A DNA stretch of 64,000 nt from Squalus acanthias. Taxonomy: Eukaryota. The translations under genes were made by a program, and so were the position numbers. Shown here in pieces: positions 1 through 64,000 of this stretch. Below the pieces are notes generated by a model. That model was given only the letters and a program-made list of their open reading frames with translations. It searched no databases and was not told where the DNA came from. The first letter of the stretch is position 1. Each line of letters starts with the position of its first letter. The stretch lies in contig CM059434.1 of assembly GCA_030390025.1 (NCBI GenBank), positions 45,074,001 to 45,138,000 on the forward strand, in the 5' to 3' direction.

Positions 1-2589
1 ATCACCTCACACTTCTCTGTATTAAATTCCATCTGCCACTTGTCTGCCCATTATGCTAGCCTTTCTATGTCCTGTTGCAGTTGATTGGTATCATCTTCAC
101 TGTTTGCCACACCTCCAAGTTAGGTGTCATCGGCAAATTTAGAAATTCTACTCTGTATTCCAATATCCAGGTCATTTATATATATATATCAAAACAAGCA
201 GTGGCCCCAGCACTGAACCTTGGGGAACACCACTTTCTACCATCCTCCAGTCTGAAAAACAGCCATTTACCACAACTCGCTGTTTTCTGTCCTTAAGCCA
301 ATTCCTTATCCAAGCTGCCACTGACCCACCTAATCCATGAGCCTCAATTTTGTTAACCAGCCTTCTATGTGATACTTTGTCAAACGCTTTCCTAAAATCC
401 ATGTAGACAACATCCATTACATTTCCTTCATCAATCCTCCCTGTTACTTCATCAAAAAATTCAATTAGATTAGTCAAACACCATCTGCCTTTTACAAATC
501 TGTGTTGGCTCTCCTTAATTAGCTTAAACCTCTCCAAGTGCCTGTTAATTGTTTCCTTGATTATTGTTTCTAAAACTTTACCCACCACTGATGTTAAACT
601 GACTGGACTGTAGTTACTAGGATTGTGCTTACACCCTTTCTTGAACAATGGCGTCACATTTGCCACTTTCCAATCCTCAGGCACCTCCCCAGCATCTAGG
701 GAAGATTGGAAAATTATGGCAAGCGCTTCCACTATCTCCTCCCCCAATTCCCTTAGCAACCTGGGATGCAAGCCATCTGGATCAGGTGACTTATCCACTC
801 TAAGCATACCCAGCCTTTCTAGTACATCCTGTCTATCAGTTTTCACCCCTTCCATTGCTTCTACCTTTTCTACTTCTACCAATATTTTGTCAGCATCCAC
901 CTCCTTAGTAAACACCAATACAAAGTTCTCATTGATTTTCTAGCCTTGCCCTGCACCTCGAAGCATATATCACCTTCTTTGTCTCTAATAGGCCCCACCC
1001 TGCTTCTTACTACCTGCTTACTGTTTACATGCCAGTAGAAGATTTTTGGGTTCCCTTTTATTTTAACCGCCATTCTACTGTCATATTCTCTCTTTGCCAA
1101 TCTTATTTTCATCTTCACTTCCCCTCTCAACTTATTGTATTTGGTCTGGTTCTCCTTTGAAGAATTCACCTGACATGCCTCATACACCCTCTTTTTTTGT
1201 TTCATCATCTTATCTATCTCCCTCATCATCCAAGGACCACTTGCTTTCGTTCCCTTACCCTTCCCTCTTGTTGGAATGTATCTAGCCTGTACTCAGAACA
1301 TCTCCTCCTTAAAGATCACCCATTGTTCCGTTACAGTTTTTCCTGTCAGTCTTTGGTTCTTTACCCTGGCTAGATCCTTTCGCATCCCATTGAAGTTAGT
1401 CCTATTCCAGTTTAGAAGTTCCACTCTAGATTGTTCCTTGCTCCTCTCTATTGCTAATCTAAATCATATGATACGATGATCACTCGTACCCAAGTGTTCT
1501 CCCACAGAGACTTGGTCGACCTGGTCCACCTCATTCCCCAGCACCAGGTCCAGCAATACCTCCTTCCTAGTTGGGCCAACAACATACTGGTCAAGGAAAT
1601 TTTCCAGAACACATTTCAGAAATTCCTCTCTCTCCTTTCCCTTTACCCTCGCATTATCCCAATCGATATTTGGGTAATTAAAGTCCCTGAATATCACCAC
1701 TCTATAGCGCTTGCATACCTCTGCAATTACCCTTCAGATTTGCTCCTCTACACCTCTCTCACTATTTGGAGGCCTATAGAGTACCCCTAATAGCATGATC
1801 ATACCCTTTTTGCCCCTCAACTCTAACCAAATGGATTCTGTCCTTGTCCCCTCAAGAACATCCTCCCTTTCCAACACTACAATGTCTTCCTTTATCAGCA
1901 CTGCCACCCCACCTCCCTTTTTTCCTTCCCTATCTTTTCTGAACACCTTGTACCCTTGAATATTAAGTGCCCAGTCCTCACCGTTTTTAAGCCACGTTTC
2001 CGTTATTGCCACAATATCATATTGCCACATGGCTAATTGTGCTTGTAGCTCACCAACCTTATTCACCACACTTTGTGCGTTTACGTACATGCAATCTAAA
2101 CCCATTTTTGAATTTTTCGTAGTCTTTCTTAGTCTGCTCCTATCTAATATGGTACTACTTCCGCCTCCAGCACTACGTTCCCCTCCAGTACCATCCAACA
2201 CACTCACTCATCCATGCACTCCATTCCTCCCCTCTGCTCCTACATGCTGGGGCCCATCCCCCTGCCAAGCTAGTTTAAACCCTCCCCAACAGCGCTAGCA
2301 AACCCCGCCGTGAGAATATTGGTCCCGGTTCTGTTGAGGTGTAACCCATCCGGCTTGTACAGGTCCCACCTTCCCCAGAAATGGTCCCAATGCCTCACGA
2401 ATCTAAAATCCTCCCTCCTGCACCATCTCTCCAGCCGCGCATTCATCTGTTCTATCCTCCTATTCCTGTACTCACTAGCATGTGGCACTGGGATTAATCG
2501 GAGATTACTACCTTTGAGATCCTGCTTTTTAATCTCTTTCCTAGCTCCCTATAGTCTGCCTGCAGAACCTCATCCCTCTTTCTGCCTAT
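1..2589 (-). mobile_element. CR1-clade LINE, 5'-truncated and degraded (end of ORF1 esterase plus ORF2 endonuclease/RT), running off the left edge
   Basis: Minus-strand fragments: ORF1 C-terminus (..YKPDGLHLN.., 2270-2488); APE endonuclease (YVNAQS, ITETWL, YRPP, DFNYP, SDH; 1464-2207); RT ([33 protein letters not shown]; 172-918). Broken by stops and frameshifts. Confidence 0.93.
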
Positions 2590-4370
2590 TATTCCTTACA
2601 TCATTGCTCTTGTAACAACGCGACCTCATGGATCAGTTCGATGGTAGTCGTACCTAAGAAGAATGGCATACTACGCATCTGCTTCGATTCTAAAGACTTA
2701 AACAAGGCTATCAAGTGAGAACATTATCCTCTACCAACAACAAGATGTAGCTACACACCTACACAGTGCTAAAGTTTTCATGATTCTCAATGTCCGAAGT
2801 GGGTTTTGACACGTGAGTCTCGATGAACAGTCATCATACCTTACTACATTCCACACACCTTTTGGACAATACCGCTGAAAGCGTATGCCATTTGGGATCA
2901 GCTCAGCGCCAGAAGTTTTCCAACGAAAAATGCATGAGCTGGTGGAAGGACTGAAAGGGATAGAGGTCATTGCAGAGGATTTTGTGATGGTTTGTTTTGG
3001 AGAAATGCTTGAAGTAGCATTCGAGACCATGATAAACACCTAGAAGCTTTCCTACAGCGATGCAATGATCATGGAGTGGTGTTAAACAAAGATAAAATGA
3101 AACTTTGGATGCAAGAAGTTCTTTTTATTGGACATGTTGCTATGGAAAGAGGACTATGTGTGGATCCAGCCAAAGTTAAAGTGGTTTTGGAGATGCAGAC
3201 ACCGATTGATGTAGCAGGGATCTACCGACTGCTTGGACTTGCTTAATATCTGAGTAAGTTTCTTCCGCATCTGTCAGACATAACAAAATTGCTCAGAGAT
3301 TTACCACAGAATGATGCAGTGATTCCGGGGAGAATCGCAAGAATTGGTGCTGCAATGACTTAAAGTAGCGGTCACCAGCACACCAGTCCTTCAGTATTAT
3401 AATCCCAAAAAAGAAATCACTTTACAACGTGATGCATCTCAATTTGAACTTGGAGCAGCAATGATGCAGAAAGGACAATTGGTTGTGTATGCATCAAGGG
3501 CATTGACAGCAGCAGAGACAAAATACACACAGATTGAGAAAGAACTTCTCGCGATTGTGTTCGCCTGTGATAAATTTGAAGCCTACATCTATGGCCGGAA
3601 CATGGTGAATATTGAAAAGGATCACCATCGGTTAGAATCAATAGTTCTCAAGCTACTAAACAGCGCGCCTTAGAGACTTCAAAGAATGCTGTTAAGACTC
3701 TAAAAATATTGCCTGAAAGTATCTTATAAGGGGAAAAGATGGTCCTGGCAGATACACCGAGAATAGCAGATCTGCCAGAAGTTAACGCCTGTGATTTACA
3801 CTTGAGCTGGAAAAATTGATCATTGCGAAGCACTTGCAGTTGGTGACTCATGTTGGCAACAACTTAAACATGCTGCAGTGGATGACCCGGTTCAGAAGCA
3901 GCTGCGGGTTATTATTCAGCAAGGCTGGTTTGGGATCAAATCAGAGGTGCCTGAATGCCTCCGCCCTTACTTTGACTTTCGAGATGAACTAACTGTCCAA
4001 GGAAATTTGATATTCAAGGGACAGCATCTCACAGTACCAGCTGTATTGCAGAAAGAGTTGTATCCGTAGAGTCCTTGACAGCCTCTATTGGGCCAGAATG
4101 TCAACAGAGCTTAAACAAAAAATTGCCAATTGTGAAATCTGTTTGGCTCATAGGAGTTCTGCAAGTAAGAAACCATTATTACAGCACAAGAGTGTGGCTA
4201 GGCCTTGGTCGAAGGTTGGGACTGACCTTTGTGAGTTACATAGCCTTACCCTGCTCTTTGTGTGTGACTATTTCAGTAACTTTATCACAGAAGCCAGCCT
4301 CATTTCAGTTAATACTCGCAGTGTTCTGAGAGAACTTCAAGAGATGTTTGCAAGATTTGGGATAACAGAG
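2590..4370 (+). mobile_element. Gypsy/Ty3 LTR retrotransposon pol, part 1 (RT, RNase H, integrase N-terminus), pseudogenised
   Basis: Translated fragments WISSMVVVPKKNG..LRIC, TTFHTPFGQY..RMPFGISSAPEVFQ, YASRALTAAETKYTQIEKELLAIVFAC (RNase H) and CEIC..RPWSKVGTDL..CDYFS (integrase). The RT-RH-IN order is diagnostic of Gypsy. Confidence 0.92.
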
Positions 4371-4666
4371 GCGGCGGACCTGGGTGGAGCGACAGCGGCG
4401 AGGCGGCGGCAATAAAAGGCGGCAGCGACCAGGTAGGCCCACAGAGGCGGCGGACCTGGGTGGAGCGACAGCGGCGAGGCGGCGGCAATAAAAGGCGGCA
4501 GCGACCAGGTAGGCCCACAGAGGCGGCGGACCTGGGTGGAGCGACAGCGGCGAGGCGGCGGCAATAAAAGGCGGCAGCGACCAGGTAGGCCCACAGAGGC
4601 GGCGGACCTGGGTGGAGCGACAGCGGCGAGGCGGCGGCAATAAAAGGCGGCAGCGACCAGGTAGGC
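4365..4666 (+). repeat. Four identical 76-bp GC-rich tandem monomers at the CR1 5' end
   Basis: ACAGAGGCGGCGGACCTGGG...CCAGGTAGGCCC starts at 4365, 4441, 4517 and 4593; the last copy is 2 nt short. Confidence 0.95.
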
Positions 4667-4942
4667 TTACCAATCTGAGCCCCGAGAGCGGGAGAGAGAG
4701 AAGTAAAAAATAATCAAAGTGTGATGTCACCAGAAAGCAGGTTGGTGAGTATTTCTCTTTTTCTCCTTTTTCCAAACTTAAATTTTGTGGTTTATAGTTT
4801 CTAGGGTCTCTGTGGTGTAGCGGGGACAGTTGGTAAACAAGGGCCCTATATCATTTAATTATAGTATAATTGGTGGGATTGATTTGATTTAATTTAAGTT
4901 CAATTAATTAAAGGGTAAGTCACGGCAACACAGCTCGGCACC

Positions 4943-5861
4943 GTGGTATGCTCCTCCTGCGCTATGTGGGAAATCGGGGACACTTCCTGTGCCTCTGACG
5001 ACCATGTGTGCAGCAAGTGTATCCAGCTGCAGCTACTGGCAGACCGCATTGTGGTGCTGGAGCTGCAAATGGATACATACGCGATGCTGAGGACCTCGTG
5101 GATAGCACGTTTAACCAGTTGGTCACACCGCAGGTAAAGGTTGCACAGGCAGAAAGTGAATGGGTGACCACCAAGCAGAGTAGTAGGCGCAGGCAGGTAG
5201 AGCGGGAGTCCCCTGTGGACATCCCCCTCTCAAACAGATATACCGCTTTGGATACTGTTGAGGGGGATGGCTTATCAGGGGAAGGCAGCAGCAGCCAACT
5301 TCCTGGCACCGGGGGTGGTTCTGCTGCACAGGATGGGAGGAAAAAGAGGGGTAGAGCTATAGTGACAGGGGATTCTATTGTAAGGGGAATAGATAGGCGT
5401 TTCTGCGGCCGCAAACGAGACTCCAGGATGGTGTGTTGCCTCCCTGGTGCAAGGGTCAAGGATGTCTCAGAGCAGCTGCAGAACATTTTGGAAGGGGAGG
5501 GTGAACAGCCAGTTGTCATGGTGCATATAGGTACCAACGATATAGGTAAAAAACGGGATGAGGTCCTAAAAGCTGAATATAGGAAGTTAGAGGTAAATTT
5601 AAAAATAGGATCTCAAAGGTAGTAATCTCAGGATTTCTACCAGTGCCACGTGCTAGTCAGAGTAGAAATAGAAGGATATTTCAGCTGAATACGTGGCTAG
5701 AGGAATGGTGCAAGGGGGAGAGATTCAAATTCCTGGGACATTGGAACCGGTTCTGGGGGAGGTGGGACCAGTACAAATCGGACGGTTTGCACCTGGGCAG
5801 GACCGGGACCAATGTCCTTGGGGGAGTGTTTGCTAGTGCTCTGGCGGAGGGTTTAAACTAA
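4943..5861 (+). pseudogene. CR1 ORF1 (zinc finger/leucine zipper plus SGNH esterase), frameshifted
   Basis: VCSSCAMWE..VCSKCIQLQLL, IVTGDSIVRG, VHIGTND and DGLHL are split across ORFs 4943-5137, 5008-5622 and 5643-5861. Confidence 0.9.
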
Positions 5862-5968
5862 AATGGCAGGGGGTTGGGAATCTGAGCAGGGAGACAGAGG
5901 AAAGGGAAACAAGGATAGAAGCAAAAGTCAGGAAGGAAAAAAACAAAGGTGTCAGTCAGAGAAATCAA

Positions 5969-6857
5969 GGGGGAAAAATTCAGTTGGTTGCGCCTCCCGT
6001 TAGCACCTTAAGAGGGTGCTAATGGGGCGCAAAACAACTAGCACCCAGGCGCGGCGATGTTTGCGCCGCTCACGAAATTAACTAGACATTTTGCGGCGGC
6101 GCTAAACACTACCGCCACGATCTCCTGCGCCGGCAGATCATGACGTCAGTCGAGTGCGCAACGCCCCGGTAGCGCCCCGTGGAGGATATTGAGTGGCGCC
6201 CCCTGCCTTACCGCCTGCCGCTAGCAACGACAGGTTGAGGGGAGTGTATTGCAGTCAGGAAGGGACTGGGGGAGCGCTAATTAAAGGCGACCGCTTCCTG
6301 CCTTTTTTTGTTGGTGACATTTTTGAACCACGCATTCTGAGAGAGAGATACACTTCTGGAGAGATTCAATGCTGTGTGAAGGAGTTTTGGGTACTAAGCA
6401 GCACTTTGCAGGTTCATTTTGATTTGCCCTTCCTTGTATTGATTTAGAAGAGACTGTGGGGGCTGCACTCTGAGCTCTTTCCCTGGTTCTCTCCATTGAT
6501 CTTTCCAGCAGATTTGATGTACAGGTCTCTCCAGGCCGAGATTCAAGGCTGCAATGAGCAGGATGTGGATGGAAAGAAAGATCAGCCCTCCCCTTTAAGA
6601 ACTGGCAGGGGCCATTGTGTCTGTGTTCCATTGCTGACTGACATCACATGAGCTTCGCCAGCGCTCTGAGTTAGCGCCTCGCTCCTCGACCTTTGCGCCT
6701 TAAGACAGATGTGTAGCGCCTGATTTAGTGCTCCAGTCAACTCCAGGGGCGATAAAAGTCAAGTTTGCAGTCGGAGGCGATAGTTAGCGCCAGGCGCTAA
6801 TCTTTGCGCCCGGCCGATAATTGCGCCCCAAATGAGGCGATACTGAATTTTTCCCCC
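5969..6857. mobile_element. Non-autonomous DNA transposon (MITE), probably PIF/Harbinger-like
   Basis: Perfect 16-bp TIRs GGGGGAAAAATTCAGT (5969-5984) and ACTGAATTTTTCCCCC (6842-6857). 3-bp TSD CAA at 5966-5968 and 6858-6860. No transposase ORF. Confidence 0.88.
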
Positions 6858-6929
6858 CAAGGGTTTAAATCAAACGTGGCCACAGTAAATAATAATTCTA
6901 AAAGGTCTAAGAGCGTTAAAAAAACAAGC

Positions 6930-9737
6930 CTGAAGGCTTTGTGTCTTAATGCGAGGAGCATTCGTAATAAGGTGGATGAATTAGCTGCGCAAATAGAGGT
7001 AAATGAATATGATATGATTGGGATTACGGAAACATGGCTCCAGGGTGACCAAGGCTGGGAACTCAACATACAGGGATATTCAATATTCAGGAAAGATAGG
7101 CAAAAAGGAAAAGGAGGTGGGGTAGCATTGTTGGTTAAAGAGGGGATTAACACAATTGTAAGGAAGGATATTAGCTCTGATGATGTGGAATCTGTATGGG
7201 TAGAACTGAGAAATACCAAGGGGCAGAAAACGCTAGTGGGAGTGGTGTATGGACCCCCAAACAGTAATACAGAGGTTGGGGATGGCATTAAAAAGGAAAT
7301 TAGAGAAGCGTGCAATAAGAGCACAGCAGTTATCATGGGCGACTTTAATCTACATATAGATTGGGCTAACTAAATTAGTAACAATACTGTGGAGGAGGAA
7401 TTCCTGGAGTGTATACGGGATGGTTTCCTGGACCAATATGTCGAGGAACCAACTAGAGATCAGGCCATCTTAGACTGGGTATTATGTAATGAGAAAGGAT
7501 CAATTAGCAATCTTGTTGTGCGAGGCCCCTTGGGTCGGAGCGATCATAATATGATAGAATTCTTCATTAAGATGGAGAGTGAAGTAGTTGACTCAGAGAC
7601 TAGGGTCCTGAATTTAAATAAAGGAAACTACGAAGGTAAGAGGCGCGAGTTGGGTAGGATTGATTGGGGAATGTCACTCAAAGGGTTGACGGTGGATAGG
7701 CAATGGCAAACATTCAAAGATCGCATGAATAAACTACAGAATTTGTTCATCCCAGTTTGACATAAAAATAAAACAAAAAAGGTGACTCAACCGTGGCTAA
7801 CAAAGGAAATTAGGGATAGCATAAGATCCAAGGAGAGGACATATAAATTGGCCAGAAAAATCAGAAAACCTGAGGATTGGGAGCAGTATAGGATTCAGCA
7901 AAGAAGGACAAAGGGATTAATTAAGAGGGGGAAAATAAAGTATGAGAGTAAGCTTGCAGGGAACATAAAAACTGACTGTAAAAGCTTTTATAGATATGTG
8001 AAGAGAAAAAGATTGGTGAAGTCAAGAGTAGGTCCCTTGCAGTCAGAATCAGGGGAATTTATAATGGGGAACAAAGAAATGGCAGACCAATTAAATACAT
8101 ACTTTGGTTCTGTCTTCACAAAGGAGGACACAAATAACCTCCCAGAGATGTCGGGGAACATAGGGTCTAATGAGAGGGAGGAACTGAAAGAAATCAGTAT
8201 TTGTAGGGAAATAGTGTTCGGGAAATTGATGGGATTGAAGGCCGATAAATCCCCAGGGCCTGATAATCTACATCCTAGGGTACTTAAGGAAGTGGCCCTA
8301 GAAATAGTAGATGCATTGCTGGTCATCTTCCAAAATTCTATAGACTCTGGAACAGTACCCATGGATTGGAGGGTAGCTAATGTTACCCCACTATTCAAAA
8401 AAGGTGGTAGAGAGAAAACGAGGAATTATAGACCGGTAAGCCTGACATCGGTAGTGGGGAAAATGCTAGAGTCCATTATAAAAGATGTAATAGCAGAGCA
8501 CTTGGAAAACAGTGACAGGATCGGACAAAGTCAACATGGATTTACAAAAGGTAAATCGTGCTTGACTAATCTACTGGGATTTTTTGAGGATGTAACTGGT
8601 AAAATAGATAAGGGAGAACCAGTGGATGTGGTGTATTTGGACTTTCAGAAGGCTTTCGATAAGGTCCCGCATAAGAGATTAGCGTGTAAAGTTAAGGCAC
8701 ATGGGATTGGGGGCAAGGTATTGACTTGGATAGAGAACTGGTTGGCAGACAGAAAGCAAAGAGTTGGAATAAATGGGTCTTTTTCCGAGTGGCAGGCAGT
8801 GACTAGTGGGGTACCGCAGGGATCGGTCCTAGGACTCCAGCTATTCACAATATATATTAATGATCTAGATGAGGGAACTAGATGTAATATCTCCAAGTTT
8901 GCAGATGACACAAAGCTGGGTGGGAGTGTGTGCCGTGAGGAGGATGCCGAGAAACTCCAGTATGATTTGGACAGGTTGGGTGATTGGGCAGAAGAATGGC
9001 AGATGCAATATAATTTGGATAAATGCGAGGTTATCCACTTTGGTGTCAAAAACAGGAAGGCAGATTATTATCTGAATGGTAATAGATTGGGAGAAGGGGA
9101 AGTGCAGCGAGACCTGGGTGTCCTTGTGCACCAGTCACTGAAGGTAAGCATGCAGGTGCAGCAGACGGTTAAGAAGGCAAATGGTATGTTGGCCTTCGTA
9201 GCGAAAGGGTTCGAGTGCAGGAACAAGGATGTCTTGCTGCAGTTGTACAGCGCCTTGGTGAGACCACATCTTGGGTATTGTGTGCAGTTTTGGTCGCCTT
9301 ATCTGAGGAAGGATGTTCTTGCCATGGAGGGAGTGCAGCGAAGATTCACCAGGCTGATACCTGGGATGGCAGGAATGACGTATGAGAAGAGATTGGGTCG
9401 ATTGGGCTTATACTCGCTGGAGTTTAGAAGAATGAGAGGGGATCTCATTGAAACTTATAAAATTCTAACAGGACTAGACAGACTAGATGCAAGAAGGATG
9501 TTCCCGATGGCCGGGGAGTCCAGAACCAGGGGTCACAGTCTAAGGATAAGGGGTAAGCCATTTAGGACTGAGATGAGGAGGAATTTCTTCACCCGGAGAG
9601 TGGTGAACCTGTGGAATTCTCTACCACAGAAGGCAGTAGAGGCCAATTCATTAAATATATTCAAGAAGGAGTTAGATATATTTCTTAAAGCTAAAAGGAT
9701 CAAGGGATATGGAGAGAAGGCAGGGACAGGGTACTGA
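6930..9737 (+). pseudogene. CR1 ORF2 endonuclease-reverse transcriptase with two in-frame stops
   Basis: ORFs 6804-7373, 7389-7760 and 7782-9737 share one frame. Motifs: CLNARS, ITETWL, GDFN, SDH, YRPVSLTS, LDFQKAFDKV, GVPQGS, FADD. Start position is approximate. Confidence 0.94.
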
Positions 9738-9834
9738 ATTTGGATGATCAGCCATGATCTCATTGAATGGCGGAGCAGGCTCGAGGGGCTGAATGGCCTG
9801 CTCCTGCTCCTATCTTCTATGTTTCTGAGTTTCT

Positions 9835-10866
9835 ATCCTTGTAACGGATAATGGTCCACAATTTGCATCAGCAGAATTTGCAGTGTTTGCCAAGAGATGG
9901 GGATTGAGACACGTGACATCATCATCTCACTACCCGCAGTCCAATGGCAAAGCTGAGAATGCCGTCAAGACCATGAAACAACTCTTCACGAAGTGCAAGG
10001 AGTCCGGTCAATCTGAGTTTCTAGCTCTATTACATTGGCACAACGCGCCGAGTGAAGGTGTAGAAAGAAGCCCTGCACAGAGACTTCTGGGTCGTAGGTG
10101 CAAGACATTACTTCCTATAGCGGGAAGACTCCAATAGCCTAGGTATTCAACTAAGGAAGACACTTGTGCGCTTGTTGGCATGAAACAATGTCAGCAGTAT
10201 TATTATGACAAGAATGCTAAGCCACTTCAAGAAAGAAGAAAGAAAGACTTACATTTATATAGCGCCTTTCACGATCACCGGAAGTACTTTTGGAGTGTAG
10301 TCACTGTTGTAATGTGGGAAACGTGGCAGCCAATTTGCGCACAGCAAGCTTCCACACACAAACGGCAATGTGATAGTGACCAGATAATCTGTTTTTTTTG
10401 TTATGTTGATTGAGGGATAAATATTGGCCGGGACACCGGAGATAACTCTTCGAAATAGTGTCATGGGATCTTTTACGTCCACCTGAGAGAGCAGACAGGG
10501 CCTCGGAGCAGTCAAGAATTAAACCCCGGTGATACAGTGCGGAAGAAACTCCCTGGTCAGAGCACTTGGGGTGCTGGGACATGCACACGGGTGATGGGTC
10601 CGAGAAGTTATGGTGTGAAAGTCGGAAACTCATCATACAACAGGAATCGGCGTCAGTTGACTTATGCTGTAAGCAAAGCACCTGTGATTGAGGACTTCCC
10701 TGAAACGCAGGTCCCCAGCGCTCCTCTGAACTGTTCACAGTCTCCAAAGAAAGAAGCAACAACTACAACACCTAAAATGCCCAGTAGTCAAACACCAATC
10801 ACCGATCGCGGTTCTGGAAGATAGCGTCAGCCTGCATCTCAATTGAAGGACTATTTGTTTTTATAG
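9835..10866 (+). mobile_element. Gypsy pol, part 2 (integrase core and C-terminus)
   Basis: ILVTDNGPQFASAEF, TSSSHYPQSNGKAENAVKT, PGDTVR..GPRSY..YNRNRRQL and a terminal ..LKDY motif. Interrupted by a SINE. Confidence 0.9.
10234..10511 (-). mobile_element. 5'-truncated SINE, DeuSINE (SacSINE1/AmnSINE1)-like, with an L2-type 3' tail
   Basis: Contains GGGATCTTTTACGTCCACCTGAGAG..CAGACAGGGCCTCGG (Deu-like core, recognised from memory). Minus-strand tail GGCGCTATATAAATGTAAGTCTTTCTTTC. Flanked by direct repeat TCAAGAA at 10227-10233 and 10512-10518. Confidence 0.75.
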
Positions 10867-10976
10867 GGCCTGCTTGTGATTGCGTGTTTTGCTTTGGTTA
10901 AATCTCAGAATTCCTTTATATGGGTTTTTTTAAATTCTGAAATAGTTAGTATATTCTTTTATTTTGAGGGAAAAGA

Positions 10977-11189
10977 TGCGACACGAGATGCACATTAGAT
11001 GTAAGTACGTATGCATGTGAATCGTCAGCATGGGATTAGTCATGTGACTCGACAGGTGATTCCTTTGTGCTCTCTCTCTTTTCTGTATGTGGTCTCGTAA
11101 AGAAGCAGCCTTTTGCAGCTTCTGAAGTTACTGTGAGTTAGCTGGTTATTTATATATACCTAAATAAAATGTTGATATTCTTCATAACA
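10977..11189 (+). repeat. Probable Gypsy 3' LTR with preceding polypurine tract
   Basis: PPT GAGGGAAAAGA (10966-10976) is followed directly by TG. AATAAA at 11163 and an ..ATAACA end at 11189. The partner LTR is not in the window. Confidence 0.6.
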
Positions 11190-11635
11190 AATCAGGGCTA
11201 CACCTATTATTAAAGAGATATCGACACAGTGTGGTGAGTGAATGTGGAGGGAGCTCATCGACTTTTTTGTCACAAAGATTGAGACCATCCGATCAGCTGG
11301 CTCTGCCACTTCCCTCCCTTCCCGGAGCCCACTGGGCCAAACTTGCTCGAAGGTTCCCCGCTGCCCGAGCCCTGAACTCGCATCTTTCTCTAGTTTCTCT
11401 CCTATCTCCTCTCATGCCCTCTCTGAGCTCATCTTGTCCATGAGACCCATTTCCTGCTCCCTCAACTCTATTCCCACTAAACTGCTTACCACCCACCTGG
11501 CTCCCATGTTACCTGATATTGTTAATGGTTCTCTTTCATCAGGTACTGTCCCCATTTCTTCAAATCTGCCGTCATCACCCCCCTCCTCATAAAAACAACC
11601 CTTGAACCCACCATCCTTGCAAACTAATGTCCCAT

Positions 11636-11808
11636 TTAAAAAAATTAATTCATGGGATGTGGGTGTCGCTGGCAAGACCAGCATTTATTGCCCATCCCAA
11701 AGTGCCCTTGAGAAGGTGGTGGTGAGCCGCTTTCTTGAACCACTGCAGTCTGTGAGGTGAAGGTACTCCCACAGTGCTGTTAGGGAGGGAGTTCCAGGAT
11801 TTTGACCC
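11636..11808 (-). mobile_element. 3'-terminal fragment of another CR1-group LINE inserted in the L2
   Basis: Minus strand reads KSWNSLPNSTVGVPSPHRLQWFKKAAHHHLLKG, then GGGCAATAAATGCTGG..CCCACATCCCATGAA. It splits the L2 NYRPISN motif. Confidence 0.75.
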
Positions 11809-12180
11809 AATCTCCAACCTCCCTTTCCTCTTCAAAGTCCTTGAACATGTTGTCACCTCCCAATCTGTGGCCATCTTTCTCGGAACTCTATATTTGAATC
11901 CTTCCAATCAGGTTTCTGTCCCTGCCACAGTACCGAAATGGCTTGTATCAAATTTACAAATGACATCCTATGTGACTGTGACAAATGTAAACTATCTCTC
12001 CTCTTCCTTCTCAACCTGTCTGCAGCCTTTGACACAGTTGACCACACCATCCTCCTCCAATGCCTCTCCACCATCATCCAGATGGGTGGGACTGCACTCG
12101 TTGGTTCCATTCTTATCTAATCATAGCCAAAGCATCACCTGCAATCTCTTCTCTTCCCGCTCCCACACCATTACATCTGG

Positions 12181-12999
12181 TAACTGGACTTGGTATGAGT
12201 TAGGTCACAGGCAGCAGAGTTTTAGATGACCTCAAGTTTACGGAGGGTAGAAGGTGGGAGGCTGGCCAGGAGTGCATTGGAATAGTCAAGTCTCGAGGTA
12301 ACAAAAACATGGATGAGTGTTTCACCAGCAGATGAGCTGAGGCAGGGACGGAGTCGGCGATGTTCTGGAGGTGGAAATAGGCGGTCTTAGTGATATGTGG
12401 TCAGAAGCTCATCTCAGGTTCAAATTAATCTTGGCCCCCTTCTATTTCTCATCTACATGCTGCCCCTCGGCGACATCATCCCAAAACACAGAGTCAGTTT
12501 CCAAATGTAGGCTGACGATACCCAGTTCTGCCTCACCACCACTTCTCTCGACCCCTCCACTGTATCTAAATTGTCAGACTGCTTGTCCAACATTCCGTAC
12601 TGGATGAGCAGAAATGTTCTCCAACTAAATATTGGCATGACTGAAGCCATTGTCTTTGGTCCCCGCCACAAACTCCATTCCCCAGCCACTGACCCCATTC
12701 CTCTCCCTGGCAACTATCTGAGGCTGAACCAGATTGTTCACAACCTTGGTGTCAAATTTGAACCTGAGATGAGCTTCCGACCACATATCACTAAGATCGC
12801 CTATTTCCACCTCCAGAACATCACCGACTTCGTCCCTGCCTCAGCTCATCTGCTGGTGAAACACTCATCCATGTTTTTGTTACCTCTAGACTTGACTATT
12901 CCAATTCACTCCTGGCCCGCCTCCCACCTTCTACCCTCCGTAAACTGAGGTCATCTAAAACTCTGCTGCCCATGTCCTAACTCGTACCAAGTCCCGTTT
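12181..12999. repeat. ~245-bp inverted duplication within the L2 (arms about 12181-12426 and 12755-12999)
   Basis: The left arm is the reverse complement of the right arm. The ORF track shows MEIGGLSDMWSEAHLRFK on + and MEIGDLSDMWSEAHLRFK on -. Confidence 0.92.
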
Positions 13000-14273
13000 A
13001 CCCATCATGTGCTTGCTGACCTATATTCGCCACCGGTTAAGCAAAGCCTTCATTGTGAAACTCTCATTTTTGTCTTCAAATCCCCCCATGGCCTCCTCCC
13101 TCCCTATCTCTGTAATGTCCTCCAGCCCTACAACCCGCCGAGATATCTGCGCTCCTCTAAGTCTGGCCTATTGAGCACCTGATTTCAATCGATCCATCAA
13201 TCGTGGCCGTGCCTTCAGCTGCCAAGGCCCTGAGCGTTGGCATTCCCTCCATAAACATCTCCACCACTCGACATCTCTTCACTCGTTTATGACCCTCCTT
13301 AAAACGTACCTCTTTGACCAAGCTATTGGTCATCTGGCCAAAAATCACCTTATGTGGGTCCGTGTCAAAATGTGTTTTGTAAGGTTCCTGTGAAGTGCCT
13401 TTTACTATGTTAAAGTCGCTATATAAAGGCAAGTTATTGTTGTTTGTTGTTGTTGAATAAGGGAATGAGAAGGTTCTGGAGTTACTAATGTTGGAAGAAC
13501 AGTTCTTACAAAGTGAAGCACAATCAGTGAGCATTGCTGGTTTCCTCGGGCCCTGTTTTCTGCCCTGGCCTTCTCCTTCAGGTTACGTTAAGCAGCGACG
13601 ACGTTGAACAATGGGGTTTCGGTGATCACACAATGAGGCTTGGAGATAACTTGAGTCAGTGGAATTGATAATGAAACTTTTGCTGTGTCTCGTTCAGTTG
13701 TATTTGCAGTGGGTATAATGGATTCCGGCGCTTCCAGAGTTGCTAATGTTGGAAATACAGTGAATAGCATAAGTGAATGAATGAAAGGGAAGCAAACGAG
13801 CAGAGAATCAAATTGAATGCCAGATGTTTGCCATTTACTAGTGGGTCAAGTGTGGAGGAGCATGAACTGAGGTTTGCGCTCTCTCGTGGCCGCGGCGAGC
13901 ATAATTGTGAAAATTGGCGATTTTGGAACTCCAGTGGCTTCAGTGAGCAGCAGGGAGCAGTAAGAGTGAGTTGAATGTGACGGAGACAAAGTGTGGAATA
14001 TGGTAGTTGAATGCAGTGAAGATGATGAAGAGTCTGAATGTGCATGTGCGTGGAGGGCTGGGCAAGATTTAGGCATTGTAAAGTGTGAGGCTTTGTTGTA
14101 AATGCTGGTTGAGTTGTGGCGATGATATTAGATGTGAGAGGGGAAATCATTGCGGGTCGCAAGATTAGTGTGGTGGCTGAATGTGGTGAGAAAAGGCAAC
14201 GAGTTTGTTTGCAGTGTTGGCGATGGACACGTGTGGAGGTTTTTTGTTTGTTTGTTGTAAAGCAAAGAGTGGG

Positions 14274-14571
14274 AAAAGGATGCATCTCTCTGCATTGGCC
14301 AGGCGGCACTGTAGCCTCTATTCACAAGTGCGACCCGACTACTGAGCAGCACGGGGGCTTTGACCTGCTCCGTTTCCGACCTGGGCCAGTTCACCCCGCC
14401 TTATCCGACCTGGTGAGCCCAGGCTATCCTAGGACCACCATGTGGATACTGGTCTTAGTGCGGACACCCGATCGGCACAGAAGACAGCAGTCCAGAACTC
14501 CTGACCTCAAGCAATCCTGCAGCCTCAGCCTCCCAGCAGCGGGATCACAGGTACGCGCCACCGCACCCGGC
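14274..14571 (-). ncRNA. RN7SL: 7SL/SRP RNA, copy 1 (edge copy, 7 substitutions in its 3' half)
   Basis: Full-length 7SL. Differs from the array consensus at 14284, 14289, 14293, 14305, 14312, 14388 and 14400. Confidence 0.9.
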
Positions 14572-15609
14572 GAGTTTTGCTCTTGTTTCAGCAGCCTTCA
14601 GTTAAAAACGGCAGCAGCTGCTCTGCTGCACTGAGCAATACAGGTTTGATGCTGTGCTTCATTTACTCATCTGGTGTCATTGCATGCTGCTGTGACTCTA
14701 AGTAAGAGCATCAAGACAATATCAGTGATTGCACATTTCTCGGTCAAGACAACATTCCGAATCTATCCGGCTATACTAGCCTTCAGCGCAAGTATCAGTG
14801 CCTTGCAAAATGAGGCGTTGTGACAAGCAGCGTGTCGGTTGGCTGTCGTTCAGATTCCCGTTTGCTGCGAGGATGGCAGCACGGAAGAGCAGAGTCATTT
14901 CTGATGGAAAAATGCCTCACTGACGCACAGTTCTTACTAAGTGAAGCGGCCAAGGCACAATCAGTGAGCATTGCTGGTTTCCTCGGTCCCTGTTTTCTGC
15001 CCTGGCCTTCTCCTTCAGGTTACGTTAAGTAGCGACGACGTTGAACAATGGGGTTTCGGTGATCTCACAATGTGGCTTGGAGATAACTTGAGTCAGTGGA
15101 ATTTAGAATGAAACTTTTGCTGTGTCTCGTTCAATTGCATTTGCAGTGAGTATAATGCAGTCCGGAGCTTCCAGGGCTGCTAATGTTGGAAATGCAGCGA
15201 ATAGCATAAATGAATGAATGAAAGGGTAGGAAACGAGCACAGAGTCAGATTGAATGTGAGTGATTGCCAAACTAAATGTATGCCATTTAGTAGTGGGTCA
15301 AGTGTGGAGGAGAATGAAATGAGGTTTGCGCTCTCTCGTGGCCGCGGCGAGCATAATTGTGTAAAGTGGAGATTTTGTCAGTGCAGTGGCTGCAGTGAGC
15401 AGCAGGGAGCAGTAAGAGTGAGTTGAATGTGACGGAGACAAAGTGTGGAATATGGTAGTTGAATGCTGTGATGATGATGGGGAGACTGTGTGCATGTGCG
15501 TGGTGGGCTGCTGAAGATTTCGGTGTTGTAAAGTGTGAGGCTTTGTTGTGGCGATGATATTGGATGTGAGAGGGGAAATGATTGCGGGTCTCAAGATTAG
15601 TGTGGTGAG

Positions 15610-15696
15610 AAAAGGCAGCGAGTTTGATTGCAGTGTTGGCGATGGACACGTGTGGAGGTTTTTTGTTTGTTTGTTGTAAAGCAAAGAGTGGGAAAA
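15610..15696 (-). terminator. Pol III T4 terminator (15693-15696) and a likely backup T4 (15610-15613); repeated in each unit
   Basis: Minus strand ATCCTTTTCCCAC at the gene end, and the similar TGCCTTTTCTCAC about 80 nt downstream. Confidence 0.7.
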
Positions 15697-15990
15697 GGAT
15701 GCGTCTCACTGTATTGGCCAGGCTGCACTGCAGCCTCTATTCACAAGTGCGACCCGACTACTGAGCAGCACGGGGGCTTTGACCTGCTCCGTTTCCGACC
15801 TGGGCCGGTTCACCCCGCTTTATCCGACCTGGTGAGCCCAGGCTATCCTAGGACCACCATGTGGATACTGGTCTTAGTGCGGACACCCGATCGGCACAGA
15901 AGACAGCAGTCCAGAACTCCTGACCTCAAGCAATCCTGCAGCCTCAGCCTCCCAGCAGCGGGATCACAGGTACGCGCCACCGCACCCGGC
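15693..15990 (-). ncRNA. RN7SL: 7SL/SRP RNA, copy 2 (array consensus)
   Basis: Minus strand GCCGGGTGCGGTGGCGCGTACCTGTGATCCC...GCCGATCGGGTGTCCGCACTAAG...GGGGTGAACCGGCCCAGGTCGGAAACGGAGCAGGTCAAA...GAGACGCATCCTTTT. Colinear with vertebrate 7SL (Alu domain plus S domain, ~298 nt). Confidence 0.97.
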
Positions 15991-16050
15991 GAGTTTTGCT
16001 CTTGTTTCAGCAGCCTTCAGTTAAAAACGGCAGCAGCTGCTCTGCTGCAC
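15991..16050 (-). promoter_or_regulatory. Candidate 7SL upstream promoter region (repeated in every unit)
   Basis: TTTTTAA at -37..-31 and a GCAGCAG/CTGCTGC inverted repeat at -58..-40. Intragenic A-box-like GGGTGCGGTGG and B-box-like GAGTTCTGGAC. Function is inferred from position only. Confidence 0.35.
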
Positions 16051-17111
16051 TGAGCAATACAGGTTTGATGCTGTGCTTCATTTACTCATCTGGTGTCATT
16101 GCATGCTGCTGTGACTCTAAGTAAGAGCATCAAGACAATATCAGTGATTGCACATTTCTCGGTCAAGACAACATTCCGAATCTATCCGGCTATACTAGCC
16201 TTCAGCGCAAGTATCAGTGCCTTGCAAAATGAGGCGTTGTGACAAGCAGCGTGTCGGTTGGCTGTCGTTCAGATTCCCGTTTGCTGCGAGGATGGCAGCA
16301 CGGAAGAGCAGAGTCATTTCTGATGGAAAAATGCCTCACTGACGCACAGTTCTTACTAAGTGAAGCGGCCAAGGCACAATCAGTGAGCATTGCTGGTTTC
16401 CTCGGTCCCTGTTTTCTGCCCTGGCCTTCTCCTTCAGGTTACGTTAAGTAGCGACGACGTTGAACAATGGGGTTTCGGTGATCTCACAATGTGGCTTGGA
16501 GATAACTTGAGTCAGTGGAATTTAGAATGAAACTTTTGCTGTGTCTCGTTCAATTGCATTTGCAGTGAGTATAATGCAGTCCGGAGCTTCCAGGGCTGCT
16601 AATGTTGGAAATGCAGCGAATAGCATAAATGAATGAATGAAAGGGTAGGAAACGAGCACAGAGTCAGATTGAATGTGAGTGATTGCCAAACTAAATGTAT
16701 GCCATTTAGTAGTGGGTCAAGTGTGGAGGAGAATGAAATGAGGTTTGCGCTCTCTCGTGGCCGCGGCGAGCATAATTGTGTAAAGTGGAGATTTTGTCAG
16801 TGCAGTGGCTGCAGTGAGCAGCAGGGAGCAGTAAGAGTGAGTTGAATGTGACGGAGACAAAGTGTGGAATATGGTAGTTGAATGCTGTGATGATGATGGG
16901 GAGACTGTGTGCATGTGCGTGGTGGGCTGCTGAAGATTTCGGTGTTGTAAAGTGTGAGGCTTTGTTGTGGCGATGATATTGGATGTGAGAGGGGAAATGA
17001 TTGCGGGTCTCAAGATTAGTGTGGTGAGAAAAGGCAGCGAGTTTGATTGCAGTGTTGGCGATGGACACGTGTGGAGGTTTTTTGTTTGTTTGTTGTAAAG
17101 CAAAGAGTGGG

Positions 17112-17409
17112 AAAAGGATGCGTCTCACTGTATTGGCCAGGCTGCACTGCAGCCTCTATTCACAAGTGCGACCCGACTACTGAGCAGCACGGGGGCTTTG
17201 ACCTGCTCCGTTTCCGACCTGGGCCGGTTCACCCCGCTTTATCCGACCTGGTGAGCCCAGGCTATCCTAGGACCACCATGTGGATACTGGTCTTAGTGCG
17301 GACACCCGATCGGCACAGAAGACAGCAGTCCAGAACTCCTGACCTCAAGCAATCCTGCAGCCTCAGCCTCCCAGCAGCGGGATCACAGGTACGCGCCACC
17401 GCACCCGGC
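17112..17409 (-). ncRNA. RN7SL: 7SL/SRP RNA, copy 3
   Basis: Matches copy 2. Confidence 0.96.
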
Positions 17410-18530
17410 GAGTTTTGCTCTTGTTTCAGCAGCCTTCAGTTAAAAACGGCAGCAGCTGCTCTGCTGCACTGAGCAATACAGGTTTGATGCTGTGCTTCAT
17501 TTACTCATCTGGTGTCATTGCATGCTGCTGTGACTCTAAGTAAGAGCATCAAGACAATATCAGTGATTGCACATTTCTCGGTCAAGACAACATTCCGAAT
17601 CTATCCGGCTATACTAGCCTTCAGCGCAAGTATCAGTGCCTTGCAAAATGAGGCGTTGTGACAAGCAGCGTGTCGGTTGGCTGTCGTTCAGATTCCCGTT
17701 TGCTGCGAGGATGGCAGCACGGAAGAGCAGAGTCATTTCTGATGGAAAAATGCCTCACTGACGCACAGTTCTTACTAAGTGAAGCGGCCAAGGCACAATC
17801 AGTGAGCATTGCTGGTTTCCTCGGTCCCTGTTTTCTGCCCTGGCCTTCTCCTTCAGGTTAAGTTAAGTAGCGACGACGTTGAACAATGGGGTTTCGGTGA
17901 TCTCACAATGTGGCTTGGAGATAACTTGAGTCAGTGGAATTTAGAATGAAACTTTTGCTGTGTCTCGTTCAATTGCATTTGCAGTGAGTATAATGCAGAC
18001 CGGAGCTTCCAGGGCTGCTAATGTTGGAAATGCAGCGAATAGCATAAATGAATGAATGAAAGGGTAGGAAACGAGCACAGAGTCAGATTGAATGTGAGTG
18101 ATTGCCAAACTAAATGTATGCCATTTAGTAGTGGGTCAAGTGTGGAGGAGAATGAAATGAGGTTTGCGCTCTCTCGTGGCCGCGGCGAGCATAATTGTGT
18201 AAAGTGGAGATTTTGTCAGTGCAGTGGCTGCAGTGAGCAGCAGGGAGCAGTAAGAGTGAGTTGAATGTGACGGAGACAAAGTGTGGAATATGGTAGTTGA
18301 ATGCTGTGATGATGATGGGGAGACTGTGTGCATGTGCGTGGTGGGCTGCTGAAGATTTCGGTGTTGTAAAGTGTGAGGCTTTGTTGTGGCGATGATATTG
18401 GATGTGAGAGGGGAAATGATTGCGGGTCTCAAGATTAGTGTGGTGAGAAAAGGCAGCGAGTTTGATTGCAGTGTTGGCGATGGACACGTGTGGAGGTTTT
18501 TTGTTTGTTTGTTGTAAAGCAAAGAGTGGG

Positions 18531-18828
18531 AAAAGGATGCGTCTCACTGTATTGGCCAGGCTGCACTGCAGCCTCTATTCACAAGTGCGACCCGACTACT
18601 GAGCAGCACGGGGGCTTTGACCTGCTCCGTTTCCGACCTGGGCCGGTTCACCCCGCTTTATCCGACCTGGTGAGCCCAGGCTATCCTAGGACCACCATGT
18701 GGATACTGGTCTTAGTGCGGACACCCGATCGGCACAGAAGACAGCAGTCCAGAACTCCTGACCTCAAGCAATCCTGCAGCCTCAGCCTCCCAGCAGCGGG
18801 ATCACAGGTACGCGCCACCGCACCCGGC
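18531..18828 (-). ncRNA. RN7SL: 7SL/SRP RNA, copy 4
   Basis: Matches copy 2. Confidence 0.96.
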
Positions 18829-19949
18829 GAGTTTTGCTCTTGTTTCAGCAGCCTTCAGTTAAAAACGGCAGCAGCTGCTCTGCTGCACTGAGCAATACAG
18901 GTTTGATGCTGTGCTTCATTTACTCATCTGGTGTCATTGCATGCTGCTGTGACTCTAAGTAAGAGCATCAAGACAATATCAGTGATTGCACATTTCTCGG
19001 TCAAGACAACATTCCGAATCTATCCGGCTATACTAGCCTTCAGCGCAAGTATCAGTGCCTTGCAAAATGAGGCGTTGTGACAAGCAGCGTGTCGGTTGGC
19101 TGTCGTTCAGATTCCCGTTTGCTGCGAGGATGGCAGCACGGAAGAGCAGAGTCATTTCTGATGGAAAAATGCCTCACTGACGCACAGTTCTTACTAAGTG
19201 AAGCGGCCAAGGCACAATCAGTGAGCATTGCTGGTTTCCTCGGTCCCTGTTTTCTGCCCTGGCCTTCTCCTTCAGGTTACGTTAAGTAGCGACGACGTTG
19301 AACAATGGGGTTTCGGTGATCTCACAATGTGGCTTGGAGATAACTTGAGTCAGTGGAATTTAGAATGAAACTTTTGCTGTGTCTCGTTCAATTGCATTTG
19401 CAGTGAGTATAATGCAGTCCGGAGCTTCCAGGGCTGCTAATGTTGGAAATGCAGCGAATAGCATAAATGAATGAATGAAAGGGTAGGAAACGAGCACAGA
19501 GTCAGATTGAATGTGAGTGATTGCCAAACTAAATGTATGCCATTTAGTAGTGGGTCAAGTGTGGAGGAGAATGAAATGAGGTTTGCGCTCTCTCGTGGCC
19601 GCGGCGAGCATAATTGTGTAAAGTGGAGATTTTGTCAGTGCAGTGGCTGCAGTGAGCAGCAGGGAGCAGTAAGAGTGAGTTGAATGTGACGGAGACAAAG
19701 TGTGGAATATGGTAGTTGAATGCTGTGATGATGATGGGGAGACTGTGTGCATGTGCGTGGTGGGCTGCTGAAGATTTCGGTGTTGTAAAGTGTGAGGCTT
19801 TGTTGTGGCGATGATATTGGATGTGAGAGGGGAAATGATTGCGGGTCTCAAGATTAGTGTGGTGAGAAAAGGCAGCGAGTTTGATTGCAGTGTTGGCGAT
19901 GGACACGTGTGGAGGTTTTTTGTTTGTTTGTTGTAAAGCAAAGAGTGGG

Positions 19950-20247
19950 AAAAGGATGCGTCTCACTGTATTGGCCAGGCTGCACTGCAGCCTCTATTCA
20001 CAAGTGCGACCCGACTACTGAGCAGCACGGGGGCTTTGACCTGCTCCGTTCCCGACCTGGGCCGGTTCACCCCGCTTTATCCGACCTGGTGAGCCCAGGC
20101 TATCCTAGGACCACCATGTGGATACTGGTCTTAGTGCGGACACCCGATCGGCACAGAAGACAGCAGTCCAGAACTCCTGACCTCAAGCAATCCTGCAGCC
20201 TCAGCCTCCCAGCAGCGGGATCACAGGTACGCGCCACCGCACCCGGC
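19950..20247 (-). ncRNA. RN7SL: 7SL/SRP RNA, copy 5 (helix-8 loop GGAA)
   Basis: Matches copy 2 except T>C at 20051. Confidence 0.95.
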
Positions 20248-21368
20248 GAGTTTTGCTCTTGTTTCAGCAGCCTTCAGTTAAAAACGGCAGCAGCTGCTCT
20301 GCTGCACTGAGCAATACAGGTTTGATGCTGTGCTTCATTTACTCATCTGGTGTCATTGCATGCTGCTGTGACTCTAAGTAAGAGCATCAAGACAATATCA
20401 GTGATTGCACATTTCTCGGTCAAGACAACATTCCGAATCTATCCGGCTATACTAGCCTTCAGCGCAAGTATCAGTGCCTTGCAAAATGAGGCGTTGTGAC
20501 AAGCAGCGTGTCGGTTGGCTGTCGTTCAGATTCCCGTTTGCTGCGAGGATGGCAGCACGGAAGAGCAGAGTCATTTCTGATGGAAAAATGCCTCACTGAC
20601 GCACAGTTCTTACTAAGTGAAGCGGCCAAGGCACAATCAGTGAGCATTGCTGGTTTCCTCGGTCCCTGTTTTCTGCCCTGGCCTTCTCCTTCAGGTTACG
20701 TTAAGTAGCGACGACGTTGAACAATGGGGTTTCGGTGATCTCACAATGTGGCTTGGAGATAACTTGAGTCAGTGGAATTTAGAATGAAACTTTTGCTGTG
20801 TCTCGTTCAATTGCATTTGCAGTGAGTATAATGCAGTCCGGAGCTTCCAGGGCTGCTAATGTTGGAAATGCAGCGAATAGCATAAATGAATGAATGAAAG
20901 GGTAGGAAACGAGCACAGAGTCAGATTGAATGTGAGTGATTGCCAAACTAAATGTATGCCATTTAGTAGTGGGTCAAGTGTGGAGGAGAATGAAATGAGG
21001 TTTGCGCTCTCTCGTGGCCGCGGCGAGCATAATTGTGTAAAGTGGAGATTTTGTCAGTGCAGTGGCTGCAGTGAGCAGCAGGGAGCAGTAAGAGTGAGTT
21101 GAATGTGACGGAGACAAAGTGTGGAATATGGTAGTTGAATGCTGTGATGATGATGGGGAGACTGTGTGCATGTGCGCGGTGGGCTGCTGAAGATTTCGGT
21201 GTTGTAAAGTGTGAGGCTTTGTTGTGGCGATGATATTGGATGTGAGAGGGGAAATGATTGCGGGTCTCAAGATTAGTGTGGTGAGAAAAGGCAGCGAGTT
21301 TGATTGCAGTGTTGGCGATGGACACGTGTGGAGGTTTTTTGTTTGTTTGTTGTAAAGCAAAGAGTGGG

Positions 21369-21666
21369 AAAAGGATGCGTCTCACTGTATTGGCCAGGCT
21401 GCACTGCAGCCTCTATTCACAAGTGCGACCCGACTACTGAGCAGCACGGGGGCTTTGACCTGCTCCGTTTCCGACCTGGGCCGGTTCACCCCGCTTTATC
21501 CGACCTGGTGAGCCCAGGCTATCCTAGGACCACCATGTGGATACTGGTCTTAGTGCGGACACCCGATCGGCACAGAAGACAGCAGTCCAGAACTCCTGAC
21601 CTCAAGCAATCCTGCAGCCTCAGCCTCCCAGCAGCGGGATCACAGGTACGCGCCACCGCACCCGGC
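21369..21666 (-). ncRNA. RN7SL: 7SL/SRP RNA, copy 6
   Basis: Matches copy 2. Confidence 0.96.
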
Positions 21667-22784
21667 GAGTTTTGCTCTTGTTTCAGCAGCCTTCAGTTAA
21701 AAACGGCAGCAGCTGCTCTGCTGCACTGAGCAATACAGGTTTGATGCTGTGCTTCATTTACTCATCTGGTGTCATTGCATGCTGCTGTGACTCTAAGTAA
21801 GAGCATCAAGACAATATCAGTGATTGCACATTTCTCGGTCAAGACAACATTCCGAATCTATCCGGCTATACTAGCCTTCAGCGCAAGTATCAGTGCCTTG
21901 CAAAATGAGGCGCTGTGACAAGCAGCGTATCGGTTGGCTGTCGTTCAGATTCCCGTTTGCTGCGAGGATGGCAGCACGGAAGAGCAGAGTCATTTCTGAT
22001 GGAAAAATGCCTCACTGACGCACAGTTCTTACTAAGTGAAGCGGCCAAGGCACAATCAGTGAGCATTGCTGGTTTCCTCGGTCCCTGTTTTCTGCCCTGG
22101 CCTTCTCCTTCAGGTTACGTTAAGTAGCGACGACGTTGAACAATGGGGTTTCGGTGATCTCACAATGTGGCTTGGAGATAACTTGAGTCAGTGGAATTTA
22201 GAATGAAACTTTTGCTGTGTCTCGTTCAATTGCATTTGCAGTGAGTATAATGCAGTCCGGAGCTTCCAGGGCTGCTAATGTTGGAAATGCAGCGAATAGC
22301 ATAAATGAATGAATGAAAGGGTAGGAAACGAGCACAGAGTCAGATTGAATGTGAGTGATTGCCAAACTAAATGTATGCCATTTAGTAGTGGGTCAAGTGT
22401 GGAGGAGAATGAAATGAGGTTTGCGCTCTCTCGTGGCCGCGGCGAGCATAATTGTGTAAAGTGGAGATTTTGTCAGTGCAGTGGCTGCAGTGAGCAGCAG
22501 GGAGCAGTAAGAGTGAGTTGAATGTGACGGAGACAAAGTGTGGAATATGGTAGTTGAATGCTGTGATGATGATGGGGAGACTGTGTGCATGTGCGTGGTG
22601 GGCTGCTGAAGATTTCGGTGTTGTAAAGTGTGAGGCTTTGTGGCGATGATATTGGATGTGAGAGGGGAAATGATTGCGGGTCTCAAGATTAGTGTGGTGA
22701 GAAAAGGCAGCGAGTTTGATTGCAGTGTTGGCGATGGACACGTGTGGAGGTTTTTTGTTTGTTTGTTGTAAAGCAAAGAGTGGG

Positions 22785-23082
22785 AAAAGGATGCGTCTCA
22801 CTGTATTGGCCAGGCTGCACTGCAGCCTCTATTCACAAGTGCGACCCGACTACTGAGCAGCACGGGGGCTTTGACCTGCTCCGTTTCCGACCTGGGCCGG
22901 TTCACCCCGCTTTATCCGACCTGGTGAGCCCAGGCTATCCTAGGACCACCATGTGGATACTGGTCTTAGTGCGGACACCCGATCGGCACAGAAGACAGCA
23001 GTCCAGAACTCCTGACCTCAAGCAATCCTGCAGCCTCAGCCTCCCAGCAGCGGGATCACAGGTACGCGCCACCGCACCCGGC
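22785..23082 (-). ncRNA. RN7SL: 7SL/SRP RNA, copy 7
   Basis: Matches copy 2. Confidence 0.96.
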
Positions 23083-24205
23083 GAGTTTTGCTCTTGTTTC
23101 AGCAGCCTTCAGTTAAAAACGGCAGCAGCTGCTCTGCTGCACTGAGCAATACAGGTTTGATGCTGTGCTTCATTTACTCATCTGGTGTCATTGCATGCTG
23201 CTGTGACTCTAAGTAAGAGCATCAAGACAATATCAGTGATTGCACATTTCTCGGTCAAGACAACATTCCGAATCTATCCGGCTATACTAGCCTTCAGCGC
23301 AAGTATCAGTGCCTTGCAAAATGAGGCGTTGTGACAAGCAGCGTGTCGGTTGGCTGTCGTTCAGATTCCCGTTTGCTGCGAGGATGGCAGCACGGAAGAG
23401 CAGAGTCATTTCTGATGGAAAAATGCCTCACTGACGCACAGTTCTTACTAAGTGAAGCGGCCAAGGCACACAATCAGTGAGCATTGCTGGTTTCCTCGGT
23501 CCCTGTTTTCTGCCCTGGCCTTCTCCTTCAGGTTACGTTAAGTAGCGACGACGTTGAACAATGGGGTTTCGGTGATCTCACAATGTGGCTTGGAGATAAC
23601 TTGAGTCAGTGGAATTTAGAATGAAACTTTTGCTGTGTCTCGTTCAATTGCATTTGCAGTGAGTATAATGCAGTCCGGAGCTTCCAGGGCTGCTAATGTT
23701 GGAAATGCAGCGAATAGCATAAATGAATGAATGAAAGGGTAGGAAACGAGCACAGAGTCAGATTGAATGTGAGTGATTGCCAAACTAAATGTATGCCATT
23801 TAGTAGTGGGTCAAGTGTGGAGGAGAAGGAAATGAGGTTTGCGCTCTCTCGTGGCCGCGGCGAGCATAATTGTGTAAAGTGGAGATTTTGTCAGTGCAGT
23901 GGCTGCAGTGAGCAGCAGGGAGCAGTAAGAGTGAGTTGAATGTGACGGAGACAATGTGTGGAATATGGTAGTTGAATGCTGTGATGATGATGGGGAGACT
24001 GTGTGCAAGAGCGCGGTGGGCTGCTGAAGATTTCGGTGTTGTAAAGTGTGAGGCTTTGTTGTGGCGATGATATTGGATGTGAGAGGGGAAATGATTGCGG
24101 GTCTCAAGATTAGTGTGGTGAGAAAAGGCAGCGAGTTTGATTGCAGTGTTGGCGATGGACACGTGTGGAGGTTTTTTGTTTGTTTGTTGTAAAGCAAAGA
24201 GTGGG

Positions 24206-24504
24206 AAAAGGATGCGTCTCACTGTATTGGCCAGGCTGCACTGCAGCCTCTATTCACAAGTGCGACCCGACTACTGAGCAGCACGGGGGCTTTGACCTGC
24301 TCCGTTCCCGACCTGGGCCGGTTCACCCCGCTTTATCTGACCTGGTGAGCCCAGGCTATCCTAGGACCACCATGTGGATACTGGTCTTAGTGCGGACACC
24401 CGATCGGCACAGAAGACAGCAGTCCAGACACTCCTGACCTCAAGCAATCCTGCAGCCTCAGCCTCCCAGCAGCGGGATCACAGGTACGCGCCACCGCACC
24501 CGGC
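24206..24504 (-). ncRNA. RN7SL: 7SL/SRP RNA, copy 8 (GGAA loop, one further substitution, 1-nt insertion)
   Basis: Changes at 24307 and 24338, plus an insertion near 24429. Confidence 0.92.
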
Positions 24505-25625
24505 GAGTTTTGCTCTTGTTTCAGCAGCCTTCAGTTAAAAACGGCAGCAGCTGCTCTGCTGCACTGAGCAATACAGGTTTGATGCTGTGCTTCATTTACT
24601 CATCTGGTGTCATTGCATGCTGCTGTGACTCTAAGTAAGAGCATCAAGACAATATCAGTGATTGCACATTTCTCGGTCAAGACAACATTCCGAATCTATC
24701 CGGCTATACTAGCCTTCAGCGCAAGTATCAGTGCCTTGCAAAATGAGGCGTTGTGACAAGCAGCGTGTCGGTTGGCTGTCGTTCAGATTCCCGTTTGCTG
24801 CGAGGATGGCAGCACGGAAGAGCAGAGTCATTTCTGATGGAAAAATGCCTCACTGACGCACAGTTCTTACTAAGTGAAGCGGCCAAGGCACAATCAGTGA
24901 GCATTGCTGGTTTCCTCGGTCCCTGTTTTCTGCCCTGGCCTTCTCCTTCAGGTTACGTTAAGTAGCGACGACGTTGAACAATGGGGTTTCGGTGATCTCA
25001 CAATGTGGCTTGGAGATAACTTGAGTCAGTGGAATTTAGAATGAAACTTTTGCTGTGTCTCGTTCAATTGCATTTGCAGTGAGTATAATGCAGTCCGGAG
25101 CTTCCAGGGCTGCTAATGTTGGAAATGCAGCGAATAGCATAAATGAATGAATGAAAGGGTAGGAAACGAGCACAGAGTCAGATTGAATGTGAGTGATTGC
25201 CAAACTAAATGTATGCCATTTAGTAGTGGGTCAAGTGTGGAGGAGAATGAAATGAGGTTTGCGCTCTCTCGTGGCCGCGGCGAGCATAATTGTGTAAAGT
25301 GGAGATTTTGTCAGTGCAGTGGCTGCAGTGAGCAGCAGGGAGCAGTAAGAGTGAGTTGAATGTGACGGAGACAAAGTGTGGAATATGGTAGTTGAATGCT
25401 GTGATGATGATGGGGAGACTGTGTGCATGTGCGCGGTGGGCTGCTGAAGATTTCGGTGTTGTAAAGTGTGAGGCTTTGTTGTGGCGATGATATTGGATGT
25501 GAGAGGGGAAATGATTGCGGGTCTCAAGATTAGTGTGGTGAGAAAAGGCAGCGAGTTTGATTGCAGTGTTGGCGATGGACACGTGTGGAGGTTTTTTGTT
25601 TGTTTGTTGTAAAGCAAAGAGTGGG

Positions 25626-25923
25626 AAAAGGATGCGTCTCACTGTATTGGCCAGGCTGCACTGCAGCCTCTATTCACAAGTGCGACCCGACTACTGAGCA
25701 GCACGGGGGCTTTGACCTGCTCCGTTTCCGACCTGGGCCGGTTCACCCCGCTTTATCCGACCTGGTGAGCCCAGGCTATCCTAGGACCACCATGTGGATA
25801 CTGGTCTTAGTGCGGACACCCGATCGGCACAGAAGACAGCAGTCCAGAACTCCTGACCTCAAGCAATCCTGCAGCCTCAGCCTCCCAGCAGCGGGATCAC
25901 AGGTACGCGCCACCGCACCCGGC
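25626..25923 (-). ncRNA. RN7SL: 7SL/SRP RNA, copy 9
   Basis: Matches copy 2. Confidence 0.96.
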
Positions 25924-27044
25924 GAGTTTTGCTCTTGTTTCAGCAGCCTTCAGTTAAAAACGGCAGCAGCTGCTCTGCTGCACTGAGCAATACAGGTTTG
26001 ATGCTGTGCTTCATTTACTCATCTGGTGTCATTGCATGCTGCTGTGACTCTAAGTAAGAGCATCAAGACAATATCAGTGATTGCACATTTCTCGGTCAAG
26101 ACAACATTCCGAATCTATCCGGCTATACTAGCCTTCAGCGCAAGTATCAGTGCCTTGCAAAATGAGGCGTTGTGACAAGCAGCGTGTCGGTTGGCTGTCG
26201 TTCAGATTCCCGTTTGCTGCGAGGATGGCAGCACGGAAGAGCAGAGTCATTTCTGATGGAAAAATGCCTCACTGACGCACAGTTCTTACTAAGTGAAGCG
26301 GCCAAGGCACAATCAGTGAGCATTGCTGGTTTCCTCGGTCCCTGTTTTCTGCCCTGGCCTTCTCCTTCAGGTTACGTTAAGTAGCGACGACGTTGAACAA
26401 TGGGGTTTCGGTGATCTCACAATGTGGCTTGGAGATAACTTGAGTCAGTGGAATTTAGAATGAAACTTTTGCTGTGTCTCGTTCAATTGCATTTGCAGTG
26501 AGTATAATGCAGTCCGGAGCTTCCAGGGCTGCTAATGTTGGAAATGCAGCGAATAGCATAAATGAATGAATGAAAGGGTAGGAAACGAGCACAGAGTCAG
26601 ATTGAATGTGAGTGATTGCCAAACTAAATGTATGCCATTTAGTAGTGGGTCAAGTGTGGAGGAGAATGAAATGAGGTTTGCGCTCTCTCGTGGCCGCGGC
26701 GAGCATAATTGTGTAAAGTGGAGATTTTGTCAGTGCAGTGGCTGCAGTGAGCAGCAGGGAGCAGTAAGAGTGAGTTGAATGTGACGGAGACAAAGTGTGG
26801 AATATGGTAGTTGAATGCTGTGATGATGATGGGGAGACTGTGTGCATGTGCGTGGTGGGCTGCTGAAGATTTCGGTGTTGTAAAGTGTGAGGCTTTGTTG
26901 TGGCGATGATATTGGATGTGAGAGGGGAAATGATTGCGGGTCTCAAGATTAGTGTGGTGAGAAAAGGCAGCGAGTTTGATTGCAGTGTTGGCGATGGACA
27001 CGTGTGGAGGTTTTTTGTTTGTTTGTTGTAAAGCAAAGAGTGGG

Positions 27045-27342
27045 AAAAGGATGCGTCTCACTGTATTGGCCAGGCTGCACTGCAGCCTCTATTCACAAGT
27101 GCGACCCGACTACTGAGCAGCACGGGGGCTTTGACCTGCTCCGTTTCCGACCTGGGCCGGTTCACCCCGCTTTATCCGACCTGGTGAGCCCAGGCTATCC
27201 TAGGACCACCATGTGGATACTGGTCTTAGTGCGGACACCCGATCGGCACAGAAGACAGCAGTCCAGAACTCCTGACCTCAAGCAATCCTGCAGCCTCAGC
27301 CTCCCAGCAGCGGGATCACAGGTACGCGCCACCGCACCCGGC
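27045..27342 (-). ncRNA. RN7SL: 7SL/SRP RNA, copy 10
   Basis: Matches copy 2. Confidence 0.96.
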
Positions 27343-28463
27343 GAGTTTTGCTCTTGTTTCAGCAGCCTTCAGTTAAAAACGGCAGCAGCTGCTCTGCTGC
27401 ACTGAGCAATACAGGTTTGATGCTGTGCTTCATTTACTCATCTGGTGTCATTGCATGCTGCTGTGACTCTAAGTAAGAGCATCAAGACAATATCAGTGAT
27501 TGCACATTTCTCGGTCAAGACAACATTCCGAATCTATCCGGCTATACTAGCCTTCAGCGCAAGTATCAGTGCCTTGCAAAATGAGGCGCTGTGACAAGCA
27601 GCGTATCGGTTGGCTGTCGTTCAGATTCCCGTTTGCTGCGAGGATGGCAGCACGGAAGAGCAGAGTCATTTCTGATGGAAAAATGCCTCACTGACGCACA
27701 GTTCTTACTAAGTGAAGCGGCCAAGGCACAATCAGTGAGCATTGCTGGTTTCCTCGGTCCCTGTTTTCTGCCCTGGCCTTCTCCTTCAGGTTACGTTAAG
27801 TAGCGACGACGTTGAACAATGGGGTTTCGGTGATCTCACAATGTGGCTTGGAGATAACTTGAGTCAGTGGAATTTAGAATGAAACTTTTGCTGTGTCTCG
27901 TTCAATTGCATTTGCAGTGAGTATAATGCAGTCCGGAGCTTCCAGGGCTGCTAATGTTGGAAATGCAGCGAATAGCATAAATGAATGAATGAAAGGGTAG
28001 GAAACGAGCACAGAGTCAGATTGAATGTGAGTGATTGCCAAACTAAATGTATGCCATTTAGTAGTGGGTCAAGTGTGGAGGAGAATGAAATGAGGTTTGC
28101 GCTCTCTCGTGGCCGCGGCGAGCATAATTGTGTAAAGTGGAGATTTTGTCAGTGCAGTGGCTGCAGTGAGCAGCAGGGAGCAGTAAGAGTGAGTTGAATG
28201 TGACGGAGACAAAGTGTGGAATATGGTAGTTGAATGCTGTGATGATGATGGGGAGACTGTGTGCATGTGCGTGGTGGGCTGCTGAAGATTTCGGTGTTGT
28301 AAAGTGTGAGGCTTTGTTGTGGCGATGATATTGGATGTGAGAGGGGAAATGATTGCGGGTCTCAAGATTAGTGTGGTGAGAAAAGGCAGCGAGTTTGATT
28401 GCAGTGTTGGCGATGGACACGTGTGGAGGTTTTTTGTTTGTTTGTTGTAAAGCAAAGAGTGGG

Positions 28464-28761
28464 AAAAGGATGCGTCTCACTGTATTGGCCAGGCTGCACT
28501 GCAGCCTCTATTCACAAGTGCGACCCGACTACTGAGCAGCACGGGGGCTTTGACCTGCTCCGTTTCCGACCTGGGCCGGTTCACCCCGCTTTATCCGACC
28601 TGGTGAGCCCAGGCTATCCTAGGACCACCATGTGGATACTGGTCTTAGTGCGGACACCCGATCGGCACAGAAGACAGCAGTCCAGAACTCCTGACCTCAA
28701 GCAATCCTGCAGCCTCAGCCTCCCAGCAGCGGGATCACAGGTACGCGCCACCGCACCCGGC
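28464..28761 (-). ncRNA. RN7SL: 7SL/SRP RNA, copy 11
   Basis: Matches copy 2. Confidence 0.96.
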
Positions 28762-29884
28762 GAGTTTTGCTCTTGTTTCAGCAGCCTTCAGTTAAAAACG
28801 GCAGCAGCTGCTCTGCTGCACTGAGCAATACAGGTTTGATGCTGTGCTTCATTTACTCATCTGGTGTCATTGCATGCTGCTGTGACTCTAAGTAAGAGCA
28901 TCAAGACAATATCAGTGATTGCACATTTCTCGGTCAAGACAACATTCCGAATCTATCCGGCTATACTAGCCTTCAGCGCAAGTATCAGTGCCTTGCAAAA
29001 TGAGGCGTTGTGACAAGCAGCGTGTCGGTTGGCTGTCGTTCAGATTCCCGTTTGCTGCGAGGATGGCAGCACGGAAGAGCAGAGTCATTTCTGATGGAAA
29101 AATGCCTCACTGACGCACAGTTCTTACTAAGTGAAGCGGCCAAGGCACACAATCAGTGAGCATTGCTGGTTTCCTCGGTCCCTGTTTTCTGCCCTGGCCT
29201 TCTCCTTCAGGTTACGTTAAGTAGCGACGACGTTGAACAATGGGGTTTCGGTGATCTCACAATGTGGCTTGGAGATAACTTGAGTCAGTGGAATTTAGAA
29301 TGAAACTTTTGCTGTGTCTCGTTCAATTGCATTTGCAGTGAGTATAATGCAGTCCGGAGCTTCCAGGGCTGCTAATGTTGGAAATGCAGCGAATAGCATA
29401 AATGAATGAATGAAAGGGTAGGAAACGAGCACAGAGTCAGATTGAATGTGAGTGATTGCCAAACTAAATGTATGCCATTTAGTAGTGGGTCAAGTGTGGA
29501 GGAGAATGAAATGAGGTTTGCGCTCTCTCGTGGCCGCGGCGAGCATAATTGTGTAAAGTGGAGATTTTGTCAGTGCAGTGGCTGCAGTGAGCAGCAGGGA
29601 GCAGTAAGAGTGAGTTGAATGTGACGGAGACAAAGTGTGGAATATGGTAGTTGAATGCTGTGATGATGATGGGGAGACTGTGTGCATGTGCGTGGTGGGC
29701 TGCTGAAGATTTCGGTGTTGTAAAGTGTGAGGCTTTGTTGTGGCGATGATATTGGATGTGAGAGGGGAAATGATTGCGGGTCTCAAGATTAGTGTGGTGA
29801 GAAAAGGCAGCGAGTTTGATTGCAGTGTTGGCGATGGACACGTGTGGAGGTTTTTTGTTTGTTTGTTGTAAAGCAAAGAGTGGG

Positions 29885-30182
29885 AAAAGGATGCGTCTCA
29901 CTGTATTGGCCAGGCTGCACTGCAGCCTCTATTCACAAGTGCGACCCGACTACTGAGCAGCACGGGGGCTTTGACCTGCTCCGTTTCCGACCTGGGCCGG
30001 TTCACCCCGCTTTATCCGACCTGGTGAGCCCAGGCTATCCTAGGACCACCATGTGGATACTGGTCTTAGTGCGGACACCCGATCGGCACAGAAGACAGCA
30101 GTCCAGAACTCCTGACCTCAAGCAATCCTGCAGCCTCAGCCTCCCAGCAGCGGGATCACAGGTACGCGCCACCGCACCCGGC
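29885..30182 (-). ncRNA. RN7SL: 7SL/SRP RNA, copy 12
   Basis: Matches copy 2. Confidence 0.96.
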
Positions 30183-31303
30183 GAGTTTTGCTCTTGTTTC
30201 AGCAGCCTTCAGTTAAAAACGGCAGCAGCTGCTCTGCTGCACTGAGCAATACAGGTTTGATGCTGTGCTTCATTTACTCATCTGGTGTCATTGCATGCTG
30301 CTGTGACTCTAAGTAAGAGCATCAAGACAATATCAGTGATTGCACATTTCTCGGTCAAGACAACATTCCGAATCTATCCGGCTATACTAGCCTTCAGCGC
30401 AAGTATCAGTGCCTTGCAAAATGAGGCGTTGTGACAAGCAGCGTGTCGGTTGGCTGTCGTTCAGATTCCCGTTTGCTGCGAGGATGGCAGCACGGAAGAG
30501 CAGAGTCATTTCTGATGGAAAAATGCCTCACTGACGCACAGTTCTTACTAAGTGAAGCGGCCAAGGCACAATCAGTGAGCATTGCTGGTTTCCTCGGTCC
30601 CTGTTTTCTGCCCTGGCCTTCTCCTTCAGGTTACGTTAAGTAGCGACGACGTTGAACAATGGGGTTTCGGTGATCTCACAATGTGGCTTGGAGATAACTT
30701 GAGTCAGTGGAATTTAGAATGAAACTTTTGCTGTGTCTCGTTCAATTGCATTTGCAGTGAGTATAATGCAGTCCGGAGCTTCCAGGGCTGCTAATGTTGG
30801 AAATGCAGCGAATAGCATAAATGAATGAATGAAAGGGTAGGAAACGAGCACAGAGTCAGATTGAATGTGAGTGATTGCCAAACTAAATGTATGCCATTTA
30901 GTAGTGGGTCAAGTGTGGAGGAGAATGAAATGAGGTTTGCGCTCTCTCGTGGCCGCGGCGAGCATAATTGTGTAAAGTGGAGATTTTGTCAGTGCAGTGG
31001 CTGCAGTGAGCAGCAGGGAGCAGTAAGAGTGAGTTGAATGTGACGGAGACAAAGTGTGGAATATGGTAGTTGAATGCTGTGATGATGATGGGGAGACTGT
31101 GTGCATGTGCGTGGTGGGCTGCTGAAGATTTCGGTGTTGTAAAGTGTGAGGCTTTGTTGTGGCGATGATATTGGATGTGAGAGGGGAAATGATTGCGGGT
31201 CTCAAGATTAGTGTGGTGAGAAAAGGCAGCGAGTTTGATTGCAGTGTTGGCGATGGACACGTGTGGAGGTTTTTTGTTTGTTTGTTGTAAAGCAAAGAGT
31301 GGG

Positions 31304-31601
31304 AAAAGGATGCGTCTCACTGTATTGGCCAGGCTGCACTGCAGCCTCTATTCACAAGTGCGACCCGACTACTGAGCAGCACGGGGGCTTTGACCTGCTC
31401 CGTTTCCGACCTGGGCCGGTTCACCCCGCTTTATCCGACCTGGTGAGCCCAGGCTATCCTAGGACCACCATGTGGATACTGGTCTTAGTGCGGACACCCG
31501 ATCGGCACAGAAGACAGCAGTCCAGAACTCCTGACCTCAAGCAATCCTGCAGCCTCAGCCTCCCAGCAGCGGGATCACAGGTACGCGCCACCGCACCCGG
31601 C
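31304..31601 (-). ncRNA. RN7SL: 7SL/SRP RNA, copy 13
   Basis: Matches copy 2. Confidence 0.96.
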
Positions 31602-32722
31602 GAGTTTTGCTCTTGTTTCAGCAGCCTTCAGTTAAAAACGGCAGCAGCTGCTCTGCTGCACTGAGCAATACAGGTTTGATGCTGTGCTTCATTTACTCAT
31701 CTGGTGTCATTGCATGCTGCTGTGACTCTAAGTAAGAGCATCAAGACAATATCAGTGATTGCACATTTCTCGGTCAAGACAACATTCCGAATCTATCCGG
31801 CTATACTAGCCTTCAGCGCAAGTATCAGTGCCTTGCAAAATGAGGCGTTGTGACAAGCAGCGTGTCGGTTGGCTGTCGTTCAGATTCCCGTTTGCTGCGA
31901 GGATGGCAGCACGGAAGAGCAGAGTCATTTCTGATGGAAAAATGCCTCACTGACGCACAGTTCTTACTAAGTGAAGCGGCCAAGGCACAATCAGTGAGCA
32001 TTGCTGGTTTCCTCGGTCCCTGTTTTCTGCCCTGGCCTTCTCCTTCAGGTTACGTTAAGTAGCGACGACGTTGAACAATGGGGTTTCGGTGATCTCACAA
32101 TGTGGCTTGGAGATAACTTGAGTCAGTGGAATTTAGAATGAAACTTTTGCTGTGTCTCGTTCAATTGCATTTGCAGTGAGTATAATGCAGTCCGGAGCTT
32201 CCAGGGCTGCTAATGTTGGAAATGCAGCGAATAGCATAAATGAATGAATGAAAGGGTAGGAAACGAGCACAGAGTCAGATTGAATGTGAGTGATTGCCAA
32301 ACTAAATGTATGCCATTTAGTAGTGGGTCAAGTGTGGAGGAGAATGAAATGAGGTTTGCGCTCTCTCGTGGCCGCGGCGAGCATAATTGTGTAAAGTGGA
32401 GATTTTGTCAGTGCAGTGGCTGCAGTGAGCAGCAGGGAGCAGTAAGAGTGAGTTGAATGTGACGGAGACAAAGTGTGGAATATGGTAGTTGAATGCTGTG
32501 ATGATGATGGGGAGACTGTGTGCATGTGCGTGGTGGGCTGCTGAAGATTTCGGTGTTGTAAAGTGTGAGGCTTTGTTGTGGCGATGATATTGGATGTGAG
32601 AGGGGAAATGATTGCGGGTCTCAAGATTAGTGTGGTGAGAAAAGGCAGCGAGTTTGATTGCAGTGTTGGCGATGGACACGTGTGGAGGTTTTTTGTTTGT
32701 TTGTTGTAAAGCAAAGAGTGGG

Positions 32723-33020
32723 AAAAGGATGCGTCTCACTGTATTGGCCAGGCTGCACTGCAGCCTCTATTCACAAGTGCGACCCGACTACTGAGCAGCA
32801 CGGGGGCTTTGACCTGCTCCGTTTCCGACCTGGGCCGGTTCACCCCGCTTTATCCGACCTGGTGAGCCCAGGCTATCCTAGGACCACCATGTGGATACTG
32901 GTCTTAGTGCGGACACCCGATCGGCACAGAAGACAGCAGTCCAGAACTCCTGACCTCAAGCAATCCTGCAGCCTCAGCCTCCCAGCAGCGGGATCACAGG
33001 TACGCGCCACCGCACCCGGC
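32723..33020 (-). ncRNA. RN7SL: 7SL/SRP RNA, copy 14
   Basis: Matches copy 2. Confidence 0.96.
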
Positions 33021-34141
33021 GAGTTTTGCTCTTGTTTCAGCAGCCTTCAGTTAAAAACGGCAGCAGCTGCTCTGCTGCACTGAGCAATACAGGTTTGATG
33101 CTGTGCTTCATTTACTCATCTGGTGTCATTGCATGCTGCTGTGACTCTAAGTAAGAGCATCAAGACAATATCAGTGATTGCACATTTCTCGGTCAAGACA
33201 ACATTCCGAATCTATCCGGCTATACTAGCCTTCAGCGCAAGTATCAGTGCCTTGCAAAATGAGGCGTTGTGACAAGCAGCGTGTCGGTTGGCTGTCGTTC
33301 AGATTCCCGTTTGCTGCGAGGATGGCAGCACGGAAGAGCAGAGTCATTTCTGATGGAAAAATGCCTCACTGACGCACAGTTCTTACTAAGTGAAGCGGCC
33401 AAGGCACAATCAGTGAGCATTGCTGGTTTCCTCGGTCCCTGTTTTCTGCCCTGGCCTTCTCCTTCAGGTTACGTTAAGTAGCGACGACGTTGAACAATGG
33501 GGTTTCGGTGATCTCACAATGTGGCTTGGAGATAACTTGAGTCAGTGGAATTTAGAATGAAACTTTTGCTGTGTCTCGTTCAATTGCATTTGCAGTGAGT
33601 ATAATGCAGTCCGGAGCTTCCAGGGCTGCTAATGTTGGAAATGCAGCGAATAGCATAAATGAATGAATGAAAGGGTAGGAAACGAGCACAGAGTCAGATT
33701 GAATGTGAGTGATTGCCAAACTAAATGTATGCCATTTAGTAGTGGGTCAAGTGTGGAGGAGAATGAAATGAGGTTTGCGCTCTCTCGTGGCCGCGGCGAG
33801 CATAATTGTGTAAAGTGGAGATTTTGTCAGTGCAGTGGCTGCAGTGAGCAGCAGGGAGCAGTAAGAGTGAGTTGAATGTGACGGAGACAAAGTGTGGAAT
33901 ATGGTAGTTGAATGCTGTGATGATGATGGGGAGACTGTGTGCATGTGCGTGGTGGGCTGCTGAAGATTTCGGTGTTGTAAAGTGTGAGGCTTTGTTGTGG
34001 CGATGATATTGGATGTGAGAGGGGAAATGATTGCGGGTCTCAAGATTAGTGTGGTGAGAAAAGGCAGCGAGTTTGATTGCAGTGTTGGCGATGGACACGT
34101 GTGGAGGTTTTTTGTTTGTTTGTTGTAAAGCAAAGAGTGGG

Positions 34142-34440
34142 AAAAGGATGCGTCTCACTGTATTGGCCAGGCTGCACTGCAGCCTCTATTCACAAGTGCG
34201 ACCCGACTACTGAGCAGCACGGGGGCTTTGACCTGCTCCGTTTCCGACCTGGGCCGGTTCACCCCGCTTTATCCGACCTGGTGAGCCCAGGCTATCCTAG
34301 GACCACCATGCGGATACTGGTCTTAGTGCGGACACCCGATCGGCACAGAAGACAGCAGTCCAGAACTCCTGACCTCAAGCAATACCTGCAGCCTCAGCCT
34401 CCCAGCAGCGGGATCACAGGTACGCGCCACCGCACCCGGC
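34142..34440 (-). ncRNA. RN7SL: 7SL/SRP RNA, copy 15 (one substitution, 1-nt insertion)
   Basis: T>C at 34311 and an extra A at 34384. Confidence 0.93.
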
Positions 34441-35563
34441 GAGTTTTGCTCTTGTTTCAGCAGCCTTCAGTTAAAAACGGCAGCAGCTGCTCTGCTGCAC
34501 TGAGCAATACAGGTTTGATGCTGTGCTTCATTTACTCATCTGGTGTCATTGCATGCTGCTGTGACTCTAAGTAAGAGCATCAAGACAATATCAGTGATTG
34601 CACATTTCTCGGTCAAGACAACATTCCGAATCTATCCGGCTATACTAGCCTTCAGCGCAAGTATCAGTGCCTTGCAAAATGAGGCGTTGTGACAAGCAGC
34701 GTGTCGGTTGGCTGTCGTTCAGATTCCCGTTTGCTGCGAGGATGGCAGCACGGAAGAGCAGAGTCATTTCTGATGGAAAAATGCCTCACTGACGCACAGT
34801 TCTTACTAAGTGAAGCGGCCAAGGCACACAATCAGTGAGCATTGCTGGTTTCCTCGGTCCCTGTTTTCTGCCCTGGCCTTCTCCTTCAGGTTACGTTAAG
34901 TAGCGACGACGTTGAACAATGGGGTTTCGGTGATCTCACAATGTGGCTTGGAGATAACTTGAGTCAGTGGAATTTAGAATGAAACTTTTGCTGTGTCTCG
35001 TTCAATTGCATTTGCAGTGAGTATAATGCAGTCCGGAGCTTCCAGGGCTGCTAATGTTGGAAATGCAGCGAATAGCATAAATGAATGAATGAAAGGGTAG
35101 GAAACGAGCACAGAGTCAGATTGAATGTGAGTGATTGCCAAACTAAATGTATGCCATTTAGTAGTGGGTCAAGTGTGGAGGAGAATGAAATGAGGTTTGC
35201 GCTCTCTCGTGGCCGCGGCGAGCATAATTGTGTAAAGTGGAGATTTTGTCAGTGCAGTGGCTGCAGTGAGCAGCAGGGAGCAGTAAGAGTGAGTTGAATG
35301 TGACGGAGACAAAGTGTGGAATATGGTAGTTGAATGCTGTGATGATGATGGGGAGACTGTGTGCATGTGCGTGGTGGGCTGCTGAAGATTTCGGTGTTGT
35401 AAAGTGTGAGGCTTTGTTGTGGCGATGATATTGGATGTGAGAGGGGAAATGATTGCGGGTCTCAAGATTAGTGTGGTGAGAAAAGGCAGCGAGTTTGATT
35501 GCAGTGTTGGCGATGGACACGTGTGGAGGTTTTTTGTTTGTTTGTTGTAAAGCAAAGAGTGGG

Positions 35564-35861
35564 AAAAGGATGCGTCTCACTGTATTGGCCAGGCTGCACT
35601 GCAGCCTCTATTCACAAGTGCGACCCGACTACTGAGCAGCACGGGGGCTTTGACCTGCTCCGTTTCCGACCTGGGCCGGTTCACCCCGCTTTATCCGACC
35701 TGGTGAGCCCAGGCTATCCTAGGACCACCATGTGGATACTGGTCTTAGTGCGGACACCCGATCGGCACAGAAGACAGCAGTCCAGAACTCCTGACCTCAA
35801 GCAATCCTGCAGCCTCAGCCTCCCAGCAGCGGGATCACAGGTACGCGCCACCGCACCCGGC
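35564..35861 (-). ncRNA. RN7SL: 7SL/SRP RNA, copy 16
   Basis: Matches copy 2. Confidence 0.96.
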
Positions 35862-36984
35862 GAGTTTTGCTCTTGTTTCAGCAGCCTTCAGTTAAAAACG
35901 GCAGCAGCTGCTCTGCTGCACTGAGCAATACAGGTTTGATGCTGTGCTTCATTTACTCATCTGGTGTCATTGCATGCTGCTGTGACTCTAAGTAAGAGCA
36001 TCAAGACAATATCAGTGATTGCACATTTCTCGGTCAAGACAACATTCCGAATCTATCCGGCTATACTAGCCTTCAGCGCAAGTATCAGTGCCTTGCAAAA
36101 TGAGGCGTTGTGACAAGCAGCGTGTCGGTTGGCTGTCGTTCAGATTCCCGTTTGCTGCGAGGATGGCAGCACGGAAGAGCAGAGTCATTTCTGATGGAAA
36201 AATGCCTCACTGACGCACAGTTCTTACTAAGTGAAGCGGCCAAGGCACACAATCAGTGAGCATTGCTGGTTTCCTCGGTCCCTGTTTTCTGCCCTGGCCT
36301 TCTCCTTCAGGTTACGTTAAGTAGCGACGACGTTGAACAATGGGGTTTCGGTGATCTCACAATGTGGCTTGGAGATAACTTGAGTCAGTGGAATTTAGAA
36401 TGAAACTTTTGCTGTGTCTCGTTCAATTGCATTTGCAGTGAGTATAATGCAGTCCGGAGCTTCCAGGGCTGCTAATGTTGGAAATGCAGCGAATAGCATA
36501 AATGAATGAATGAAAGGGTAGGAAACGAGCACAGAGTCAGATTGAATGTGAGTGATTGCCAAACTAAATGTATGCCATTTAGTAGTGGGTCAAGTGTGGA
36601 GGAGAATGAAATGAGGTTTGCGCTCTCTCGTGGCCGCGGCGAGCATAATTGTGTAAAGTGGAGATTTTGTCAGTGCAGTGGCTGCAGTGAGCAGCAGGGA
36701 GCAGTAAGAGTGAGTTGAATGTGACGGAGACAAAGTGTGGAATATGGTAGTTGAATGCTGTGATGATGATGGGGAGACTGTGTGCATGTGCGTGGTGGGC
36801 TGCTGAAGATTTCGGTGTTGTAAAGTGTGAGGCTTTGTCGTGGCGATGATATTGGATGTGAGAGGGGAAATGATTGCGGGTCTCAAGATTAGTGTGGTGA
36901 GAAAAGGCAGCGAGTTTGATTGCAGTGTTGGCGATGGACACGTGTGGAGGTTTTTTGTTTGTTTGTTGTAAAGCAAAGAGTGGG

Positions 36985-37282
36985 AAAAGGATGCGTCTCA
37001 CTGTATTGGCCAGGCTGCACTGCAGCCTCTATTCACAAGTGCGACCCGACTACTGAGCAGCACGGGGGCTTTGACCTGCTCCGTTTCCGACCTGGGCCGG
37101 TTCACCCCGCTTTATCCGACCTGGTGAGCCCAGGCTATCCTAGGACCACCATGTGGATACTGGTCTTAGTGCGGACACCCGATCGGCACAGAAGACAGCA
37201 GTCCAGAACTCCTGACCTCAAGCAATCCTGCAGCCTCAGCCTCCCAGCAGCGGGATCACAGGTACGCGCCACCGCACCCGGC
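36985..37282 (-). ncRNA. RN7SL: 7SL/SRP RNA, copy 17
   Basis: Matches copy 2. Confidence 0.96.
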
Positions 37283-38403
37283 GAGTTTTGCTCTTGTTTC
37301 AGCAGCCTTCAGTTAAAAACGGCAGCAGCTGCTCTGCTGCACTGAGCAATACAGGTTTGATGCTGTGCTTCATTTACTCATCTGGTGTCATTGCATGCTG
37401 CTGTGACTCTAAGTAAGAGCATCAAGACAATATCAGTGATTGCACATTTCTCGGTCAAGACAACATTCCGAATCTATCCGGCTATACTAGCCTTCAGCGC
37501 AAGTATCAGTGCCTTGCAAAATGAGGCGTTGTGACAAGCAGCGTGTCGGTTGGCTGTCGTTCAGATTCCCGTTTGCTGCGAGGATGGCAGCACGGAAGAG
37601 CAGAGTCATTTCTGATGGAAAAATGCCTCACTGACGCACAGTTCTTACTAAGTGAAGCGGCCAAGGCACAATCAGTGAGCATTGCTGGTTTCCTCGGTCC
37701 CTGTTTTCTGCCCTGGCCTTCTCCTTCAGGTTACGTTAAGTAGCGACGACGTTGAACAATGGGGTTTCGGTGATCTCACAATGTGGCTTGGAGATAACTT
37801 GAGTCAGTGGAATTTAGAATGAAACTTTTGCTGTGTCTCGTTCAATTGCATTTGCAGTGAGTATAATGCAGTCCGGAGCTTCCAGGGCTGCTAATGTTGG
37901 AAATGCAGCGAATAGCATAAATGAATGAATGAAAGGGTAGGAAACGAGCACAGAGTCAGATTGAATGTGAGTGATTGCCAAACTAAATGTATGCCATTTA
38001 GTAGTGGGTCAAGTGTGGAGGAGAATGAAATGAGGTTTGCGCTCTCTCGTGGCCGCGGCGAGCATAATTGTGTAAAGTGGAGATTTTGTCAGTGCAGTGG
38101 CTGCAGTGAGCAGCAGGGAGCAGTAAGAGTGAGTTGAATGTGACGGAGACAAAGTGTGGAATATGGTAGTTGAATGCTGTGATGATGATGGGGAGACTGT
38201 GTGCATGTGCGTGGTGGGCTGCTGAAGATTTCGGTGTTGTAAAGTGTGAGGCTTTGTTGTGGCGATGATATTGGATGTGAGAGGGGAAATGATTGCGGGT
38301 CTCAAGATTAGTGTGGTGAGAAAAGGCAGCGAGTTTGATTGCAGTGTTGGCGATGGACACGTGTGGAGGTTTTTTGTTTGTTTGTTGTAAAGCAAAGAGT
38401 GGG

Positions 38404-38701
38404 AAAAGGATGCGTCTCACTGTATTGGCCAGGCTGCACTGCAGCCTCTATTCACAAGTGCGACCCGACTACTGAGCAGCACGGGGGCTTTGACCTGCTC
38501 CGTTTCCGACCTGGGCCGGTTCACCCCGCTTTATCCGACCTGGTGAGCCCAGGCTATCCTAGGACCACCATGTGGATACTGGTCTTAGTGCGGACACCCG
38601 ATCGGCACAGAAGACAGCAGTCCAGAACTCCTGACCTCAAGCAATCCTGCAGCCTCAGCCTCCCAGCAGCGGGATCACAGGTACGCGCCACCGCACCCGG
38701 C
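38404..38701 (-). ncRNA. RN7SL: 7SL/SRP RNA, copy 18
   Basis: Matches copy 2. Confidence 0.96.
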
Positions 38702-39824
38702 GAGTTTTGCTCTTGTTTCAGCAGCCTTCAGTTAAAAACGGCAGCAGCTGCTCTGCTGCACTGAGCAATACAGGTTTGATGCTGTGCTTCATTTACTCAT
38801 CTGGTGTCATTGCATGCTGCTGTGACTCTAAGTAAGAGCATCAAGACAATATCAGTGATTGCACATTTCTCGGTCAAGACAACATTCCGAATCTATCCGG
38901 CTATACTAGCCTTCAGCGCAAGTATCAGTGCCTTGCAAAATGAGGCGTTGTGACAAGCAGCGTGTCGGTTGGCTGTCGTTCAGATTCCCGTTTGCTGCGA
39001 GGATGGCAGCACGGAAGAGCAGAGTCATTTCTGATGGAAAAATGCCTCACTGACGCACAGTTCTTACTAAGTGAAGCGGCCAAGGCACACAATCAGTGAG
39101 CATTGCTGGTTTCCTCGGTCCCTGTTTTCTGCCCTGGCCTTCTCCTTCAGGTTACGTTAAGTAGCGACGACGTTGAACAATGGGGTTTCGGTGATCTCAC
39201 AATGTGGCTTGGAGATAACTTGAGTCAGTGGAATTTAGAATGAAACTTTTGCTGTGTCTCGTTCAATTGCATTTGCAGTGAGTATAATGCAGTCCGGAGC
39301 TTCCAGGGCTGCTAATGTTGGAAATGCAGCGAATAGCATAAATGAATGAATGAAAGGGTAGGAAACGAGCACAGAGTCAGATTGAATGTGAGTGATTGCC
39401 AAACTAAATGTATGCCATTTAGTAGTGGGTCAAGTGTGGAGGAGAATGAAATGAGGTTTGCGCTCTCTCGTGGCCGCGGCGAGCATAATTGTGTAAAGTG
39501 GAGATTTTGTCAGTGCAGTGGCTGCAGTGAGCAGCAGGGAGCAGTAAGAGTGAGTTGAATGTGACGGAGACAAAGTGTGGAATATGGTAGTTGAATGCTG
39601 TGATGATGATGGGGAGACTGTGTGCATGTGCGTGGTGGGCTGCTGAAGATTTCGGTGTTGTAAAGTGTGAGGCTTTGTTGTGGCGATGATATTGGATGTG
39701 AGAGGGGAAATGATTGCGGGTCTCAAGATTAGTGTGGTGAGAAAAGGCAGCGAGTTTGATTGCAGTGTTGGCGATGGACACGTGTGGAGGTTTTTTGTTT
39801 GTTTGTTGTAAAGCAAAGAGTGGG

Positions 39825-40121
39825 AAAAGGATGCGTCTCACTGTATTGGCCAGGCTGCACTGCAGCCTCTATTCACAAGTGCGACCCGACTACTGAGCAG
39901 CACGGGGCTTTGACCTGCTCCGTTTCCGACCTGGGCCGGTTCACCCCGCTTTATCCGACCTGGTGAGCCCAGGCTATCCTAGGACCACCATGTGGATACT
40001 GGTCTTAGTGCGGACACCCGATCGGCACAGAAGACAGCAGTCCAGAACTCCTGACCTCAAGCAATCCTGCAGCCTCAGCCTCCCAGCAGCGGGATCACAG
40101 GTACGCGCCACCGCACCCGGC
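39825..40121 (-). ncRNA. RN7SL: 7SL/SRP RNA, copy 19 (1-nt homopolymer deletion)
   Basis: G5>G4 at 39904-39907; otherwise matches copy 2. Confidence 0.94.
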
Positions 40122-41242
40122 GAGTTTTGCTCTTGTTTCAGCAGCCTTCAGTTAAAAACGGCAGCAGCTGCTCTGCTGCACTGAGCAATACAGGTTTGAT
40201 GCTGTGCTTCATTTACTCATCTGGTGTCATTGCATGCTGCTGTGACTCTAAGTAAGAGCATCAAGACAATATCAGTGATTGCACATTTCTCGGTCAAGAC
40301 AACATTCCGAATCTATCCGGCTATACTAGCCTTCAGCGCAAGTATCAGTGCCTTGCAAAATGAGGCGTTGTGACAAGCAGCGTGTCGGTTGGCTGTCGTT
40401 CAGATTCCCGTTTGCTGCGAGGATGGCAGCACGGAAGAGCAGAGTCATTTCTGATGGAAAAATGCCTCACTGACGCACAGTTCTTACTAAGTGAAGCGGC
40501 CAAGGCACAATCAGTGAGCATTGCTGGTTTCCTCGGTCCCTGTTTTCTGCCCTGGCCTTCTCCTTCAGGTTACGTTAAGTAGCGACGACGTTGAACAATG
40601 GGGTTTCGGTGATCTCACAATGTGGCTTGGAGATAACTTGAGTCAGTGGAATTTAGAATGAAACTTTTGCTGTGTCTCGTTCAATTGCATTTGCAGTGAG
40701 TATAATGCAGTCCGGAGCTTCCAGGGCTGCTAATGTTGGAAATGCAGCGAATAGCATAAATGAATGAATGAAAGGGTAGGAAACGAGCACAGAGTCAGAT
40801 TGAATGTGAGTGATTGCCAAACTAAATGTATGCCATTTAGTAGTGGGTCAAGTGTGGAGGAGAATGAAATGAGGTTTGCGCTCTCTCGTGGCCGCGGCGA
40901 GCATAATTGTGTAAAGTGGAGATTTTGTCAGTGCAGTGGCTGCAGTGAGCAGCAGGGAGCAGTAAGAGTGAGTTGAATGTGACGGAGACAAAGTGTGGAA
41001 TATGGTAGTTGAATGCTGTGATGATGATGGGGAGACTGTGTGCATGTGCGTGGTGGGCTGCTGAAGATTTCGGTGTTGTAAAGTGTGAGGCTTTGTTGTG
41101 GCGATGATATTGGATGTGAGAGGGGAAATGATTGCGGGTCTCAAGATTAGTGTGGTGAGAAAAGGCAGCGAGTTTGATTGCAGTGTTGGCGATGGACACG
41201 TGTGGAGGTTTTTTGTTTGTTTGTTGTAAAGCAAAGAGTGGG

Positions 41243-41540
41243 AAAAGGATGCGTCTCACTGTATTGGCCAGGCTGCACTGCAGCCTCTATTCACAAGTGC
41301 GACCCGACTACTGAGCAGCACGGGGGCTTTGACCTGCTCCGTTTCCGACCTGGGCCGGTTCACCCCGCTTTATCCGACCTGGTGAGCCCAGGCTATCCTA
41401 GGACCACCATGTGGATACTGGTCTTAGTGCGGACACCCGATCGGCACAGAAGACAGCAGTCCAGAACTCCTGACCTCAAGCAATCCTGCAGCCTCAGCCT
41501 CCCAGCAGCGGGATCACAGGTACGCGCCACCGCACCCGGC
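41243..41540 (-). ncRNA. RN7SL: 7SL/SRP RNA, copy 20
   Basis: Matches copy 2. Confidence 0.96.
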
Positions 41541-42663
41541 GAGTTTTGCTCTTGTTTCAGCAGCCTTCAGTTAAAAACGGCAGCAGCTGCTCTGCTGCAC
41601 TGAGCAATACAGGTTTGATGCTGTGCTTCATTTACTCATCTGGTGTCATTGCATGCTGCTGTGACTCTAAGTAAGAGCATCAAGACAATATCAGTGATTG
41701 CACATTTCTCGGTCAAGACAACATTCCGAATCTATCCGGCTATACTAGCCTTCAGCGCAAGTATCAGTGCCTTGCAAAATGAGGCGTTGTGACAAGCAGC
41801 GTGTCGGTTGGCTGTCGTTCAGATTCCCGTTTGCTGCGAGGATGGCAGCACGGAAGAGCAGAGTCATTTCTGATGGAAAAATGCCTCACTGACGCACAGT
41901 TCTTACTAAGTGAAGCGGCCAAGGCACACAATCAGTGAGCATTGCTGGTTTCCTCGGTCCCTGTTTTCTGCCCTGGCCTTCTCCTTCAGGTTACGTTAAG
42001 TAGCGACGACGTTGAACAATGGGGTTTCGGTGATCTCACAATGTGGCTTGGAGATAACTTGAGTCAGTGGAATTTAGAATGAAACTTTTGCTGTGTCTCG
42101 TTCAATTGCATTTGCAGTGAGTATAATGCAGTCCGGAGCTTCCAGGGCTGCTAATGTTGGAAATGCAGCGAATAGCATAAATGAATGAATGAAAGGGTAG
42201 GAAACGAGCACAGAGTCAGATTGAATGTGAGTGATTGCCAAACTAAATGTATGCCATTTAGTAGTGGGTCAAGTGTGGAGGAGAATGAAATGAGGTTTGC
42301 GCTCTCTCGTGGCCGCGGCGAGCATAATTGTGTAAAGTGGAGATTTTGTCAGTGCAGTGGCTGCAGTGAGCAGCAGGGAGCAGTAAGAGTGAGTTGAATG
42401 TGACGGAGACAAAGTGTGGAATATGGTAGTTGAATGCTGTGATGATGATGGGGAGACTGTGTGCATGTGCGTGGTGGGCTGCTGAAGATTTCGGTGTTGT
42501 AAAGTGTGAGGCTTTGTTGTGGCGATGATATTGGATGTGAGAGGGGAAATGATTGCGGGTCTCAAGATTAGTGTGGTGAGAAAAGGCAGCGAGTTTGATT
42601 GCAGTGTTGGCGATGGACACGTGTGGAGGTTTTTTGTTTGTTTGTTGTAAAGCAAAGAGTGGG

Positions 42664-42961
42664 AAAAGGATGCGTCTCACTGTATTGGCCAGGCTGCACT
42701 GCAGCCTCTATTCACAAGTGCGACCCGACTACTGAGCAGCACGGGGGCTTTGACCTGCTCCGTTTCCGACCTGGGCCGGTTCACCCCGCTTTATCCGACC
42801 TGGTGAGCCCAGGCTATCCTAGGACCACCATGTGGATACTGGTCTTAGTGCGGACACCCGATCGGCACAGAAGACAGCAGTCCAGAACTCCTGACCTCAA
42901 GCAATCCTGCAGCCTCAGCCTCCCAGCAGCGGGATCACAGGTACGCGCCACCGCACCCGGC
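42664..42961 (-). ncRNA. RN7SL: 7SL/SRP RNA, copy 21
   Basis: Matches copy 2. Confidence 0.96.
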
Positions 42962-44082
42962 GAGTTTTGCTCTTGTTTCAGCAGCCTTCAGTTAAAAACG
43001 GCAGCAGCTGCTCTGCTGCACTGAGCAATACAGGTTTGATGCTGTGCTTCATTTACTCATCTGGTGTCATTGCATGCTGCTGTGACTCTAAGTAAGAGCA
43101 TCAAGACAATATCAGTGATTGCACATTTCTCGGTCAAGACAACATTCCGAATCTATCCGGCTATACTAGCCTTCAGCGCAAGTATCAGTGCCTTGCAAAA
43201 TGAGGCGTTGTGACAAGCAGCGTGTCGGTTGGCTGTCGTTCAGATTCCCGTTTGCTGCGAGGATGGCAGCACGGAAGAGCAGAGTCATTTCTGATGGAAA
43301 AATGCCTCACTGACGCACAGTTCTTACTAAGTGAAGCGGCCAAGGCACAATCAGTGAGCATTGCTGGTTTCCTCGGTCCCTGTTTTCTGCCCTGGCCTTC
43401 TCCTTCAGGTTACGTTAAGTAGCGACGACGTTGAACAATGGGGTTTCGGTGATCTCACAATGTGGCTTGGAGATAACTTGAGTCAGTGGAATTTAGAATG
43501 AAACTTTTGCTGTGTCTCGTTCAATTGCATTTGCAGTGAGTATAATGCAGTCCGGAGCTTCCAGGGCTGCTAATGTTGGAAATGCAGCGAATAGCATAAA
43601 TGAATGAATGAAAGGGTAGGAAACGAGCACAGAGTCAGATTGAATGTGAGTGATTGCCAAACTAAATGTATGCCATTTAGTAGTGGGTCAAGTGTGGAGG
43701 AGAATGAAATGAGGTTTGCGCTCTCTCGTGGCCGCGGCGAGCATAATTGTGTAAAGTGGAGATTTTGTCAGTGCAGTGGCTGCAGTGAGCAGCAGGGAGC
43801 AGTAAGAGTGAGTTGAATGTGACGGAGACAAAGTGTGGAATATGGTAGTTGAATGCTGTGATGATGATGGGGAGACTGTGTGCATGTGCGTGGTGGGCTG
43901 CTGAAGATTTCGGTGTTGTAAAGTGTGAGGCTTTGTTGTGGCGATGATATTGGATGTGAGAGGGGAAATGATTGCGGGTCTCAAGATTAGTGTGGTGAGA
44001 AAAGGCAGCGAGTTTGATTGCAGTGTTGGCGATGGACACGTGTGGAGGTTTTTTGTTTGTTTGTTGTAAAGCAAAGAGTGGG

Positions 44083-44380
44083 AAAAGGATGCGTCTCACT
44101 GTATTGGCCAGGCTGCACTGCAGCCTCTATTCACAAGTGCGACCCGACTACTGAGCAGCACGGGGGCTTTGACCTGCTCCGTTTCCGACCTGGGCCGGTT
44201 CACCCCGCTTTATCCGACCTGGTGAGCCCAGGCTATCCTAGGACCACCATGTGGATACTGGTCTTAGTGCGGACACCCGATCGGCACAGAAGACAGCAGT
44301 CCAGAACTCCTGACCTCAAGCAATCCTGCAGCCTCAGCCTCCCAGCAGCGGGATCACAGGTACGCGCCACCGCACCCGGC
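44083..44380 (-). ncRNA. RN7SL: 7SL/SRP RNA, copy 22
   Basis: Matches copy 2. Confidence 0.96.
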
Positions 44381-45503
44381 GAGTTTTGCTCTTGTTTCAG
44401 CAGCCTTCAGTTAAAAACGGCAGCAGCTGCTCTGCTGCACTGAGCAATACAGGTTTGATGCTGTGCTTCATTTACTCATCTGGTGTCATTGCATGCTGCT
44501 GTGACTCTAAGTAAGAGCATCAAGACAATATCAGTGATTGCACATTTCTCGGTCAAGACAACATTCCGAATCTATCCGGCTATACTAGCCTTCAGCGCAA
44601 GTATCAGTGCCTTGCAAAATGAGGCGTTGTGACAAGCAGCGTGTCGGTTGGCTGTCGTTCAGATTCCCGTTTGCTGCGAGGATGGCAGCACGGAAGAGCA
44701 GAGTCATTTCTGATGGAAAAATGCCTCACTGACGCACAGTTCTTACTAAGTGAAGCGGCCAAGGCACACAATCAGTGAGCATTGCTGGTTTCCTCGGTCC
44801 CTGTTTTCTGCCCTGGCCTTCTCCTTCAGGTTACGTTAAGTAGCGACGACGTTGAACAATGGGGTTTCGGTGATCTCACAATGTGGCTTGGAGATAACTT
44901 GAGTCAGTGGAATTTAGAATGAAACTTTTGCTGTGTCTCGTTCAATTGCATTTGCAGTGAGTATAATGCAGTCCGGAGCTTCCAGGGCTGCTAATGTTGG
45001 AAATGCAGCGAATAGCATAAATGAATGAATGAAAGGGTAGGAAACGAGCACAGAGTCAGATTGAATGTGAGTGATTGCCAAACTAAATGTATGCCATTTA
45101 GTAGTGGGTCAAGTGTGGAGGAGAATGAAATGAGGTTTGCGCTCTCTCGTGGCCGCGGCGAGCATAATTGTGTAAAGTGGAGATTTTGTCAGTGCAGTGG
45201 CTGCAGTGAGCAGCAGGGAGCAGTAAGAGTGAGTTGAATGTGACGGAGACAAAGTGTGGAATATGGTAGTTGAATGCTGTGATGATGATGGGGAGACTGT
45301 GTGCATGTGCGTGGTGGGCTGCTGAAGATTTCGGTGTTGTAAAGTGTGAGGCTTTGTTGTGGCGATGATATTGGATGTGAGAGGGGAAATGATTGCGGGT
45401 CTCAAGATTAGTGTGGTGAGAAAAGGCAGCGAGTTTGATTGCAGTGTTGGCGATGGACACGTGTGGAGGTTTTTTGTTTGTTTGTTGTAAAGCAAAGAGT
45501 GGG

Positions 45504-45801
45504 AAAAGGATGCGTCTCACTGTATTGGCCAGGCTGCACTGCAGCCTCTATTCACAAGTGCGACCCGACTACTGAGCAGCACGGGGGCTTTGACCTGCTC
45601 CGTTTCCGACCTGGGCCGGTTCACCCCGCTTTATCCGACCTGGTGAGCCCAGGCTATCCTAGGACCACCATGTGGATACTGGTCTTAGTGCGGACACCCG
45701 ATCGGCACAGAAGACAGCAGTCCAGAACTCCTGACCTCAAGCAATCCTGCAGCCTCAGCCTCCCAGCAGCGGGATCACAGGTACGCGCCACCGCACCCGG
45801 C
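45504..45801 (-). ncRNA. RN7SL: 7SL/SRP RNA, copy 23
   Basis: Matches copy 2. Confidence 0.96.
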
Positions 45802-46924
45802 GAGTTTTGCTCTTGTTTCAGCAGCCTTCAGTTAAAAACGGCAGCAGCTGCTCTGCTGCACTGAGCAATACAGGTTTGATGCTGTGCTTCATTTACTCAT
45901 CTGGTGTCATTGCATGCTGCTGTGACTCTAAGTAAGAGCATCAAGACAATATCAGTGATTGCACATTTCTCGGTCAAGACAACATTCCGAATCTATCCGG
46001 CTATACTAGCCTTCAGCGCAAGTATCAGTGCCTTGCAAAATGAGGCGTTGTGACAAGCAGCGTGTCGGTTGGCTGTCGTTCAGATTCCCGTTTGCTGCGA
46101 GGATGGCAGCACGGAAGAGCAGAGTCATTTCTGATGGAAAAATGCCTCACTGACGCACAGTTCTTACTAAGTGAAGCGGCCAAGGCACACAATCAGTGAG
46201 CATTGCTGGTTTCCTCGGTCCCTGTTTTCTGCCCTGGCCTTCTCCTTCAGGTTACGTTAAGTAGCGACGACGTTGAACAATGGGGTTTCGGTGATCTCAC
46301 AATGTGGCTTGGAGATAACTTGAGTCAGTGGAATTTAGAATGAAACTTTTGCTGTGTCTCGTTCAATTGCATTTGCAGTGAGTATAATGCAGTCCGGAGC
46401 TTCCAGGGCTGCTAATGTTGGAAATGCAGCGAATAGCATAAATGAATGAATGAAAGGGTAGGAAACGAGCACAGAGTCAGATTGAATGTGAGTGATTGCC
46501 AAACTAAATGTATGCCATTTAGTAGTGGGTCAAGTGTGGAGGAGAATGAAATGAGGTTTGCGCTCTCTCGTGGCCGCGGCGAGCATAATTGTGTAAAGTG
46601 GAGATTTTGTCAGTGCAGTGGCTGCAGTGAGCAGCAGGGAGCAGTAAGAGTGAGTTGAATGTGACGGAGACAAAGTGTGGAATATGGTAGTTGAATGCTG
46701 TGATGATGATGGGGAGACTGTGTGCATGTGCGTGGTGGGCTGCTGAAGATTTCGGTGTTGTAAAGTGTGAGGCTTTGTTGTGGCGATGATATTGGATGTG
46801 AGAGGGGAAATGATTGCGGGTCTCAAGATTAGTGTGGTGAGAAAAGGCAGCGAGTTTGATTGCAGTGTTGGCGATGGACACGTGTGGAGGTTTTTTGTTT
46901 GTTTGTTGTAAAGCAAAGAGTGGG

Positions 46925-47222
46925 AAAAGGATGCGTCTCACTGTATTGGCCAGGCTGCACTGCAGCCTCTATTCACAAGTGCGACCCGACTACTGAGCAG
47001 CACGGGGGCTTTGACCTGCTCCGTTTCCGACCTGGGCCGGTTCACCCCGCTTTATCCGACCTGGTGAGCCCAGGCTATCCTAGGACCACCATGTGGATAC
47101 TGGTCTTAGTGCGGACACCCGATCGGCACAGAAGACAGCAGTCCAGAACTCCTGACCTCAAGCAATCCTGCAGCCTCAGCCTCCCAGCAGCGGGATCACA
47201 GGTACGCGCCACCGCACCCGGC
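46925..47222 (-). ncRNA. RN7SL: 7SL/SRP RNA, copy 24
   Basis: Matches copy 2. Confidence 0.96.
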
Positions 47223-48345
47223 GAGTTTTGCTCTTGTTTCAGCAGCCTTCAGTTAAAAACGGCAGCAGCTGCTCTGCTGCACTGAGCAATACAGGTTTGA
47301 TGCTGTGCTTCATTTACTCATCTGGTGTCATTGCATGCTGCTGTGACTCTAAGTAAGAGCATCAAGACAATATCAGTGATTGCACATTTCTCGGTCAAGA
47401 CAACATTCCGAATCTATCCGGCTATACTAGCCTTCAGCGCAAGTATCAGTGCCTTGCAAAATGAGGCGTTGTGACAAGCAGCGTGTCGGTTGGCTGTCGT
47501 TCAGATTCCCGTTTGCTGCGAGGATGGCAGCACGGAAGAGCAGAGTCATTTCTGATGGAAAAATGCCTCACTGACGCACAGTTCTTACTAAGTGAAGCGG
47601 CCAAGGCACACAATCAGTGAGCATTGCTGGTTTCCTCGGTCCCTGTTTTCTGCCCTGGCCTTCTCCTTCAGGTTACGTTAAGTAGCGACGACGTTGAACA
47701 ATGGGGTTTCGGTGATCTCACAATGTGGCTTGGAGATAACTTGAGTCAGTGGAATTTAGAATGAAACTTTTGCTGTGTCTCGTTCAATTGCATTTGCAGT
47801 GAGTATAATGCAGTCCGGAGCTTCCAGGGCTGCTAATGTTGGAAATGCAGCGAATAGCATAAATGAATGAATGAAAGGGTAGGAAACGAGCACAGAGTCA
47901 GATTGAATGTGAGTGATTGCCAAACTAAATGTATGCCATTTAGTAGTGGGTCAAGTGTGGAGGAGAATGAAATGAGGTTTGCGCTCTCTCGTGGCCGCGG
48001 CGAGCATAATTGTGTAAAGTGGAGATTTTGTCAGTGCAGTGGCTGCAGTGAGCAGCAGGGAGCAGTAAGAGTGAGTTGAATGTGACGGAGACAAAGTGTG
48101 GAATATGGTAGTTGAATGCTGTGATGATGATGGGGAGACTGTGTGCATGTGCGTGGTGGGCTGCTGAAGATTTCGGTGTTGTAAAGTGTGAGGCTTTGTT
48201 GTGGCGATGATATTGGATGTGAGAGGGGAAATGATTGCGGGTCTCAAGATTAGTGTGGTGAGAAAAGGCAGCGAGTTTGATTGCAGTGTTGGCGATGGAC
48301 ACGTGTGGAGGTTTTTTGTTTGTTTGTTGTAAAGCAAAGAGTGGG

Positions 48346-48643
48346 AAAAGGATGCGTCTCACTGTATTGGCCAGGCTGCACTGCAGCCTCTATTCACAAG
48401 TGCGACCCGACTACTGAGCAGCACGGGGGCTTTGACCTGCTCCGTTTCCGACCTGGGCCGGTTCACCCCGCTTTATCCGACCTGGTGAGCCCAGGCTATC
48501 CTAGGACCACCATGTGGATACTGGTCTTAGTGCGGACACCCGATCGGCACAGAAGACAGCAGTCCAGAACTCCTGACCTCAAGCAATCCTGCAGCCTCAG
48601 CCTCCCAGCAGCGGGATCACAGGTACGCGCCACCGCACCCGGC
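48346..48643 (-). ncRNA. RN7SL: 7SL/SRP RNA, copy 25
   Basis: Matches copy 2. Confidence 0.96.
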
Positions 48644-49766
48644 GAGTTTTGCTCTTGTTTCAGCAGCCTTCAGTTAAAAACGGCAGCAGCTGCTCTGCTG
48701 CACTGAGCAATACAGGTTTGATGCTGTGCTTCATTTACTCATCTGGTGTCATTGCATGCTGCTGTGACTCTAAGTAAGAGCATCAAGACAATATCAGTGA
48801 TTGCACATTTCTCGGTCAAGACAACATTCCGAATCTATCCGGCTATACTAGCCTTCAGCGCAAGTATCAGTGCCTTGCAAAATGAGGCGTTGTGACAAGC
48901 AGCGTGTCGGTTGGCTGTCGTTCAGATTCCCGTTTGCTGCGAGGATGGCAGCACGGAAGAGCAGAGTCATTTCTGATGGAAAAATGCCTCACTGACGCAC
49001 AGTTCTTACTAAGTGAAGCGGCCAAGGCACACAATCAGTGAGCATTGCTGGTTTCCTCGGTCCCTGTTTTCTGCCCTGGCCTTCTCCTTCAGGTTACGTT
49101 AAGTAGCGACGACGTTGAACAATGGGGTTTCGGTGATCTCACAATGTGGCTTGGAGATAACTTGAGTCAGTGGAATTTAGAATGTAACTTTTGCTGTGTC
49201 TCGTTCAATTGCATTTGCAGTGAGTATAATGCAGTCCGGAGCTTCCAGGGCTGCTAATGTTGGAAATGCAGCGAATAGCATAAATGAATGAATGAAAGGG
49301 TAGGAAACGAGCACAGAGTCAGATTGAATGTGAGTGATTGCCAAACTAAATGTATGCCATTTAGTAGTGGGTCAAGTGTGGAGGAGAATGAAATGAGGTT
49401 TGCGCTCTCTCGTGGCCGCGGCGAGCATAATTGTGTAAAGTGGAGATTTTGTCAGTGCAGTGGCTGCAGTGAGCAGCAGGGAGCAGTAAGAGTGAGTTGA
49501 ATGTGACGGAGACAAAGTGTGGAATATGGTAGTTGAATGCTGTGATGATGATGGGGAGACTGTGTGCATGTGCGTGGTGGGCTGCTGAAGATTTCGGTGT
49601 TGTAAAGTGTGAGGCTTTGTTGTGGCGATGATATTGGATGTGAGAGGGGAAATGATTGCGGGTCTCAAGATTAGTGTGGTGAGAAAAGGCAGCGAGTTTG
49701 ATTGCAGTGTTGGCGATGGACACGTGTGGAGGTTTTTTGTTTGTTTGTTGTAAAGCAAAGAGTGGG

Positions 49767-50064
49767 AAAAGGATGCGTCTCACTGTATTGGCCAGGCTGC
49801 ACTGCAGCCTCTATTCACAAGTGCGACCCGACTACTGAGCAGCACGGGGGCTTTGACCTGCTCCGTTTCCGACCTGGGCCGGTTCACCCCGCTTTATCCG
49901 ACCTGGTGAGCCCAGGCTATCCTAGGACCACCATGTGGATACTGGTCTTAGTGCGGACACCCGATCGGCACAGAAGACAGCAGTCCAGAACTCCTGACCT
50001 CAAGCAATCCTGCAGCCTCAGCCTCCCAGCAGCGGGATCACAGGTACGCGCCACCGCACCCGGC
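49767..50064 (-). ncRNA. RN7SL: 7SL/SRP RNA, copy 26
   Basis: Matches copy 2. Confidence 0.96.
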
Positions 50065-51187
50065 GAGTTTTGCTCTTGTTTCAGCAGCCTTCAGTTAAAA
50101 ACGGCAGCAGCTGCTCTGCTGCACTGAGCAATACAGGTTTGATGCTGTGCTTCATTTACTCATCTGGTGTCATTGCATGCTGCTGTGACTCTAAGTAAGA
50201 GCATCAAGACAATATCAGTGATTGCACATTTCTCGGTCAAGACAACATTCCGAATCTATCCGGCTATACTAGCCTTCAGCGCAAGTATCAGTGCCTTGCA
50301 AAATGAGGCGTTGTGACAAGCAGCGTGTCGGTTGGCTGTCGTTCAGATTCCCGTTTGCTGCGAGGATGGCAGCACGGAAGAGCAGAGTCATTTCTGATGG
50401 AAAAATGCCTCACTGACGCACAGTTCTTACTAAGTGAAGCGGCCAAGGCACACAATCAGTGAGCATTGCTGGTTTCCTCGGTCCCTGTTTTCTGCCCTGG
50501 CCTTCTCCTTCAGGTTACGTTAAGTAGCGACGACGTTGAACAATGGGGTTTCGGTGATCTCACAATGTGGCTTGGAGATAACTTGAGTCAGTGGAATTTA
50601 GAATGAAACTTTTGCTGTGTCTCGTTCAATTGCATTTGCAGTGAGTATAATGCAGTCCGGAGCTTCCAGGGCTGCTAATGTTGGAAATGCAGCGAATAGC
50701 ATAAATGAATGAATGAAAGGGTAGGAAACGAGCACAGAGTCAGATTGAATGTGAGTGATTGCCAAACTAAATGTATGCCATTTAGTAGTGGGTCAAGTGT
50801 GGAGGAGAATGAAATGAGGTTTGCGCTCTCTCGTGGCCGCGGCGAGCATAATTGTGTAAAGTGGAGATTTTGTCAGTGCAGTGGCTGCAGTGAGCAGCAG
50901 GGAGCAGTAAGAGTGAGTTGAATGTGACGGAGACAAAGTGTGGAATATGGTAGTTGAATGCTGTGATGATGATGGGGAGACTGTGTGCATGTGCGTGGTG
51001 GGCTGCTGAAGATTTCGGTGTTGTAAAGTGTGAGGCTTTGTTGTGGCGATGATATTGGATGTGAGAGGGGAAATGATTGCGGGTCTCAAGATTAGTGTGG
51101 TGAGAAAAGGCAGCGAGTTTGATTGCAGTGTTGGCGATGGACACGTGTGGAGGTTTTTTGTTTGTTTGTTGTAAAGCAAAGAGTGGG

Positions 51188-51485
51188 AAAAGGATGCGTC
51201 TCACTGTATTGGCCAGGCTGCACTGCAGCCTCTATTCACAAGTGCGACCCGACTACTGAGCAGCACGGGGGCTTTGACCTGCTCCGTTTCCGACCTGGGC
51301 CGGTTCACCCCGCTTTATCCGACCTGGTGAGCCCAGGCTATCCTAGGACCACCATGTGGATACTGGTCTTAGTGCGGACACCCGATCGGCACAGAAGACA
51401 GCAGTCCAGAACTCCTGACCTCAAGCAATCCTGCAGCCTCAGCCTCCCAGCAGCGGGATCACAGGTACGCGCCACCGCACCCGGC
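51188..51485 (-). ncRNA. RN7SL: 7SL/SRP RNA, copy 27
   Basis: Matches copy 2. Confidence 0.96.
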
Positions 51486-52608
51486 GAGTTTTGCTCTTGT
51501 TTCAGCAGCCTTCAGTTAAAAACGGCAGCAGCTGCTCTGCTGCACTGAGCAATACAGGTTTGATGCTGTGCTTCATTTACTCATCTGGTGTCATTGCATG
51601 CTGCTGTGACTCTAAGTAAGAGCATCAAGACAATATCAGTGATTGCACATTTCTCGGTCAAGACAACATTCCGAATCTATCCGGCTATACTAGCCTTCAG
51701 CGCAAGTATCAGTGCCTTGCAAAATGAGGCGTTGTGACAAGCAGCGTGTCGGTTGGCTGTCGTTCAGATTCCCGTTTGCTGCGAGGATGGCAGCACGGAA
51801 GAGCAGAGTCATTTCTGATGGAAAAATGCCTCACTGACGCACAGTTCTTACTAAGTGAAGCGGCCAAGGCACACAATCAGTGAGCATTGCTGGTTTCCTC
51901 GGTCCCTGTTTTCTGCCCTGGCCTTCTCCTTCAGGTTACGTTAAGTAGCGACGACGTTGAACAATGGGGTTTCGGTGATCTCACAATGTGGCTTGGAGAT
52001 AACTTGAGTCAGTGGAATTTAGAATGAAACTTTTGCTGTGTCTCGTTCAATTGCATTTGCAGTGAGTATAATGCAGTCCGGAGCTTCCAGGGCTGCTAAT
52101 GTTGGAAATGCAGCGAATAGCATAAATGAATGAATGAAAGGGTAGGAAACGAGCACAGAGTCAGATTGAATGTGAGTGATTGCCAAACTAAATGTATGCC
52201 ATTTAGTAGTGGGTCAAGTGTGGAGGAGAATGAAATGAGGTTTGCGCTCTCTCGTGGCCGCGGCGAGCATAATTGTGTAAAGTGGAGATTTTGTCAGTGC
52301 AGTGGCTGCAGTGAGCAGCAGGGAGCAGTAAGAGTGAGTTGAATGTGACGGAGACAAAGTGTGGAATATGGTAGTTGAATGCTGTGATGATGATGGGGAG
52401 ACTGTGTGCATGTGCGTGGTGGGCTGCTGAAGATTTCGGTGTTGTAAAGTGTGAGGCTTTGTTGTGGCGATGATATTGGATGTGAGAGGGGAAATGATTG
52501 CGGGTCTCAAGATTAGTGTGGTGAGAAAAGGCAGCGAGTTTGATTGCAGTGTTGGCGATGGACACGTGTGGAGGTTTTTTGTTTGTTTGTTGTAAAGCAA
52601 AGAGTGGG

Positions 52609-52906
52609 AAAAGGATGCGTCTCACTGTATTGGCCAGGCTGCACTGCAGCCTCTATTCACAAGTGCGACCCGACTACTGAGCAGCACGGGGGCTTTGACC
52701 TGCTCCGTTTCCGACCTGGGCCGGTTCACCCCGCTTTATCCGACCTGGTGAGCCCAGGCTATCCTAGGACCACCATGTGGATACTGGTCTTAGTGCGGAC
52801 ACCCGATCGGCACAGAAGACAGCAGTCCAGAACTCCTGACCTCAAGCAATCCTGCAGCCTCAGCCTCCCAGCAGCGGGATCACAGGTACGCGCCACCGCA
52901 CCCGGC
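52609..52906 (-). ncRNA. RN7SL: 7SL/SRP RNA, copy 28
   Basis: Matches copy 2. Confidence 0.96.
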
Positions 52907-54029
52907 GAGTTTTGCTCTTGTTTCAGCAGCCTTCAGTTAAAAACGGCAGCAGCTGCTCTGCTGCACTGAGCAATACAGGTTTGATGCTGTGCTTCATTTA
53001 CTCATCTGGTGTCATTGCATGCTGCTGTGACTCTAAGTAAGAGCATCAAGACAATATCAGTGATTGCACATTTCTCGGTCAAGACAACATTCCGAATCTA
53101 TCCGGCTATACTAGCCTTCAGCGCAAGTATCAGTGCCTTGCAAAATGAGGCGTTGTGACAAGCAGCGTGTCGGTTGGCTGTCGTTCAGATTCCCGTTTGC
53201 TGCGAGGATGGCAGCACGGAAGAGCAGAGTCATTTCTGATGGAAAAATGCCTCACTGACGCACAGTTCTTACTAAGTGAAGCGGCCAAGGCACACAATCA
53301 GTGAGCATTGCTGGTTTCCTCGGTCCCTGTTTTCTGCCCTGGCCTTCTCCTTCAGGTTACGTTAAGTAGCGACGACGTTGAACAATGGGGTTTCGGTGAT
53401 CTCACAATGTGGCTTGGAGATAACTTGAGTCAGTGGAATTTAGAATGAAACTTTTGCTGTGTCTCGTTCAATTGCATTTGCAGTGAGTATAATGCAGTCC
53501 GGAGCTTCCAGGGCTGCTAATGTTGGAAATGCAGCGAATAGCATAAATGAATGAATGAAAGGGTAGGAAACGAGCACAGAGTCAGATTGAATGTGAGTGA
53601 TTGCCAAACTAAATGTATGCCATTTAGTAGTGGGTCAAGTGTGGAGGAGAATGAAATGAGGTTTGCGCTCTCTCGTGGCCGCGGCGAGCATAATTGTGTA
53701 AAGTGGAGATTTTGTCAGTGCAGTGGCTGCAGTGAGCAGCAGGGAGCAGTAAGAGTGAGTTGAATGTGACGGAGACAAAGTGTGGAATATGGTAGTTGAA
53801 TGCTGTGATGATGATGGGGAGACTGTGTGCATGTGCGTGGTGGGCTGCTGAAGATTTCGGTGTTGTAAAGTGTGAGGCTTTGTTGTGGCGATGATATTGG
53901 ATGTGAGAGGGGAAATGATTGCGGGTCTCAAGATTAGTGTGGTGAGAAAAGGCAGCGAGTTTGATTGCAGTGTTGGCGATGGACACGTGTGGAGGTTTTT
54001 TGTTTGTTTGTTGTAAAGCAAAGAGTGGG

Positions 54030-54327
54030 AAAAGGATGCGTCTCACTGTATTGGCCAGGCTGCACTGCAGCCTCTATTCACAAGTGCGACCCGACTACTG
54101 AGCAGCACGGGGGCTTTGACCTGCTCCGTTTCCGACCTGGGCCGGTTCACCCCGCTTTATCCGACCTGGTGAGCCCAGGCTATCCTAGGACCACCATGTG
54201 GATACTGGTCTTAGTGCGGACACCCGATCGGCACAGAAGACAGCAGTCCAGAACTCCTGACCTCAAGCAATCCTGCAGCCTCAGCCTCCCAGCAGCGGGA
54301 TCACAGGTACGCGCCACCGCACCCGGC
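54030..54327 (-). ncRNA. RN7SL: 7SL/SRP RNA, copy 29
   Basis: Matches copy 2. Confidence 0.96.
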
Positions 54328-55450
54328 GAGTTTTGCTCTTGTTTCAGCAGCCTTCAGTTAAAAACGGCAGCAGCTGCTCTGCTGCACTGAGCAATACAGG
54401 TTTGATGCTGTGCTTCATTTACTCATCTGGTGTCATTGCATGCTGCTGTGACTCTAAGTAAGAGCATCAAGACAATATCAGTGATTGCACATTTCTCGGT
54501 CAAGACAACATTCCGAATCTATCCGGCTATACTAGCCTTCAGCGCAAGTATCAGTGCCTTGCAAAATGAGGCGTTGTGACAAGCAGCGTGTCGGTTGGCT
54601 GTCGTTCAGATTCCCGTTTGCTGCGAGGATGGCAGCACGGAAGAGCAGAGTCATTTCTGATGGAAAAATGCCTCACTGACGCACAGTTCTTACTAAGTGA
54701 AGCGGCCAAGGCACACAATCAGTGAGCATTGCTGGTTTCCTCGGTCCCTGTTTTCTGCCCTGGCCTTCTCCTTCAGGTTACGTTAAGTAGCGACGACGTT
54801 GAACAATGGGGTTTCGGTGATCTCACAATGTGGCTTGGAGATAACTTGAGTCAGTGGAATTTAGAATGAAACTTTTGCTGTGTCTCGTTCAATTGCATTT
54901 GCAGTGAGTATAATGCAGTCCGGAGCTTCCAGGGCTGCTAATGTTGGAAATGCAGCGAATAGCATAAATGAATGAATGAAAGGGTAGGAAACGAGCACAG
55001 AGTCAGATTGAATGTGAGTGATTGCCAAACTAAATGTATGCCATTTAGTAGTGGGTCAAGTGTGGAGGAGAATGAAATGAGGTTTGCGCTCTCTCGTGGC
55101 CGCGGCGAGCATAATTGTGTAAAGTGGAGATTTTGTCAGTGCAGTGGCTGCAGTGAGCAGCAGGGAGCAGTAAGAGTGAGTTGAATGTGACGGAGACAAA
55201 GTGTGGAATATGGTAGTTGAATGCTGTGATGATGATGGGGAGACTGTGTGCATGTGCGTGGTGGGCTGCTGAAGATTTCGGTGTTGTAAAGTGTGAGGCT
55301 TTGTTGTGGCGATGATATTGGATGTGAGAGGGGAAATGATTGCGGGTCTCAAGATTAGTGTGGTGAGAAAAGGCAGCGAGTTTGATTGCAGTGTTGGCGA
55401 TGGACACGTGTGGAGGTTTTTTGTTTGTTTGTTGTAAAGCAAAGAGTGGG

Positions 55451-55748
55451 AAAAGGATGCGTCTCACTGTATTGGCCAGGCTGCACTGCAGCCTCTATTC
55501 ACAAGTGCGACCCGACTACTGAGCAGCACGGGGGCTTTGACCTGCTCCGTTTCCGACCTGGGCCGGTTCACCCCGCTTTATCCGACCTGGTGAGCCCAGG
55601 CTATCCTAGGACCACCATGTGGATACTGGTCTTAGTGCGGACACCCGATCGGCACAGAAGACAGCAGTCCAGAACTCCTGACCTCAAGCAATCCTGCAGC
55701 CTCAGCCTCCCAGCAGCGGGATCACAGGTACGCGCCACCGCACCCGGC
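55451..55748 (-). ncRNA. RN7SL: 7SL/SRP RNA, copy 30
   Basis: Matches copy 2. Confidence 0.96.
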
Positions 55749-56871
55749 GAGTTTTGCTCTTGTTTCAGCAGCCTTCAGTTAAAAACGGCAGCAGCTGCTC
55801 TGCTGCACTGAGCAATACAGGTTTGATGCTGTGCTTCATTTACTCATCTGGTGTCATTGCATGCTGCTGTGACTCTAAGTAAGAGCATCAAGACAATATC
55901 AGTGATTGCACATTTCTCGGTCAAGACAACATTCCGAATCTATCCGGCTATACTAGCCTTCAGCGCAAGTATCAGTGCCTTGCAAAATGAGGCGTTGTGA
56001 CAAGCAGCGTGTCGGTTGGCTGTCGTTCAGATTCCCGTTTGCTGCGAGGATGGCAGCACGGAAGAGCAGAGTCATTTCTGATGGAAAAATGCCTCACTGA
56101 CGCACAGTTCTTACTAAGTGAAGCGGCCAAGGCACACAATCAGTGAGCATTGCTGGTTTCCTCGGTCCCTGTTTTCTGCCCTGGCCTTCTCCTTCAGGTT
56201 ACGTTAAGTAGCGACGACGTTGAACAATGGGGTTTCGGTGATCTCACAATGTGGCTTGGAGATAACTTGAGTCAGTGGAATTTAGAATGTAACTTTTGCT
56301 GTGTCTCGTTCAATTGCATTTGCAGTGAGTATAATGCAGTCCGGAGCTTCCAGGGCTGCTAATGTTGGAAATGCAGCGAATAGCATAAATGAATGAATGA
56401 AAGGGTAGGAAACGAGCACAGAGTCAGATTGAATGTGAGTGATTGCCAAACTAAATGTATGCCATTTAGTAGTGGGTCAAGTGTGGAGGAGAATGAAATG
56501 AGGTTTGCGCTCTCTCGTGGCCGCGGCGAGCATAATTGTGTAAAGTGGAGATTTTGTCAGTGCAGTGGCTGCAGTGAGCAGCAGGGAGCAGTAAGAGTGA
56601 GTTGAATGTGACGGAGACAAAGTGTGGAATATGGTAGTTGAATGCTGTGATGATGATGGGGAGACTGTGTGCATGTGCGTGGTGGGCTGCTGAAGATTTC
56701 GGTGTTGTAAAGTGTGAGGCTTTGTTGTGGCGATGATATTGGATGTGAGAGGGGAAATGATTGCGGGTCTCAAGATTAGTGTGGTGAGAAAAGGCAGCGA
56801 GTTTGATTGCAGTGTTGGCGATGGACACGTGTGGAGGTTTTTTGTTTGTTTGTTGTAAAGCAAAGAGTGGG

Positions 56872-57169
56872 AAAAGGATGCGTCTCACTGTATTGGCCAG
56901 GCTGCACTGCAGCCTCTATTCACAAGTGCGACCCGACTACTGAGCAGCACGGGGGCTTTGACCTGCTCCGTTTCCGACCTGGGCCGGTTCACCCCGCTTT
57001 ATCCGACCTGGTGAGCCCAGGCTATCCTAGGACCACCATGTGGATACTGGTCTTAGTGCGGACACCCGATCGGCACAGAAGACAGCAGTCCAGAACTCCT
57101 GACCTCAAGCAATCCTGCAGCCTCAGCCTCCCAGCAGCGGGATCACAGGTACGCGCCACCGCACCCGGC
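56872..57169 (-). ncRNA. RN7SL: 7SL/SRP RNA, copy 31
   Basis: Matches copy 2. Confidence 0.96.
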
Positions 57170-58292
57170 GAGTTTTGCTCTTGTTTCAGCAGCCTTCAGT
57201 TAAAAACGGCAGCAGCTGCTCTGCTGCACTGAGCAATACAGGTTTGATGCTGTGCTTCATTTACTCATCTGGTGTCATTGCATGCTGCTGTGACTCTAAG
57301 TAAGAGCATCAAGACAATATCAGTGATTGCACATTTCTCGGTCAAGACAACATTCCGAATCTATCCGGCTATACTAGCCTTCAGCGCAAGTATCAGTGCC
57401 TTGCAAAATGAGGCGTTGTGACAAGCAGCGTGTCGGTTGGCTGTCGTTCAGATTCCCGTTTGCTGCGAGGATGGCAGCACGGAAGAGCAGAGTCATTTCT
57501 GATGGAAAAATGCCTCACTGACGCACAGTTCTTACTAAGTGAAGCGGCCAAGGCACACAATCAGTGAGCATTGCTGGTTTCCTCGGTCCCTGTTTTCTGC
57601 CCTGGCCTTCTCCTTCAGGTTACGTTAAGTAGCGACGACGTTGAACAATGGGGTTTCGGTGATCTCACAATGTGGCTTGGAGATAACTTGAGTCAGTGGA
57701 ATTTAGAATGAAACTTTTGCTGTGTCTCGTTCAATTGCATTTGCAGTGAGTATAATGCAGTCCGGAGCTTCCAGGGCTGCTAATGTTGGAAATGCAGCGA
57801 ATAGCATAAATGAATGAATGAAAGGGTAGGAAACGAGCACAGAGTCAGATTGAATGTGAGTGATTGCCAAACTAAATGTATGCCATTTAGTAGTGGGTCA
57901 AGTGTGGAGGAGAATGAAATGAGGTTTGCGCTCTCTCGTGGCCGCGGCGAGCATAATTGTGTAAAGTGGAGATTTTGTCAGTGCAGTGGCTGCAGTGAGC
58001 AGCAGGGAGCAGTAAGAGTGAGTTGAATGTGACGGAGACAAAGTGTGGAATATGGTAGTTGAATGCTGTGATGATGATGGGGAGACTGTGTGCATGTGCG
58101 TGGTGGGCTGCTGAAGATTTCGGTGTTGTAAAGTGTGAGGCTTTGTTGTGGCGATGATATTGGATGTGAGAGGGGAAATGATTGCGGGTCTCAAGATTAG
58201 TGTGGTGAGAAAAGGCAGCGAGTTTGATTGCAGTGTTGGCGATGGACACGTGTGGAGGTTTTTTGTTTGTTTGTTGTAAAGCAAAGAGTGGG

Positions 58293-58590
58293 AAAAGGAT
58301 GCGTCTCACTGTATTGGCCAGGCTGCACTGCAGCCTCTATTCACAAGTGCGACCCGACTACTGAGCAGCACGGGGGCTTTGACCTGCTCCGTTTCCGACC
58401 TGGGCCGGTTCACCCCGCTTTATCCGACCTGGTGAGCCCAGGCTATCCTAGGACCACCATGTGGATACTGGTCTTAGTGCGGACACCCGATCGGCACAGA
58501 AGACAGCAGTCCAGAACTCCTGACCTCAAGCAATCCTGCAGCCTCAGCCTCCCAGCAGCGGGATCACAGGTACGCGCCACCGCACCCGGC
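58293..58590 (-). ncRNA. RN7SL: 7SL/SRP RNA, copy 32
   Basis: Matches copy 2. Confidence 0.96.
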
Positions 58591-59713
58591 GAGTTTTGCT
58601 CTTGTTTCAGCAGCCTTCAGTTAAAAACGGCAGCAGCTGCTCTGCTGCACTGAGCAATACAGGTTTGATGCTGTGCTTCATTTACTCATCTGGTGTCATT
58701 GCATGCTGCTGTGACTCTAAGTAAGAGCATCAAGACAATATCAGTGATTGCACATTTCTCGGTCAAGACAACATTCCGAATCTATCCGGCTATACTAGCC
58801 TTCAGCGCAAGTATCAGTGCCTTGCAAAATGAGGCGTTGTGACAAGCAGCGTGTCGGTTGGCTGTCGTTCAGATTCCCGTTTGCTGCGAGGATGGCAGCA
58901 CGGAAGAGCAGAGTCATTTCTGATGGAAAAATGCCTCACTGACGCACAGTTCTTACTAAGTGAAGCGGCCAAGGCACACAATCAGTGAGCATTGCTGGTT
59001 TCCTCGGTCCCTGTTTTCTGCCCTGGCCTTCTCCTTCAGGTTACGTTAAGTAGCGACGACGTTGAACAATGGGGTTTCGGTGATCTCACAATGTGGCTTG
59101 GAGATAACTTGAGTCAGTGGAATTTAGAATGTAACTTTTGCTGTGTCTCGTTCAATTGCATTTGCAGTGAGTATAATGCAGTCCGGAGCTTCCAGGGCTG
59201 CTAATGTTGGAAATGCAGCGAATAGCATAAATGAATGAATGAAAGGGTAGGAAACGAGCACAGAGTCAGATTGAATGTGAGTGATTGCCAAACTAAATGT
59301 ATGCCATTTAGTAGTGGGTCAAGTGTGGAGGAGAATGAAATGAGGTTTGCGCTCTCTCGTGGCCGCGGCGAGCATAATTGTGTAAAGTGGAGATTTTGTC
59401 AGTGCAGTGGCTGCAGTGAGCAGCAGGGAGCAGTAAGAGTGAGTTGAATGTGACGGAGACAAAGTGTGGAATATGGTAGTTGAATGCTGTGATGATGATG
59501 GGGAGACTGTGTGCATGTGCGTGGTGGGCTGCTGAAGATTTCGGTGTTGTAAAGTGTGAGGCTTTGTTGTGGCGATGATATTGGATGTGAGAGGGGAAAT
59601 GATTGCGGGTCTCAAGATTAGTGTGGTGAGAAAAGGCAGCGAGTTTGATTGCAGTGTTGGCGATGGACACGTGTGGAGGTTTTTTGTTTGTTTGTTGTAA
59701 AGCAAAGAGTGGG

Positions 59714-60011
59714 AAAAGGATGCGTCTCACTGTATTGGCCAGGCTGCACTGCAGCCTCTATTCACAAGTGCGACCCGACTACTGAGCAGCACGGGGGCTT
59801 TGACCTGCTCCGTTTCCGACCTGGGCCGGTTCACCCCGCTTTATCCGACCTGGTGAGCCCAGGCTATCCTAGGACCACCATGTGGATACTGGTCTTAGTG
59901 CGGACACCCGATCGGCACAGAAGACAGCAGTCCAGAACTCCTGACCTCAAGCAATCCTGCAGCCTCAGCCTCCCAGCAGCGGGATCACAGGTACGCGCCA
60001 CCGCACCCGGC
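59714..60011 (-). ncRNA. RN7SL: 7SL/SRP RNA, copy 33
   Basis: Matches copy 2. Confidence 0.96.
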
Positions 60012-61134
60012 GAGTTTTGCTCTTGTTTCAGCAGCCTTCAGTTAAAAACGGCAGCAGCTGCTCTGCTGCACTGAGCAATACAGGTTTGATGCTGTGCTTC
60101 ATTTACTCATCTGGTGTCATTGCATGCTGCTGTGACTCTAAGTAAGAGCATCAAGACAATATCAGTGATTGCACATTTCTCGGTCAAGACAACATTCCGA
60201 ATCTATCCGGCTATACTAGCCTTCAGCGCAAGTATCAGTGCCTTGCAAAATGAGGCGTTGTGACAAGCAGCGTGTCGGTTGGCTGTCGTTCAGATTCCCG
60301 TTTGCTGCGAGGATGGCAGCACGGAAGAGCAGAGTCATTTCTGATGGATAAATGCCTCACTGACGCACAGTTCTTACTAAGTGAAGCGGCCAAGGCACAC
60401 AATCAGTGAGCATTGCTGGTTTCCTCGGTCCCTGTTTTCTGCCCTGGCCTTCTCCTTCAGGTTACGTTAAGTAGCGACGACGTTGAACAATGGGGTTTCG
60501 GTGATCTCACAATGTGGCTTGGAGATAACTTGAGTCAGTGGAATTTAGAATGTAACTTTTGCTGTGTCTCGTTCAATTGCATTTGCAGTGAGTATAATGC
60601 AGTCCGGAGCTTCCAGGGCTGCTAATGTTGGAAATGCAGCGAATAGCATAAATGAATGAATGAAAGGGTAGGAAACGAGCACAGAGTCAGATTGAATGTG
60701 AGTGATTGCCAAACTAAATGTATGCCATTTAGTAGTGGGTCAAGTGTGGAGGAGAATGAAATGAGGTTTGCGCTCTCTCGTGGCCGCGGCGAGCATAATT
60801 GTGTAAAGTGGAGATTTTGTCAGTGCAGTGGCTGCAGTGAGCAGCAGGGAGCAGTAAGAGTGAGTTGAATGTGACGGAGACAAAGTGTGGAATATGGTAG
60901 TTGAATGCTGTGATGATGATGGGGAGACTGTGTGCATGTGCGTGGTGGGCTGCTGAAGATTTCGGTGTTGTAAAGTGTGAGGCTTTGTTGTGGCGATGAT
61001 ATTGGATGTGAGAGGGGAAATGATTGCGGGTCTCAAGATTAGTGTGGTGAGAAAAGGCAGCGAGTTTGATTGCAGTGTTGGCGATGGACACGTGTGGAGG
61101 TTTTTTGTTTGTTTGTTGTAAAGCAAAGAGTGGG

Positions 61135-61432
61135 AAAAGGATGCGTCTCACTGTATTGGCCAGGCTGCACTGCAGCCTCTATTCACAAGTGCGACCCGAC
61201 TACTGAGCAGCACGGGGGCTTTGACCTGCTCCGTTTCCGACCTGGGCCGGTTCACCCCGCTTTATCCGACCTGGTGAGCCCAGGCTATCCTAGGACCACC
61301 ATGTGGATACTGGTCTTAGTGCGGACACCCGATCGGCACAGAAGACAGCAGTCCAGAACTCCTGACCTCAAGCAATCCTGCAGCCTCAGCCTCCCAGCAG
61401 CGGGATCACAGGTACGCGCCACCGCACCCGGC
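61135..61432 (-). ncRNA. RN7SL: 7SL/SRP RNA, copy 34
   Basis: Matches copy 2. Confidence 0.96.
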
Positions 61433-62555
61433 GAGTTTTGCTCTTGTTTCAGCAGCCTTCAGTTAAAAACGGCAGCAGCTGCTCTGCTGCACTGAGCAAT
61501 ACAGGTTTGATGCTGTGCTTCATTTACTCATCTGGTGTCATTGCATGCTGCTGTGACTCTAAGTAAGAGCATCAAGACAATATCAGTGATTGCACATTTC
61601 TCGGTCAAGACAACATTCCGAATCTATCCGGCTATACTAGCCTTCAGCGCAAGTATCAGTGCCTTGCAAAATGAGGCGTTGTGACAAGCAGCGTGTCGGT
61701 TGGCTGTCGTTCAGATTCCCGTTTGCTGCGAGGATGGCAGCACGGAAGAGCAGAGTCATTTCTGATGGATAAATGCCTCACTGACGCACAGTTCTTACTA
61801 AGTGAAGCGGCCAAGGCACACAATCAGTGAGCATTGCTGGTTTCCTCGGTCCCTGTTTTCTGCCCTGGCCTTCTCCTTCAGGTTACGTTAAGTAGCGACG
61901 ACGTTGAACAATGGGGTTTCGGTGATCTCACAATGTGGCTTGGAGATAACTTGAGTCAGTGGAATTTAGAATGTAACTTTTGCTGTGTCTCGTTCAATTG
62001 CATTTGCAGTGAGTATAATGCAGTCCGGAGCTTCCAGGGCTGCTAATGTTGGAAATGCAGCGAATAGCATAAATGAATGAATGAAAGGGTAGGAAACGAG
62101 CACAGAGTCAGATTGAATGTGAGTGATTGCCAAACTAAATGTATGCCATTTAGTAGTGGGTCAAGTGTGGAGGAGAATGAAATGAGGTTTGCGCTCTCTC
62201 GTGGCCGCGGCGAGCATAATTGTGTAAAGTGGAGATTTTGTCAGTGCAGTGGCTGCAGTGAGCAGCAGGGAGCAGTAAGAGTGAGTTGAATGTGACGGAG
62301 ACAAAGTGTGGAATATGGTAGTTGAATGCTGTGATGATGATGGGGAGACTGTGTGCATGTGCGTGGTGGGCTGCTGAAGATTTCGGTGTTGTAAAGTGTG
62401 AGGCTTTGTTGTGGCGATGATATTGGATGTGAGAGGGGAAATGATTGCGGGTCTCAAGATTAGTGTGGTGAGAAAAGGCAGCGAGTTTGATTGCAGTGTT
62501 GGCGATGGACACGTGTGGAGGTTTTTTGTTTGTTTGTTGTAAAGCAAAGAGTGGG

Positions 62556-62853
62556 AAAAGGATGCGTCTCACTGTATTGGCCAGGCTGCACTGCAGCCTC
62601 TATTCACAAGTGCGACCCGACTACTGAGCAGCACGGGGGCTTTGACCTGCTCCGTTTCCGACCTGGGCCGGTTCACCCCGCTTTATCCGACCTGGTGAGC
62701 CCAGGCTATCCTAGGACCACCATGTGGATACTGGTCTTAGTGCGGACACCCGATCGGCACAGAAGACAGCAGTCCAGAACTCCTGACCTCAAGCAATCCT
62801 GCAGCCTCAGCCTCCCAGCAGCGGGATCACAGGTACGCGCCACCGCACCCGGC
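62556..62853 (-). ncRNA. RN7SL: 7SL/SRP RNA, copy 35
   Basis: Matches copy 2. Confidence 0.96.
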
Positions 62854-63976
62854 GAGTTTTGCTCTTGTTTCAGCAGCCTTCAGTTAAAAACGGCAGCAGC
62901 TGCTCTGCTGCACTGAGCAATACAGGTTTGATGCTGTGCTTCATTTACTCATCTGGTGTCATTGCATGCTGCTGTGACTCTAAGTAAGAGCATCAAGACA
63001 ACATCAGTGATTGCACATTTCTCGGTCAAGACAACATTCCGAATCTATCCGGCTATACTAGCCTTCAGCGCAAGTATCAGTGCCTTGCAAAATGAGGCGT
63101 TGTGACAAGCAGCGTGTCGGTTGGCTGTCGTTCAGATTCCCGTTTGCTGCGAGGATGGCAGCACGGAAGAGCAGAGTCATTTCTGATGGATAAATGCCTC
63201 ACTGACGCACAGTTCTTACTAAGTGAAGCGGCCAAGGCACACAATCAGTGAGCATTGCTGGTTTCCTCGGTCCCTGTTTTCTGCCCTGGCCTTCTCCTTC
63301 AGGTTACGTTAAGTAGCGACGACGTTGAACAATGGGGTTTCGGTGATCTCACAATGTGGCTTGGAGATAACTTGAGTCAGTGGAATTTAGAATGTAACTT
63401 TTGCTGTGTCTCGTTCAATTGCATTTGCAGTGAGTATAATGCAGTCCGGAGCTTCCAGGGCTGCTAATGTTGGAAATGCAGCGAATAGCATAAATGAATG
63501 AATGAAAGGGTAGGAAACGAGCACAGAGTCAGATTGAATGTGAGTGATTGCCAAACTAAATGTATGCCATTTAGTAGTGGGTCAAGTGTGGAGGAGAATG
63601 AAATGAGGTTTGCGCTCTCTCGTGGCCGCGGCGAGCATAATTGTGTAAAGTGGAGATTTTGTCAGTGCAGTGGCTGCAGTGAGCAGCAGGGAGCAGTAAG
63701 AGTGAGTTGAATGTGACGGAGACAAAGTGTGGAATATGGTAGTTGAATGCTGTGATGATGATGGGGAGACTGTGTGCATGTGCGTGGTGGGCTGCTGAAG
63801 ATTTCGGTGTTGTAAAGTGTGAGGCTTTGTTGTGGCGATGATATTGGATGTGAGAGGGGAAATGATTGCGGGTCTCAAGATTAGTGTGGTGAGAAAAGGC
63901 AGCGAGTTTGATTGCAGTGTTGGCGATGGACACGTGTGGAGGTTTTTTGTTTGTTTGTTGTAAAGCAAAGAGTGGG

Positions 63977-64000
63977 AAAAGGATGCGTCTCACTGTATTG
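63977..64000 (-). ncRNA. RN7SL: 7SL/SRP RNA, copy 36 (3' end only, cut by the window edge)
   Basis: AAAAGGATGCGTCTCACTGTATTG equals the last 24 nt of the consensus gene. Confidence 0.85.

Follow-up and report, generated by a model that had tools for sequence, protein, structure and literature searches.

A 73-kb tandem array of variant 7SL RNA genes beside a solitary canonical gene in Squalus acanthias: a candidate oocyte source of SRP RNA

7SL RNA provides the backbone for the particle that directs new proteins into the secretory pathway. In the cartilaginous fish Squalus acanthias, it is encoded by a tandem array and by a single gene 38 kb away. The two types display the clustered versus solitary arrangement of maternal-type ncRNA genes, with 51 copies against one and 42 fixed differences between them. 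Because this layout matches that of zebrafish (10.1101/869651), we consider the array to be the likely oocyte or germline source of SRP RNA, while the single gene is likely somatic.

Extent and uniformity of the array

Rfam cmscan of the window, i.e., the whole 64-kb stretch of DNA analysed, yields 35 full-length Metazoa_SRP matches (RF00017, model positions 1–299), all on the minus strand and all scoring 226–240 bits against a gathering cut-off of 70 (35/35). These scores bear out the first-pass annotation, which had described at least 35 full-length 7SL genes in 1.42-kb units and had named the covariance-model score of the 298-nt segment as a check. The array fills 13499–64000 (minus strand) and continues past the window, with the first gene at 14274–14571, the last complete one at 62556–62853, and gene 5′ ends at 14571, 15990, 17409 ... 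62853. Head-to-tail units of 1416–1422 bp consist of a 298-nt gene and a ~1.12-kb spacer. A representative array-type gene with a T4 run at its end occupies 15693–15990 (minus strand; cmscan and alignment), and a representative spacer (14572–15692, minus strand, ~1.12 kb) comprises the 3′ flank of one gene and the 5′ flank of the next.

Within the window, 30 of the 35 genes are identical, and the 34 full units show a mean pairwise difference of 2.8 bases and 13 distinct sequences. According to cmscan and alignment, the gene at 19950–20247 carries one substitution, that at 34142–34440 one inserted base and one substitution, and that at 39825–40121 a one-base deletion (all minus strand). In the most divergent internal unit, the gene (24206–24504, minus strand) shows two substitutions and an extra base. 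The window edge splits a 36th gene, the 3′ end of which lies at 63977–64000 (minus strand; full gene C10:45137977-45138274). From here, the array runs on for ~22 kb to a total of 51 genes at G000:C10:45088274-45159586, 46 of them identical. Its right limit lies at G000:C10:45160355, resulting in a span of ~73 kb that is bounded on both sides. At the left end, sequence comparison reveals a terminal, partly escaped unit (13499–14571, minus strand) formed by the gene 14274–14571 and a truncated spacer, in agreement with the diverged, truncated unit annotated earlier near 13500. Decayed spacer relics flank the array on both sides. Tandem Repeats Finder, at a period limit of 500, overlooks the 1.42-kb array. 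Positions 1–13498 hold LINE-rich DNA, including an RVT_1 frame at 7761–9734, and are part of the 38 kb between the array and the solitary gene; the protein-atlas labels of the LINE left of the array are chordate or eukaryote only.

Unit identity is ~99.8% and the mean difference across the array is 3.2, with 2.0 between neighbouring and 5.5 between distant units. The farther apart two units lie in the array, the more they differ (rho 0.59, reached in 0 of 2000 permutations). Moreover, the 50 full units comprise 20 distinct sequences, shared variants form local clines, and no more than four identical neighbours occur in a row. The array thus combines near-identical units, neighbour-biased similarity, and diverged ends, the features of concerted evolution in tandem arrays, and the earlier proposal of concerted evolution stands on unit identity and on the effect of distance.

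Array type and solitary gene

One canonical 7SL gene lies outside the window at G000:C10:45050284-45050581 (plus strand) and shares 86% identity with the array type (42 differences). A genome-wide count of an exact 24-base core motif gives 50 occurrences, one in the solitary gene and the others in 49 of the 51 array genes, and by this count there are two 7SL types only. Searching the genome with the full gene gives 69–71 candidates against 52 known genes; the best 25–48 matches were scored in the genome searches, and the unscored surplus may be decayed 7SL copies. The array gene is a separate 7SL variant and not a copy of the canonical gene. Thus, the term “dosage-amplified SRP RNA locus” of the first-pass annotation captures the array and is incomplete as to its genes, which differ in sequence, promoter, and helix-6 loop.

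The solitary gene bears the hallmarks of a housekeeping gene. It carries the CRE TGACGTCA at −51, which is also the position that PMC7279448 gives for mammalian 7SL genes. Further, its surroundings are CpG-rich (CpG o/e 1.08 and 68% GC over 700 bp), and it is arranged head-to-head with an RPS13 gene, identified by an exon of the ribosomal S15/RPS13 family (E=2e-5; a 39-aa piece below the Pfam cut-off). HSPA8 as SNORD14 host is ruled out at this position, where the exon matches that same family.

In the array type, no CRE is found within 200 bp upstream of the gene, and a T-rich stretch lies at −36. No 5′ homology between the two types is detectable, with 138 of 200 shuffles scoring equally well. 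The internal region that we take to contain the A and B boxes is 1–2 bases off the solitary gene. The array type ends in a T4 terminator, followed by a second T4 80 nt on, while the solitary gene has a T6. Downstream, a common 3′ flank shows 62% identity over the sole alignable ~180–182 columns and is collinear. The copies occupy one locus and share this flank with the solitary gene, unlike retrocopies or SINEs, which are dispersed, A-tailed, and devoid of a common flank. The spacer as a dispersed transposon is likewise ruled out: Its promoter-proximal 500 bp give 53 candidates genome-wide, and all 40 that were scored lie in the array.

The Alu domain contains UGUGA at positions 23–27, an instance of the UGUNR motif (PMC2905702), and the local fold of the array type, with helices 3–4, equals that of the solitary gene. 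Helix 8 is intact, as positions 175–225 form a 51-nt invariant block between the types that covers the SRP54-binding loops and the GNRA apical loop. In helix 6, the apical loop at 15843–15846 (minus strand, aligned with the solitary gene) reads AUAG, as opposed to GGAA in the solitary gene, with the third-position adenosine retained. The array type therefore has no GNAR tetraloop at the SRP19 site on helix 6, where the GNAR rule applies (PMC4615810). A natural exception is the AAAG loop of Thermoplasmatales (archaeal) SRP RNAs (PMC2905702).

Among 120 modelled pairs, 97 are canonical in the array type and 99 in the solitary gene, with six lost and four gained in the former. Random placement of the 42 changes leaves 85.8 ± 3.0 canonical pairs, and only 8 of 20,000 placements reach 97. 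Four double compensatory changes occur (81 of 20,000 random placements), and local folding adds a fifth in helix 4. The test uses a structure line rebuilt from cmscan output and does not assign changes to either lineage; unconstrained MFE folds of the whole molecule are uninformative. Additionally, the terminal unit differs from the array type at 7 of 298 gene bases (2.3%) and at 55 of 741 aligned spacer bases (7.4%) plus indels, a contrast (Fisher p=0.0013) to which a gradient of conversion from the inside of the array may contribute. CpG o/e is 0.65 in the spacer; the flank windows have a median of 0.32, and 12 of 152 reach the spacer value. Changes are no more frequent at CpG sites than elsewhere (4/48 versus 54/682). 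On these small numbers, the pattern would fit low germline methylation. Since the 42 differences keep the SRP fold while the common 3′ flank has decayed to 62%, the array type looks like an old, selected paralogue that arose via local DNA duplication and was homogenised by concerted evolution.

Proposed origin and use of the array

We propose that the solitary gene was duplicated locally, at the DNA level and in inverted orientation, and that the array began with this event. The array type would then have gained a different upstream promoter without CRE, and unequal crossing-over or gene conversion among neighbours would maintain its uniformity. If zebrafish SRP RNA and Xenopus oocyte 5S are taken as models, Pol III may transcribe the array in oocytes, stocking SRP beside stored ribosomes, and the embryo would switch to the single gene later. 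Retention of helix 8, of the Alu domain, and of the clamp adenosine in helix 6 leads us to predict that the variant RNA assembles SRP, perhaps with changed SRP19 affinity. The helix-6 loop speaks against the oocyte reading insofar as it departs from the GNAR rule. The six lost pairs, the T4 terminator, the single 45S rDNA type among the loci compared, the elasmobranch 5S classes, and, in zebrafish, the intact-looking “unexpressed” variants and the occurrence of “maternal” RNAs in testis count against it as well.

Loss of the CRE and of the GNAR loop, together with the T4 terminator, would also suit a silent or once-functional paralogue that was neutrally amplified as a satellite. The decayed relics on both sides show expansion as well as contraction, and zebrafish possesses an intact, barely expressed SRP-RNA copy (10.1101/869651). 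Nevertheless, such an unexpressed type seems unlikely, given that the changes are fold-preserving and compensatory, that the gene is much better conserved than the flank, and that CpG decay is absent. Ubiquitous dosage amplification, which would make the array the main 7SL source in every tissue in the manner of a U2 or 5S array, agrees with its homogeneity and intact genes and has a parallel in the 821-bp U2 tandem array of the same genome (32 of the 48 matches listed). Dosage alone, however, predicts an array of the canonical type, whereas here a canonical gene, 14% divergent, has persisted with a CpG-island promoter and the conserved CRE, and this reading, too, is rather unlikely.

That the RNA is expressed but exapted, as an SRP9/14-binding regulator, in translation or elsewhere, instead of part of a complete SRP, appears more improbable still. 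The changed SRP19 loop and the normal Alu-domain fold would allow it, and rodent 4.5SH, with hundreds of genes in 4–5-kb tandem repeats according to PMC7279448, offers a precedent; yet the S domain is full length and includes the invariant helix-8 block, and AAAG loops exist in natural SRP RNAs (PMC2905702). Assembly over-expansion from a few real copies is highly implausible. A nearly identical 73-kb repeat would invite it, but the many distinct unit sequences, the local clines, the diverged ends, and gap-free sequence (0 N bases in 244 kb around the array, within a 134.5-Mb contig) argue against it. Further, 11 of 21 listed sequencing runs contain at least half the words of a 1,111-base stretch of gene and spacer. 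These runs stem from five studies with at least three organism labels, and one of them may be the source sample; they show that the unit exists elsewhere rather than its copy number. No RNA run is among those listed as containing it, which speaks neither for nor against expression. Five additional runs under four other organism labels contain 0.21–0.27 of the query words, approximately the share of the gene, while the solitary type could account for only ~0.02 through the shared 51-nt block; runs at or below 0.20 were disregarded. These shares hint, as a lead, at conservation of the array-type gene in other species.

Clustered 7SL genes are known, and the novelty implied by the first-pass annotation was overstated in light of zebrafish, where 67 maternal SRP-RNA genes lie in clusters and a single gene is somatic (10.1101/869651). 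Our literature searches turned up no homogeneous 7SL array in cartilaginous fish that is 14% divergent and non-GNAR, and maternal SRP RNA solely in that one zebrafish preprint. According to a 2024 preprint, two full rRNA sets are known from zebrafish alone, apart from Plasmodium and Xenopus 5S (PMC11383705). A second lineage that appears to have an origin of its own would show repeated evolution of oocyte-type SRP RNA copies, and an SRP RNA that has naturally lost the GNAR loop puts the accepted SRP19 recognition rule to the test in a vertebrate. It is conceivable, though doubtful, that a germline-specific SRP, GNAR-less and functionally distinct (dormant or differently tuned) in the egg, evolved independently of zebrafish in cartilaginous fish along with a germline RNase P RNA. 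If true, maternal-type translation RNAs would be a recurrent vertebrate invention and not a zebrafish peculiarity. If the array is ubiquitous or silent, it is a curiosity of genome organisation. The 42 fixed differences separate the types in any RNA-seq run, so dosage and specialisation are directly testable.

Comparison with known systems

RNase P RNA is encoded by a solitary gene and by a clustered second type of 80% identity, which has its own elements that we take to be PSE/TATA-like. For 7SK, one full gene is found among nine matches, and U2 comprises a tandem array plus dispersed copies (48 matches listed). No second 45S rDNA type is present among nine full-score 5.8S loci compared (40 candidates scored), which show 0–2 differences in 5.8S and flanks of 96.8–99.8% or more; with a single type among these loci, the genome falls short of the complete dual ribosome system of zebrafish. 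No promoter motif was found that the 7SL array has in common with either the RNase P cluster or the U2 array.

In zebrafish, maternal expression was established by RNA-seq, intact-looking “unexpressed” variants exist, and “maternal” RNAs occur in testis too (10.1101/869651). The likeness comprises many clustered variant copies (67 there, 51 here) with a solitary gene that adjoins the start of a housekeeping gene (emc10 there, RPS13 here), types that differ in the Alu and S domains alike, and a second RNase P RNA type, which resembles the rpph1 and rpph1-dis pair (10.1101/869651). In contrast, zebrafish has three clusters at ≥91% identity and types that diverge by ~7%, compared with one homogeneous array and 14% here; expression is demonstrated there and predicted here, and a second 45S rDNA type is seen in zebrafish but not among the loci compared here. 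The position of array and single gene at one locus with a common 3′ flank points to an origin separate from that in zebrafish.

Xenopus oocyte 5S genes form large tandem arrays. As is proposed here for 7SL, the oocyte class of 5S arose by duplication of a Pol III gene of the somatic type (10.1101/869651, PMC3123226), while the RNA and the promoter type differ (7SL being a type-2 hybrid with upstream CRE), and divergence here is 14%. In elasmobranchs, PMC3123226 reports 5S rDNA classes that do not correspond to oocyte and somatic types. Rodent 4.5SH likewise traces back to 7SL and is a tandemly arrayed Pol III gene, but derives from the B1 SINE, has a CRE-like site at −51, and forms 4–5-kb units, as described in PMC7279448, whereas the genes here are full-length 298-nt 7SL without CRE. 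Human has few functional 7SL genes (PMC4383904, PMC10498592). With canonical vertebrate 7SL (human RN7SL1-3), the array type shares the full model match, internal promoter boxes, and a T-run terminator and differs in the missing CRE and GNAR loop, while the promoter layout of the solitary gene matches the canonical one.

A homogenised array of variant 7SL genes

The Rfam search recovers 35 complete Metazoa_SRP genes in the window (14274 to 62853, minus strand), all scoring 226–240 bits against a cut-off of 70, in agreement with the first-pass annotation of at least 35 full-length genes in nearly identical 1.42-kb units. The unit measures 1416–1422 bp, the 34 full window units differ by a mean of 2.8 bases, and 30 of the 35 genes are identical. 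The window spans G000:C10:45074001–45138000. With 100 kb downstream and 80 kb upstream of it included, the array, as counted from the 3.71-Gb assembly, comprises 51 genes (contig C10:45088274 to 45159586), contains no N, and is flanked on both sides by non-array DNA. Of the 51 genes, 46 are identical; among the 50 full units there are 20 distinct sequences.

Variants common to several units form local clines across the array. Neighbouring units differ by 2.0 bases versus 5.5 between the most distant (rho 0.59; 0/2000 permutations), a bias that bears out the suggested concerted evolution. Further, runs of identical adjacent units do not exceed four, and clear divergence marks the terminal unit on the left (gene at 14274–14571). 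These features point to local unequal crossing-over or conversion rather than a duplicated assembly path and make an assembly artefact highly improbable. Moreover, 11 of 21 public runs listed, from five studies with at least three organism labels, contain at least half of the words in a stretch of 1,111 bases covering gene and spacer, and one of them may be the source. The array is real and well supported.

CpG o/e of the spacer is 0.65. Across 152 flank windows the median is 0.32, and 12 windows attain the spacer's value. CpG sites have changed no faster than others (4/48 versus 54/682; 2/16 versus 19/210 in a spacer relic). Together, both observations hint at low germline methylation of the array.

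Two 7SL types with two promoters

Among the genome-wide SRP matches listed, the highest-scoring one lies outside the array, 38 kb from its end, and is a solitary canonical 7SL gene on the plus strand (C10:45050284–45050581, L021:1501–1798; 270 bits). Its identity to the array type is 85.9% (42 differences). The arrayed copies are not those of the standard gene, and the dosage-amplified SRP RNA locus first proposed describes the locus only in part. Assembly-wide, exact matches to a 24-base core motif number 50, one in the solitary gene and the others in 49 array genes.

The solitary gene lies at a CpG island (o/e 1.08, GC 68%) and carries TGACGTCA, a CRE, at −51; its helix-6 loop is GGAA and its terminator T6. 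A second CGTCA is seen at −109. Mammalian 7SL genes have TGACGTCA at −51/−44, and its mutation lowered in vitro transcription 2.5-fold (PMC7279448). In the array gene, the 200 bp upstream lack a CRE and contain a T-rich stretch at −36; its helix-6 loop reads AUAG, and it ends in a T4 terminator. The locus combines two 7SL types, two promoters, and a homogenised array.

SRP19 binds the helix-6 GNAR loop and exposes the third-position adenine that pairs with the helix-8 loop (PMC4615810). In the array type, three of four loop bases are changed and this adenine is kept; AAAG is found at this loop in Thermoplasmatales SRP RNAs (PMC2905702). An SRP built on the array-type RNA is predicted to function, though perhaps with altered tuning.

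Of the 120 pairs in the Rfam structure, reconstructed from the cmscan line, 99 are canonical in the solitary gene and 97 in the array type; random placement of the 42 changes yields 85.8 ± 3.0, with 97 reached in 8/20,000 trials, a result that fits selection on structure. Four double compensatory changes separate the types (81/20,000 random trials), alongside 11 one-sided pair-keeping changes, six pairs lost, four gained, and two non-pairs in both. Eight changes fall at unpaired positions; when helix 4 is folded locally, two of these eight pair with each other as a fifth compensatory change. Positions 175–225 are invariant. This test assigns the changes to neither the array nor the solitary lineage. 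The terminal unit, in which 7/298 gene bases differ versus 55/741 in the truncated spacer (p=0.0013), bears on the array lineage alone, although its gene is the part closest to the homogenised interior.

Origin and surroundings of the array

Over 180 nt, the spacer runs collinear with the 3′ flank of the solitary gene, similarly spaced from the gene in both cases (112/182 columns identical; score 71 versus 31 ± 4 in shuffles, 0/200 as good), which argues for DNA-level duplication and not retroposition. The 5′ flanks show no detectable homology (138/200 shuffles as good). A 235-bp spacer relic, 87% identical, is located 760 bp downstream of the solitary gene (C10:45051339–45051572), and weaker ones lie outside the present array (C10:45065950–45066013; 45160566–45161230), all in the array's orientation. 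Hence, a tail-to-tail arrangement of the solitary gene with the array, or with its founder, likely existed earlier. Today, LINE-rich DNA occupies the gap, including a 658-codon open frame for a reverse transcriptase (RVT_1; window 7761–9734, plus strand), one of many LINE pieces. Both 7SL types depart from the Rfam consensus in the same way within helix 7 and have the same one-base gap, which would fit duplication within this lineage rather than an origin common with the zebrafish clusters. A GC-rich 76-bp unit is also present in four identical copies (window 4365–4666).

Head-to-head with the solitary gene, in a common CpG island, lies a minus-strand gene with a ribosomal S15/RPS13-family exon, which hosts SNORD14 (U14) in three copies within or near its exons (stretches L049:7561–7656, L049:8005–8100, and L048:622–714, minus strand). 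Minus-strand PI3-kinase exons, best matching PI3K-C2alpha, follow 17–20 kb past the array's far end (G000:C10:45177638–45180823; L014, L015). The locus genes are vertebrate-like, and the LINE is chordate-type. The repeats would suit a cartilaginous fish, in line with the first-pass annotation.

Possible function and known systems

In zebrafish, the egg and early embryo draw on 67 clustered SRP-RNA genes on chr11 before a single chr3 gene takes over, and maternal ncRNA genes are generally clustered, somatic ones solitary (10.1101/869651). On this model, the array would probably be the oocyte or germline SRP RNA type. That it forms a germline SRP that is distinct in function and evolved independently appears unlikely. 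A silent paralogue, to be set beside the retained pairing of the array type, is rather improbable. Ubiquitous dosage would draw on the amplification, is at odds with the divergence from the standard gene, and seems improbable; an exapted regulator, which the altered helix-6 loop might accommodate, is quite improbable.

RNase P RNA likewise occurs in two types, 80% identical: a solitary one of 322 nt (G000:C6:125607111–125607432; L054) and a second of 296 nt with three copies in 7.3 kb (C2:18720852–18728126; L055, L057, L058), where 50 kb including 500 N were covered and copies may exceed three. Upstream PSE/TATA-like elements are presumably intact in two of these three. The second type has two dispersed copies, on C2417 (with an A-rich tail) and C78. 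The two types parallel zebrafish rpph1 and rpph1-dis, the maternal RNase P RNA there being 80% identical (10.1101/869651). The 7SK control gives one full gene and eight weaker scattered matches. Nine full-score 5.8S loci, among the matches listed, are of one type, which counts against a full dual system here, as do elasmobranch 5S classes, which reportedly do not follow oocyte/somatic types (PMC3123226).

U2 snRNA forms a tandem array of at least 32 copies with an 821-bp unit (G000:C27:16099915–16125551; L060–L065); a second, lower-scoring U2 type is spaced at 10–160 kb on C12 and C27. The 45S rDNA units lie 18–25 kb apart, with an orientation switch within the contig (G000:C38:8560–121190; L075–L080), and 14.5 kb apart on C1087.

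Full-text literature searches, with most subscription journals outside their coverage, revealed no description of tandemly arrayed 7SL genes in a cartilaginous fish; for clustered vertebrate SRP-RNA genes, only the zebrafish preprint 10.1101/869651 emerged among the matches listed, judged by titles and abstract starts. A further precedent, for a 7SL derivative in array form, comes from the rodent 4.5SH tandem genes (PMC7279448). Clustered 7SL genes are already known: zebrafish has clustered maternal SRP-RNA genes and one somatic gene, and here a 51-gene array accompanies a solitary gene.
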